Source: Phallusia mammillata (lineage: Eukaryota). From it: 64,000 nucleotides of DNA. Below are positions 1-64,000 of the stretch, one piece after another. Location of the stretch: positions 31,434,001 through 31,498,000 of the forward strand of contig OZ281496.1 in assembly GCA_965637545.1 (NCBI GenBank), given 5' to 3'. A program made the position numbers and the translations under genes. The first letter of the stretch is position 1; each line of letters starts with the position of its first letter. Under the pieces are notes generated by a model, which did no database searches, was not told where the DNA came from, and worked only from the letters and a program-made list of their open reading frames with translations.

Positions 1-605
1 CGCGTCATTCGGCGTTTTCTGTATCGAGGCTTGAATCAAGACGGCGGGCTCGGAAACGATTAAAAAGTCAAAACACGAAACGTCAAAGTTTTGTCTGTTG
101 CCGGTTGATGTGGCTTGCATGAGTTGACACTTTGTGAGCAGTTTCATTAAAAAAAGTTGGAACATGTTGGTGTGCCGTATGTTCGATCTTAAAAAAGTAT
201 TCGGACAAAACTTTAGGAGGGCCTAAAATATGCTCCAAAATCTCTTCCGAGATTCACCAACGTGAAATTGCGGTGCAAATATTAAACACAGACTAAAACC
301 CAGCCCGAATATCATTAATAAGCTGTTGCTGTCATGCATATATTTCCAGAAGCAATTGTTCACATGGGATTTTCATAACAAACTAACCGGCGTAACAGCG
401 TAATATTTTGGTCCATTAAATTGTTACAAATAACGACACAGATGCGAAAATACACAGACTATTGGATGCTACAGTTTCGCAGAATCGCAAGCTTCATTGT
501 GGTACATTTTAATGAATTGTTCATGTTATTCTCTTTGGATGCCGCTTCTTTAAGGTAATTTAGGATATTTGATAAATCAAGGCAGATCCGTCGGTCACCA
601 CCCTG

Positions 606-3600
606 TTACAGAGGCTGATTCTTGTAGTCTGTTATGACATTTTTACTTAATCTGTGTTTTGTATTCAAAACAACCGCATTTTCAAGAGTTTGAAAAGGCA
701 GGACACTATTTTTTTTACTTTTCAACCTTAAGACCTTTGTTACCTTTTTTTCTGTGGAGGTCAGTTACGGGTTTAGTAGCCACAAAAGGGAAAATTTATG
801 TAGAGTTGGTTCTGGTTTGCGCTAAAAATTGCCACCAGCAATTATTAACGTATGTATATAGCCACTTGTAACAATTACACCCGCTCGATGCAAGCAACAT
901 TAACTGGCGGTTGGTCAAGTACCGAACCTGTTAGTGGTAATCAAATTGCGCTGTACGTTTTCATGTGACGCTGTTTTTATCATTAATTACTTAGACACTC
1001 TGCTAGTTCGTCTCTGATATTTCGCACAACAGCATAGACATCGTATGTGACACATTGTTACGTCATATCCTGTATGATTGTGACGTATGTAACGTATGTG
1101 CTGCCCATCACTTAATATTGAACCGATTTAGAAATTAAGCGCGTCTAATTCTTTCGTTAGATCATGAATTGTGGTTCTGTTAATTCAATAACATTTGAAA
1201 TTGAGTCCATGCAAGTTATTATTTTCCCGTGCAAACCAAGTTAAGTGATGTTCCTTTTGAGGTCAAATACAGGGGCGCGCAATCGTTTCGTTATTGTCGG
1301 TCGCGTTTAAGGTTTTTCCCAGCCCTGTAAAGATTTATTCTAGCCCTCAAAAATCGGTGTATGGACATGAGAACATGTTTTACAGAGTGCAACCGTCATG
1401 TCGTGTTTTAAGGCTCAATTGCAAAACGCGGGGGTGTATGTATGACAATGTTGCATTTTTTTCTTGTAACTGTGTTTAACTGACTGAAAATTAATTTTAA
1501 ATACTCCTGTGTTTTCAGTTTAAAGTGCAGTGCAAAAAATTTCAGTTGTTTGCAACTTAAATAAGGTTCCAAACTACTCAGCTTAACACACTTACAGTGA
1601 TGACATAAACAACTTACTGATGGTGCAGTTTGTCCCACTGTAACCTCTTGGGCACATGCATTTGTATTCGTTAAGCCGATTATCACAACTTCCTCCGTTC
1701 TGGCAAGGTTGCGGGGCGCACTCGTCGATATCTTCATGAAATAAGTTGTGATGTTAATTTAATGCATGACTGTGTAGAACAGTGGTTCTCAACCAGGGCC
1801 CATCACCCTCCAGGGAGGGGGGGGGGGGGGCATAGGTGTCAGCTGACTATAAACACCCAACAAAAATTAGTGAGCCATTTTCTTTGTTAAGGTCAGAATT
1901 AAGTGTGTGTTGCAAATGATTTCATTTCCTATAATTTAATCGACTATTTTGTCCATATTGAGGTTTATTTTTAGCAAAAACATTATCCGGATAGATTATG
2001 GACTTTACATATATTTTTGGAAGGGGGCACGGGTCTTACGGGGTTACTTATAGGGGGCCACGAGACCCGTACAAATGAGGAGGTTTGAAAATGGTTTGGC
2101 TTTACAAAAAGGGCAATTTCAAATATTTTATAGTTTAACATAAAGTGGATTTGCAAGGGTCATAATTCCATAAAATGTATTTTTTAAAACATGTTAGGCC
2201 TTTTATAACGTGGGTTCACTGAAGTCTTGCTTAAAATAGATCGGCCAGCAGATTTTAAAGTTTAGCCCTGAGCATCAAAAAGGTCGTTGTGTAACATTGT
2301 GCGGACATGTAGCTAATATATTTTCAGTTGATTTTGTGAGGCGGATATTAGGAGAAATTCCCCTGTGATCAAGGTATTTTACGCGGGACGTTGTCATCCT
2401 TTGAATTAATGCTCGGCCCGTTGAACCACTTGTCGGGAAGGCCTTAGGTAAGCGAAAATTAGAGGAACTTTTTTGTATGTCAGTTCAAGCTGCTTTTTAC
2501 AGGACCTTACTTCTTCTAGAAAACGGTCACAGCGCATACCTTCCTGTGTTTTGGAAACAACTTAGTGCGACCAATGTCTTTTACCAGCTGCACTGATGAT
2601 ACCTTACAGGTCTAAAGAGTGTGCACTGTCTGCAGCTTATCACTTATTGGCTTGATGCCTTTTCATTGAACGTGTAATGTTTTAGTGTGAAACAGGCTGG
2701 ATTTAGTTTCATGGTACACACCTTGGCTACAGTTCTTCCCCGTCCAGCCCGGCACACAAGCACATTCGTACGAAGTGTCGGTTCCGTTGCTACAGTTGCC
2801 CTGGTTTTGACACGGTTTGGTGAAACACTGGCCGATATCTGCATGAGAAACAACAGTTGTTAATAAAAAGCATTCACGTTAAGTAAGCTGCAGACAGTGC
2901 ACACTGTTTTAACCTATAAGGTATAGATGGCTACACTGGCCAATACGGTCGTTATCTTGTCACCAGCTGCACTAGTGAGATCCTTATCGGTCGAAATAGT
3001 GTGCACTGTCTGCGGTGTACTTGATATTTACTTAATAGAGGTAATGCAATTGCCAGAAGAGCTCTATAAACTTGATACTATACCTGGTAGCAACTGCTTA
3101 TATTCACTAAATATTTGTTTAAGTGTAAAAATTGGCAACTCGTTTGTCCAAATCTCATTGCATACAACGTTGCAACAAAACAGGTTTAACCAAACAAGTG
3201 TGTTTTACTAAACTGTTTTTAAGCGATTTTTACTAAAAATCTGTCGAAAGCGGATTCCAGCGTTTTGTTTAAAACTATAGTGCGCTGGATCACGTCTAAA
3301 AATAAAGACGTGTTTATAAAGCATAAAATACACATAAGTGGTATAATAATAAGTTTTAAATGACATAAGTTTTCGCTTACATTCTGTGCAGTTCCGTCCT
3401 CTGTAGCCGAAATGACAAGTGCAGTTGTAATCGTCCACCAAATCAGTGCAAGTTCCATTCTGACACGGGTTGATGGCACAGTCGTCGATGTCTGATGAGA
3501 ACAACATACAAAGGATTACAATAAAAATTAAACCCATTTTATACAATTATAATTTGGGACACACTCCGTTCCCAGTATTTTAATTTTGTGATATAACCTT

Positions 3601-6600
3601 CAACAACATACAGTGCTTAACAAATCAAAAATGGTTTAAACATAGCGAACTTGCTAACACTTTGGGACTCTATACACGAATTTGTACATTAGTTCAATGA
3701 CTATTTGTACATTAGTTTAATGACAAGGGCCCAAATAGACGTAAAAAGCAAAACGGGTGTAACTGATATGGCCTTCATATCACTGATGATGACACGAGCA
3801 TTTACTGAAACGTTTGAATAGTAAAGCATATCGCTTTTCACGTCTATTTTCGGCCGTTATCTCTTTAAACTTGTAACTTTAAACCGTTAAAAAAGTTAAA
3901 AAAAACACGAAAGTAATTCTCTGCACTGTAAGCCAGGGTTTAATTCGGTCAATACTTGCGTTTTGTCGATTTGGGCCGTTATTTTTACCATTAAACTTGT
4001 AATTAAGTAAGTTTAAAGCGTTTATAGAACACGGAAGCAATTCTCTGCACAGGGTTAAATTTGGTTGATACTTAAACGACGAATTTCTTGAAACTCATAA
4101 CGACTTACTCTCTTCACAATTTCCTCCTCTATAGCCTGGGTGACACGAGCAGTAGAATTGATTGATTCCTTGTGAGCAATTTCCGTATACACACGTGTGG
4201 TTCTTGCACTCGTCCGCTGCAAAGCACAGAAACCGATCGGTTAATTCGGATGAAACTTCTGTTGACCGTCGATACACCTGACATGTGCACCTTATGCTGT
4301 CTGTGACGTTATAATGGAATAACAATGCCCAGCGCGCGGTACCGCTTTGTGTGAGCTCGTTTGGGCCATTGTTACAAGAAAAATGGATATATCTGTGACG
4401 TCGTAATGAAATAACAATGCCCAGCGCGCGGGTTCCGCTTTGAACTGATCGTTTGGATCATCATTACAAGACAATACGTACACTAAGCACTTATTTTGTG
4501 GTACCTGATAACAAGCGCACTTACAAGGCATTGTTACGTAATCTTTTTTTGTGGCACAGGATCTTATGCAACTTTATGTCGGGCTACACACCTACAACGA
4601 CGTCATAACTAACTATTTGTACGTCATAAGGGATGTCAAGTGTTGCGTCATACTTGGCAGTGACGTGTTGAAGATGAATGAGGTCGGTGATGATCCACAA
4701 TCTTCGCTCACGATCCCGTTTCCACTTGATCCGTTGTAATATTCGAGTCCCGGTCGTCTAATGATACGGACTTTTCCTCCGCTCGCTAAAATCAGTTCGC
4801 TCATTGGATTAAATAGTAGGTGGGGGATTTTACAAATGACTAGGAAGCGGTAACTATAATTGTGCCAGGTCATGCTCTGCGTGCTACTGGTAATATGTAA
4901 TCCAGTACTACCTGTTTCATAGTCGGGTCGTTAGAAGTTGCTAGGAAGCGGTTACTGTTATACTTTATATTCATGCGAATGCGTGTTTTTTGTGCCATGC
5001 CACTCTTTTCAAGTTTAATTTCTCCATAGCCCGTTAATGATCTTTACTTTAATTTTATCAAAAAATGTTTGAAATATATAAGCTATCGCTGCCAGGCGTA
5101 ATATCAACTCATCCCTGATTTTTTACCGTGATGAAGGCGACCTGTATAGGACGTCGAAACGTCGCAATTAAAATACATTTGCCAGAAGAGCTCTATAAAC
5201 TTGATACTGTTTGAAAGTGTGTAAGCTTACCATTTCAACTGGATTTAATAGTTAAAAAATCTGTACAATAAAATGCAGCTGCGCCTTTATCAAAAACCGC
5301 CAGCATAATAACAAAACAATCACCGTATTCGCAGGTATTTATGATCTCACAACCTTGCTAATGATGCGACAATACTCTTTATGACGTCACACTCACCATT
5401 GATGACGCCAGCGTGGATAGCAGCAGCACAGATAGAGGATTGGGAGCTGTAGGGACTTTTACCACAGACCTTGTGAGCCTGGCACTGGGGAGGGCAAGTT
5501 AGTGACGTCACTCCGAACTGGGGATCCCCCGTCGTGTTGCAGGTCGCTGGAGAAAATGAAGTGAGTTTTAGAAATTAAGCGTTTTTATTTGATTTGATGT
5601 GTTTAGATTTTGCACATAGAGTAATTGTATACGCTGGCATTGGGATTCAGCCGGTTCGCACCGGTTCTATGGAACCATCTCACGAAATTTTATGAGATCA
5701 GCGAACCGGTTAGCATTTCTGGTTACTGTCAATGGACTTTTTGTGAAAGAACCGGCTAAAAAATATGATTTTTGTGATAAAACCGGCTGAAAAATATGAC
5801 TTTTGTGATAGAACAGGCTTAAAAATATGACTTTTGTGATAGAACCGGCTGACAAAAAGTTGATCCCACCACTGTATATACATATACAACAATCCAACTA
5901 TAGTGAAATACAAAGAAACGTTTAAAACGCCCCTAAATTATTTCATTACAGTTTAAATATAGAACACAAACGTTGATTAAGTAGCCATTGTTATCACCCT
6001 GGCTAATACTTTCAGGTCCTGTAAATCAGGCCAAAAACAATTAATCACTATTAGTGAATAGGGTAGTGATTGTGACAAAACAATGCGTCATCTGTTATAA
6101 CAATGACTACAAGACAAAGCTCGTGTATGTGAATGAATTGTTTCTAAGTTTTATGTAGGGAGTAACGGAATATTACCGCTTTGGGAAAAGGATTTTAATA
6201 TATATTTTTATATTGGATTTTTTATCATTATTCCTGATAAACATTGTTATTATGGGTACCCTTCCCTGAAGGGGACACATATTGATTTTACTCAAAATGT
6301 TTTTGTTTTTTTTCTTTTTTTTTCTTCTACCCGAAGTTTGTCCGACTCGTTTTTCCATCAAATCCTTGATGGATTTGGATGAAATTTACACAGATGGTAG
6401 ATGTAGTTATGTAGATGTGCATCCCACTTTGTTTTGTTGATAACCCCGTTATTTACCCCGTTAGCCCCCTAAAATGGGTGAGTTTTTAAACAGTGTCAGA
6501 ATTGGCTGAAATTTGGATTTCTTGTATAGTATGCCATTTATATGTGTCGATTGTTGTGTTCAACCCTGTAGTCCTAACATTTACCCCACAAGCCCCTAAA

Positions 6601-9600
6601 GTGTAAAACGTATTTGTATGTTACTGGGCACCACAAACGAAAGATTTCTTTGGAGCAATAGTGTTACAAGGGCAACCAGTTGTATGTTGCTCATTAGTGG
6701 GTTGCTTGGTGGTCGTTTTTGCGCCATGGCAGTTAGGGGCCCTATGACGTCAGAAACATTAACGGTTGTTGCTCAAAACACCTCTAGTGGTCGAAATTTT
6801 AAACATTGGCGGATTGGGCTGAAATTTTGCAGTACTATTGATTGAGTCATTGTGGTTTTTATATATTTTTTAGTTTGTGTGTCGAACCCAATTAGTTGCT
6901 CTACCAGCCCCCTAAAATGGGTCAGTTTTTTAAAACATTAAATAGGACATACTTCAAAGAATATCTGGGTTGAATCTAATTTTATAGTTTGTATTCTACA
7001 TAGTATTATTATTTAAGCCCAGTGCCGATCACTGTGTTTTACCTTACATCACCCGACTTTCTCATGGTTATCTCTTGAATTGCATTATTTTTAACTTTGC
7101 ATGTGTGGGGACCCATGAGTTTTTGCCTGCAGAAATGACTAAAGTTATAAAAGACGATGGCTAATATGGGACCCAATACAAAATAAGCATGGGAAATATA
7201 TTTATGTTTTAAAATAGGTTATAGTGTATATGCAAGGGCAATATGTGCTAAGCCACCCTTCTAGTTTTGATAGAATGTTTAGAATATATTGAAACATATG
7301 GGATCTGTTACTTTAACATGAAACTGTTGTAAAAAATGCCCAGTAACAATTACTACTCTTTCCGGCAGATTTTTGTTGTGATATAACTGACGTTTTGATG
7401 TCCCATACGAGACGCTTATCGGAATAATGGCACACTAAGAAACACAAGTATAGGCTACCAAAGCAGGGATAACAAGCCTGTACGGCTACAAACTGGCACC
7501 AATAAACCATTAAACTTAAGGTAATCACATTTGTTAGTTGTGAAACGGTATCTGTAAAGCTGACAGCAAAATAGCAGAAAAAACACTATCTAAATTATTT
7601 TTTCTCCTAAATGTTCACTCATTTGTGCCTCTTACCCATAAACTCACTAAACCCAGTGATGGGATTCAGCCGGTTCGCACCAGTTCTATAGAACTGTCTC
7701 ACGAAATTTTATGAGATCAGCGAACCGGTTAGCATTACTGGTTACTGTCAATGGACTTTTGTAATAGAACTGGCTGACAAAAAATTTGAATCCCACCACT
7801 GCTTAAACCCCACACCCGAGCCCCATAAATCCCCCTTCCAGTTCACCCAATTCACTCACCATCAAACGAATATGTAAGAGTGGCCGAGCAAGTTGTTGAG
7901 TTTATTCCGTACGACAAGTTTCCCACCACATCCGTTACTCCGTGCTTGTAAACCTCGATGATCCCGCCCGAATCTGTGTGACAATAATAATCATCAGGTT
8001 TTCCTTAATCTTATAGCAGTGTTTTTCAACACGTTTTAGTCTATGGACCACCAGTTCAATTAAAAGAATATCGTGGACCAGTATATTGGTCAGTAAGGTC
8101 AAAGAAAGCATCCACAACAAGCATGTTGGCAAAATTTGAAGGAGTGATATAAAACACTTCACATGAAGCTAAACAATAAATATCCAATACCTTGTATAAG
8201 CTTTTTTCTTACTGAACATTTCATAAATTATATGCAACTATTTCCAGTTTACCACCAAACAAAATAACATCATGTGGGCCACCCGAAAAAGCCACCATGG
8301 TCCAACAGTTAAGAACCACTGTCTTATAGCGATTCGCGATCCTTTAGTGACGTCACAATGACCCGATGGCATAGGTGTGGAAAATTTTCGAAATTATATT
8401 ACAATGGTTTGGTAGTATCACCGATTCGACAAACAGAGTGTTGCCGTATTATTTCCAACAGTACAAGGTTTCTAGGCGTTTTCAAGCGAAATATACGATC
8501 GAAATTAGACACAAGCATGATTGTTTACGTCACTAGCGCGTTTGTGCACAATGGTTTGGTGCAATGCAATGTTGTAGGTGGTCAAACAGAAACACTTGTG
8601 TTGATTTACCCGGTAGAAACTGAACAACAAGCATGTTGTACCTTACACCGTAATTAAGCGTTCGCGCGAGCCTATTATTATCACTGCCCAGCCAGTATAG
8701 ATAACGCGCGCCGTGTTTCATTATTGGAAGGAAGTTTATCACATAACGATTCTGCATTGCACGTCACAATTACTCAACACCCGAATTGTGTTCGTGATTT
8801 TCGGAAGCGGAATTTATAAATAACCCAATAATGGTTTCGAAAACTGTTTGTTGTTTCGAAATAAATGTGAATTCTATTGGGTAAAAAAATAAATGTGAAT
8901 TTTGCAGCTCGGAACTAACTAATAAAAAAAATGTAAGAATAATTTTAGGTTGCCGCTTGCGAAATAGACTTAAATTTTATGAAGTCGGTATTTAAAACCT
9001 TGTTGCATGAAAACAATACTGATGCCAAAGCAGCAGTACTTCTATATTAGAATCAGTCAACACAACAGTACTTTAAAACGTGATTTATATTTCGACCTTT
9101 TGGACATCATCAGTCTCTCTGCAAAAAATAAGGGATAGACCCAGAAAAAAAAACGTTAAACAAGTAATAGAGAGATTGTATAAAAACGTCATCCAATCCA
9201 AGGTCGGCAACCTTTTTTGTACACTACGGGCTATTTTTAAAACTGAAATTTTATCGCGGACCGACTTTCAAAAAACTACAAATATTTAGCAATAAAAACG
9301 CCTAAATTAGTTTATCATCCCCGGGATACGTGGGCAAAATGTTTCAAAACATTTAACCTAAACAAATATACGGTACTGCAACGAACTCCTCGCGGACCGG
9401 CGGTTGCCGACCACTGATATAGACAACACCAGCAAATAAGAACATCATTGGCGCGCAGTCACGTGATTTTATCAGCCTATCAGCGACTTACTTGAAATCC
9501 TTCCACCGTGCATGGCTGCTCGGCAGATGGAACCGGAGTAGAACTCACTCCCACAAACGCCCGATTGCTGCGCCCAACAGGTTCCCGGACACGTCACTAC

Positions 9601-11254
9601 GTTAATCGAATGATTGAGCGTCGAGAATGTGACGTCACAAAGGGTACAGTTTGCTGTGGAATAATGAACAATTTAGATTGCGAAGATTAAAGCAAATACT
9701 TTGAAATTAGTAACTGTTGAGTTTTTCGCCCACAAACGGCATTGCTTTTAGTTATTTAACGTTTGTATTATTTGTTCAGGCTAAATGACAAGGGATTTGT
9801 TCAAAGAAATTTAATGGTTTAGGTGATTTTGTCCAAAACGAAATTAACATTGGAAGGCGTTGGTATAGACAAACTTTATATAGTGTCAAGTTTATAGAGC
9901 TCTTATGGCAATTGTATTTTTATTCCGACGTTTCGACGTCCTATACAGGTCGCCTTGAACAGGGTAAATAACACTGAATGCGCTTAGTACAGTGCACGAT
10001 AAACAAACGAGAAAGAATTAAACGCAAACACGTTACAACGAAACGAAAACATATAGTGTGGCTGGCAGCAAAAACGCTTAGCGCAAGAGCTTAGTTCCAA
10101 AACCCGAAGTCTTGTTGAGGAAATTGCCAATAACGAATAAATCCCGGTTCAATTATGTTGTTTATATTATTCAGTTGACAGTTTGCGAAAGAACTTTGTT
10201 GAAATTTACGGGAAAAACGATACAGTTGTTGTCGACAACGAAACATGTCGTGTGCACGTTTGACAAACCAAGCAGCTGTTTGTGTGGTTAGTCATATAAT
10301 TAAAAGAGAGTCAACGGTTTTACTTCATCTGTTAATCATAAAAAAATATACTTTAACAATAAGGTGTCAACACCAAAAGGAAAAATCATCTAAGTTTAGT
10401 CTCAAAAATTGTGTGCAGATGAATATAAACTGATGGTGCGTAATTTATGTTATCCGTACAAAAATCGTGAAATGAAATCTTTTGTTGGTTTTTACCTTGC
10501 AATGATGGCTGGAAACAAAAGGCGCCAAGCAATAAAAGAGAGACGAAGATTTTCATCTTCTCAACTTGTTACGAATTTCCGACAAACAATTTCACAAATT
10601 TTAAAACAACGAAGTCAATTATAAGTTCAAAACCTGAAGTTAATAAAACTCAAATGTTAAAATGTTCGTGCCTGTGAACATCTTTCAATTGGACGACTTG
10701 ATATCTATGAATACAACCATCGAACAAATCCATCTAAAACAGCAATTCTCAACCCGAGCCCAATTAAAAAAAACATCGTAAAGTTACACCGGCAATTTCG
10801 AGAAAGTGATATAATTGACAGTTAACACTTTGGACTAAAATATATCGATTTTAAACGTCCTGTGGAGCACCTAAACATTTATCATGAACCACCATCACAT
10901 ATATTGTTATTTACTACGCAGCTGATCCAGGTTGCTGATTGTTAAATACCTCTACAACCTGATACCAACCACCGTCTCTTCTCTCAACTTGCACCTGACC
11001 AAAGCAAATGCCAGCGTCTAAGTATAATACATTGATTTCAAACGTTCTGTCTGTGGTCCACCTTAAGTCTCATCATCAACCAGCAGTTATGAAAAAACAA
11101 CCTGAGAGTAACTATCGTCTCTTCCCTTCATCTGCAACTGACCACAACAGAGGCCAGCGTCTAAGTACAAGCTCAGCCACCACCAGCACAACAGCAGAGG
11201 CGCGTAAAAAGCTGATCCTTATCACAAGCTTTTTACGCGAGCAGCCAAATCCAT
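606..11254 (-). CDS. Multi-exon gene for a probably secreted protein with two LCCL domains followed by four EGF-like domains
   Basis: Phase-1 exon chain read by hand: 9653-9492 and 7973-7860 (LCCL1: [26 protein letters not shown]); 5546-5397 and 4785-4654 (LCCL2: [38 protein letters not shown]); EGF exons 4216-4109, 3491-3381, 2838-2722 and 1731-1618 ([28 protein letters not shown]). All junctions are GT-AG and frame-consistent. The first exon (about 11254-11143) and last exon (628-606) are tentative. Confidence 0.85.
1780..2087. mobile_element. Degenerate hAT-type MITE, same family as 40950-41295
   Basis: Starts CAGTGGTTCTCAACC and shares internal blocks (TTTAATCGACTATTT, GGGGCCACG) with 40950-41295. 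Right TIR and TSD not found. Confidence 0.6.
2572..2643 (+). ncRNA. Family B hammerhead-ribozyme repeat copy with a mutated core
   Basis: AGCTGCA-CTGATGA-tACC-TTACA-GGTC-tAA-AgAGT-GTGC-ACTGT-C-TGCAGCT. Perfect 7-bp stem I (2586-2592 with 2631-2637) and three substitutions in or next to the core. Confidence 0.7.
2878..3017. repeat. Inverted pair of family B hammerhead repeats
   Basis: 2878-2925 is a minus-strand copy (stem III-GTC-TGCAGCT tail). 2950-3017 is a plus-strand copy (CACCAGCTGCA..GGTCGAAATAGTGTGCACTGTCTGC). Confidence 0.7.
3726..4080 (+). repeat. Family C hammerhead-like foldback repeat followed by a tandem duplication of its tail
   Basis: GGCCCAAATAGACGTAAAAAGC arm, CTGATGA at about 3783, GAAACGTT at about 3807, then the inverted arm GCTTTTCACGTCTATTTTCGGCCGTTAT. 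The tail block TAAACTTGTAA..AATTCTCTGCAC occurs twice. Confidence 0.6.
5070..5208 (+). repeat. Family A Penelope-like 3'-end repeat with a minimal hammerhead (C3 mutated)
   Basis: gTGATGA-A-GGCGACCTGTATAGGACGTC-GAAAC-GTC at 5128-5163, then the tail TTGCCAGAAGAGCTCTATAAACTTGATAC. An inverted piece of the tail lies at 5070-5110. Confidence 0.65.
5634..5874. mobile_element. hAT-like MITE of the CAGTGGTGGGATTC family
   Basis: Right TIR ATCCCACCACTG. Internal AGCGAACCGGTTAGCATT block shared with five other copies. A roughly 31-bp subterminal unit is amplified 3-4 times here. Confidence 0.75.
6248..7266. mobile_element. Possible non-autonomous Helitron/Helentron-related (DINE-1/HINE-like) sequence
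   Basis: Short hairpin CCCTTCCCTGAAGGG near 6260, internal repeat AGCCCCCTAAAATGGG (about 6462 and 6907), and a terminal AAGGG..CCCTT hairpin followed by CTAG-TTTT at about 7250-7266. The classification rests on resemblance only. Confidence 0.35.
7654..7801. mobile_element. hAT-like MITE of the CAGTGGTGGGATTC family
   Basis: TIRs CAGTGATGGGATTC / GAATCCCACCACTG. Flanks ACTAAACC / CTTAAACC (degraded 8-bp TSD). Confidence 0.8.
8017..8321. mobile_element. hAT (Buster-type) MITE
   Basis: TIRs CAGTGTTTTTCAAC / GTTAAGAACCACTG. Perfect 8-bp TSD TCTTATAG. Confidence 0.85.
9199..9416. mobile_element. hAT MITE, inverted copy of the 27475-27709 family
   Basis: Ends CAAGGTCGGCAACC / GGTTGCCGACCACTG. 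The interior matches the reverse complement of 27475-27709. Confidence 0.8.
9885..10010 (-). repeat. Family A Penelope-like repeat with a degenerate hammerhead core
   Basis: Minus strand reads CTGTTCA-A-GGCGACCTGTATAGGACGTC-GAAACGTC-GGAATAAAAATAC. Shares an upstream extension with 35339-35470. Confidence 0.65.
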
Positions 11255-11608
11255 CTGTCGACTTCACCAGCCCAACACTTCCGCCGCGTTCATGCGAATC
11301 ATCTCGCGTTGATTGTAGCGACCTTATGACGTGTCTGACTCGTTGCCAGGGTAACAAGGAAGTGACGTAGGTGCTGTAGAGATTTGTGAGATCGACTCGA
11401 GGCGAGGAAGTCCTTCATTTGTCATCTTCATTGTGTGCTGTGCCCGAAAAGACAAAGGGTCACTGTGATCAAATAAAATTATATTGTAAAAAAACTAATT
11501 ATATCAATCCAAGTGTCATTGAAAAGGACAGTAATTTAAAGTTTTAAACCACTGGTGGTAAAATTACGGATGTAACACTAAGGGCAAACGCCCATTTTAA
11601 CTTTAGAC

Positions 11609-11828
11609 CAGTAGTTCCCAACCTTTATCGACGAATTCCTCTCTTAACAATTCCAAATCATTTTCATTCTTCCCCAATAGATTACATATTAGATGCTAAA
11701 TCATACAAAGATCATTTAAAATTGGGTCTTTTATCAACTTTACTGGTTATATTCCCAAAGCTTAAGTGTCTATTTACGAACCACATGAAAAAATGAAAGG
11801 AAAATCCTCTCCGGTTTGGGAACCACTG
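11609..11828. mobile_element. hAT (Buster-type) MITE
   Basis: TIRs CAGTAGTTCCCAACC / GGTTTGGGAACCACTG. TSD CTTTAGAC / CTCTAGAC. Confidence 0.8.
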
Positions 11829-12869
11829 CTCTAGACGTAGATTGGGTAACGAGTTTGCTTTAACTGCAAAAAAATGTGCTGTTATGATTTTTAAATGAGA
11901 TTATTTTTCACCAACAAATGCAAAGCAATACTACTTAAAAATAGAATCGTCCAGCTAGTTGCTCGGTGCATAAGTACTATAATTAACCTTGCAAATGACT
12001 TATTGTTTTTCGTAAACTTTTTTTTAAATACCAAGGATGGAACTTTATTGTTGTGGTGACGTTACAGCGTAACACACATAGTGGTTAAATATAGTTTGTG
12101 AAACTCGCGCACCAAAAATTTCACTTCCGCCAACTTTCCCTTGTTACATGACAAGAGTTGGTGAAACACGAAACATGTATTTTGTGACACAATGCACGCT
12201 TCTCAACTTTCACGGCAAAAAATATCTGTTTATGGAACATCACCTAAACGGGACAATAGAATTTGCTGTCATCTTTAGGTGGATGTTATATGTAAACAAA
12301 TATTGGCTTGTGTATTTTTACTGCGAAACAAATATGTTTTGAAAATACTTTTTTTAAATTTATTTGCAACGACAAAATTGAAAGTGCGCGACTTGCTAAT
12401 TTGAATTTTTTTCAAAGCCTAAAAGTTGAACACCCACCCAGCCATTTTGGTGCTGCTGAAATTAAATAAAGATTGTTGACCCGTACCACTAAACCCGTTT
12501 GAAGCGACGCCAAAATGAACAACTTATTAAAATCACCTCGAAATATAATTGCAGCAATTAGCAGTTACTGATGCAATGGTTAGGCTGTATGTGCGTGAAA
12601 ATAATTATGTTTTAATTTTATCTGCGATTTCACCAACGCTTGTTTCTCTGTGTTAACTTAATATTTGACGAAGTCTTGTGCTTCATTTTGTCTTAACTTG
12701 AAAAAATAGTCTTGAATTGTTTTTGTGCTATCATATAAATGTATTACAAGTGTTAAAAATGCTTTTACGTTGGACAAGACGTGTTTAAACCAATTAGGGG
12801 CAGCGCACGCCTCCAAAGGCTTGGTTTTGTTTGGCAAACGTAAGTGATTTACAGCTGTTCTATTCACGA

Positions 12870-13070
12870 GCATGTTGAGTTGCGTTGAGTTTATTTCGCT
12901 TGGTGAAAGAAACATAGCGACACAATTGCGATAAAACAATCACCAACCCGGAAATAGCTGCGCAACGTTAAGACGTTATGGGGCGCAAAATAGTGGAGGG
13001 CACAATTGGTGGGTCATGATTAAACGCGCTGTAGCTACACCGTATTATAAAGCATATTTGTCACATGTTT
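12870..13070 (-). repeat. Unclassified dispersed repeat of about 200-300 bp, uninterrupted copy of the LINE target repeat
   Basis: The reverse complement matches 13440-13578 joined to 18916-18960, and also 59930-60110 (CTTTA(C/T)AATACGGTGTAGC, CCAATTGTGCCCTCC, TTCTTTCACCAAGCGAAA). Confidence 0.8.
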
Positions 13071-13677
13071 ACATTTGAATTGTTTCTTATTGTAAACGTC
13101 ACTATTGACTCATTGCTTAATTACTTTAATGCATATAATGTAGATTGTGTGAGGTAATAACATTTCGATTGTTTGACGTAATAACACTTGTTTACTTCTT
13201 CCTGCTTACTTTCTCATTTTACATCTTCTGATACTGGAGATGTGTTGGGTATTTTTGTGATTTTTGGTTCTCGGTTATCGCATTTTATTGACGTTTTTTT
13301 CCCAATTATTTGCATTGATATATCTATTATATACAACTAATATTTTATACATTTAAACCTTACCCAGCCCATTTTCTTCAGCTTAACAAGTTTCCTCCCA
13401 GTCGTGTTATACTTACAGTGCGTCAAAATCTTTTTCTGGTGAGCTCCTGCCACATAACGCTTTACAATACGGTGTAGCAGCAGCGCGTTTAATCAAGATC
13501 CACCAATTGTGCCCTCCACTTTTTTGTGCGCAGCTATTTCCAGCTTGGTGATTGTTCAGTGCTGTTGTGTCGCAATGTTTTTTTTTTTTTTTCTTTTTTT
13601 TTATTATTGGCGATAAAATATGGAAATGACAAAATAACAACATAGGAACACACAGTAGCGAACAAACACAAAGGCAA

Positions 13678-16600
13678 TTAACGCAAGTGCGCATTCCACT
13701 TTAATTTATACTTAGACAGAGTATCATTTTTCATTGCTATGATTTTTTCGTTACATTGGCAACGTTTCACTTGGTAGACAAACATGTCTACTCTTGGTTT
13801 CAGTTTTTGTAGTTTACATCTGTAGATGACAAATCTGGCGTTTAAAAGCATACAATTCACAAGATTCAAAAAATAGTGATCAATTTTTTCATTATGAAGT
13901 CCAAACGTTTTTATACCATTATTTAAAACGATTCGGCAGCCTAGAACACTGTCGATCCATGAACTAACATTTTCCCAGTATGCCTGTATACATACACATT
14001 CACAAAATAAATGTAACATAGTTTCTTTGCACACGCCGCAAAAAGTGCACTCATCAGCATCAGCAATCCCGAAGCCATAAAGGGTGTCGTTTAGAACAAT
14101 AGCCCTAAGATTAATCTTAATTTGGAAGGAGCGTAATTTTGTTTCCACTGTGCAATCGTATAGATTTTTGTACATTTCTCCCCATTTTTCAGTGGTGAGC
14201 GGTTCCCATTGTAAAATCTCCTCCCATTTATTTTCTTGCTTTGTCGGCCGCTGTAGGTTTATTGACGCGAAAAACTGGTATGCATTTTTGCTATTTGGTA
14301 ATTTGTTGCGTATACCTGCCAATATTTTTTCAGTGGAAGTTTGTCTGTAGATTTTACTTGAGGTGTGTGTTTCCCATGTAGTGAGAATAGCCGCGATTAG
14401 ACACTGGTAGTCAGAATGATTTTTACTGTTGTTTGCCAAATCGTAAATTTCGCAAAGTTTATTGAAAGTTTGATATTCCGATTTGTTGTCAATAATTTGG
14501 TGGTATTCAAGTATCCCAGCGTTAACGAAATTCTCGTAGGCGATTGGTTTTCGCTTGAACAGTACACTTCTATTTAACCACATGCAGTTGTTGTAAACAG
14601 TGGGCTGCTGCCAAAACTGGGTTACGCAATCTTTCCAAAGGTCGACCGATGACCAAAACGTCCTGAGGGGTGTCAGTTTTTTAACTTGTTTATGGGTTGG
14701 TTTTAGATTGGTGGCTGCGATGCATATCATGGTATGTAGAGAAGTAATATTCGTTTCGATGCTTTTCCAAAGCGAGACATAAGCAGTATCGAATAGTTTT
14801 CTTATCCAAGGAAAACGTATTGATTTGACGTAGGCTTCCACGTCTATCATATTTATCCCTCCCTCTTCAATTTTACAGCACAGTTTGTTCCTTGCTACTC
14901 TCTCCCAGTTTGAGCCCCATAAAAAGGTGAAAAGTTTTCTTTTAATTTCTTTTAAAAACGGTCGAGGTATATTTACAGGCAAAACACTTAGTTTGTAAAG
15001 TAGCTTGGGTATCGCCAACGTTTTGATAATAATCACTCGACCCAATAAGGAAAGTGACCTTGCCAACCAAGGTTTTGTTACAGCTTGAATTTCCTTACTT
15101 ACAGATTCAAAGTTTAGTGTAAACAGGTTACCACTACATCTGGTGGTAGGAATTTTAACTCCGAGGTACTTAACGAAAGTTTTAGGCCAGGTTAAACCTT
15201 CTGATTTCAGGTAGTATTTAGGGTTTGTCTCTACCTTGCCTATGTGCATTGCACTTGATTTTGTGAGATTTATATTGCAGCCAGTGTGCATCCCAAATAC
15301 ATTTGCCTCATCAAATGCTGCTCGAAAGCTGCTTTCCGACCCATCCAGAAAAAGTAGGGCGTCGTCAGCAAATAGCGAAATTTTTACTTCCTGTTTTCCT
15401 ATACTGATTCCTTTTACGTTTTTGTTCCCTTTAATTGCCAAGGCTAGAAATTCTATTGCGAGTACGAAAAGCGAAGGGGACAACGGGCCACCTTGACGAA
15501 CACCCCTTTCAACCCTGACAGGATTTGACATGTGGTTATTGTTTATAATCAAGCACTTCGAGTCCGCATAAAACGTTTTTATCCACCTGCACAAGTCGTT
15601 TCCAAAACCAAATTTTGAGCACGCTGCATTAAGGAAGTCCCAATTCACAGAGTCGAACGCTTTGCAAATATCTAAAAACAAAAAGGCCCCCGACGTTCCT
15701 TGCTCGGCAACGTGATCCCAAATAATAAAAAGCGTTCTTATGTTATCTCCTATGTACCTGCCCCTGACAAAGCCCGTCTGTTCGGGGGCGATGATTGTCG
15801 GAAGCACATTTTTGATACGGCTATTGATCGCTTTGGCTGCTATCTTATGGTCAGCGTTCAGTAAAGTTATCGGACGATAGTTTTCCGCGTATAGAGGATC
15901 TTTCTCTTGTTTAGGAATTAAGGTTACTACACCCCAAGCCATTTGTCCACCAAAAGAACCTGTCTCGAATGCGTTGTTAAGTGCGTTCACCAGTAAGTGT
16001 TTTAATTCTTTCCAGAACGTTTTGTAAAATTCCGCTGGTAAACCGTCTAGTCCCGGGGATTTGTTATTTTTCATTGTCCTGAGGGCTTCTAAGCATTTCT
16101 CGGCGGTCAATTTTCCCTCACACATACGCGCTTTTTCCTCGTCCAGTGTTGGGCATGCTATGTTATTAATATAATCGTATATTTTGCTGGTGGTGCACAA
16201 CGGGTCTTTGCTCGCGCTGTACAACGTTTTAAAATACTCTTGAAGAGTGCGTAAAATTGTATTTTGGTCCGTTTCTATCTTCGAAGTTGAGTTTAATCGC
16301 GTAATGGCTTTCTTTTCCATTCTCTGTTTTTCGAGGTTTAGAAAGTATGCATTATTTTTACCTCCATATTCAGCCCATCGCGCTCTACTTCGTATTATTG
16401 CGCTTTTGGTATGCCTTTCAATAATATCATCATATTTTTCTTGTGTAGCTGCGATTTCGGTGGTTGTGCGCTCATCATGGGGTTGGGGTAATTTTCGCAT
16501 TTCATTAAGTATATTTTCCAGCTCTGTCTGTTTTGCTTTAGCTTTTCGTTTCTTTTCGCTTGCATATTTTATAATGCAACCGCGAAGATTGCATTTTAGT

Positions 16601-17478
16601 GCTTCCCACAGGATTTGCGGAGATACTTCCCCGTTATCATTATTTTTGATAAATTCAGCGATCCATTTTTTGGTATTTTCTACAAATTTCCGGTCTTCTA
16701 ATAAGGATGTATTGAATTTCCAGTAGCCTCTACCCCTGGGTATTTTATCAAGGTTGAGTGTAAGTCTAACAATACTGTGGTCCGATTGCGTGCTTGGGTC
16801 AATTTGAATATGGGTTGTCTTGTTTAGTAGTTCGTTTGTGACAAGCACAAAATCAAGCCTACTAGCCGTGTGCGGGTTAGTTTGTGTGCGCGTGTAATGT
16901 TTCGCCTTGGGATGTTTGATACGAAATACATCATATAATTCAAGGTTTTCCATAGCTTGTAAGATGGTAGTTTTTGCGCGTTGGTTAGTGTGCATTGCTC
17001 TACCTCCTGTCTTGTCTAGCTCATCATTGAGTACGCAGTTAAAGTCACCAACTAAAACCATATTTTCGGTTCCGCTTTTAGCGCTTTTATCAGCTACAAC
17101 CCGAAAGACGTTTTCGTAGAACTGCGGGTTGTCCTGGTTGGGCCCATAGAGATTGCACAGCGTTATGCGCTGCTGGTCATTTATTTCAAGCTCAATGATT
17201 ATATAACGTCCGTGATTATCAACAGTCACGTCGTGTTTCAGGTAGGAAAGGTTTTTGGAAAACAAAACCGCCACTCCTTTACTTTTTGTTGTGCCATGCG
17301 AAACTACAATTTCCCCGCCCCATTCTAACTCCCATTGCTTGAGATTTGATGCAGATGAGTGCGTTTCTTGCAGACACATTATATCGAACTTTTTTTGTCT
17401 TAAAAAATGAAAGACGCTTCGCCGTTTCCTAGTGTTTCGCAACCCTGCTACGTTATAGGTTATTACAGTGAGAGGCAT
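13678..17478 (-). CDS. LINE ORF2: APE endonuclease, reverse transcriptase and C-terminal CCHC zinc finger (1266 aa)
   Basis: APE motifs TYNVAGL, LQETH, GDFN, SRLDFVL and SDH. RT motifs KSPGLDG, YRPITLLN, LDICKAFDSV, RQGGPLSP, LFADD and KYLGV. C-terminal CTFC-x8-H-x4-C. Confidence 0.97.
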   Translation of the reverse strand: MPLTVITYNVAGLRNTRKRRSVFHFLRQKKFDIMCLQETHSSASNLKQWELEWGGEIVVSHGTTKSKGVAVLFSKNLSYLKHDVTVDNHGRYIIIELEINDQQRITLCNLYGPNQDNPQFYENVFRVVADKSAKSGTENMVLVGDFNCVLNDELDKTGGRAMHTNQRAKTTILQAMENLELYDVFRIKHPKAKHYTRTQTNPHTASRLDFVLVTNELLNKTTHIQIDPSTQSDHSIVRLTLNLDKIPRGRGYWKFNTSLLEDRKFVENTKKWIAEFIKNNDNGEVSPQILWEALKCNLRGCIIKYASEKKRKAKAKQTELENILNEMRKLPQPHDERTTTEIAATQEKYDDIIERHTKSAIIRSRARWAEYGGKNNAYFLNLEKQRMEKKAITRLNSTSKIETDQNTILRTLQEYFKTLYSASKDPLCTTSKIYDYINNIACPTLDEEKARMCEGKLTAEKCLEALRTMKNNKSPGLDGLPAEFYKTFWKELKHLLVNALNNAFETGSFGGQMAWGVVTLIPKQEKDPLYAENYRPITLLNADHKIAAKAINSRIKNVLPTIIAPEQTGFVRGRYIGDNIRTLFIIWDHVAEQGTSGAFLFLDICKAFDSVNWDFLNAACSKFGFGNDLCRWIKTFYADSKCLIINNNHMSNPVRVERGVRQGGPLSPSLFVLAIEFLALAIKGNKNVKGISIGKQEVKISLFADDALLFLDGSESSFRAAFDEANVFGMHTGCNINLTKSSAMHIGKVETNPKYYLKSEGLTWPKTFVKYLGVKIPTTRCSGNLFTLNFESVSKEIQAVTKPWLARSLSLLGRVIIIKTLAIPKLLYKLSVLPVNIPRPFLKEIKRKLFTFLWGSNWERVARNKLCCKIEEGGINMIDVEAYVKSIRFPWIRKLFDTAYVSLWKSIETNITSLHTMICIAATNLKPTHKQVKKLTPLRTFWSSVDLWKDCVTQFWQQPTVYNNCMWLNRSVLFKRKPIAYENFVNAGILEYHQIIDNKSEYQTFNKLCEIYDLANNSKNHSDYQCLIAAILTTWETHTSSKIYRQTSTEKILAGIRNKLPNSKNAYQFFASINLQRPTKQENKWEEILQWEPLTTEKWGEMYKNLYDCTVETKLRSFQIKINLRAIVLNDTLYGFGIADADECTFCGVCKETMLHLFCECVCIQAYWENVSSWIDSVLGCRIVLNNGIKTFGLHNEKIDHYFLNLVNCMLLNARFVIYRCKLQKLKPRVDMFVYQVKRCQCNEKIIAMKNDTLSKYKLKWNAHLR

Positions 17479-18909
17479 TTAAATACGTTCTACACCAATG
17501 TCTATATCATATTCATATTCAAAGCCACAATCGCACAAGTACGGGTTGTTAGGTCCCATTAACTGAGATGTTATTTTCCCGCAGCTACAGTGGACAAGCG
17601 TATATTTGCATGCATTATTCACACAGTTAGTAGTCATTGTCCGTTTTGGTATAGCGTTAACAGTTTTACAAATGCAAAACATTGAATACCTTCTGCATTC
17701 CACGCATTCGAAGGTTCTTTCATCTGTTTGGTACTCCGGCTGAAACTTGTGGCAGCACGGCATCCTTCTCATGGGTTGGTGGCATGTGACACAATTAGTT
17801 TTCACCTCCCTATCCGGGACCAAAAATTTATCAATTTCGTTGCAGCACGATGCAGCAATGTTGAACTCTGATGAACATTTCCAGCAGAAGAATGTTGAAT
17901 TTTTTTCTGTTACGTAGCTCTCCTCTTTACATTTCGGGCAGGAAATTGGTATTTTTAGTTCACTTAGACTTATCGATTTCGCTTGATGTAGGTTTCCTTC
18001 GGTTGGGCTTCGTTGGTGCCGTTTCCTTGATGACCTATTTTTAGTTTCCAAGAGCGATCCGTTAATTAGCTGTTCATCAGGCAAGTTAGTTTCGGGTTTT
18101 CTTATCTCCTTTTCTGCTGTTTCGCTTGGGGTGTGGACGGTTTCCAAATCTATTGTTGTCCCGTTCGAGTCAACAGTGCCCTTATCTTCTCCCGCGCCGT
18201 CCAAGTTGTTTCGTTTCTTATCAGAAGCGGTGCAATCCTTGCCTTCTTGGTTCACCTTTTTGGTTGTTTCTGAGAGTTTTGGGTAGTCTTGTATTCTTTT
18301 TAGGCAGTCTTGCTGTTTATGTCCAACTTCTGAGCAATATTTGCAGGTTATTTGCTGGCCGTTATATGTACAATAAAACTCATAACCATGTAATGTCACG
18401 TAACTAGGTATTGGATTTTTTTCCACGTCAGCTTTGTCTAGCGTAACAATTCTCATTCCAGTTAGTAAACCATTCTTATCTTTTCGGTGCTGGATATTCT
18501 TCACTTCTCCGAATCTTTTTTGAAATTCTGTTTTGATTTCTTCGTTGGGGAAAGGTATAGGCACCCATCCTACAGCCACATTAAGCTTATCAGATTCGTA
18601 GAGTCGAACGGAATAAATTGTTTCTACCTGAACCAGTTTTTCAAACAATTCTAAAACATCGTTTCTTGTAGTGCATGTTATGTCGACTAGGTTTCCTTTT
18701 CTTTCTGAGATTCCAATCAGTTTTTTGACAGAGAAACTCTCTTTTTCTATGATATTCAAAATATCATCTCTTTTACTTTGATTTCTCGTTTTAAAACTTA
18801 GACAGGTGGGCCTCTTTAAATAGCCCCCACCCTTTTGTTGCGTGACTTGCGCAAAACTTGGACCTTTATCCATTACTTGATTGCGTCCGCTCGCTACGAG
18901 CGCCAACAT
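17479..18909 (-). CDS. LINE ORF1: RRM-like region, CCHC knuckle and Cys-rich C-terminal array
   Basis: CKYCSEVGHKQQDC knuckle. The first ATG inside the TSD-defined element is at 18909, with an alternative at 18870 (MDKGPSFAQV). The ORF-track start at 18984 lies outside the element. Confidence 0.9.
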   Translation of the reverse strand: MLALVASGRNQVMDKGPSFAQVTQQKGGGYLKRPTCLSFKTRNQSKRDDILNIIEKESFSVKKLIGISERKGNLVDITCTTRNDVLELFEKLVQVETIYSVRLYESDKLNVAVGWVPIPFPNEEIKTEFQKRFGEVKNIQHRKDKNGLLTGMRIVTLDKADVEKNPIPSYVTLHGYEFYCTYNGQQITCKYCSEVGHKQQDCLKRIQDYPKLSETTKKVNQEGKDCTASDKKRNNLDGAGEDKGTVDSNGTTIDLETVHTPSETAEKEIRKPETNLPDEQLINGSLLETKNRSSRKRHQRSPTEGNLHQAKSISLSELKIPISCPKCKEESYVTEKNSTFFCWKCSSEFNIAASCCNEIDKFLVPDREVKTNCVTCHQPMRRMPCCHKFQPEYQTDERTFECVECRRYSMFCICKTVNAIPKRTMTTNCVNNACKYTLVHCSCGKITSQLMGPNNPYLCDCGFEYEYDIDIGVERI

Positions 18910-21900
18910 AGAAAATGTTGTGTCGCTATGTGTTCTTTCACCAAGCGAAATAAACTCAACATAGCGCCCTTGCGTGGTTAACAAGAAAATTAACTTACCG
19001 TTAGGTGGCAGTCAACATCTGCTTGGCGCCAACATTCATGCAAGCCTTGAACAATATAAGTTTGGAGACATAAGAATCAATTCATAAACACATGGTTACG
19101 CAGCAGAACAATTGCTCACTTGGTTGATGTATCGTTGTTTATTATCCTACCAAACCAGGCTGCATTACAAGTTTTACTAAGAAACCACCTGCTGTAAAGT
19201 TAGATTAGCCTGAGCAAACCCTATGTTACCAAGATAATAATTGAATATATCAATAGAAAATTCGCTGAAACCAAAAACTGACATTGAAATCCCGTTCAAC
19301 AAAGTCGTTTTGTAATTTAAAAAACGTCTCTTTAAACTTTGGTCATTCTTAAAAATCCGCATATTTTCCCAGTTTTAAAGGGTTTGTCTTATTCGAGTTT
19401 GTTGCACCTCAGCGTGGAGAAAAATAACATTAACCTACGCTCGTACAAAGTTGCAAATGGGGTCGAATCCAAAGTGCTTAAAAAATCCCGTAATATGTCA
19501 AAAATTACTTTAAAAAAGTCAGCAAAATATTACACATAAAAAATGTAATATAAACAAAACATATGTATATATTACGCCATATCTACGGCCGATTGTGAAA
19601 TCAGGCCTGAATCAAACCCGTTTTTATGAAACTTAGCCCAAATTCGAGTTCTCTTTCGAATGTTGCTGTGTTTTAATATTTTTTGTCCTACCTAAAGGCC
19701 CTTGGGTTTTATAAATTTCCATAGCAATGATGTTTTATAGCTTCCATTCAAAATAGCCAAACTCTGTAAAACATATTCAGTAAATGAGGTTTCAAATGTT
19801 GACTGTTAACCCCCCCAAAAAATCAAAAAAAATGACATTTAGTGTTTATTACAGAATCTTTCCCGCAAGTAGGCATCTTCTTTTTCATCAAAAAACTGTT
19901 AATTTTGCCGTAAACCGATGTGCAGGCAAAGTACCAGACATCTCGAAAAAAAGCTAAAAATATTTTATTTGCATGTGTTTAGTTGTAAAAATAATCGCCA
20001 AATGAATTAAGTTGTGTGATGCATGAATCGCTTGCGGCTATATCTGATCTACAAATAGCCGCAGACTTTTGTGCATTTTAAGCAAACCTCTCAACATATA
20101 CGATTTCCATACCCGGAAGCTGTAGTGACGTCAGATGAAATTCCAATGCATGATTTCATATTTGCCCGCGGGCGATCATCCGTAACCGCCTCTGTTGCGT
20201 CACAAGATCTTTTATTACGTCAACAAGTGACAAATTTCGGGACTGGGCATGCCAAAAATGCCGTTGCGTCAAATTTCTGCGAATGTTTTTGCAGCAAAAC
20301 ACATAATTTGGCTATTTTTGGTTTCAGCCCCTTGAATTTTGGGCGTGACTTTCGAGTGCTTTATTTTCGTCGCAGTATTTGGTTTGACCAAGAGACTGGA
20401 CAAAAATAACAGCAGAAAATAAAACAAACATTTACCAATTAGGCTATCGAACGCATATGTTTTTAGTGCATTGGTTGAATCTAAATCACATCCCAAAAGA
20501 CGCTTGACTATACATTTCTATAGCATACATCAGAAAAAAAACTACAGAAAAATTAACCCTTAAAACTTAAATCGCGCTTTACATTTTTTATTTTAAAAAT
20601 ATAAATCGCATTGCAATAAAACCATTTTTTAAGTGTTGAAGTAACACATAACATTTTTCATAAATGTTAAATGAGGGATAAAAAATAGTTTAATCGGTGT
20701 GGATTTATGCCTCTTAGGCCTATACATTTTTTAAAGATCAAGTAATAGCAACAAAATTTACAAAGTTTGTCGTAAATAGGTGAAGTCAGATTGCAGATGT
20801 AAATTTCAGCCAATTCCAAGAACTTCCAAGAAGTTTCAGGTTTGGTTAAATATAGCACTTCAATCTGATTGGACATTTAAAAGTGCGATCGTCCAATTTA
20901 TGCATAAAAGCGAGCAAAAAACTGTTTGTTTCCAGAATTCAATCTTTAATCAAGTTTAAAGTCAACCGCGAAACAGAATAGCAACATTGTTGAGCAGATG
21001 AACTCCTGTTTAAGTAAGTAATTTTATTTTGCGCTGTTTAAGCGGCGGGGTGGCGAAAAACCCTAAGGTTGCCTTATCAGCAACCCTCAAATTCAAAACA
21101 GGCAGTAAATTGAATAAACAAAACAAAAAACATGCAAAGGTAAGAAAAAGAATCACCCATCGAAAAAAGTAGCATATTTACATTTAAGCAAAGAACGAAA
21201 TCGAAACGGAGAGGTTAATGTGATTGTTTGAGGCGAAATTTCGATGACACGATTTTCATTGTAGCAATTGTTATTAACCTTCGTCACGTTCAAGTTGTTC
21301 ATCTCTGAAATTACATTCTAATGGACACGTAACAGAGCCTCGTTACATCGTCATAATGTAAACAATGCGGTGGTATAATGACGACAATTAAATTGAGCGG
21401 GAACTTAAAAGACATGTTCGATTCTATTCGAATAAGGTAATTACTGCTCACTCTGTTTGGCAAACGACCAGCTCAGGTGATATTCGTTTATGTGGCAGAA
21501 AGCTTCAACGCAGGAACTCGATCAAACCTGTTGTTTTTGAACTGAAGTATTTTATGAATGAGTATGCTGTTGTCGCTGGTCTGCATGGATGCTTTAGTGC
21601 TGATCCCAATGTGAATGTATTTATCATAACCTGAAAAAATGTAGTTAAGGTCCTTGACGGAAAACCTTGAGAAATTGAAACAGTGTTTCTAAAAGAAAAT
21701 TTAAACATATCGGATTTTTTAGCTTCAACATAGTTTGCGTGCTCAATAAACAGTATTCACTAGAATCGGGCAATTTTAGTTACATCTTTGGCGGACTTTG
21801 AGAACTTAATACAGTGTTTTAAAAACCTTTTAGTGACCTTCGATATTTTTGCTTTAGCATAGCCGCGTTTGCAAACTTTACGAAAATGTGATGCAGTGAA

Positions 21901-21922
21901 GCTTATTAAAAAGGGTTATATA

Positions 21923-22101
21923 CAGTGGTGGGATTCAATTTTTTGTCAGCCGGTTCTGTTACGAAAGTCATATTTTTCAGCCGGTTCTGTTACAAAAAGT
22001 CCATTGACAGTAACCAGTAATGCTAACCGGTTCGCTGATCTCATAAAGTTTCGTAAGACATTTCTATAGAACCGGTGCGAACCGGCGGAATCCCACCACT
22101 G
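21923..22101. mobile_element. hAT-like MITE of the CAGTGGTGGGATTC family
   Basis: Intact TIRs CAGTGGTGGGATTC / GAATCCCACCACTG. Confidence 0.85.
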
Positions 22102-25100
22102 GGTATAATGTTACAAATATCTATGTGTTTGGTATAAGAATGTCCGTAAACTCTTTTCACAGTCCGCAGACTCCGGTTTTTGAAACACGGGTTTAAAGAG
22201 TAAGGGCGCATTTGCTAACGTTAACAAGCACACGACCACAAAGGTGCAGAAAATATGTTGGCGAGCTGCAGCAAAAACAACCATTGAACAAAATCAAGAT
22301 TAAGCAATAGATAGGATTGATCAAAAAGAACTTAGTTATACAATCAGCTGAGCTGTAATAAAAAACAACTTTTTAAAGTAAGGGTCAATTTTAAATTAGG
22401 TTATTCGTACATAGAAAGATTTTACGATATAAGTGTGATTTAAAGTTGAAAGACGAAAAGTCAAGAGTTGAAATCCAACAGAAGGCAGCGAGTGATGTAA
22501 TCTGAATCATTTATTCGGTTGCTATTAAAGTCAAACTCAAATTTGTTAATAATGATGTAACCGGTTTGGTTACTGGAAATTCAGACTGGTAAACAATTCG
22601 AATAACTAGCTGTGACGTCAAAATCGCTATTATTTTGCGTTGGTGATGTCACTATCTGAATGACATAATTCTATTTCGATAAGTTAGGGTTAGAATTCCT
22701 AATTTGTTCAAACGCTGGGTTGATATCAGCTTTTATGTATTTGTTAGTGGGGAAGCTGACGGCAGATGTTTCTTGGAAGATTCGCGTTTTTACGCGTCTC
22801 ATGTCAAAGGGAAAATCCGGTTCAAAACATTCGACAAAAATTGCTGCAAAATTACGTAAAGTATAAGACTGATGACGGTTTGAACCCCAACGCAATCTGC
22901 ATTAACTTAACCGGCTTGCACAAGTTTAAAGTCGCGTCTTTTTTCATGTAAAAAAGAAATAGGCCTTGGTTTCAGCCAAAAATTCAGTTGCAACTGGAAT
23001 ATTGAAATTGTTCATTTAGATAAATCGAAGATCTTTATGTAAACTTTTCTGTAAAACTGAACGTTGCAAATTTAAAATGAGAAGTAATGAATTTCTTGGC
23101 TTGTGATCAAAATAAAAAGCTTTACAGATCAACTTTTGATTCGGCAGAATAAAATCATTTTTTTTAAAACACTTAAGCATTTGAATTAAGCGTTAAAACA
23201 AGCGTACACGCAAGTCTGTACAGCTAATTTATTCCGATCACGACCATGCCTTCGTTCATTAACAAACGAGTGTCAAACTTACAACGAAGTAAATGAATTG
23301 AAACCGACCCTCATTACTGAAATATCCCGTTTCCATTTTACTGTGTATAAGGCACTATGACGTCACAGTATGGTATTGACATTGCCGGAAGTGACGTATG
23401 GCGCTGGTTCCACTGGCCGTTGATGTCACGACCGGTTGTGCGTGCTTTGATGTGGTCGCCATTTTCGGGAAATAATAAAGTTGAAAATTCGTAGATGGGA
23501 TTTCATTAGAGTTGATATCCTGTCCGGGAATTGATTTTCGTAAACAACCATTTTTGGAGGTTTTTTATCGCAAACTTTCAAGCTAAGAAGTAATTACGTT
23601 TCCATATTTGCCGATTCCGTTTATAGAACAACGCAATCAATTTTGCGACTGCGCCGAGGCTAAAAATAAGATCTCGAATTAGTTCCGGAAATTTTTAATT
23701 GCGCTCATCCAGTTGCAAATAAGGTTTAAACGTCAATTAACAAAATTGCGTTCAAACTAAGTCGAAAAGGTCTGCAAAAAAATTGAACTCAAAATGCTGC
23801 TATTATGGAGTGCTGGTAGGAATTCGAATTTTTAATTTCTCAACCAGTTCACCGGAAGGAAACCTATTTCCGGTGAGTTGTTACGTCACAAGTAAAAGTT
23901 AATCGCCGCATTTGTGACGTTGGAAAATTGAAATCCCGATTGAATGTGAAACTCGTGGTAGTTTAATTGATAGATATCGTGTCTGAAGATAAAATAAGAA
24001 AAGACATTAATCAAAATTTTTTGGTTTATTTTGGATTCGTCAATTTAATATTGCACTGTCAGATTTGGGGGGTTTCTTGGGAATACAATAATTTTTCTTT
24101 CTTGGGTTTCTTGGGAATACAATAATTAATAAAGCTTCGGCTGAAATTAACACATGAAGTTCGTTCGTTAACCCACTTTACGTGTAAAAAAGTCGCCTAA
24201 AGACAAAACGTAAAGAGATTTGACGTAAACCAAATATTTGGGTTTATTTTTCATTCGTTAATTGTGATTAAACTCGCTAGACTTTTTAAGTTACCTGATT
24301 CTTGGGTAATTACTGCAATAAGAAATACAGATCGATGCATAAGGATCGTTCGTAAACCCTTTTAAAATGAGAAAAAAAAACGTTGGCCTTCATACGTTTA
24401 AACTTTAACAAACGTTAATATGCGTTTTTCGTTTATTAATTCTTTAAACGTTGCTTGGTTGACTAAAGCTAGCTCGTGAATCCGCTTTAATCGATGCAAA
24501 CAGCGCCGAATAGTTGTGTGGCGGCAAACCAACACTTTGTCTGCGAAAAAACATCGTTTAAAGTTTCCTCAAAACCGGATCATCAACTTGTTACGTTGTC
24601 GCCAGCAGCGCAGATCTGATAATTAGCCTGGCAACATATTTCTACGGACACGTACATTTGCGTGAACTTCCTCCACCATGAGCGCGCCGCTATTTACACC
24701 ACAAAGCTCGTAGTTCGCTGTCACAGCCCGAGGCGACAAAAAATCGCGTCAAATTAATTCTTTCGCTCTTGCCGCCGCCGCCACCCCCCAGTTTATCATC
24801 ACTGTGACGTCATAGCTTCGCGACGCCGATGTTTACGTCACAGTGGGGCACCTGAGAAGAAAAAACGAACGCCGGCCTAGTTTAGCGGAATGGAAACGGA
24901 ATGACTTTATTTGCTGCGACGCGCGAAGCAGAAGAACGTGCCGAGTGTGACATCACAAAGCATTTTGTGTCGTGACATGCGTTAAAGTTTGTGAACGCGA
25001 TTTGTGCAGGCAAGCAATGGTATATAACATGCAGTCGATGCAATTATTCCAGCGCAAATGCAGATGATTATCAGTTGGGCAGATCGCTTGAGCTGCAGAT

Positions 25101-26717
25101 CACAAAGTAATTGTGGCTGTAGTTTTGCCTCAAGCTGATTTTCCGTTTGATTTGAGAGGAACCGAAGTTTGTGTGGGAGTTTTCGTTCTTGTTGTGACAA
25201 TTGCTGGTTTGCCTTCAAATTAGTTTGTTTGTGAGGCAACGTCGTTCAGCAATTCTAGATGGTTTGTTTGAGTGATCACAATTCTGAATGCTTGTATTTC
25301 GATTTGGCAGGTTTTGTGTAAAAAACTCGGAGTGTTTTAATTTAGTTTACAATGTTAAAAGTAAATTATGTTGTACTTTGTTGATGTGAGTCAAATGCTG
25401 TTAGTGTAACAAGTTCAGGTTTTTGTTGTTGTTTGAACTCGAATTTACACTTAAATGTTTGATTTTGTTTGTAGTTTAACATCGGCATTCACTTTGGGTA
25501 AACACTTCAATAACCGATGTAGAATTATACCCAAATGTTTTCCAACTTGGGATACTACAAGTGTAACACAATACATAGGAAGGGAAAGGGGAAAAATGCA
25601 AAGTACTTTGTTTCTAGAAAGGTACAAAGTAGTTTCAATCACGAGTCCCGTGATAGTACGTAACCTATAATGGATCATTACATATATTTGTGACAAACAC
25701 TCTTGCGCTATTTTTAGGCCAGTGGGAGCTTTCGGCAATACAAGTCTAAAAGTATTGTGTTTGCCAGATCATTGGCACTTTGCATGACAATATTTAGCGG
25801 GCTTTACAAGTGTTTTGCAAGTACGTAGAAAATATGTAAGTCTGAACTAGACTAAGTTTCTACAAGGTCTTGTTGATAAATTATGACAAATTTGTAGAAT
25901 CGAATGTTGTTTCGAAAATATTCAGTTTTTGTTCAGCTGCCATGTAAAACGGCGAAGAGTTGTTTGTGACCGGTTTGTTAAGCCTTAAAGCAGAACGAAA
26001 TTGATTAAGTCTAATCGGATTTGTTCTGTGTTCGATGGAAGGCGTCTTTCATGAAGTTTAGAACATCAAAATCCGCACGTTATGTAAAATTATGGGGTGG
26101 GTGGTACAGACTTGAGTCATTCAAGACATCTGTCTACGTTTGTGGCCGATAACCATCTTTCTTTTAAGCAAAACTGTGTACGTATGTGGCTCTGTAAAAG
26201 CTTTAACACAGGGCAAACTTTCTTTACTTAAACTGCAAAGCTATCGTTGAGCAAAAGAGCCGAGGTTTAGTTGAAAGTTAAGCAAGGTTTTGAATCAAAA
26301 ACTAACAAGATGCGTAAAACTTAAAACTGTAAATGTTGGTCGTTGAGTAAAAGATTTGAGAAGCCTCAGATTAAAATTTTAACAAGGTTTTAAGTCAGGT
26401 GATATTACAAAATGCGTTGGCGTGTTGTATCTGGGTTGGATAAATATATCCTGCGCCTTGAACTGACGAAGGTTGTAATCTCAATTGTCAGTCCTGCTTC
26501 CACCCTTGGGGCAAAACGATCGTCCGTAACCGACAAATATAACTTCACAACGCTTCAAGCGGAAAATTCCCCTTTCTTTGATTCTTCATTTTTCTGTTGT
26601 CAGATTTGAGTGAGCGACTGGAAAAAGCAAATTATTGTTGTAAGAAAGAGTGTTTCCAAAAATAAAAAAGACTGAAACTACTGCTGCTGCTGGGATTTAA
26701 TTTCGGGAAACACTGTA

Positions 26718-29700
26718 ATGATGTTTCATAGAAAACCTGTTTGGGCCTCGGTGGCAATTTGTGTTTTATTCACTGGTGAGTTGCAGTTCCTAAACAACCT
26801 TGTTTCAACTTGAAATCATCTAGAAAATTGTACAAATTTTATTCATTAAAATTATCTCTTTCCAGATTGGCAAAATTTGCAGAGCAAAATACAACAATTA
26901 CCTCACAATTACGCGGTCTACCTGGAAAATTTGTCACATTCGAACAATTTGGCACGTGTCCAATATAATCAACCTCTATTACGTAACAATTAAATCATTC
27001 GCGCAACAATTTGCATACGGGTTTCGGTGCTATTTTTACGTCATAATGATAATTCTCTGTAAGATAAAACGGCAATCTTACTACATTGTGACGTCAGAAA
27101 CGGTTGAAGAGTTCAAATTACACAATTCGTAGAATCGAACGTGGTTTTAATTTTTCACTTCAAAGTCATCTTTAAACCGATTGTGACGTCATTTACAAGC
27201 ATTGTTGTAATTTGCGAAACAAATCGGGCTCGTTTTTGTTTGTGAAAGTTTGAATTGGAGCTATAATGAATATTTTGTTTTTAGTTTTCCGACATGTTTC
27301 CGGCCAAGGCACTGACACTGTTGACGAACGAACGCAACTGGATTGTCGTAAGTAGAAGACTGAATAAGAATATTTTATAAAAAAGAATTAAGTTGTCAAG
27401 TTTATAGTAAAATAAAACAGAAAATGTGCATTTGAAACAGCGCTTTTCAAACTAGGGTCCGCGGTCCTTTAGGACAGTGGTCGGCAACCGCCGGTCCGCG
27501 GCCCGGTACCGGTCCGCGAGGAGTTCGTTACCGGGCCGTATAATTTTTCAGGTTTAATGCTATAAAACATTTTGCCCATGTATCCCGGGAATAATGAACT
27601 AATTTAAGCGTTTTTGTTGCTAAATATTTGTAGTTTCTTGAAGACCGGTCCGCGATAAAATTGTAGTTTCAAAAACGGGCCGCAGTGCAAAAAAGGTTGC
27701 CGACCCTTGCTTTAGGAGTCCGTGAGGCAATTTTGGTAACGCAAAAAATAATGAAATAGTTTGAGAGCCACTGATTTAAGACCATTTACTAAAAATAGAT
27801 TAGATTGAAAACAACATTTAAAGATTTATTTTGTATATCACATGTTTGGAAACGTTTGATTCAAGACTGAAATCAGTTAGCTTTAGTATAAAGGACAAAT
27901 ATATTTTCGCTATGCAAGCGTTTTCAGTGTCTAAAAAGGCAACACTAAAATAATATGAAAACGGGAAATCGTTAGAATAGGAAATAGTTAACTCCTCATT
28001 CAAATAGAATCCTACATAAAGTTTTTCAACATTAAAAACTTTTTTTTCAACACAACACTGTTTTCATTTATTTTTGACGAATCTTTCTGCTTGTTCGTAG
28101 ATACTGACGATGATACTGTAATAGCGAAATATATATCTCTTTAAAACCAAAGGGTTATGTTTTTTTCTGAACTTACATCCGTTAAAAAGGAAAATTTATT
28201 TATTTATTTGTTTATTTATATTCAAATAGAGTCTTACATAAAGTTTTTCAACACAGTGAAAGGAAAACTTATTTATTTGTGTGATTTCAGAACCTACGCT
28301 GAACAAACCGAGCAATTTAGCTTCGGGATTTTTCGACGGCCTCGGTGAAACCAACATATTGTTATTATGGAAGGCTCCTTTCCAATCGTGGGGTTTTACT
28401 GTTAGAGTTTACACGTGAGTTTTACTGGCCATTTTTTCACGGGGTTCGAACCCAGGACACTCCCGGGGACGAATTCCGATCAGGTTTCTATGCGTCTGTA
28501 TGTGGGTCAGGCGCACTCTGGCATTGCATTGGTTGAATATATTGCACTGCTAATATTGCTGCTTTGAGCGTTTGGATTCGAAATCTGAATACCTGTGTAA
28601 AGTTAATTTCCTTATTAATGTAATTTCCTTGCATATAATGCAAAAGACTGCGACGATTTAGGTTCATTAATTCATTACCTCAGGAAATTTTAAAGTTAAA
28701 CACTAAATTTATTGTTTTACAAAACAAATGCATTGCGCTTTTATAAGCGTCGCCATTCTCTGAAAAACAACCAAACCGTTTATTACAGAGCTTACAGAGA
28801 ACTTACGAAGCAATCATGAAAATAGCAACATAGAAAAAATGTTAATTTGGTCGATTGGAAAATATGAAAAGATATTTTACTTTGGAACACTATACAACGG
28901 TCTGCTCTTAAGTTTAATGACGAAAATAACGGCCCAAATGGACGTAAAAAGCGACATGCTTTATATTTCAAAAGTTGCCATCATCAGTGATATATAGGTC
29001 ATAACTTATCAGTTTTTATAAAATTTGTTCTCAATTTTCACAGCATGGATGGTGTTCTACGGAAGGAGATACAGAATATCAGGACGCCTTTCTACAACGT
29101 AACAGACCTGGACTCGGGAACGACGTACAACGCCACTGTGTCTGCCATTTACGTCTACGATAACTCTCCGCTGAAACTTGCCTCTTGCGAAACCGAAGCT
29201 TACACGTTCACAACCTGTAAGACCACGTGACTAAAAACAACCAATAGGAGAAAAGGAATTTTTTGTTAAACGTGTTGTTAACTTTAGGGGGCGAATTTTT
29301 AAACAGTAAAAACAAAAGCAAGCTGTCAAAAGCCCAAATGACCTCTACGGGCTCACCAGTGCAGCTGGGGACAGAGTAATGAGTAAACATACGTTCTGTG
29401 TGTGTCAAGGTTGAAAGCCAAAATTGCTGGACTAAACTGAACAATATCGCTTAAAAATGTTCCAATATATTTGGTGTTTGCGTTTGTTAAAAATATGTAA
29501 AATGTGTAAAATATTTCAGTTATTACAGAACAAAACCCTAACTAGTCCGTTACAAAATCTTTTTTGCGAAAGACACCTGGCATATAATATAACCTCTTAT
29601 GTTTTCACTGAGGTGTCAGTTACAATAATTTTACAAACTAATTTATCATAATTTCTCATTTCTAAACTTACATGAAATAATAGTTGAATAATTTAACAAT

Positions 29701-32700
29701 AATGAGCAGTTTGGGAGAAACGGTTTTGTAAAAACCTGACAACTTGGGTTTCAACATTTCATGGTGTTAGTCATAATGAGAAGAGGGCTGTTAAACTGCG
29801 GTAGCCGGTAAATTTAGAATGTTTGGCTACAAGAATTTGGTAATCTGATAGTTTAATGATAATCAGGTGATTTAATAGCGATATATTGAGTTTAAAACTT
29901 CGATTGTAATGCTGACAAATAAAAATTGTCGTAAATAGCGCACAGTCATCTTGTTGTTGGTCATCTTACGCAATCCTAGTTGTAAGAAATTGGATTTATT
30001 TCTTTACATGCGATGTTAGAGTTATTTTATGCCTTATCCCAAATGAAAATGGTTCATAAACAACATACAAGTTGATTTATTTAATTGAACTTTTACGGTA
30101 GTGGTCAAAGTGTTTATATCGAGGGGATTTTTCGAAAAAGTACCCCAGGCCAAGGAATATTAAAATTTAAACGTAAAATCTATTATTTAATAAGAAATAA
30201 ACTATTTAGTCCTTCTTCTAGGTCATTCAAACGCATAATAATGGAAAATTTACGCTTCTTGTTAAATACACGACATATGTTTTTTGTTTTTTAGTCCAGT
30301 CGTGCACAAACGGCCAGGTGCATACAAGATGTTTGGGTCAATGTGTAGCTTCATGCGATTATCCTGATCCGGTTTGTGGAAGAATTTGCTCACCAGGATG
30401 CAACTGTCCTTATCCCACCCATATATGGCACAAGGGACATTGTATTCCACCACTGCTGTGTCCTGCAAAAAAAGGTTGGCTTCACTGTTAGTGTATTTCT
30501 ACAACAATATGAAACCAGCCAACAATTGCAATGTCGTTGATTATTTAAGTTTCAACACAATTGTCTATGCTTTGAGAGCTTTTAGCGCACAAACTTATGT
30601 CAAAAAAATAATTTTCAGTTATTAATATGTGTCTTTTTTAATTAATATTCATCGATAAGAATGTCATGTCATTTTTAGTCTTTCTGAAAAGATAATGCTC
30701 TGTTTCTGAAAGTGTACTATTGTTCAAAGTTTTGAACTCCAGATTAATAAAAAAACTATTGGCTTGACTCTGACAAAATTTTTTTGGTGGTTTAAAAGAG
30801 TATTGTGTCATGAAACTGATGCTTTGGAATACATTTCCTAAATTTTTATTTCAAGCTGGACAACAAGTGCTGTTTATCGTAGTTACTGCAACATAACATA
30901 CATAAAAACTAAACTCTTTTTTTGTTTAGTTTCTGTTGTGAAACCCAAAAACCTTCGATTGATCCCGCTTCCAGGAGCTGCAATATTGCTCTCATGGGAC
31001 GCAGTAGATGAGGCCTCTGGTTATTCTGTCCAGGTAATTACAAGCATTATCCAAACAATTAGGATAAGCAAATTTGTAACTGGGATCATTAAGTATTGAT
31101 ACAGACCAGTGATCACAGCACACTCAGGTGTCATATGGAACCAGCTGGTCACCAAGCATCAAGGCTAGAAATAAATATAAATATTGTCGAAACAATTGAG
31201 ATGGACATAATTTTTTAACTGGGATCATCCCTAAAGTATTGATACAGACAAGCGATCACTCAAGTGCCATGTGGAATCAGACAGTCACTAAGCATTCCCA
31301 TACATCAGGCTAGAAATGCTTGGTCACCAGCTGAATAGGTACAACGCCTGCAATGGGCCTGGCATCTTATGAATTATCCAAACAGAATAAATTAAATTTT
31401 GTAATGCTGGACATTACAGGTTATACTAATCTATATTCATGATAAAAACAGACAACACTCAATGAAATTTAACTGTCAGTTTTTCACATTCAATTGGCTT
31501 AAACCAGTGGTTTTCAAACATTTTAAGCAAGTGGTGCATTAAAGAACCAAAACTCTTCGCAGGTTGAAAAATAGTAATTTTCAACTTTACGTTCAAAAAT
31601 GGTAATTTTCGACTTTATTGTGGTGGGTAAGGAATCTTTTCATTACCAATACAAAAATAGGAGGCTTGAAACATTGTCATACGCACCAGTATTTCGTCAT
31701 GAAGTCCTAAAACACCAGGGAATGTTTGCACTTTAAAATAGTGAATATTTCACGCCACACTTGGAAATCTCTAACGGCACACGGTTTGAGGATCACTGGT
31801 TTAAACACAATATTTATTTTAGGTGAAGCCTACTTCAAATCGAGAGGTCACTGTTCATGACTCCAAAACGAAAGACACATCAGTGATCATCAACAACTTG
31901 AGGCCGGGTCAGGAATATGCCTTCATCGTGAGAGCAATCATGAACGCTCCCGTGACGATGTTACCCGATATAACTGGTCGAACCATCACCCCAGATGGAG
32001 TTGTCATCTCAGGTGTAACAGATGAAGGATTCCTTGTCACTTGGAATAATATGAACGAAGCCAGGGTAAAAACATCTTGTTGATTTGCTTGCCTTTCAAT
32101 CCAAAATATTAATTTCTTTACCCATTTTGTCGATAAATCATTTTTGTCAGTTTGATATTTGTTAAATAAAATGTTTCAGGGCTTGTTAATAATACTGCCA
32201 ATTTATTTTTTGAAATGCAAAACAACAGATATAAAAAAGCATAACTGGGCGAAAACGTTACATAGTAACACATAAAACTGTTCACATAGAATTAATTACG
32301 GAATCACACATTTAACTTGTTAATAAAAAATAACTAAACAAAAATTTAGATTATATAACACATAAAACATAGAAACATTTTATAGAACATAGAAATAATT
32401 ATGGAATCACAGATTTGAATTGTTATTGTGTGTTGTATGTACTCCATGATATCCTGAATTTTTTTATTATAATTTTTATATTTTACAGCGATATGGAATC
32501 GCGGTGTACGCTGAAGACAAAACCACAGTTCTTTATTCGGACTCATATCTTTCTCGAGCAAAGATCCAAATAGTTGGGCTCGCTCCTGGCACTTTGTATT
32601 ACGTCGCAACAACTGCAGCAAAACACCAGGACCCACTCGGCCCGTTCAGTCCCATGAGAGGAGTCCAAACCACTGGAACCAAAGACCCCAACATGGAGTA

Positions 32701-35700
32701 CACAGGAGCTTCCATTACCGGGCTCCTTCAGGAACCTGTTACCACGACTACAGAGGCCATGACAACCACAACACCCAAACCACTAACACAGTGAGAACCT
32801 ATCATAAATTGTTGAGTTCTATACCTAAATTGCAGGCGCTATAAAGCTTTACAGCAAAAATTGTGTGTGATCGAAATAATCTTTTTTAACTTTAGCAAAC
32901 ATGCAGCTAATTTGTGGTACTGTATTTGTGTTTGTGTTTTCTGTATTTATGGTAATTCTAACAATTTCTTTTTTCAATTTTAGTTGTCTCTCTAAACATG
33001 CTGAGGCAACCGCCTATTACGAAGCCAACCCCCAGTCAAGTAATGGTCCCGAATACCCCAACTGCGATGCTGAAGGTCTTTATGTGACGACAAAATGCAA
33101 AACAGGCACAAACGAGTGTCATTGCATCGACACAATTGACGGCATGAAAAAACTCGGCAGCGATTTTGGTGGAGAAGCTTCACAGATTCCATTGAATTGC
33201 GACAACTGTAAGTTTCAGCTATGAATAATATTGCATGTCACAAACACTATAGAAGCCCAAATTAGACATAAAATTGAATGCTTAATCCTCATATTAATCT
33301 ATCTATTTCTAAGACTTTATGAGAAATGTATACATAACATTCTGTGCAACAACAAAATTGTCATGATTTTTCTTTCTGTAGATGGAAATTACGGAAGTTC
33401 TGCCAGCAATCTTAAAGTGAATGGTCTCACTACTACCGGAGCTGAAATATCATGGACCGGCCCACCAGATGTTTTTGGTTACATTGTAGTGCTTACAAGT
33501 GATGTGGTGGTTGTGCAGAGTGTTATCGGGAAAACCTCCATTAAACTTACTTCACTGATTCCTGGCACTGGTTATATTGTGGAAGGTGAGACAAAACTGA
33601 GTGGTTGTTGTTGTTGTTGCTTTCTCAATGGGAATATTATTTAAAGGCTGCTGATGGAAGTTTGTTTTTAATTGGGATGTCGTTGGTGAATTTTAGAATG
33701 TATTCTGATTGTAGGTAGATTTTAACACACATTTTTTTTAATTACTTTGTAATGGACATTGTTAAGGTGAATAAAAAGCTAGTTTGCTATTTCAGTTTTT
33801 GCTTAAAATAATATTAGGCAGAGTTACAATCATTTCTTACAATATTATGTGTAAATTTTGTTTGCGTAAGATGTAAGTCAGTCTTTTGGTAGAAAGAGAT
33901 AAACACAACTTAAATTAAAATCTTTTATTTAATTTTTAGTTATTGCTGTGAATGGAAATGGTTGGACCAGTTTGACGATCAGCATCTTGTTTTCGACGCC
34001 CACCATTAACATTCCAGCTCGTTTGAGAGAAAAGGAAAGAACTGAAAACAGGTTCGGAAAAAAATGTTCATTTTTGTGTGTTATATATAACACAGCAATA
34101 TTAAGCACACCAGAACCAGGCACCAAAATGTAAATAGCTGCACATTGATTTGAGAGCTAAATACATTGTTCAGCTACTTATTCAAAACTAAGGTTGTGGC
34201 ATTGTGGGTAAACACGACTGGGGTAAGATTAGTGGGTTTCTTGCTCTGACGTTCCTGATTTTACCAATTTGTATAATAGACTATAGTTTACATTTTGACT
34301 GTAATGCTTTCATTATGCTATTACATTTTAATATTCACAAACATCTTTCTAAATGATTCCAATACAGTTACAGATATTGCACAATGTTTCAACATATAAG
34401 GTCTCATCAGTTCAGCTGGTGACAAGATATTGGTCACATATGATAGTGTAGCCATGTTTAAAAAAATCAGTTTTTGGATCTTTGCATCAATTTTAACCCA
34501 GTTTTATCTATTCAGTGTGACTGTGAAGTGGGACTTGGTAGACGGAGCTGAATCTTACAATGCTAAAATCAGTGACAGACTTACTGGTGTTGTGGTGCAG
34601 AGTCACGATCTTGCAACAAACATAATCCAATTTACTGGTTTGCAACTAAAGACTGCCTACGTCATTCGTGTCAAGTAAGTTTGCCACACTACCTGGCAAA
34701 TCTAGGGTTTGTTAATACAATAGTTATTAACTTTTTTAAGCTTGTAACCCTTAAGTTTTTGTAAAATTTCCTGAGCCTTATGTTAATAAAGCTCTGACAT
34801 AATACAAAAGACTTTATAACTAGTACTTTTGGAACTATTAAACCGTCCCAACTTTCATCTCTATCACCCCTGGTGTATATAGAATACATCATGCACATGT
34901 TTCAATCTCTTTTGTCATCATCCGTGCATTATGTATTCTTGATACACCAGTTCTATGGAAGTTACGTATATGGTTAAATTACTTTTCAAGTCCGTGTATA
35001 GTGTTCCTAAGCCAGTTCCTACTGTGGTAAAAACATAATTTCAGTGATTTTCAACCATTTTAATATTTGTTTTAGATCTGTGTCCACGATTAATGGAGTT
35101 GCTCACGAAAGTCCACCAGCTGAGCTAAACGTTGAAACGACCTGTAGAATGAAACTGGATGTTTTGTTTGTACTTGACACATCCAGTAAAACAGGCTGGA
35201 ACAGTTTCCAAAACGAGAAAATGTTTTTCTCTGAAATCATGCAGAAACTTCCTCCAATCGACTTTGAAACTGGAAGTCGGATTGCAGCACTGAAATACTT
35301 TAATCGAGCTTTCACTATGTTCTCTTACACAAGGTAATATCAAGTTTATAGAGCTCTTCTGGCAATTGTATTTTTATTCCGACGTTTCGACGTCCTATAC
35401 AGGTCGCCTGTTTGGAGTAAATAACACTAAATGCGCGTTGCCGTACAGTGCACGATAAACAAAGTACAATCAACATAAAACCACTGACCCTGCGGTGGAA
35501 GCAAAACTTTGGGGGCAGCTTCTAAAGTTTTTTTGATGGGGCAATAAGTACTTTGTATGAGTTGGTTTCAACAGGAAAAAACATAGACTTTTGTTTCTTT
35601 ATTACCCACCCCAACCTGGCCATGCTAATGGACTGGGCACATAGACCTAAAAAACACTCTACAGCTTGTATGTAGAAAAAACATTGAAAGGCAGACTTTA

Positions 35701-36834
35701 ATTCCTTATTCATTGCCCAAATAACTTAAGTGTTATAATTGTGGTAGAGCTACTAACACAAGACCTCACGGTACAGACAAGTATAATTCAAAGTTTTTAC
35801 GTTTCAGATTCACGCGAACAGCTGATGCTTCTGGAGCAATCAGATTCACCCGTTACAGTGGAACTCCTCCTTACCGGGGCAATATGCTAAGGACCGTGTA
35901 CGATCACTTCTTCGACGGAACACCCAAGAGCGACAATTACAAACCAAGACCCGATGCATTGTCTGTTGCTATCGTCTTCGTTGGAGGTGAGAAAATGTAT
36001 TCCTATTGTGGGTTCGAATCCCAGGCTAGATTTAAAGTGCCTTGCCACATGAGAATGTGTGAGAGGCCGACTTAATTCGGTATGACGCCTTCAATTGGAC
36101 TGGCGTACAAACTACTCTTTGTATGTGAGCGCGTCGTGAACGCTGGTCTACATGGAAGCTTTCAGGGGTGATCCCATGTATGAATGACTTTATCTTATTT
36201 ATTACCTGTTTGTGCACTCGTGTCATCAGGCCAGTGATTCTCACAATGGGTACAGCTCAATACGCCGCTGGTGACGTAAGGGACCTTGGAAAGCTACAAA
36301 ACTAGCGTGGAATTGGGAATGTTTGTGGCGTCACAATCCACCGAGCATTAACTTGAGATGCTTGGTGTTCGGCCAAACAACACATTTGCGGTTTTGATCA
36401 ATTCCTAATAGACATTGAAGATGTATGTCACTAATAAAAAACAAGTTGCCATGTAGCCATTTCTTTAGTTTAAATATAGCTTATCGCTACAGTTTAGCGA
36501 ACTCGAACACGTTTTTTTAATTCGTTTTAAGAACCGGGCACTTTGAATGTTTCAAATGTTTTTCCAACCGTTTTGATTATTTTCAGGTAAATCGAGTGAC
36601 GTCGTATCCGATTCAGCGAAGGATTTGAGAGAATCCACTCACGTGATCGCGGTTGGCGTCCAGGAAAACAATGAAGACGCGATTTCTACTGATGACGCTG
36701 AACTAAATGCGATCGCTTCGTCCCCGGACTTGAAGGTCGTTGCCCCTAGTTACAAGGAATTGCCGTCGGTCGTGGGGAAAGTGATTTCTATCATGTGTGA
36801 TCTCGCCGAAAAACAAGTGAACAAACAAGCCTAA
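26718..36834 (+). CDS. Secreted mosaic protein: signal peptide, FN3, TIL, 2xFN3, Thr-rich linker, thyroglobulin type-1, 2xFN3, VWA
   Basis: Exons read by hand, including 26718-26775 (MMFHRKPVWASVAICVLFT), 27285-27347, 28291-28414, 29044-29217, 30295-30474 (TIL: CTNGQVHTRCLGQCVASC..CSPGCNCP..CIPPLLC), about 30930-31013, 31823-about 32064, about 32489-32790, about 32983-33207 (PNCDAEGLY..KC..CHCID), about 33381-33596, 33940-34051, 34516-34674, 35076-35333 (LDVLFVLDTSSK), 35808-35986 and 36587-36834. Confidence 0.88.
27438..27773. mobile_element. Nested hAT MITEs: inner 27475-27709 inside an outer element 27438-27773
   Basis: Inner TIRs CAGTGGTCGGCAACC / GGTTGCCGACCCTTG with perfect TSD CTTTAGGA. 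Outer ends CAGCGCTTTTCAAACT / AGTTTGAGAGCCACTG. Confidence 0.85.
28915..28995 (-). repeat. Family C repeat with an internal deletion
   Basis: GAAAATAACGGCCCAAATGGACGTAAAAAGCGACATGCTTTA arm. Minus strand reads ATATCA-CTGATGATGGCA followed by a deletion of stem II and GAAAC. Confidence 0.6.
31505..31798. mobile_element. hAT (Buster-type) MITE
   Basis: TIRs CAGTGGTTTTCAAAC / GTTTGAGGATCACTG. TSD GCTTAAAC / GTTTAAAC. Confidence 0.8.
34367..34430 (-). ncRNA. Family B hammerhead repeat copy, degraded
   Basis: Minus strand: CACCAGCTGAA-CTGATGA-GACC-TTATA-TGTT-GAA-ACATT-GTGC-AATAT-C. Stem III carries a G-C to T-A compensatory change relative to the other copies. Confidence 0.65.
35339..35470 (-). 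repeat. Family A Penelope-like repeat with a degenerate core
   Basis: CAAGTTTATAGAGCTCTTCTGGCAATTGTATTTTTATTCCGACGTTTCGACGTCCTATACAGGTCGCC, nearly identical to 9885-9955. Confidence 0.7.
36005..36300 (+). mobile_element. Possible tRNA-derived SINE fragment
   Basis: B-box-like GGGTTCGAATCCCA at about 36010 in an intron. No A-box or cloverleaf recognised. Confidence 0.3.
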
Positions 36835-38285
36835 GTTGACCCGACACACTGCGCCACCCAGCGACATGATTTTTTGTAACCTTAGCCGCGCGATGGCGCT
36901 TTGTACTGCAAGTTTCGTCTGAAAATTTCATATGATGTTTGTTGTTGTGTATATTGTTTATCTGAACTTTTGCGTTTTTCTTGAACAAAAACGTTTTAAA
37001 TGTTTACTTGAAGTAGAAATCGACGAATGAGCAAAACCTGTTATGATCAAAAGTATTTATTCCCTCCCGTTGATTTTAACCCTGAGAATTGTTTTTGTCG
37101 AACCGAAATGTTCCCATTTTTAATTGTCAGATGATTTGTTGCGTGACAATCGTTTGTAATGCACTATTATGTATTCACAAATAAATCGATTTACCATATA
37201 CTTGTAACAACTTACTCTAAAACTTTTTTACTCATTTAAAAAAAACTAAATTTACTGTTGAAGTTACTGCATAACCAACTTTTTTTAGTGAAGCCTCTCT
37301 TCGAAGTTGTGATGGAAAGTTGTATTCCGTTTTGTGATAGAACAACACTTTTGCCTTAAAATAGCACGGATTAAGCCGGGAAAAGCTTCGCCGCGTTAGA
37401 GCGTTATGAAGTTTCAGCTTCAGCGGGTTAGGACGTTACGAAGTACAAAATAACGAAAGGCACAATCGGCGAATCAAGGTTAAACGCGCTGCAGCTGCTC
37501 CGAACAAAATGTGAATTTGACAGGTTTACAAACAAATATTCGTAGACTATAACACCGAAAATGGCAATATGTTTTGCAAGGAGCTGTTTTAGGCTCAAAA
37601 ACGCAGTTTAGAATATCAGTTAAGCACATAACAATAAAAAGAACTTACATTTTAAGTTTAGTTGGTACTTTAAGCATATCAACAAGTGTGAAGATAATTT
37701 GCCGACGCACGTGAATTCGCTGTAAAAAATTACAGGGTAACTAAAAATTGTTCAGTCAGATTGTATTTGAACAATAATCCACAATTATTTTGTTCCAAGT
37801 GCTTAAATTGCATAAGTTTGTTACAAATGCATACATTTAAAGTTTGTAGTAATGTTAGGTAGATTTTAACGCAAATTTTAAGGAATAAATTTACTTTTTA
37901 GTTTTGTAAAGTTTTTCTATCGGCCCTGTTAATTGGTTGCGAAGGTTGAACAGATTTGCTAACTGTTTGATGCAAAAGTGATGAAATTGTTTGAAACTTT
38001 TAATTCTGTATTGTATTGAATGTTTTGGTTGATTGGCAAGCCATCAGTCAGTTTGTAGCACTCTAAAAAGTTCCTTAACCATTAAAATATGAGTAAAATA
38101 AAAATTAAAGCGTTTAAAGTTGAAACAGGCTGCATACGGTTTTACGCCGTACATTGCATTGATTGCATACTTTTAAATGTACTGTAGACCGTTTTTAAAA
38201 TAGTTCAGACTAGTTAAATGCAAGTATCTAAAGTGAGACATATCATAATTTCTTCCTCAGTGTACAGAAAACATATAGTTATTAG

Positions 38286-38465
38286 CAGTGGTGGGATTCA
38301 AACTTTTTGTTAGCCGGTTCTATCATATAAGTCATATTTTTCAGTCGGTTCTGTTATGAAAAGTCCATTCACAGTAACCAGTAATGCTAACCGGTTCGCT
38401 GATCTCATAAAATTTCGTGAGACGGTTCTTTAGAACCGATGTGAACCGGCTGGATCCCACCACTG
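38286..38465. mobile_element. hAT-like MITE of the CAGTGGTGGGATTC family
   Basis: TIRs CAGTGGTGGGATTC / GGATCCCACCACTG. Confidence 0.8.
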
Positions 38466-38555
38466 GCTACTTTGCTTTGGTATTAAAAATAAATCAAAAT
38501 TTAATTTTTGAAGATAATGCTAAACAGTTGTGATGTTTTCTTTCAATGTATAGCG

Positions 38556-41500
38556 ATGGACAATTCCATATTAGGTCGATTCTTTGGGGGTAAAGGGGCC
38601 GATATCCCCAATGTGACCCTTGACCCCTCCACTATTCCACCTCCACCTACTCCACCTGACAAGGATAAGGACAAGAAAAAAGGAAGCCCAGGCGACAAAT
38701 GGTCAAACTTCGACCCCACTGGTCTGGAACGAGCAGCTGCAGCGGCAAAAGAACTCGACAGATCAAGTAAAAATGAATTCCTTTTATTTTTGAAAAGTGC
38801 TTTTTTATTCACGAACGAAACTATTTTTCCGAGTAACGGAATCAGTCGTTCAATACCATGAAATATTTATATTTTGCCTTCTGCAAGTTTTACAATAATC
38901 TAAAACTAGAAACGGTTGTAAGCACATGGTTTAGTTTCTTTGTGAGTACAGTTTTAGAACAGATATAATGTTACATTTGTGACACAGCAGAATGTAAATC
39001 TTTGTTTTACATCTCAAAAAAATGTGTTGTCACTAATTTAACTTTGAGAGTTGGTGTGTTTGGGAATTCACCACATAGTAAATTGTCTTTGAAAAAAACC
39101 CTCCACATTGAAATCTTAAATGATTTTACATCATATGGTGATAATAATGCATTTTTCTTTGTTGTTTAGGAAATGCCAAAGAAGCGCTTGAGTTGGCACG
39201 AATGCAGGAAACCACAAAACAATTTGAATTCCAAGGCAAAGTTAAGGTTAGCTGTTAATAATATTGATTTGTTGAATTATTTCATGTTTGCTCAAAATAA
39301 AAAATAATGCTTACTAATGTTTGAGTGTGCTGTAAGAGTGTTCAAGTAACAATGCAGTTACATATAACAACATCCTATGATCTAGCAGTGAAAAGTCTAA
39401 AACCATGCACTATTTAACTTAGGCAGCGCTGGCCATGTAAATAAGTGTTTGGTTCCACATGCTTTTCAGACTCAGCTTTGTGACAATTACAAAACCAATG
39501 CAGTGATTCATTAGTGGATGTTTTTTTATTTTTGCTTAATGGCAGTCCCAGATATGAAAATCATTGAGAAGATTAACATGTTTGTGTGTTTAAGTAAAAA
39601 GGTCATCACTTAAAGTCAACTGTTTGGTCCAGTGGTCTTTAGGTATGTATATATATATATATATAGTTCTGAAAATTGACAATTTGTTTTAGGAATATGA
39701 AATTAACTTGGAGCACATGAAAGTGGAACAAGTGAAACAACAAGGAGAAGAGAGAAGAAAAACGCTTCAACAAGATGCAAAGATTAAACAAGAAGTGACT
39801 ACCTATAATAGGAATGCGTTTAATTGCACAACTAATTTGCCAAACTTTTGATGCAGTTAACTAGATTAGGCAATCACCCACATTTTTCTGTATTGCCAAA
39901 GACACAATTTTGAACAACACTAATTAAGTGCTAACTACCAACTGTACATTGTGAAAAATATTTTTGTTATTTTGCAGCAAGCTGAATACCAAGATATCCT
40001 TGCCCGTCGTCGCTATGACGATCAACTTAAACAGCAATCAGCGATGAATGAAGATAATTTAAAGCGCCAGGAAGAATCAGTTCAAAAGCAAGAAGCAATG
40101 AGACGAGGTAAAACAACATGGTGGTTTTGCAGCTTGTTAGTGTGTTGCATATTCAATGTGTTACATGGAATCTTCTTTATAACCTTTACTTCATGATGTA
40201 CAAAACACTTTTGGGTCCCTTGTTCTAAAGAATAGGTCTTAGTGTATGGATAATGTCTACATGTGCACAATAACCCTTATATCTTTTGTTCTGTTCACTA
40301 CGATATTTAACTTTAAAAAGAAAACAGATTCCTAACCTTATTTAAAAAGAGGTGTTTTTAAAGTTTTGCTTAATCGTTGTCAGCAACACTGGAGCATGAG
40401 ATGAAACTGCGGCGTGATAATGAAATGGCGAGGGCTGAGGCTGAAGCGAATGCACGAGCGAAAGCCGACCGACAAAATCGTGATTTACGACGAGAGGAAA
40501 TTAAACTTGAAGGAGCGGAAAGAAGACAAACTGTCCTCGAATCAATAAAGTAGGTGTGCTTTACTTAGCCGATTTTTAGTTGAAACTGCAAAATCTAAAG
40601 CATATATAGAGGACATGCAATTGGAAAGGAGTTGCACTGGAACTGAACTGCTGTGAAAGTTGTATAAATAGTTTGTTGAAACGACTGAATTATGAAACTT
40701 GTTTATTTTTGTTACAGAACAGCTGGAAGTGTTTTGGGTGAAGGAGCTCGAGCATTTTTAACTGATTGGGACAAAATTACCGCAGCAGTAAGTTTGACAA
40801 TAAAATTCTTATATTTGAGAATTTAAACAAACAAAAAGTATGTCATTTGTGGTTGTTGAGGATGTAGCCAGCTACACTGCATTGCAGCACAGCGCATATG
40901 GCCAATGTCTTGTCACCAGCTGCACCGATGAGGTCCTATAGCTCTAAACCAGTGGTTCCCAACCAGTGCCCATTGCCCCCCAGGGGGGCCACGAGCTGTG
41001 TTCCGGGGGGCCACGGACGTATATTCACAAGAAACACCCACTAAAAGTCATTTTCACTAACTTTATTCCCGAATTTAATCGACTATTTCACATACTATTT
41101 GTTTATAGTGAGGTTTATCACGCTCATTTACTATATTAGACCTGTTTAAGGCCAAAATTAATACCGCATTCCAAACCGAGATTACTATCTACATTTTAAG
41201 GGGGCCACAGGTCCTACATGGTAACTTGAAGGGGGCCACGAGCCCAAAAAGTTACTTTAAGGGGGCCATGGTCCACGAAAGGTTGGGAACCACTGCTCTA
41301 AACAGTGTTTACTGTCTGCAGCCTACTTTTCTTTTATCGGCTATTGGCTTTTATTGGATCCTGTGTTTTTGTTTTGTTTTTGTATTGTAAAAATAAATAA
41401 AAAAGTTTTAAACAACCCTTGTATTTTGATTTTCGGTTTATGTTAGGCCAACAAACAAACAAACAAATTATTTCTTGATTCAGGCATTTGGTGTAACGCT

Positions 41501-44500
41501 AATAGCTGCTGGAGTTTACACTTCAAAGAACACAATCGGGGTTGCAGCTCGTTACATAGAGGCTCGACTCGGAAAACCATCGTTGGTTCGAGAAACAAGT
41601 CGATTTTCTGTGCTTGAGACGTTAAAACATCCGGTCTCTACCGCTCGGAGATATTTAAGCAAACCTGAGGATGCTCTGAAAGGGGTTGTGTTGAAGGTAA
41701 GGAACAAGGACCTAAGGAAACATTTCTTCTGTCAAGTCATAAAACTGTTTAAATGAGGGCTTGCCAACCTTTTAAACGCTACATGTCCATTTACCTAAAA
41801 TGCCAAAATGTTAGTGACTTGTTATACTGACATTTTTGTGTCTAAATGTTTGAAACAGAGGTTAGCAACCTAATCTTGCATCTTATTTAATTGTTATTTC
41901 AACAATTTTATTTCAATGTGGTGATTTTTAACAGTGTCTCATAATAGCTTTTAAAAGTCATCAGAAAGCAGACAAGTTTTTGCATATACAGTCAAACTTC
42001 GATACTATGCCACCCTTTGGGACCGAGAGAAAGTGGCATAGTAGCGAGGGTGGCATAATACCGAGGGTTGGTTGTAAAAATAGCCTTGTGACGTGATAAT
42101 GTACTGTAATGCCACGTTCTGTTGTACGATTGTAATTTATTACAGTATAAGGTACAGCATACAGTATAATTTGTTACAAAAAACGAATAGATCATGCATA
42201 GAACAAACAAGTTAGTTTTGTCAGGACACAAGCACGGAACGGCGTTTACATAACTCGCTGCAAAGCCGTGAAACCTCTTAACATGACCATGTTTGTTTAC
42301 TCAACGATTTGTTTTTCATGTTTTATCATGAGCTCAAACCGAAAATTTTCAGAAGGCCTAATTTTCAATCCGGAACCAGACCGTTAATACAGTAATACTG
42401 TACTCTCATGTGTCATAGTATCAAGGGTAAGGGGTGACTAAGTGAAAACATGCAACCTAATAGTTTCATTAATGTCAAAAAATTTGAATAAAAGCAACCA
42501 GAGTTGAGAAAAATGCAATAAAAAAGGCAATTCGGAAAAGCCAATCTATCATATTTTAAACTTTGTGCACAGCAAGTATTGAACAACTGCTGCTGTTGGT
42601 TACTACTTACTTTGAATTGCCTTTGGCAGTAAAAAGTTGTAACTCAGCTGATGCATCTCAAATCTGTTTCTAACCTGACTGTGTCAATAGAAACAACTTT
42701 ACTTTTATAGCCGACTTTGGAAGAGCGTGTCCGAGATATTGCCATAGCAACGAGGAACACAAAGCGAAACAAAGGAGTTTATCGAAATATTCTTCTTCAT
42801 GGTCCGCCGGGGACGGGAAAAACTTTATTCTCGAAGGTAAGATTACTGTTGGATGTCATATAATTCAGCATTACCTTCAAAAAAGTAAATATTAATTAGT
42901 GATGGGACGATACCAGGTTTTTAAGCGAGTACCGATACCGAGTACGAGTACCACATGTATATACCTTCGATACCAATTACTGAGTACTTTAAGTACATTG
43001 TTGTACTTAGTTGTATATCGCTGGCTAATTTATCTGCCACAGTCGGGGTACAGGCTTGCACACACACATGCCGAAAAATGTAATCACCATGTGATAGCGA
43101 AAAAATATATACGTAAACTGGCAGAACTTTTTTCCAATTTTGTGCTGTCCGAAGCAAATATTAGCATAAAGTTGCCCGTATTCTTATGGTGTAAATCGGC
43201 CTTTGGTACTTGCACGTTGGTATCGAAAACTGAGACAAAATATTTCGATAACAAGTACGAGTATCGATACCACTGAAATCGTTCGATACCGAGTACCGGG
43301 TGCCCGTCCCATCACTAATATTAATGCCATCATTAAGTGTTTGGTGCACTCAACGGACAATATCAAGCTTATTAGTTTATGATGGATGATAGATTTGTCT
43401 TATTTCCTCTACTAATTTTCAGTACACATTATGATGACTTTGCAGATGGAAATGCAACATAAAACTTTACTATCTTTGTACGATGTAGAGAAATAAGCTA
43501 CTTAACAATTGTATTAAATGCTTTTCCAACAGAGGATGAATAACAGACTCTTAACTTTGAACGATTGTTGCTCTGTGGGTTAGTAAAGGTTGTAGGAGTT
43601 ATGTTGTAAGAAGCTTAACATGAATAGTCAGTATATATTGTGTTGATGACTTACAATTAACTGACGTTGTATAACTCACTTTTGGAAAGACATTTTAACT
43701 TGCTCATTAGCAGTGGTATTACTAACAGATCTTTTATAAATTTCAATGTCTCCTATGTTAGCACTTGCATTTTTGGAATTGTATTGCCCACTTTGAGGGT
43801 TTTTTTTCAGAAAAGTTTTACATGTTCTGTTACAGAAACTTGCTATGCACTCAGGGATGGACTTTGCGATTATGACGGGAGGAGATGTCGCTCCGATGGG
43901 TCGTGAGGGGGTGACCGCAACTCACAAATTGTTCGACTGGGCAAGCAGCAGTAGAAGGGGGTGAGAAATTTTCACTTGTGTAATAAAGTTCTCAACATTT
44001 CCTACTAAAGAGATTACAACTAGTGCTACCTCATTTGTTGTTTCTAAGCATGTGCTTTTTTAAGTTATTGTGTACCGGTTTGTTTTTTGTTTTCTTTAAG
44101 TATCATACTGGCTTGTTTTTTCTGCTAATGAGATAAGAACTTGTGTTGTGCTACATCATGTGCTGTTACAAGGAGATTGTGGTATAGTTTTATTGTTAAA
44201 TGCAAAAACTTTAAAATCAAGTGTATATTTGTATTTTATGAAATACTACATAGCAAATACAAACTCTTTATCTGACATACAAGTTTGACTTGTAATTATT
44301 TTCTGCTTTCATCAGTTTTTGTGGCAATGTGGGTGTCATTTCATTCTGTTGTGGTAACTTGCTAAACTTTTTATGTTGTTACAGATTGTTGTTATTTGTT
44401 GATGAAGCAGATGCATTTTTAAGGAAGCGAGCAACGGTAAAAACTTTTATATTTGTTTGTTAATTCATACAAAATGGGAAAGTTTCATGCAGTTTTGTGT

Positions 44501-45967
44501 ATTATAAGCATGATGCCTAAAATTTTATAACTTTAAACCATACAATATATTATTACTGTTATAATAGTTATATGTTGTATATATATTGTACTTGTATTTT
44601 AGGCTCCTTATATCAATCTGATTTATGTTCCAGGAAAAAATAAGTGAAGACTTGCGAGCAACTTTAAATGCATTTTTGTACCGAACTGGAGATCAATCCA
44701 GCAAGTGAGTAAAAAAATAAAAATCACTAAATGGTATTTGAAAAAATCTAAACATAATCTATGGTGTTAACTATTGATTTGCTTTCTGGTAGCTTTCGGA
44801 CAATTTCACTGATATATTCCTTTTTATGATGATTAGGTTTTGTAATTTGACTTGCAGAAACAACTATTGACTTATGTTTGAAGGTGACAACCTCAATTTG
44901 ATTTTGTTTGTCACTAAAACAGTCTGAACAAAAAGTTGACAACCAATATAAAATTGCACTGTATTTGATTCATTTCTTAAACTACATTTCATGTTTTAGC
45001 TAAAAAAGGTGTGTTGCAAAAATTATTAATTTGTTAATATTGCACAAGCTTAAACTGATGTTGAATGTTTCAATCCAGTAATATTTTTGTGTGTTAGATT
45101 TATGATGGTGCTGGCGAGCAACCAACCGGAACAGCTCGATTGGGCCGTTAACGATCGCCTCGATGAAATGGTTGAGTTTGGTTTACCAGGAATCGACGAA
45201 CGAGAACGACTTGTCCGATTATATTTCGACAAATATGTCCTTGAGCCTGCTCTCGATACAAAACAGTAAGTTGGAAAATAATTGTTCAGTAAACCTTGAT
45301 TAATTCCAACCCACTTTTATGAACTGTTTCCTTTTTGTTTTTCAGACGATTAAAACTTTCCGATTTCGACTTTGGACCAAAATGTTCTGAAATTGCAGCA
45401 AAAACTGAAGGAATGTCTGGAAGAGAAATTTCCAAACTTGCTGTTGCTTGGCAGGTATGGAATGATTTTTATGATTATTTTATGCTTACATGGTCTAAAT
45501 TTATCTGTCCTTATGTTTTTAAATATGTTTAAACTGTGCATGCTTAAGCAGTGCACATTTAGCTTTTAGTTTGATATACTGCAGCTAATGCGTTAGTTTA
45601 AAACTTTGTCAAGTTATAAACAGTATTGGTAAATCAGTTGCACTGTGCATAACAATGCTCCTAAATACAAAATTTATGGGAAAAAAGTTTTTGAATTTAA
45701 ATTTTCATTTAGGAAACTGTTCGATGCTTATAACCAGGTAATGTTTGACAGGCCTACGGTTATGCTTCATCCGACGGGACATTGACGGAAGAAATGATCG
45801 ACGAAAAAGTTAGCGATGCCGTGAAACAACATCAACTAAAAGTTGATTGGATGAAATATCACTCTCCAGGGACACCTAGTGAGGGGTCAGGTGACCGAAA
45901 TACGGACAATTTGTCACCGAAAAGCAGTGACTATGCATCTAGTACAATGACTCAGCAGAAAACTTGA
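38556..45967 (+). CDS. ATAD3: ATPase family AAA domain-containing protein 3 (mitochondrial), 14 coding exons
   Basis: N-terminal [20 protein letters not shown] and coiled coil [17 protein letters not shown]. Walker [10 protein letters not shown] (about 42800), [19 protein letters not shown], Walker [12 protein letters not shown], and [27 protein letters not shown]. Exons 38556-38766, 39170-39246, 39693-39794, 39978-40107, 40384-40549, 40718-40787, 41484-41696, 42711-42836, 43836-43960, 44385-44436, 44634-44704, 45098-45265, 45346-45454 and 45752-45967. Confidence 0.96.
40950..41295. mobile_element. hAT (Buster-type) MITE inserted into a family B hammerhead repeat
   Basis: TIRs CAGTGGTTCCCAACC / GGTTGGGAACCACTG with perfect TSD CTCTAAAC. 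The flanks rejoin to CACCAGCTGCA-CCGATGA-GGTCCTATAGCTCTAAAC-AGTGTTTACTGTC-TGCAGC. Confidence 0.92.
42897..43317. mobile_element. hAT (Ac-type) MITE
   Basis: TIRs TAGTGATGGGACG / CGTCCCATCACTA, perfect TSD ATATTAAT, and subterminal GAGTACCGATACC repeats. Confidence 0.9.
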
Positions 45968-46117
45968 TGAATCAGTTCAGTATTTTGAAGGTCAAATTTA
46001 GAAAGCCAAGGTCAAACCTGAAGGTAATTCAGACCTAGGTAATTGTGTTCGTGCTTCTTTAATAAACCTACTATACCTTGTTTTACTGTGTTCTAATGCT
46101 GATTGAAGAGTTTAGTG

Positions 46118-46373
46118 CAGGGGCCTTCAAGTAGTGGTCCATGATGACTTTTTGGATGGTCCACTAAATTTAGTGAGAAACTATAGAGATGATTGCATAT
46201 TACATGTTGAAAGAGTATGAAAATGTGAACTGGTAATAATTGTATCTCACTTTTGAAAATCTATCTGTTTTAAAGAATTATGTTTCAAGCCCAAATGGTT
46301 GTTTCCTATGCGTCCACAATATTATTCTAACTGGGCCGGTGGTCCATGGCCCGAAACAAGTTGAGAATCACTG
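46118..46373. mobile_element. hAT (Buster-type) MITE between the ATAD3 and SPAG7 3' ends
   Basis: Ends CAGGGGCCTTCAA / TTGAGAATCACTG. Perfect TSD GTTTAGTG. Confidence 0.85.
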
Positions 46374-46625
46374 GTTTAGTGCAAGAAAACAGTCAGAGAG
46401 AGCGAATTTTTTTAAGTGTGTTTATTACAAAACATGAACCAATCAACAATATGAAAAATGCTTTGTATGGCTTTTGGTGCAGTTGCCATAAAAAAGATCT
46501 GCATTTGATAATTTGTGCTGTTTTATAAATGATCCAGAAAAAGTGTTCAGGAAATCACAGTCGCTTTGAAATAATCTCGTGAATTCCAGAATTATGCTGC
46601 ATTAGGTTTGTGACATCGTTGGTTG

Positions 46626-49600
46626 TCATGACGATGGCTCTTCATCTGAAACTTTTTGACGCTTTTTGGCACGGATTTGGTTTAAAGTTTCTTCGATGGA
46701 TCTCTGGTCGCGCTTGTTTGTGCTCGGAACTGAAACAACAGAAAGCACAATTAGAAATTTGTTACAGTTGAATCAGCAATGTCCAAGATATTTTTAGCTT
46801 CTGTGGAACATAATATTACATCTTTACAGCCAATCACCTTCTTTCTAAGATAAGTATTGGTTAGATTAATTCCAAAGTTATCTAATCCAGCCACTACTTC
46901 TTAGTTAATCAATAAATCCTAATCCGACAACAAGATATATAAGGCAAGTTTTTTGCTACCTTTTAATGAAAGCATGTGAAAAATTTGCCCAGCGTCAATA
47001 AACATATTGACTGCACAAACATAATCTAGAATTAATGACATTAACTGCACATGATTGGCTTGACTGTATGTGTTCAGTTGTGGGACTCTTGCAGCAAAGA
47101 CAATTTGTGTGACAAGCACTTACCCATTCCAAAAGTTTTGTTTGCTTCTGTTCGTCGTGCTGCGTCTTTAGCTGCCGAGGTTCCAATCAGGTGGTTGTAT
47201 TTGTCCTTGTAGTTTGACATTGGCTCACTGACGTCGTTGGACTTTGTATGTTTGCTTTCCTCAACCTCAACAATCTAAAATACAACATAAGGTTGTGGTG
47301 GGATTGAAACCTTTTTTGTCAGCCGGTTCTATCACAAAAGTCATATTTTCCGCCGGTTCTGTTACAAAAAGTCCATTGACAGTCACCAGTAATGCTAACC
47401 GGTTCGCTGATCTCATAAAATTTCGTGAGACAGTTCTACAGAACCGGCTGAATCCCACCACTGAACATAAAGTTGTCCTGGTGTACCTAGTTGTGGTACA
47501 GACAGTGCCAACTGTTTCAGCCTATAAGGTCTCATCAGTGCAGCTGGTGACAAGACATAGGAAGTGCTATAAGTATACCTGTATAGCATGTCTTACCACA
47601 AGCCACATTGATAAGACCTTACATGTCAACACAAGTAGCAATAATAAGTCCTTACAACAACATGCACTGTGCAGTTACTTTATCATTGTAAGGGCATATT
47701 TTGTATCTACCATGTTTTGCTGTGGCAACTGTTTTGGCCTCTTAAGGTTTTATCAGTGCAAATGGTGACAAACCACAGAAATTTCTAAAGCCTGGTATAC
47801 CTGTCTAGCATGTCTTGTCACAATGCCAACTGTTTCGGCCTATAAGGTCTCGTCAGTGCAGGTGATGACAAGACAAGTGCTAGAGGCTGGTCACCTGCAT
47901 AGTATATATTATTACCAGCTGCACTAATAAGACCTTACAGTGGCATGCACTGTTTGATACTTATCCTGGTATTGGCATATTTTGTATTCAGTGTGTTGTG
48001 CAGATTGTCTTATACTTTTTGTTGTTTGACTTTTTCCTGCGTTTCTTTATTCCATTCCTCCCCGTGTTTGTAAGCATTTATTTCATCTTCAGTTGGTGGG
48101 TCTTCTTTTTTAAACAACATCACATATCTGAAACATAAACAACAACCTCCATTTGATCTTTACCAGGTTTCTACCAGCAGGTACTTCAACTCAAGCCTGA
48201 TCGTTTAAGTTGTCACAGTTATTTATGAAAAAAGATTCATAATACAGTTATACTACTAGTTATATGACAATTTAAGTTATATTATTACCTTTTTAGTTTA
48301 CAAACAACTTTTGTATGTTTACAAACAGCAGGTACTTTGAGCCAAGTCTGATTGTTTAATTTTGTTTTAAAACAAGACTTATAATACAGTACAGCTGGTT
48401 ATCTGACAATTTAAGTTTACCCATTTTTACAAACAACTTTGGTATTTTTTGTTTGCAGTAGGTTATGTTTTGTTTAAGTGGTCACAGTTGTATATTAAAC
48501 AAGGTTTATAATGCAGTATACATAAGTTATATTTCCCTATTTAGTTTTCTAAACAACTTTAGATTTGGTATTGTTCGCAAAAAAAATCAATTCCATAACA
48601 ACTTGCCACACAAATGATCTTTTTGTTTTTACCTGTCATTATCTTCTACTCCGAACGCTTGTGAAGTGATGCCTGCTATTTCAGCTATCTCGTGTCTGAA
48701 TGACAAACAGTGGCATTAAATTTTCACACATGAAGTTGAATACCATGAACATATTTTATGTGATCAACAACAATTGCTTTTTATTCTTTAAAAGCAAGGG
48801 GGCAACCTTCTGCCCATGGGCCATATGCAACTTATATTTTTTTTGATCAGCTTGTGGAAAATCTGTGTCATATCCTTTCATGTACCAGGGAGTTTCAAAT
48901 TAAACACTGCATGTTACAGTTGCCTTTAAGTTATGTTTAAGCATCATTCCTGCCTGCCTCCATAATATTACTGCTACTTTGCCCCATATATGCAAAAGGT
49001 TGCCACATTTGTTTTAAAGTATCTCATAACAAACTACTTTCCATTTTTAACTGCAGTTACGGTTTAGGTTGCATACTTGCATTATCTGCAACTAATAACC
49101 TCAAATATGCTTAATTTTCAGTAGGCCTATTATCCTAACAATTTGTGGCAGTAAATGATAGAAAATTTTACAAACAAAACCGAACACAATTTTTTACCAC
49201 ACATTCTCACACAATGGTCCTCTGCAGTTTGTTCATCGCTTTCAATCGATGTCGTGTCTTGGATGAATCGCGAGCAAAATCTGAAATTGTCTTTTCAACT
49301 TCAACGCGGAATTTCTCTTTTTGCTCCCGTTCCACTTTTTGAAGTTTCTTTAATTTCTCTTGATGAGCTGAAACAAATTAGGAAGCTTTGCATAAAGTTT
49401 TATGGCATAGTCCACAAACCTAATAAAGTGTGTATCAAACTTATTTGGTTGCAAGCTGTTTTTTACTCCACCAATAATGCGGCATATTTTTATTGCAATG
49501 CTAATATTATTTAGACCACCTTGCTCTTTGATGCAATGTACATTTAATGTTCTTTTTCACATATATACTATTTAAAATATCTTGAGCACCTTAATATGCA

Positions 49601-49899
49601 AATTACAATGGGTAAATGTGTTTATTGTATTGTTTCTTGTTGTAAGACAAAATACTTAATTTGGTAACAACGGAAAAACATCAGTTACGAAGACCAACAA
49701 AGCTGAATGCAAATCTTCATCATTATTTCTACCCGCTGTGTAAGTTTCATCCAAATCAATGAAACATTTCATGGCAAAAAAAGTCGGACAAACTTAATCT
49801 AGTAAAATGTTTTTAACCTTTAGCCTTCTTTCGTTCCTCTTCTGATGCAGTTGGAGGTTTTTGCATCGAACCGAGGATTGAGCCGAGCAAATCGGCCAT
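46626..49899 (-). CDS. SPAG7: Sperm-associated antigen 7 homolog (R3H domain), 6 exons
   Basis: Not in the ORF track; read by hand. 49899-49818 [16 protein letters not shown]; 49367-49211 ..[11 protein letters not shown]; 48695-48633 [21 protein letters not shown]; 48127-48016 [25 protein letters not shown]; 47274-47124 [19 protein letters not shown]; 46729-46626 [24 protein letters not shown]. Matches my recollection of vertebrate SPAG7 along its whole length. Confidence 0.95.
47293..47463. mobile_element. hAT-like MITE of the CAGTGGTGGGATTC family in SPAG7 intron 4
   Basis: Right TIR GAATCCCACCACTG, degraded left TIR, and AACATAA on both sides. Confidence 0.8.
47497..47545 (-). ncRNA. Type I hammerhead ribozyme candidate (family B) with an intact catalytic core
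   Basis: Minus strand: TGCA-CTGATGA-GACC-TTATA-GGCT-GAA-ACAGT-TGGC-ACTGT-C-TGTA. Predicted GUC cleavage between 47501 and 47500. Confidence 0.8.
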
Positions 49900-50482
49900 T
49901 TCTACTTAATTAACAAATCTGGAACAAGATTGACAAACAAGTAATGATCTACACTGTGGAATAATAAAACTCAATTGGCACAACCTAATTTAAATGCGAT
50001 GAACAAATAAAAACAGTGATGCATCACTTTGTATGTTTGCATAGTTGAGAGGCTGGACCGAAAATGACAAAAAAGTAGGACGATATCGGCTAATGGCACC
50101 ACAGTTTAAATTTTCTTTGCAGGAAAACGTAAAAATTCTTCCTACAGCCTTTCTCATTTCTTATGACAAACATTACAAGTCCATTCAGTCAGAATAAACA
50201 ACAATGAAATGATTTTCTCATGGATACAATAACATGCCTAACACCAGAGTGTTTAAGTAGAATCACGAATTATCTTAAGGTGGACTGAAACAGGTAGACC
50301 ATTGCATTAAGAATAAAAAAACAGCTTTGGTTTTAAACAGGACCTGCTGGATGACCAGAATTAAACTGTTTTGTTGTCAAATCTACAAGTCACTGGTAGA
50401 CAAATGCAATAGGGGTCAAGAAACATTCCTGAGCACACTGGATAACCTTGTTAGGTTATGGTGTTTTATTCCAACACTTGAT

Positions 50483-53400
50483 TTACTTAATTAAACTTAT
50501 ATTAGTTGCAGGACTTTTGCATTGTCCCAGCACAGATGTCAATTCAGTTTCATTTCCTAAACTTGGAAAAGATTTAAACGAGCTGGTTTTGAAGAATCCC
50601 TTAAAGTTTCTCATCCACGAATCCAAAATGTTTTGTTTGTCCGTGACTTTCTGCTCCACATTTTTCAAAGTCATCCCCTCAAATTCTTTTTCGAGTTTTT
50701 GGTGTTTTAACTTGAGATGTTTCAAAGTTTGTTCCTCTTCAGTGGTCGAGTGCTCGGCTAATTTCTTTTCCAAGGAAACTATTTCTGTTCGAATTCTGAC
50801 TCGCTCTCTGAAAAACATTTTGGTAATATGTCGGCTGTTTGCAACAATAAAGTTATTGTCAAGTTTATAGAGCTTTTCTGGCAAGTATTTTTATTCCGAC
50901 GTTTCGACGTCCTATACAGGTCGTCTTCATCAGTTTTTTTACCCTGAATAAAAATACATTTGCCAGAAGAGCTCTGTAAACTTGATACTATGCCTGGCAG
51001 CAATAGCTTATATATCCATTGTCAGTTTGCATTTCGGGGCAATTGAGTAAAAGTCATTTAAACCCTGATCCAAAAACTTTATGAGACTTTTTACAGGAGT
51101 GGTTCTTGACTTTTGTACCCCATTAAGATAAAATTACTCTTTAAACCTTCTACAAATACTTAAATTAGCAACTATGACAGCATAGAAAGATTATGATGTC
51201 ATTGAACTAAATCACTCTTTGAAAAATGTCAACTATCCTGTTTTGGGGTGATCACTCCATGTTGAGAACCCTGTTGAACAGAAAAATTAAATTGGCCTTA
51301 CCTGATGTTAACTGTGAGTTTTCTCAGACTGTGGGCCTTCTCAAGTGGATTTTCAGTTTTGGAAAGTTCGGGGCATTTGCATTTGATCCTTGTTATTGTT
51401 GCATCTGGAAGTTTTTCCTCCAGAAGAAAAGCTCTTCTCTCATGGCTCGGATGCGTTGAAATATATTCCATTTCGCCGACAGTTTCTCCGGCAAATTGAT
51501 CACAAGCTTCCTAAAAACAATTGTCAACTCAGTACAATCATGGTTATAATACTTTTGTACAAAGAGGAAGTTCTTAGACTTTCAAAACATTTCCAATGAC
51601 ATAAAAAAGCCCAGAGAAGTGCAATATAAAAGAATATACTTTACATCCAAAAACAATTTGACATTTTGTAAAACTATGTTCAAACATTTTATCAAACTAT
51701 CAATCAGCTATACAAGAGTTTATTGGTTCAAATCTCTGAGTTTTATACTTAAATTTGTTTGTTTGTTCAATTTCTTGGATGTGCACTTGGATAAAGCAAG
51801 GATCTTAAAGGCCAATTTATTGCAAGTTGCAAGTTTGGAAACATTTGCATCAATGCTTAAATCAGTTAGCTATCTTATATAGAACAAATATAGTTCGCTT
51901 ATGCAAGCATCTTTAGTGTCTAAATAGCAACACAAAAAGGATTTAAAATTTTTGCGAGCTTTCATGGAAAATGTTTTCATGGAAAATTACCTTCAAAGCC
52001 ATTTTGTCCCACAGTAGAACGCTCCACCTCGGATCGTAACAAGCTTTTGCTGCGAGCGTCAAACCGACTTCGTCAGCCTCAACTTCAAGTTTTCTGCTAA
52101 ACGGCAAATTGAACCCAACCTCAAATATAAGAGGATAAATTAATTGTTGAATCGAATACACGATGAAAGCTGCAAAGTCCTCGAACAAAAACCAGATGAA
52201 TGATAAAACGGGAACCATAAGGATTTCCCCGAAAGCCAGGAAGCTTTGTTGCTCCTGTAAAAAATGGGAAGTTATAAATTTTCTCCTTACATGCATCAAA
52301 GTGATTGTTATGTTAACTTTATGTATAGAGTAACTTTGGGTTGTGGACAAATCATAAAGTGGGGTAATTACGCAACCAAGTAGGGCCCTACAAATTTGTT
52401 TAAAGAGGGTAAGTGAAAAATAAGGACAACTGATGTAAACATAGTTTAAAGCAGACAACTGGAATTACTGATTGAAGCAAACAAGTTGATTTAAACTGTA
52501 AGCAGCCTCCTTTGACAAGTGAACCTGTGGATACAGACATGCAAAGTCAGACCAATAACAATATGGTTTGGTTCAAAGGGCATAAATGCTCACATGCAAT
52601 CCAAGTGGTACCATGTAGTGTTTTGTACCATCCATTTTAGTAAGTAAGTAAGTCTATTTCGCACAAAATATTTCAAGTTAAAAAACTAAAAAAAAAAGAA
52701 GAATGTGCGGAAGACTCTGTGGTCACCGTGTCACCTACCCCTTTTTAAATAAACTTTAGACCAAGAAAGGATGCCTGGCAAGGCTGTGGCTTTAAACATA
52801 ACTTACCTGCACATGGCCAAGCAGAGCGTGGGACATCTCATGGCCGATGATTACAGCCAATTCCTCCCAACTGTCCAGCAACTTTAAAATTCCAGTGAAC
52901 ACGAATATCTCACCACTTGGCAAAACAAAAGCATTGTTCACTGAGTCGTCATTGACAACATTCAAGTTCCATTTGATGTTTTTCACCAAGTCCATGTCAG
53001 AGTTCCGGCTCACCAAGGTGTTTACGATGGTTTGACATTTTTGAAACAATTCTGAATCTCTGTTGACAATTTTGCTCTCGTATTCATTTACCAGTTGTTG
53101 GTAATTCATCTCGGAAAGGGCAAGAATTTGATCCTTGGTAAATGAAATCCACCTTTTTCTGCCGGTCAGTGGACAAGTGTCGAAATGCATGTATGAATAA
53201 TAACCGATGTACACCAAAGTAAAAGAAAGAAAACTCAACGAAATCCTATGCCTTGTCAGCTGTTCTTGCATTTCTTTTGGTAACTTGTCATGCCATTTTC
53301 GAAACGACCGACCAAACACAATAGAAACACCTTTAAGCACTTTAATGCCTTTCGTTTTCAGTAGCAATGCAAATATTGGGTTAATTGAGCTTCTGGGACT

Positions 53401-53562
53401 CGTACGAAACAAAACGACGTTTGGTCGATGATTTCTGACATAGTTTGGTCTCAAAAAAAGTCTCGATGTGTTTGTAAACCGGTTTCCAAATTGATTTCCA
53501 TCATAAAGAAGATTACTGGAATTCTTTGCTTTGGAAAAGAGAGCGAAACAAAGTCTAGACAT
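50483..53562 (-). CDS. OMA1: Mitochondrial metalloendopeptidase OMA1 (peptidase M48)
   Basis: 53562-52807: presequence-like N-terminus, CPLTGRKRWISF, NAFVLPSGEIFVFTG, IGHEMSHALLGH (HExxH). 52254-51991: LPFSRKLEVEADEVGLTLAAKACYDPR. 51510-51302: EYISTHPSHERR. A frame-compatible last exon lies at 50807-50483. Confidence 0.93.
50857..51017 (-). ncRNA. Family A foldback repeat with an intact minimal hammerhead core (50933-50898)
   Basis: Minus strand: CTGATGA-A-GACG-A-CCT-GTAT-AGG-A-CGTC-GAAAC-GTC, enclosed by arms of about 42 bp (50857-50896 and 50946-50988). Confidence 0.75.
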
Positions 53563-54722
53563 TCTTTTGCAATAACAATACAGACACAAATATAAACGGA
53601 CTGTAAGCTGCTGAAAAGTCTGATAAGATTGTTTTTATTTACAAGGAAATAACAATAGAAGAGCAAATCCAACGTCCACATACAGGGTATTCCCCGTTTC
53701 TGCAGTCAGGTACAGTGACATAAAAATGGTAAAATAGCATTTTACAATTTATAAGTCTTTTAATGCATTTAAAAAATGTAAATTACGTAGTACTTCTTGT
53801 GAAAATTTCACATTACATTGACTGGTTTTATTTGCACTGTAAAATGGCTTAAGAAGACTCATAATTTGAATTTATTGTTTTACAAGACAATACTGAAATA
53901 AAGTTTTTACCAGCGTAGGAATTTTTATGTTTAATTTACATAAATCTGTGATGTTCCGTTGGGTTGTTTTGTTGTTACAATGGAGTTGTTAAAGTAGGAT
54001 TTTTAGATTCGCAAATATTTTTAGTACTTTGACTTATCCTAAGAACGTCCCACGTGATTTGTTTGTTGACAACCGCGCGAGTTTCAAGTTTCTAAAGTTC
54101 GCAAAAATAAACACTGTTTTGTCTTAAATCTTTGGTATAATCACATTCACATTTCATAACAGGTTGAAATACCTAAAGGATACAATTTGCAAACTTTGTC
54201 AGTTTTTTTTTATTTACGCTACGTAAAAAATAAACAGTAGAAAAATTGTGTATGAAACATTGAACTTATCACGGTAAAATACTGCACTACTGACTACAAT
54301 GAGTCTTTAGAAGCAACGAGTGGCAAGTACGTTTTATATTGAATATGTTGACGTAATGTTGCAGCTGTGATTTTGAAGTATTTCTTAGCAGTTAACATAG
54401 TTTAGTTTGAAATTAAAACACAAAAAATGAAAAATCAGACATTCGTGCGATAACGCTTGCATTTTATGCAGTTAATGAATAATTTAAAACATCATGTACA
54501 CATAATTTTGCCTACTATTCTAGTTTAGTGCAAGTCACAGTTATTATGCTGAAATACAGAAATAAAGTGGAAATAATTTACACATGTGGCCAGCAGACTA
54601 ATTGACAGTTTTTGTTGTGCTTTTCGGTGAGCAAAACATGACTGTTTGGCAAGAAAAAAAGCCCCTAGCTCAGTTTAACTACTAAATTGTCAAGATAGGC
54701 AAGATTTGCGAATGTAAACAAA

Positions 54723-54900
54723 CATTGGTGGGATTCAGCTGGTTCCCACCAGTTCTATAGAAACGTCTCACAAAATTTTATGAGATCAGCGGAACGGTTA
54801 GCATTGCTGGTTACTTTCAATAGACTTTTTGTAACAGGACCGACTGAAAAATATGACTTTTGTGATTGAAACAGCTGGCAAAAAAATTGAATCCCACCAT
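54723..54900. mobile_element. hAT-like MITE of the CAGTGGTGGGATTC family, diverged
   Basis: CATTGGTGGGATTCAGC..GAATCCCACCA with a family-matching interior. Confidence 0.75.
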
Positions 54901-55409
54901 ATTTATACTGACATTAGAGAATAGTCCAGTGCAAAATAAATTCAACTCTCAGTGACAACTGCTGGCCACTGTATAAACTACAAAGGCACAATGCATGATA
55001 TACTTCTGGTATCCACTGCAGTTTTGCCTTATCTCTGTGTCACTGGATGGGCTTGCATAACATCTCGTGGGCCTCCAACACAAACTGCAAGCCTCTATGA
55101 TGTAAGTTTTGTTGTAAATATGTTTTACTTTATTGCTTTTTTTATTGTATTGAGAGAAAATAAGTTAGACAAGTTATTACTCACACCTTTATTCGCTGGC
55201 CTTATTCACTTTATTACCATCTAAGTTGAATGTGTGTACTGTTTTCACATGTGGCATAACTTTCATTCCCAAGCAATTGCTTGGCCATTGTAAGCTAGTT
55301 ATCTCCGTGGTTTATGACCAGTTGTGGCATCGCACACGATAGAGACGTATGGGTTTCAGCCTCTTACTCCCAACAAATTGAAATGGGGTGGCTGCACTAG
55401 CCAATACGG

Positions 55410-55490
55410 CCAATGCCTTGTCACCAGCGGCACTGATGAGATTTTTGGGTCAAAACAGTGTGGACTGTCTGCGACTTATCATTTATTGGC
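55410..55490 (+). ncRNA. Family B hammerhead repeat copy, degraded
   Basis: CCTTGTCACCAGCGGCA-CTGATGA-GATTTTTGGGTC-AAA-ACAGTGTGGACTGT-C-TGCGAC. Confidence 0.6.
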
Positions 55491-55609
55491 ATTATACATT
55501 TACACATAACTATTTTGCTTGTGAATTTGAATGACTAGGAGAGTTATAACAAAATAGAATATAATCAAATTTGTACACTGTCAACAAGAAGCCTAAATCT
55601 GACACTTAC

Positions 55610-58600
55610 AGGATTTTGGATTCGATCTAGTTCTGCCTGTATGACAGCTCTTTCATCCTCGTTTACATTTCGTCTCATTCCACCAGCTTCGATAAATGCA
55701 TCTCCCATTCGGAAAAACCTTCCAACCTTCGGTAAAATACTGGCCACCACTCTGGCGCCATCAGTGTCCAAAGAGTTGTTGTGGAAGTTGACATCATCAA
55801 CCTGGGGGAAATGTAAGTATAAAAAATCCACCAGTGAAGTTTAGTTTAAGTTGTAATTTTGATTGCTTGAAAAATGCTAACATCTACAGTAGTAATACAG
55901 TAGTATTTGAATGTGGTTGGTTTAAATTAATTTTGGGTAAAAATCAGCCACTGATTCAATACCAATTTGAAAAAAAATGTACAATAACTCTATTTTATTT
56001 TACACCATAAACAAACAAATACAACCCATTCATCCAACATGCTATACATAAACAATATTAGTTGTTCACTGTTACACACATTAGCTATCAACTTCATACT
56101 AAACCAATCCTAAAACACTATTTTACTAATCTTAGTGTAAAATTGGAACACTATATACGGATCTGTTCATAACTTTAATGGTGAAAATAACGGCCCAAAT
56201 AGACATAAAACGCGACATGCTTTATTGTTCAAACGTTTCGGCAAATGCTCATGCCATGACTGATGATGGCATGAGCATTTGCCGAAACGTTTGAACAATA
56301 AAGCATGTCGCTTTTTACGTCTGTTTGGGCCGTTATTTTCACCATAGTGTAAAATTATTATAACACCTGCATCACTAACCACTGAGTCCATTTCAACAAT
56401 TCCTGAACAGATGAGTTCGAATTGATGTGTTGTAAGGTTGCAGTATCGCAGATCCATGTATTCAATTCTTTTTGTTACATGTCGAAGGACGAATGCAAAA
56501 GCATGTGCTTCACTTGCAGTAAAGGGTGTTTGTTCTAAAATCACCTGGCTCGGAAAACATTCAGCAATCGCTCGGGTTACTTCTTCATTGTCACATTCGC
56601 GCACATCCAAAAGCAGATCAATGAATAACTGCCGCTCTTTAATAAAATAACAATTTATAGTTGCATAAAGTCAGTGTTATAGCAAATTAGTTTTTGTTTT
56701 TTTAGTTTGGGCGGCCTTAAGATGCTGTAGTGCCACATAGATGTATTGGGTTATTATGGTTCTTGTCATTTCAAAGAAGTATAAAGCAACAAAAAGACAA
56801 AGTATGATGGCAATGAAGTTTCTAGTTGCGCTGCTAAGCCATCTATTCATCTTCTTAAACACAAAAATGAGAACCACAAGTATCTTCAATTGCTACTGAC
56901 AAGGATTTAGGTACCAATAGCTTTGCTAATATTGTACATACATAATGTTCTAGTTAATAAAAACTTAAACTTGCGAAGCATATTTCCAAAAGACAGACTA
57001 CAGTTTGAAAATATGTTTGTAGTGGTAGGTTTGACCAAATTCGGGCAGAACAAATAATATACAAACTTTTCTTTCTTTCTTGTTCATCTGCGGTGCTCAG
57101 AGCAATGCCCGTCTCGGCAAAAGTCTTGAGGAACTTCTTTAAAAAGCAGATCCTTTTTTCCTTGTCATCTGAGGAACAAATCATGCTGTATGTTGGCCTC
57201 GTAAATTTAACAAACCCTTCTGTTCTTACCACAGACATTGCTGATTCCCATGCGCTGCAATGGTCCACTGAGTCTCCTTTTTAACGATGGGCGAAGGGTC
57301 AGCCTCACAGCTTCATTACCTGGAAGTAAACAAAATTGTTCGGTATTATTTAATAGGAACACCAGGCACAAGAATGTAGCTTTGATGCTGGATCAGTCAA
57401 GTATTTGTTGGCATATTTTAAATAAGTCACTTGTATTTGGCATTTATTGGATATAGTATGTGGTAAAATAGATTTGGTTAAGTGTTTAAGAATTAACAGG
57501 TGTAAGAATTGTACTTTAAGAGATTTGGTATGAAACCTGACCAACTTAGTGCAGTGTTATACTGTTTTGCAGGCGCATCTATGCTTACGGTTTATATCAT
57601 AATGTTTGTGAGATAACTTTGTGGCACATATGATTTTTATGATGATATCTGTTGTTGATCTATAAAGAGACTAAAAGGTATTTACTTGCATTGAAGGCGC
57701 TGTTGATAAGCAAAGCAGCAGCGAAGCGTCGAACCATCGTCCAATGAAACTCAAACAAGTCGTCCTTTACGAAATATTTGAATGTGGCGAGATCCATCTT
57801 TTCACTCACTGCATACTTGGATGAGAAGAACTCTTGGAGGGTTTGATGGTTGAAGTAAAGCTTGTATTCACCATCAAACATGAGAACATTGTGGAATCCG
57901 GCTGGAAGGACTATGGTGATGTCCTGGACGTCCGCAATTTCAAGTTCCACTTCTCTGAGATTATTTTCAGTGATGAGTACCGTTCCTCTTCTGGTGGCTT
58001 TGTAAGCGATCACCTCAACTTTGGACATCAACTCTTCGACCGGAATCGGAGCCCGACCCACCGACCTCTGCACCCCCCTCAAGACTTTCTGCAGCACTGA
58101 CGTAATACTGGTTACGTCATTGCCTCCTTCACAGCATGCGGCGGATATGTAGACGAGCATAGCTGGGTTGGCGCACATGAATGGAAGTTGAGGTGCTCTA
58201 CGTTGAAGTCGCTGCCATTGATCTGCTCCAGAATCCCCCACTAGATGGATAAAGAGCTCTTCCGCATCACCAGGAGAAAATCCGTTGAGCATGACGACTC
58301 GATCAGGCTGGAGGTGTACCGGAAGTCCGAGCATCGCGTGCGGACGTGACGTCAACAATAGTTGGATCTTGGGGAGGATTCCCGCGTTGAAGAGATTGCC
58401 CATTATGACGTCAATAGCGGCTTTGTTACGTGGGTTGATGTTGGGAGGGTTGTCTAAATTTTGCCAGCTGGCCTGGTCGTATCCGTCCAGAATCAACCTG
58501 CATTCTTCCTGATGCCTTTCAATCCAATCGAAAAACTCCGTAGTGGCTCTGTCGTCACAATTGTATCGCTTACTCAACAATATCTCAGCGATTGTGACGT

Positions 58601-59575
58601 CATAGTTGTAATCCATGTTCATGAAGTTGGCGTGGAGGATAATCTTGTCTGTTGCGTCACAGAGCCTTCTGCTGATGGTTGATTTCCCCGCCCCAGCTTC
58701 ACCCAGTACCCCTACAACACGAGGGACTCTCCCCTCTCGCTCACTGAACAGCTCATGTGGCAGTAGGGGGCCGAGACTGGCAAGGGTGGGACGAGAACGT
58801 GGATTGTACTCCTCGTTTTGGGGCTGCGCTTCACCGGTGTAGAAGAGGATTTGGTTCATGACCGGATTTTTTTCGGGCACATCGTTCCTGTTCACTCCGG
58901 GCAAGCGGATCTGGAGTCTCTCCTCTCTGTTGTTCCGGAGAAGATTCAACAAATCTGCGCGAACTTTGTCATCGTTGCGTGGAGCTATATAGAAATCATA
59001 TCAATGCGAAACCGATTTTTGAACAGTCTTAAGTTTATGCGGGAAATGCCAAGGTTTTAATCAACAAATCTTCCCAAATTGTTGCTTAAAACAGGATTTC
59101 AAACTTTCTTGCTGTGCGACCCCATTTTAGAAAAGAAATTTTTATGTCACACCTTGATGGGTATATGCGTATACACATGAATGATGTTTAAACAATAATT
59201 TTACGCACGTATATACCATTTATCGTGACATAATAACGCATAATGTTTCGCGACCCAAAAACTATATTTCTTTGGGTCGCGACCCACAGTTTGAAAAGCC
59301 CTGGCTTAAAGAAAATAAAAGCATTATTTTAATGATATAAATGAATTCTTATTTTTGGTAAATTGTGGCTACAATGAAAAAGTTTTTCCTGTTACCGTTA
59401 GCAACGTGACGTACCTGGTGGGGGCGCCACCGGGTGGATGTGGATTTGGTCACCAACTGTGGAAATAAAAGTTGAAATCACAAACATTAACTGTCTTGTG
59501 ACAATCAACTGGTTGTTATTTCAACTTACAGACAACATTGTCGGCATGCATTGCGTGGTTTTCGTTCCTGTTCAT
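55610..59575 (-). CDS. NACHT-domain NLR-like protein with a short N-terminus and few LRRs; 3' end not fixed
   Basis: Exons 59575-59530, 59456-59415 and 58984-57686 (Walker A VLGEAGAGKS, Walker B LILDGYDQ, LLLTSRP, winged helix FNHQTLQEFFSS), 57321-57230, 57168-57067, 56636-56380 (IEYMDLRYCNLT) and 55801-55610 (VNFHNNSLDTDGARVVA). A possible last exon lies near 55100-55040. Confidence 0.88.
56178..56345. repeat. Family C near-perfect foldback (about 80-bp arms) with a hammerhead core on the plus strand
   Basis: ATGGTGAAAATAACGGCCCAAATAGAC..GCCAT-gactgatg-ATGGC..GTCTGTTTGGGCCGTTATTTTCACCAT. Core CTGATGA-T-GGCA-TGAGCATT-TGCC-GAAAC-GTT at 56260-56291. Confidence 0.85.
59092..59303. mobile_element. 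hAT (Buster-type) MITE in NLR intron 2
   Basis: Ends CAGGATTTCAAACT / AGTTTGAAAAGCCCTG. TSD GCTTAAAA / GCTTAAAG. Confidence 0.8.
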
Positions 59576-59869
59576 TCTCTGCTAGTTCGGATCAGATGCC
59601 TGCACTGCTCCGGATGCGCATTACGTCACAATGCCAGGTTACGACATTTTGCTAATTATAACAACATGTGTAAATAATTTAAATTTGTTCACGTCACAAT
59701 TACTCATCAATGACGTCATAAATCAACTTAATTTAAGTCTGCCTTTGACACTCCTAATAAAAAAGTCCTTTCATTAGGGGCTTGAAATTATCTAACATTT
59801 CTTTTCCTCTTTCCTGATACGGGCCTTTGACTTCTATAGCCCCATTGACTGGTCCCACTAATGTTCCGC

Positions 59870-60110
59870 CTCCCTCAAGTCGTGTTTTACTCACAATGTG
59901 CGCACTTTTCGTTTTTATGAGCCCCAGTCACATAACGCTTTACAATACGGTGTAGCTGTAGCGCGTTCAGTCATGATCTACACCAATTGTGCCCTCCGTT
60001 GTTTTGCGCTATACATAACCTAACGTTTCAACGCTGCTATTTTTCGTCTTGGTGATTGTTTTAGTTTGTGACGCTATATTTTCTTTCACCAAGCGAAACA
60101 AACACGCTTT
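59870..60110 (+). repeat. Third copy of the LINE target repeat, uninterrupted
   Basis: CACATAACGCTTTACAATACGGTGTAGC is identical to 13452-13479. Continues through CCAATTGTGCCCTCC to TTCTTTCACCAAGCGAAA. Confidence 0.8.
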
Positions 60111-60717
60111 TATTCATTCTTTACATTTTCGCTATTATGCTTGTGAACGTAAACACCGAACCTGCCTTAAAAAGCTTCCGAAACCAAAGATTACATCGGT
60201 TTTCTCGTTAACTCGTTTATGACTTCCGCAAATACCTTTTATGGAGTGTAAGCTGTACAAACCCTATAATATTGTTTTTATTTATATGTTTGTAAAAAAA
60301 AGCAGTTTTTTAGAAAACTTTATTTAATTTGTTGCATTTAAATTGGTCGGTTGCTAAAAATTTTTGAACTTTAGTTTCACACAACAAAAAAGTTTGGTTT
60401 CGGCCAAATTTTCTGAACAGTTCCAGCCGAAACTGAAACACCACCATAAACGCATATTCGGCAGAAAACAAGATTACAGTTTTGCAACTGCATCTAAATA
60501 TTTAACACAAAATAAAGCAAAAAAAACAACATTTTTAATCCAGAAAACTGAGAAACCGTTTCCTTCTGATCTCAACTGTTTGAGAAACCACCAAACCAAT
60601 TTCCTTTACTCAGTAATTCGACAGTAAAAGAGATAGTAGCGCGTTTATATTGTGACATCACACAAGCGAAGATCCTGAATAAAGAAAACAAAGTCCATCT
60701 GTCGCGTTTCAAAATGC

Positions 60718-60799
60718 GGAATTTCCCCAATGTGTGTTTACGGTATTTCCTTGAATGCGAGCGCGAATCAATACTCAGTTTATATCGGGGGACGTTCCC
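60718..60799. promoter_or_regulatory. Two NF-kB-like sites upstream of the NLR gene
   Basis: GGAATTTCCCC at 60718-60728 (reverse contains GGGAAATTCC) and GGGGGACGTTCCC at 60787-60799. Motif match only. Confidence 0.35.
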
Positions 60800-61143
60800 A
60801 TGGCTACGCGACAACGCATCGGAAGGAGAGTGTCACGTGCTGATGTTATGAATAACACGACGGTGTTTGTGTGGGCGAGAGGCGCAACAACGTGTCTTTG
60901 GTTTGAGCGACAATAACCGCTTCCACCTCCATAATAGTGCTGACTACATGTTGTGGCTGCCTCATGTAAACAGAAACAGACCATGTGAATTCTGCTCTGC
61001 TAAGCTTAATGGCTAAGTCCTCATTTAAGCCTAGCAAAGTATAAAAAATCTTTACAACAGTAGCTTGTATCACATAATACCGCAAGTTAATTTGAACTAA
61101 TTTTTTTTTAATTTTTGAAAGCACTTTTCTGGGTGGTTTTAAG

Positions 61144-61656
61144 TAGAGATGTACCGAATATTCGGTTTGCCGAATTTATTCGGCCGAATCGATCATTTTT
61201 GCAAAGATTCGGTTTCGGCCGAATAATTTGTTGCGATTCGACCGAAACCGAATCTTTTACGAACACAAATTTAAAGCGTTAAACGTGTCTTTTCTGCTTA
61301 TTAAGGTCCACGCAATCTTTCAAAAGCCCAAACATAACGAAAATTGCGTCAATGTTTATCTTTTTCAACACATTATCGTTTTTCCCACGGTAGTCAAAAA
61401 CATTAGTAATTCATTGGCAGGTTGCCAATCATGCTTAAGGCAATTTTAAACCCCACAGAACTGAAATAAGGACGAAACACAACTGTTTTGCACTGGCTGC
61501 CTGGTAGATAAACATTTTTTTTCACGTCAAACGCGAAGCGTACGACTTCGCGGGACGTCATAAATGATTCGGTTGATTCGGCCGAATTTATTCGGCAAAA
61601 CCGCCGAATATTCGGTTTCGGCCGAATCGAAATTTAGCCGATTCGGTACATCGCTA
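61144..61656. mobile_element. hAT (Ac-type) MITE
   Basis: TIRs TAGAGATGTACCGAAT / ATTCGGTACATCGCTA, perfect TSD GTTTTAAG, and subterminal TTCGGCCGAA repeats. Confidence 0.9.
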
Positions 61657-62129
61657 GTTTTAAGACTCACATCAAATACAACCTCCCGTCTATTGTCACT
61701 CCCCTTCCATGTTTGTTGCGCCACATTAACCATTGTTGCACTAGACCGAGCACTATGACGCCACAATATATTTCCCCGTCCTTAAAGTTTCCCTTATGAT
61801 TCACAGCTGGCTGCAAAGATGCTCTGCCAAGCAAACCTAATATTGCAGCTAAATATAAGTTGAGGCAAAACTTGTGTCTCTACTTCAACGTCATACTGGC
61901 CGATCAACTTATCAATGCAAACTGCGATTACGGCTCATTCCATTTTTAGTTTAAATTCAACCCCTAAAACTGAAACTTGCGAAACGAATTGAGTATCTAA
62001 AAAATGTTGCGGCAATTCTTCTATGACATCATATTCGTGCGCACAGAGTTACATTCTTTATGACGTAATAGAAATATGACGTCATAAAGCTAGTTAAGGT
62101 TATTTCAGCTTGGAACATCATTTGTCTAA

Positions 62130-62205
62130 AAGAAAATAACGGCCCAAATAGACTAAAAAGCGACCTGCTTTATTAATCAAACGTTTCGCAAGAGCTAATG
62201 TCAGT
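62130..62205 (-). repeat. Family C fragment
   Basis: GAAAATAACGGCCCAAATAGACTAAAAAGCGACCTGCTTTATT..CAAACGTTTCG. Core degenerate. Confidence 0.55.
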
Positions 62206-64000
62206 TGTTTAGTTACTTAGTTCAGCTTTATAAGCATATAGCTCAAGACTTATTAAAGATTATTTCAGCTCCACTACATAAACCATGTTGGCGCACTTTA
62301 AGAAAGCAAATCGTATAATAAACTGGTTTTCGCGTGGTCGCCACAATGCTACGTTAAAAGGGGAACCAAACTCTCACTTTCTGAGCGGAAGTACTTCAGT
62401 TGTTACGTCACAGTGGGCAGGCATCATTCAAACTACCCCAATGCTTGTGACCATAGGCATAGAGCGTGCCCTTATGTTGGTAATAAAACCAATGCGTTTT
62501 GTGTGTTTGTACAGAATTGTCAGTCTATTATTCTCCGTAGTGTGTGTATTTCTTTTAATAGTGAGTGTGTTTCTGCCAATCAAACTTTTGGGCCAAAACG
62601 GGCTTCTTAAAAACGATTAGGCTTTTGGGCTTCAACTTTTTAGGTCGGGCTCGAATGTCGGAAACTCGGAATGCTCGATAACCGTGCAATTTGTTAAACC
62701 GTGCACTTGCCAACAATGGCCACTGTTATCTCATTTGACCTCCCAATCAATGATCATTGTCACGACACAAGGCCTAGGTTTTTTTTCAACTTGTTCCAAT
62801 TTTAGGCTGAATTTGGGGTCACATTGGTGCATTGCAGTACTCGGATATATTTTGCTATGACTGAAACTGACGAAAGACGATTGGCACAAAAAAATAAAAC
62901 CTGCATAAGACTTGATTGTAAAAAAGGAGTTCCTTCAATTCCCACAAACAAGCCCCGATAGTCAATAATAAACACGTTTCGATGTTAAAAAAATATTTAC
63001 AAAACGTTTCGATTTGAGAAACAATTATGTGTCTCAATGTTTAGATATACTCGCGTGAGATGTACTGGTTTTGTTGGACTATCGTTGTATGCAAATATTG
63101 TAATGGCACAAGAGGTTTCTCCTTACTATGGTAAATATTTGCTTGTTAACAGGAACAGCTACTATTTTGTATTCACTTTTTTATATTCCCATTTCCCATT
63201 TCTACAGTTTTAACTTCTTTGTGTTAATTCACTTATTCAACAAATCTTCCCACTTTTCTTTCTTGGCACGCAGTATTTCGTTTTGTTTGCATAATTGATT
63301 AATTCATAGGGCTAACAAACGCAAAATCAAGTTTATTTCCACTCATGTAGAACTACTGACACGATATTAGGTTAATCCAGCGGTTCCCAATCTTTCTTGT
63401 GCCGAGGCCCCTTGATAAAATTAGTAGGCTCTAAATTAAAATTGGGTGTATTGTTTCTCACCAAAAAGTGGCCCATGAGTTTATTTATTGGGGCTAGCGG
63501 TCCTTTGCCTAAAACGAGTTAGGAACCGCGCCTAAGGGCTTAGGCGACCCCAGTCGGGTACATTAATTTGGGGCAAAAATAAACCAGCAGCAATTCTGTG
63601 ATTTCTTTTTGTGGTCAGGTGATATGCATAATACCAACTTAAATTGTTTTATTTTAACTCCGACAAATTTCACGCCTCATGCTGTAGTCTTAAAACACTA
63701 TACATGCGGAGCAGGGCTGCCACTTTGGTTTGAATGAAATAATCTAGTTTGACCTCCAAAAATATCTAAATCATCTAGATTGAAAAACAAAACCTCCAAA
63801 AATATATCTAAACATAAAATAATCCAATTTAATGTAATATATTAGCAAAACAACAACGCATATGAAGGTTTTTGATATAAATTGCTCTATATTTGATGCT
63901 AAAGAAGCTTAGCCTACTTCTTCCTTTTCATCACTCTATTTTTTCTGTTACAGTTATAACATTACAACGTTGAAGCTTTTGTGGTTATCTGTGTAGAACG

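What the first reader, a model, noticed from the sequence alone, without database searches (positions are those of the whole stretch)
2572..55490. A dispersed repeat family that folds into a complete type I hammerhead ribozyme (family B, about 11 copies)
Seen: the consensus across copies (2572+, 2878-, 2950+, 34367-, 40905+ split, five at 47497-47962, 55410+) is AGCTGCA CTGATGA GACC TTATA GGTC GAA ACAGT GTGC ACTGT C TGCAGCT. It gives stem I (7 bp), the CUGAUGA box, stem II (4 bp), GAAA, stem III (5 bp with a tetraloop) and a GUC cleavage triplet. Variation is structure-aware: the stem III loop is GTGC or TGGC, and there is a G-C to T-A compensatory pair at about 34380. Knowledge: type I hammerheads occur in Penelope-like elements and retrozymes, where animal examples are often minimal with a vestigial stem III. 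Inference: a high-copy, hammerhead-bearing non-autonomous retroelement with a monomer-competent fold, possibly undescribed in this lineage.
Basis: partly seen in the sequence, partly recalled or inferred. Interest (0 to 1): 0.85.

Follow-up and report, generated by a model that had tools for sequence, protein, structure and literature searches.

The report
Decayed hammerhead retrozyme repeat copies
The window holds about a dozen old, broken fragments of a small non-coding jumping element whose intact copies elsewhere in the genome carry a complete self-cutting hammerhead ribozyme; it is real, but it belongs to a kind already described in other animals (retrozymes linked to Penelope-like elements).

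Summary
The 5' half of the motif occurs 450 times unchanged in this 240 Mb genome and the 3' half 472 times, with 0 in reversed controls. About 1,370 copies lie within 3 mismatches.

The element is a 282-nt, ORF-less unit that also occurs as head-to-tail tandems. Insertions are 5'-truncated and have 8-15 bp target duplications. Half carry a head-to-head inverted partner, and some have a ~36-nt 3' "tail". These are the hallmarks of Penelope-like-element (PLE) integration. RT+GIY-YIG PLE genes are abundant in the genome.

This matches the metazoan non-LTR retrozymes of Cervera & de la Peña (2020).

In the window itself all 11-12 fragments are decayed (72-95% identity) and none passes a type I hammerhead descriptor. 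Their changes break pairs (29) far more often than they compensate (2). The claim of "structure-aware variation" is therefore not supported.

Rfam scores stay below gathering. Catalysis and circular RNA are inferred, not shown.

Earlier follow-ups of this scan reached the same reading for this family on other pieces of the same genome (s1-382234, s1-408610, s1-353671).

Verdict: a new member of a known kind, of low to moderate interest.

The parts
2566..2669 (+). Family B copy c1. It is 5'-truncated (unit positions 217-282, then 1-40) and includes the 3' tail. Hammerhead part at 2586-2637; G12 is T and two pairs are broken.
2884..2922 (-). Copy c2: a short inverted partner, truncated inside helix II so it has no CUGAUGA box. 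It lies head-to-head with c3.
2926..3013 (+). Copy c3 (unit 199-285). The core box reads CTAGTGA, so the ribozyme is dead.
29340..29376 (-). Copy c4: a 38-nt fragment (unit 227-264). The box reads CTGGTGA and the 3' half is lost.
34366..34455 (-). Copy c5 (unit 200-289). All 13 core nucleotides are kept. It has 4 broken pairs and 1 compensated pair (G-C to T-A in helix III).
40881..40954 (+). Copy c6, 5' half (unit 200-273). The box reads CCGATGA.
40950..41294 (.). Unrelated insertion of about 345 bp that splits c6. It has 15-nt terminal inverted repeats and a CTCTAAAC target duplication (MITE-like, hAT-type by the 8-bp duplication).
41297..41365 (+). Copy c6, 3' half (unit 263-329), with helix III, the GTC site and the tail.
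47499..47561 (-). Copy c7 (unit 222-284), the best-preserved window copy. The core is intact and GTC is kept, but helix II has 1 wobble and 1 mismatch, and helix I pairs at 5 of 7 positions.
47600..47700 (+). Heavily decayed probable copy, head-to-head with c7. Weak: alignment score 105 against a shuffle maximum of 91.
47728..47769 (-). Copy c8 (unit 232-272). The box reads CTGATAA and GAAA reads AAAA, so it is dead.
47820..47873 (-). Copy c9 (unit 228-281). The box CTGACGA is allowed at position 7, but position 17 is G and the helix I 3' strand is missing. It gives the only Rfam hit in the window (Hammerhead_3, 25.9 bits, below gathering).
47914..47976 (+). Copy c10 (unit 235-303), head-to-head with c9. 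The box reads CTAATAA and there are deletions in the GAAA / helix III region.
55259..55504 (+). Copy c11, the longest window copy (unit 64-318, 76% identity), with the tail. G12 is A and helix II is damaged.

Best explanation
Family B is a non-autonomous, non-coding retroelement of the metazoan non-LTR retrozyme type. Its unit is 282 nt and carries one canonical type I hammerhead ribozyme.

Proposed life cycle:
1. Tandem genomic copies are transcribed as oligomers.
2. [quoted passage not shown]
3. A host RNA ligase circularises the monomers.
4. Circular or uncut oligomeric RNA is copied into new sites by the reverse transcriptase / GIY-YIG endonuclease of resident Penelope-like elements acting in trans.
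5. This leaves 5'-truncated, partly tandem and head-to-head inverted insertions flanked by 8-15 bp target duplications.

The 11-12 copies in this window are old insertions that have decayed neutrally. None is a working ribozyme at its site.

Shown here: the family, its copy number, the intact motif in young copies, the insertion anatomy, the presence of PLE genes, and the decay of the window copies.

Inferred from the published class: self-cleavage, circularisation, and mobilisation by PLE enzymes.
For: Family and motif:
- Exact 5'-half motif 450 times, 3'-half 472 times, 1,371 within 3 mismatches, all with 0 reversed-control hits.
- 29 of 52 copies on contig C1 have both halves perfect.
- A generic CTGATGAG..CGAAAC search gives 879 hits against 3 in the control, nearly all family B.
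- The 52-nt motif has all 13 conserved core positions, helices I/II/III of 7/5/5 bp and a GUC site. Its minimum-energy fold is the hammerhead junction.
- My descriptor, with thresholds of 6/4/4 bp, finds 0 matches in 54 Mb of shuffled sequence.

Element:
- 282-nt period in tandems, GC 49.6%, no ORF above 55 aa, no A-tail.
- Homology never extends beyond the unit in 30 loci.

Insertion anatomy in 24 independent loci:
- Variable 5' truncation, and target duplications of 8-15 bp.
- 12 of 24 have an inverted 5'-truncated partner.
- 3' ends lie either 3-14 nt or 35-37 nt past the cleavage site.
- Among the first 100 genomic sites, 19 close pairs are all (-,+) head-to-head and none is (+,-).

These are the PLE hallmarks listed in PMC8557442.

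Other support:
- PLE RT+GIY-YIG ORFs are abundant: at least 128 matches, with open frames up to 845 aa.
- The class is described in PMC7229834 and bioRxiv 10.64898/2026.07.22.740005.
- Contigs of four public runs of the same organism hold the unit. One run has a 282-nt 'goes back' joint.
Against: - No Rfam hammerhead model reaches its gathering score, even on perfect copies. Hammerhead_3 gives 21-28 bits against 48.5. RAGATH-1-hammerhead gives 21 bits against 56.3, with the right type I topology.
- There is no covariation support. Variation within the family looks neutral.
- In a 140-nt context the predicted minimum-energy fold replaces helices I and III with an alternative hairpin. The 52-nt fold is only modestly better than shuffles (z = -1.7).
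- No resident PLE examined shares its 3' end with the unit. The second PLE clade could not be fetched.
- RNA evidence is from contigs of runs whose RNA status is a guess. A tandem DNA copy or a passenger in a host transcript would look the same.
Confidence: 0.8

Rival explanations
1. The copies are 5'-truncated tails (pseudo-LTR fragments) of an autonomous Penelope-like element, not a separate non-autonomous family.
For: PLEs carry hammerheads in their pseudo-LTRs and are heavily 5'-truncated. PLE ORFs are abundant here. One PLE clade (about 39% identity to the query) could not be inspected.
Against: In 30 loci taken at random by the motif, homology never extends beyond the 282-nt unit, and longer copies simply restart the unit. 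None of 37 PLE-bearing loci has unit homology at its 3' end, apart from one independent insertion that is missing from the paralogous copy. No PLE hit on C1 or C2 lies within 3 kb of an exact family B motif. The PLE copies inspected carry a different, minimal hammerhead-like motif.
Confidence: 0.07
2. The hammerhead-like motif is not catalytic in vivo. On this view it is a fossil or a structured RT-recognition signal, and the family spreads without self-cleavage or RNA circles.
For: Rfam scores are below gathering. There is no covariation. A competing alternative fold is predicted. 3' junctions lie downstream of the cleavage site, so the template was not a cleaved linear monomer. PLE clades without hammerheads proliferate well (PMC8557442).
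Against: Every conserved core nucleotide, the GUC site and three regular helices are present in hundreds of identical young copies. Equivalent motifs in coral and mussel retrozymes cleave in vitro and give abundant circRNA (PMC7229834).
Confidence: 0.1
3. The family is a SINE-like element mobilised by a LINE, with the inverted pairs arising by twin priming.
For: LINEs are present in the window (note s1-388509, not checked by me). Target duplications of 8-15 bp and 5' truncation also fit LINE-mediated insertion.
Against: There is no A-rich or microsatellite tail and no tRNA/5S/7SL head. Both arms of the inverted pairs end with the element's own 3' end. Twin priming would instead give an inverted upstream segment. 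The tandem more-than-unit-length copies and the 35-37 nt tail are PLE features.
Confidence: 0.03

Closest known systems
Metazoan non-LTR retrozymes (Cervera & de la Peña, NAR 2020, PMC7229834), for example in the coral Acropora millepora, mussel, jellyfish and Nematostella
   Same: Short unit (282 nt, within the 170-400 nt range). One canonical type I hammerhead per unit. Tandem copies. No LTR, PBS, PPT or ORF. GC below 50%. Target duplications longer than 4 bp. Co-occurrence with PLEs.
   Different: Species-specific sequence. Here most genomic copies are dispersed, 5'-truncated single or inverted-pair insertions rather than long tandem arrays. Self-cleavage and circRNA are not shown. No published report for tunicates was found in the searchable library.
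Hammerheads in the pseudo-LTRs of Penelope-like elements (Cervera & de la Peña 2014; Craig et al. 2021, PMC8557442)
   Same: Type I topology. Position near the 3' end of the inserted unit. Identical insertion anatomy: 5' truncation, partial tandems, an inverted 5'-truncated partner, and a 30-40 nt tail.
   Different: PLE hammerheads are usually minimal, with a vestigial helix III that acts in dimers. Family B has a stable 5-bp helix III with a tetraloop. Family B has no RT/EN ORF and no detectable homology to the PLE 3' ends examined.
Schistosoma Sm-alpha, newt satellite 2 and cave-cricket pDo500 hammerhead repeats (from general knowledge; cited within PMC7229834)
   Same: Type I hammerheads embedded in short, abundant, non-coding repeats of animal genomes that are transcribed and self-processed.
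   Different: Unrelated sequences. The amphibian examples need dimeric hammerheads, whereas family B is predicted to fold as a monomer.
Plant LTR retrozymes (PMC4918200)
   Same: Non-autonomous retroelements whose hammerheads excise a unit that circularises.
   Different: Plant elements have type III hammerheads inside LTRs, PBS/PPT, 4-bp target duplications and Gypsy dependence. None of these features is present here.

Membership tests
Type I hammerhead ribozyme (Rfam clan CL00010) | Conserved core: CUGANGA, GAA, the A15.1-U16.1 pair, and H17 not G | tested here: met
   All positions are present in the young genomic copies. Among the window copies only c5 and c7 keep all 13.
Type I hammerhead ribozyme (Rfam clan CL00010) | Three helices around the core, with helix I open (type I topology) | tested here: met
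   The minimum-energy fold of L028:1501-1552 gives helices of 7/5/5 bp. 39 descriptor hits in L001-L030, 0 strict hits in 54 Mb of shuffles. No window copy passes the descriptor.
Type I hammerhead ribozyme (Rfam clan CL00010) | Score at or above the Rfam gathering threshold | tested here: not met
   There is no gathering hit in the window. Perfect copies score 21-28 bits for Hammerhead_3 (threshold 48.5) and 21 bits for RAGATH-1-hammerhead (threshold 56.3).
Type I hammerhead ribozyme (Rfam clan CL00010) | Covariation that preserves the helices | tested here: inconclusive
   Window copies show 2 compensated against 29 broken pair cells. Genomic helix II variants are mostly one-sided. Post-insertion decay of a young repeat family is not expected to covary.
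Type I hammerhead ribozyme (Rfam clan CL00010) | Mg2+-dependent self-cleavage 3' of H17 | not testable with these tools
   Needs in vitro transcription. Only contigs, not raw reads, were available for RNA ends.
Metazoan non-LTR retrozyme | Short (about 150-450 bp) unit found in head-to-tail tandems, one type I hammerhead per unit | tested here: met
   282-nt period in L027-L029 and at C2:11754348/11754630, C2:15120607/15120887 and C3:1385531/1385813/1386095.
Metazoan non-LTR retrozyme | No LTR, PBS, PPT or coding capacity; GC below 50% | tested here: met
   The longest ORF in a trimer is 55 aa and GC is 49.6%. Homology is limited to the unit. PBS/PPT were not searched for explicitly.
Metazoan non-LTR retrozyme | Target-site duplications longer than 4 bp | tested here: met
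   Duplications of 8-15 bp, read from the flanks of at least 13 insertions, for example L008 (15), L017 (13), L025 (12) and L002 (12).
Metazoan non-LTR retrozyme | [quoted passage not shown] | tested here: inconclusive
   Contigs of 20 runs from 6 studies hold the unit. One run has a 282 'goes back' joint. RNA status is only guessed, and tandem DNA or host-transcript passengers would look the same.
Metazoan non-LTR retrozyme | Co-occurrence with autonomous Penelope-like elements | tested here: met
   At least 128 matches to an RT+GIY-YIG ORF, with frames up to 845 aa. Pfam finds RVT_1 and GIY-YIG.
PLE-type (trans-mobilised) insertion | 5' truncation, partial tandems, an adjacent inverted 5'-truncated copy, and a 30-40 nt tail at one end | tested here: met
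   12 of 24 insertions have inverted partners. 19 of 19 close pairs are head-to-head. 5 copies carry a 35-37 nt tail. Criteria are from PMC8557442.
PLE-type (trans-mobilised) insertion | Sequence homology between the unit and the pseudo-LTR or 3' end of a resident PLE | tested here: not met
   No homology in 37 PLE-bearing loci of the clade examined. The second clade could not be fetched.

The most novel reading that the evidence does not exclude
Family B may be a currently active retrozyme in a tunicate, the sister group of vertebrates. That would be the first in that lineage. It would make abundant 282-nt circular RNAs through a monomer-competent hammerhead. Its fixed 3' junctions lie 3-14 nt or about 36 nt downstream of the cleavage site. 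This would show that the PLE reverse transcriptase primes on uncleaved or circular template at defined sites. A tractable model animal would then allow the retrozyme-PLE mobilisation mechanism to be tested.
Probability: 0.35. Interest if true: 0.4.

Novelty: new member of a known kind. Interest (0 to 1): 0.25.

Why it matters
It extends the catalogue of hammerhead retrozymes to one more animal genome. Other agents of this scan identify that genome as an ascidian.

It also gives a clean, young family, with hundreds of identical copies, in which to study the link between retrozymes and Penelope-like elements. The relevant features are the inverted partners, the tail and the defined 3' junctions just past the cleavage site.

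For annotating this window it matters mainly as a negative. The intronic copies here are dead repeats, not functional ribozymes, and they should be masked as a transposable-element family.

Tried and rejected
- Rfam at gathering and at permissive thresholds, on the window and on perfect copies, gave only sub-threshold hammerhead hits.
- The type III reading suggested by Rfam's alignment uses the upstream GTC. I rejected it because its helix I would be a palindrome with no loop, and helix III has mismatches. The type I reading has three regular helices.
- Covariation within the family gave none, as expected for neutral decay.
- The search for an autonomous partner used GIY-YIG and PLE ORF searches. 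These found many PLEs, but none with a family B tail. One apparent association (L038/L045) is an independent insertion that is absent from the paralogue L039.
- For RNA evidence, only Logan contigs of runs with guessed RNA status were available. They show no ends and no strand, and the 282 back-joint in one run cannot distinguish a circle from a tandem.
- Literature searches for hammerheads or retrozymes in tunicates found only a count of 9 Rfam type I loci in Didemnum vexillum.
- I did not verify the organism. The name Phallusia mammillata comes from other agents' notes.


Full report
**1. Observation in the window**

Reading the listed coordinates shows a shared block: a conserved upstream stretch ending in GTCACC, then the hammerhead-like motif, then TTATCATTTATTGG.

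BLAST of the 282-nt genomic unit against the window finds 11 fragments:
- 2566-2669+
- 2884-2922-
- 2926-3013+
- 29340-29376-
- 34366-34455-
- 40881-40954+ joined with 41297-41365+
- 47499-47561-
- 47728-47769-
- 47820-47873-
- 47914-47976+
- 55259-55504+

Identity to the unit is 72-95%. A twelfth, very decayed fragment at about 47600-47700+ is weakly supported. Copy 40881-41365 is split by a ~345-bp insertion with 15-nt terminal inverted repeats and a CTCTAAAC duplication.

**2. The family in the genome**

The window is G000:C3:31434001-31498000 of a 240 Mb assembly.

| Search | Hits | Reversed control |
|---|---|---|
| 3' half, exact | 472 | 0 |
| 32-nt core, up to 3 mismatches | 1,371 | 0 |
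| Intact helix III with any loop | 1,038 | 0 |
| Generic CTGATGAG-N(8-22)-CGAAAC | 879 | 3 |

- Nearly all listed hits of the generic search are family B.
- On contig C1, 29 of 52 copies with a perfect 5' half also have a perfect 3' half. This implies roughly 200-250 complete, unmutated motifs genome-wide.

**3. The motif**

L028:1501-1552 has the following parts, in order:
- Helix I 5' strand (7 nt).
- The CUGAUGA box.
- A helix II hairpin.
- GAA.
- A helix III hairpin of 5 bp with a tetraloop, closed by the A15.1-U16.1 pair.
- C17.
- Helix I 3' strand.

Its minimum-energy fold is exactly this three-way junction: -17.3 kcal/mol, z = -1.7, 9% of the ensemble.

A simple type I descriptor that I wrote requires an exact core, H17 not G, and minimum helix lengths. 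Its results were:
- The young copies pass. There are 39 hits in L001-L030, mostly 7/5/6 bp by the script's count, which allows a 2-nt loop in helix III.
- The loose thresholds (4/3/1) give 0.4 hits per Mb in shuffled sequence.
- The strict thresholds (6/4/4) give 0 hits in 54 Mb of shuffles.

Against this:
- No Rfam hammerhead model reaches gathering, even on perfect copies. The RAGATH-1-hammerhead alignment does reproduce the type I topology, at 21 bits.
- In a 140-nt context the predicted minimum-energy fold replaces helices I and III with an alternative hairpin. Thermodynamics alone therefore does not guarantee the active fold.

**4. The window copies are dead, and their variation is not structure-aware**

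None passes the descriptor, even when relaxed.

Over the 8 copies that span the motif:
- 82 pair cells are unchanged.
- 9 changed on one side but still pair.
- 2 are compensated.
- 29 are broken.
- Change rates are 0.14 (core), 0.20 (paired) and 0.21 (loops).

Copies 34366-34455 and 47499-47561 keep all 13 core nucleotides but have 4 and 3 broken pairs.

The compensated G-C to T-A pair near 34380 is real but isolated. The TGGC loop is shared only by the three related copies of the local cluster and is absent from 100 sampled genomic copies. Genomic helix II variants are also mostly one-sided. This is what neutral decay of inserted copies predicts. It neither supports nor refutes the structure.

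**5. Anatomy of the element**

In 30 loci taken by the motif alone, homology to other copies never extends beyond one 282-nt unit. Longer copies restart the unit with a 282-nt period. The unit has GC 49.6%, no ORF above 55 aa and no A-run above 3.

In 24 independent insertions (flanks read):
- 5' ends are variable (truncation).
- Target-site duplications of 8-15 bp are visible in at least 13.
- 12 have a 5'-truncated partner in inverted orientation joined head-to-head.
- The 3' end lies either 3-14 nt after the predicted cleavage site, inside the helix I 3' strand, or 35-37 nt after it (ending in TTTTACA). A few copies end earlier.

Among the first 100 genomic sites, 19 close pairs are all (-,+), that is head-to-head, and none is (+,-). 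Four same-strand pairs are spaced 269-282 nt.

Craig et al. list exactly these features as hallmarks of Penelope-like elements: 5' truncation, partial tandems, an adjacent inverted 5'-truncated copy, and a 30-40 bp tail at one end (PMC8557442).

The window shows the same pattern in decayed form: 2884-2922- with 2926-3013+, and 47820-47873- with 47914-47976+.

**6. Autonomous partner**

The genome holds many PLE genes:
- A 314-aa RT C-terminus + GIY-YIG ORF has at least 128 matches, with 966 first-look candidates.
- The matches fall into at least two divergent groups, with open frames up to 845 aa, often in tandem or inverted pairs.

None of the 37 PLE-bearing loci I could read has family B homology at its 3' end. 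The one apparent association (L038/L045/L074) is an ordinary family B insertion that is absent from the paralogue L039. The PLE copies inspected carry a different, minimal hammerhead-like motif downstream of the ORF.

The second PLE group could not be fetched. A resident enzyme source therefore exists, but the specific partner is not identified.

**7. RNA**

Twenty runs of one organism, from six studies, hold the unit. All are kept as contigs, and their RNA status is a guess.

Laid on the unit, the contigs cover it in four runs. One 4.4-kb contig contains a whole copy, most likely as a passenger in a host transcript. One run has a 'goes back 282' joint in three contigs. That joint fits a circle or a tandem equally well. 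No ends or strand can be read. Expression as monomeric or circular RNA is therefore not shown.

**8. Comparison with what is known**

Cervera and de la Peña (PMC7229834) described exactly this kind of element:
- Type I hammerheads in 150-450 bp tandem repeats of animal genomes.
- No LTR, PBS or PPT.
- GC below 50%.
- Target duplications longer than 4 bp.
- Expression as 170-400 nt linear and circular RNAs.
- Efficient monomeric self-cleavage in invertebrates.
- PLEs proposed as the mobilising partner.

A 2026 preprint argues from vertebrate genomes that these retrozymes derive from PLE pseudo-LTRs.

Family B meets every sequence-level criterion I could test. It fails only the Rfam threshold and the test of homology to a resident PLE tail. 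I found no paper describing retrozymes in tunicates. One genome paper merely counts 9 Rfam type I loci in Didemnum.

Other agents of this scan call this genome the ascidian Phallusia mammillata. They have already reported this family from other windows with the same conclusion. I did not verify the species.

**9. Verdict**

The interpretation as a hammerhead-bearing non-autonomous retroelement is right.

The claims of structure-aware variation and of complete ribozymes in this window do not hold. The element is a new member of a well-described class rather than something new. Self-cleavage, circularisation and PLE dependence remain inferences from the class.

Noticed in passing
window 40950-41294: A MITE-like element of about 345 bp with 15-nt terminal inverted repeats (beginning CAGTGGTTCCCAACC) and an 8-9 bp target duplication (CTCTAAAC) is inserted into a family B copy. 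Internally it repeats a GGGGGCCACGAGC-like 13-mer five times. A 10-nt stretch of its terminal repeat (TGGTTCCCAA) also occurs inside the family B unit; this may be chance.
   Followed up: partly
It is a foldback whose minus strand carries a minimal, PLE-type hammerhead-like core (CTGATGA ... GAAACGTC). The flanking arm (TTGCCAGAAGAGCTCT...) recurs next to the family B copy at 3013. Rfam calls it only a sub-threshold MIR394-like hairpin.
   Followed up: no
window 56217-56306: A near-perfect 90-nt palindromic hairpin scores equally on both strands to the mir-722 and mir-9436 models, far below gathering. It is probably a small foldback repeat rather than a microRNA gene.
   Followed up: no
L039:7530-7815 (minus strand), also L038 and L031: PLE copies (RT C-terminus + GIY-YIG ORF) have a minimal hammerhead-like motif about 170 nt downstream of the stop codon (CTGAAGA ... 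GAAACGTC). It has one extra base before helix II, so it fails a canonical descriptor. The paralogues L038 and L039 are 99% identical over 286 nt past the ORF.
   Followed up: partly
L023 and L024 (G000:C1:15385053 and 15397831); L024, L027 and L028: Two family B insertions 12.8 kb apart have identical flanks, which points to a recent segmental duplication. Runs of N lie right next to family B tandem or inverted arrays in L024, L027 and L028. This fits the assembly problems that such PLE-type structures are known to cause.
   Followed up: no
L028:1461-1600: In a longer context the predicted minimum-energy fold pairs GCACUG (the end of helix I plus the start of the core) with CAGUGU (the helix III 5' strand). 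This gives an inactive conformer that keeps only helix II. It may act as a switch between the cleaving and stable forms.
   Followed up: partly
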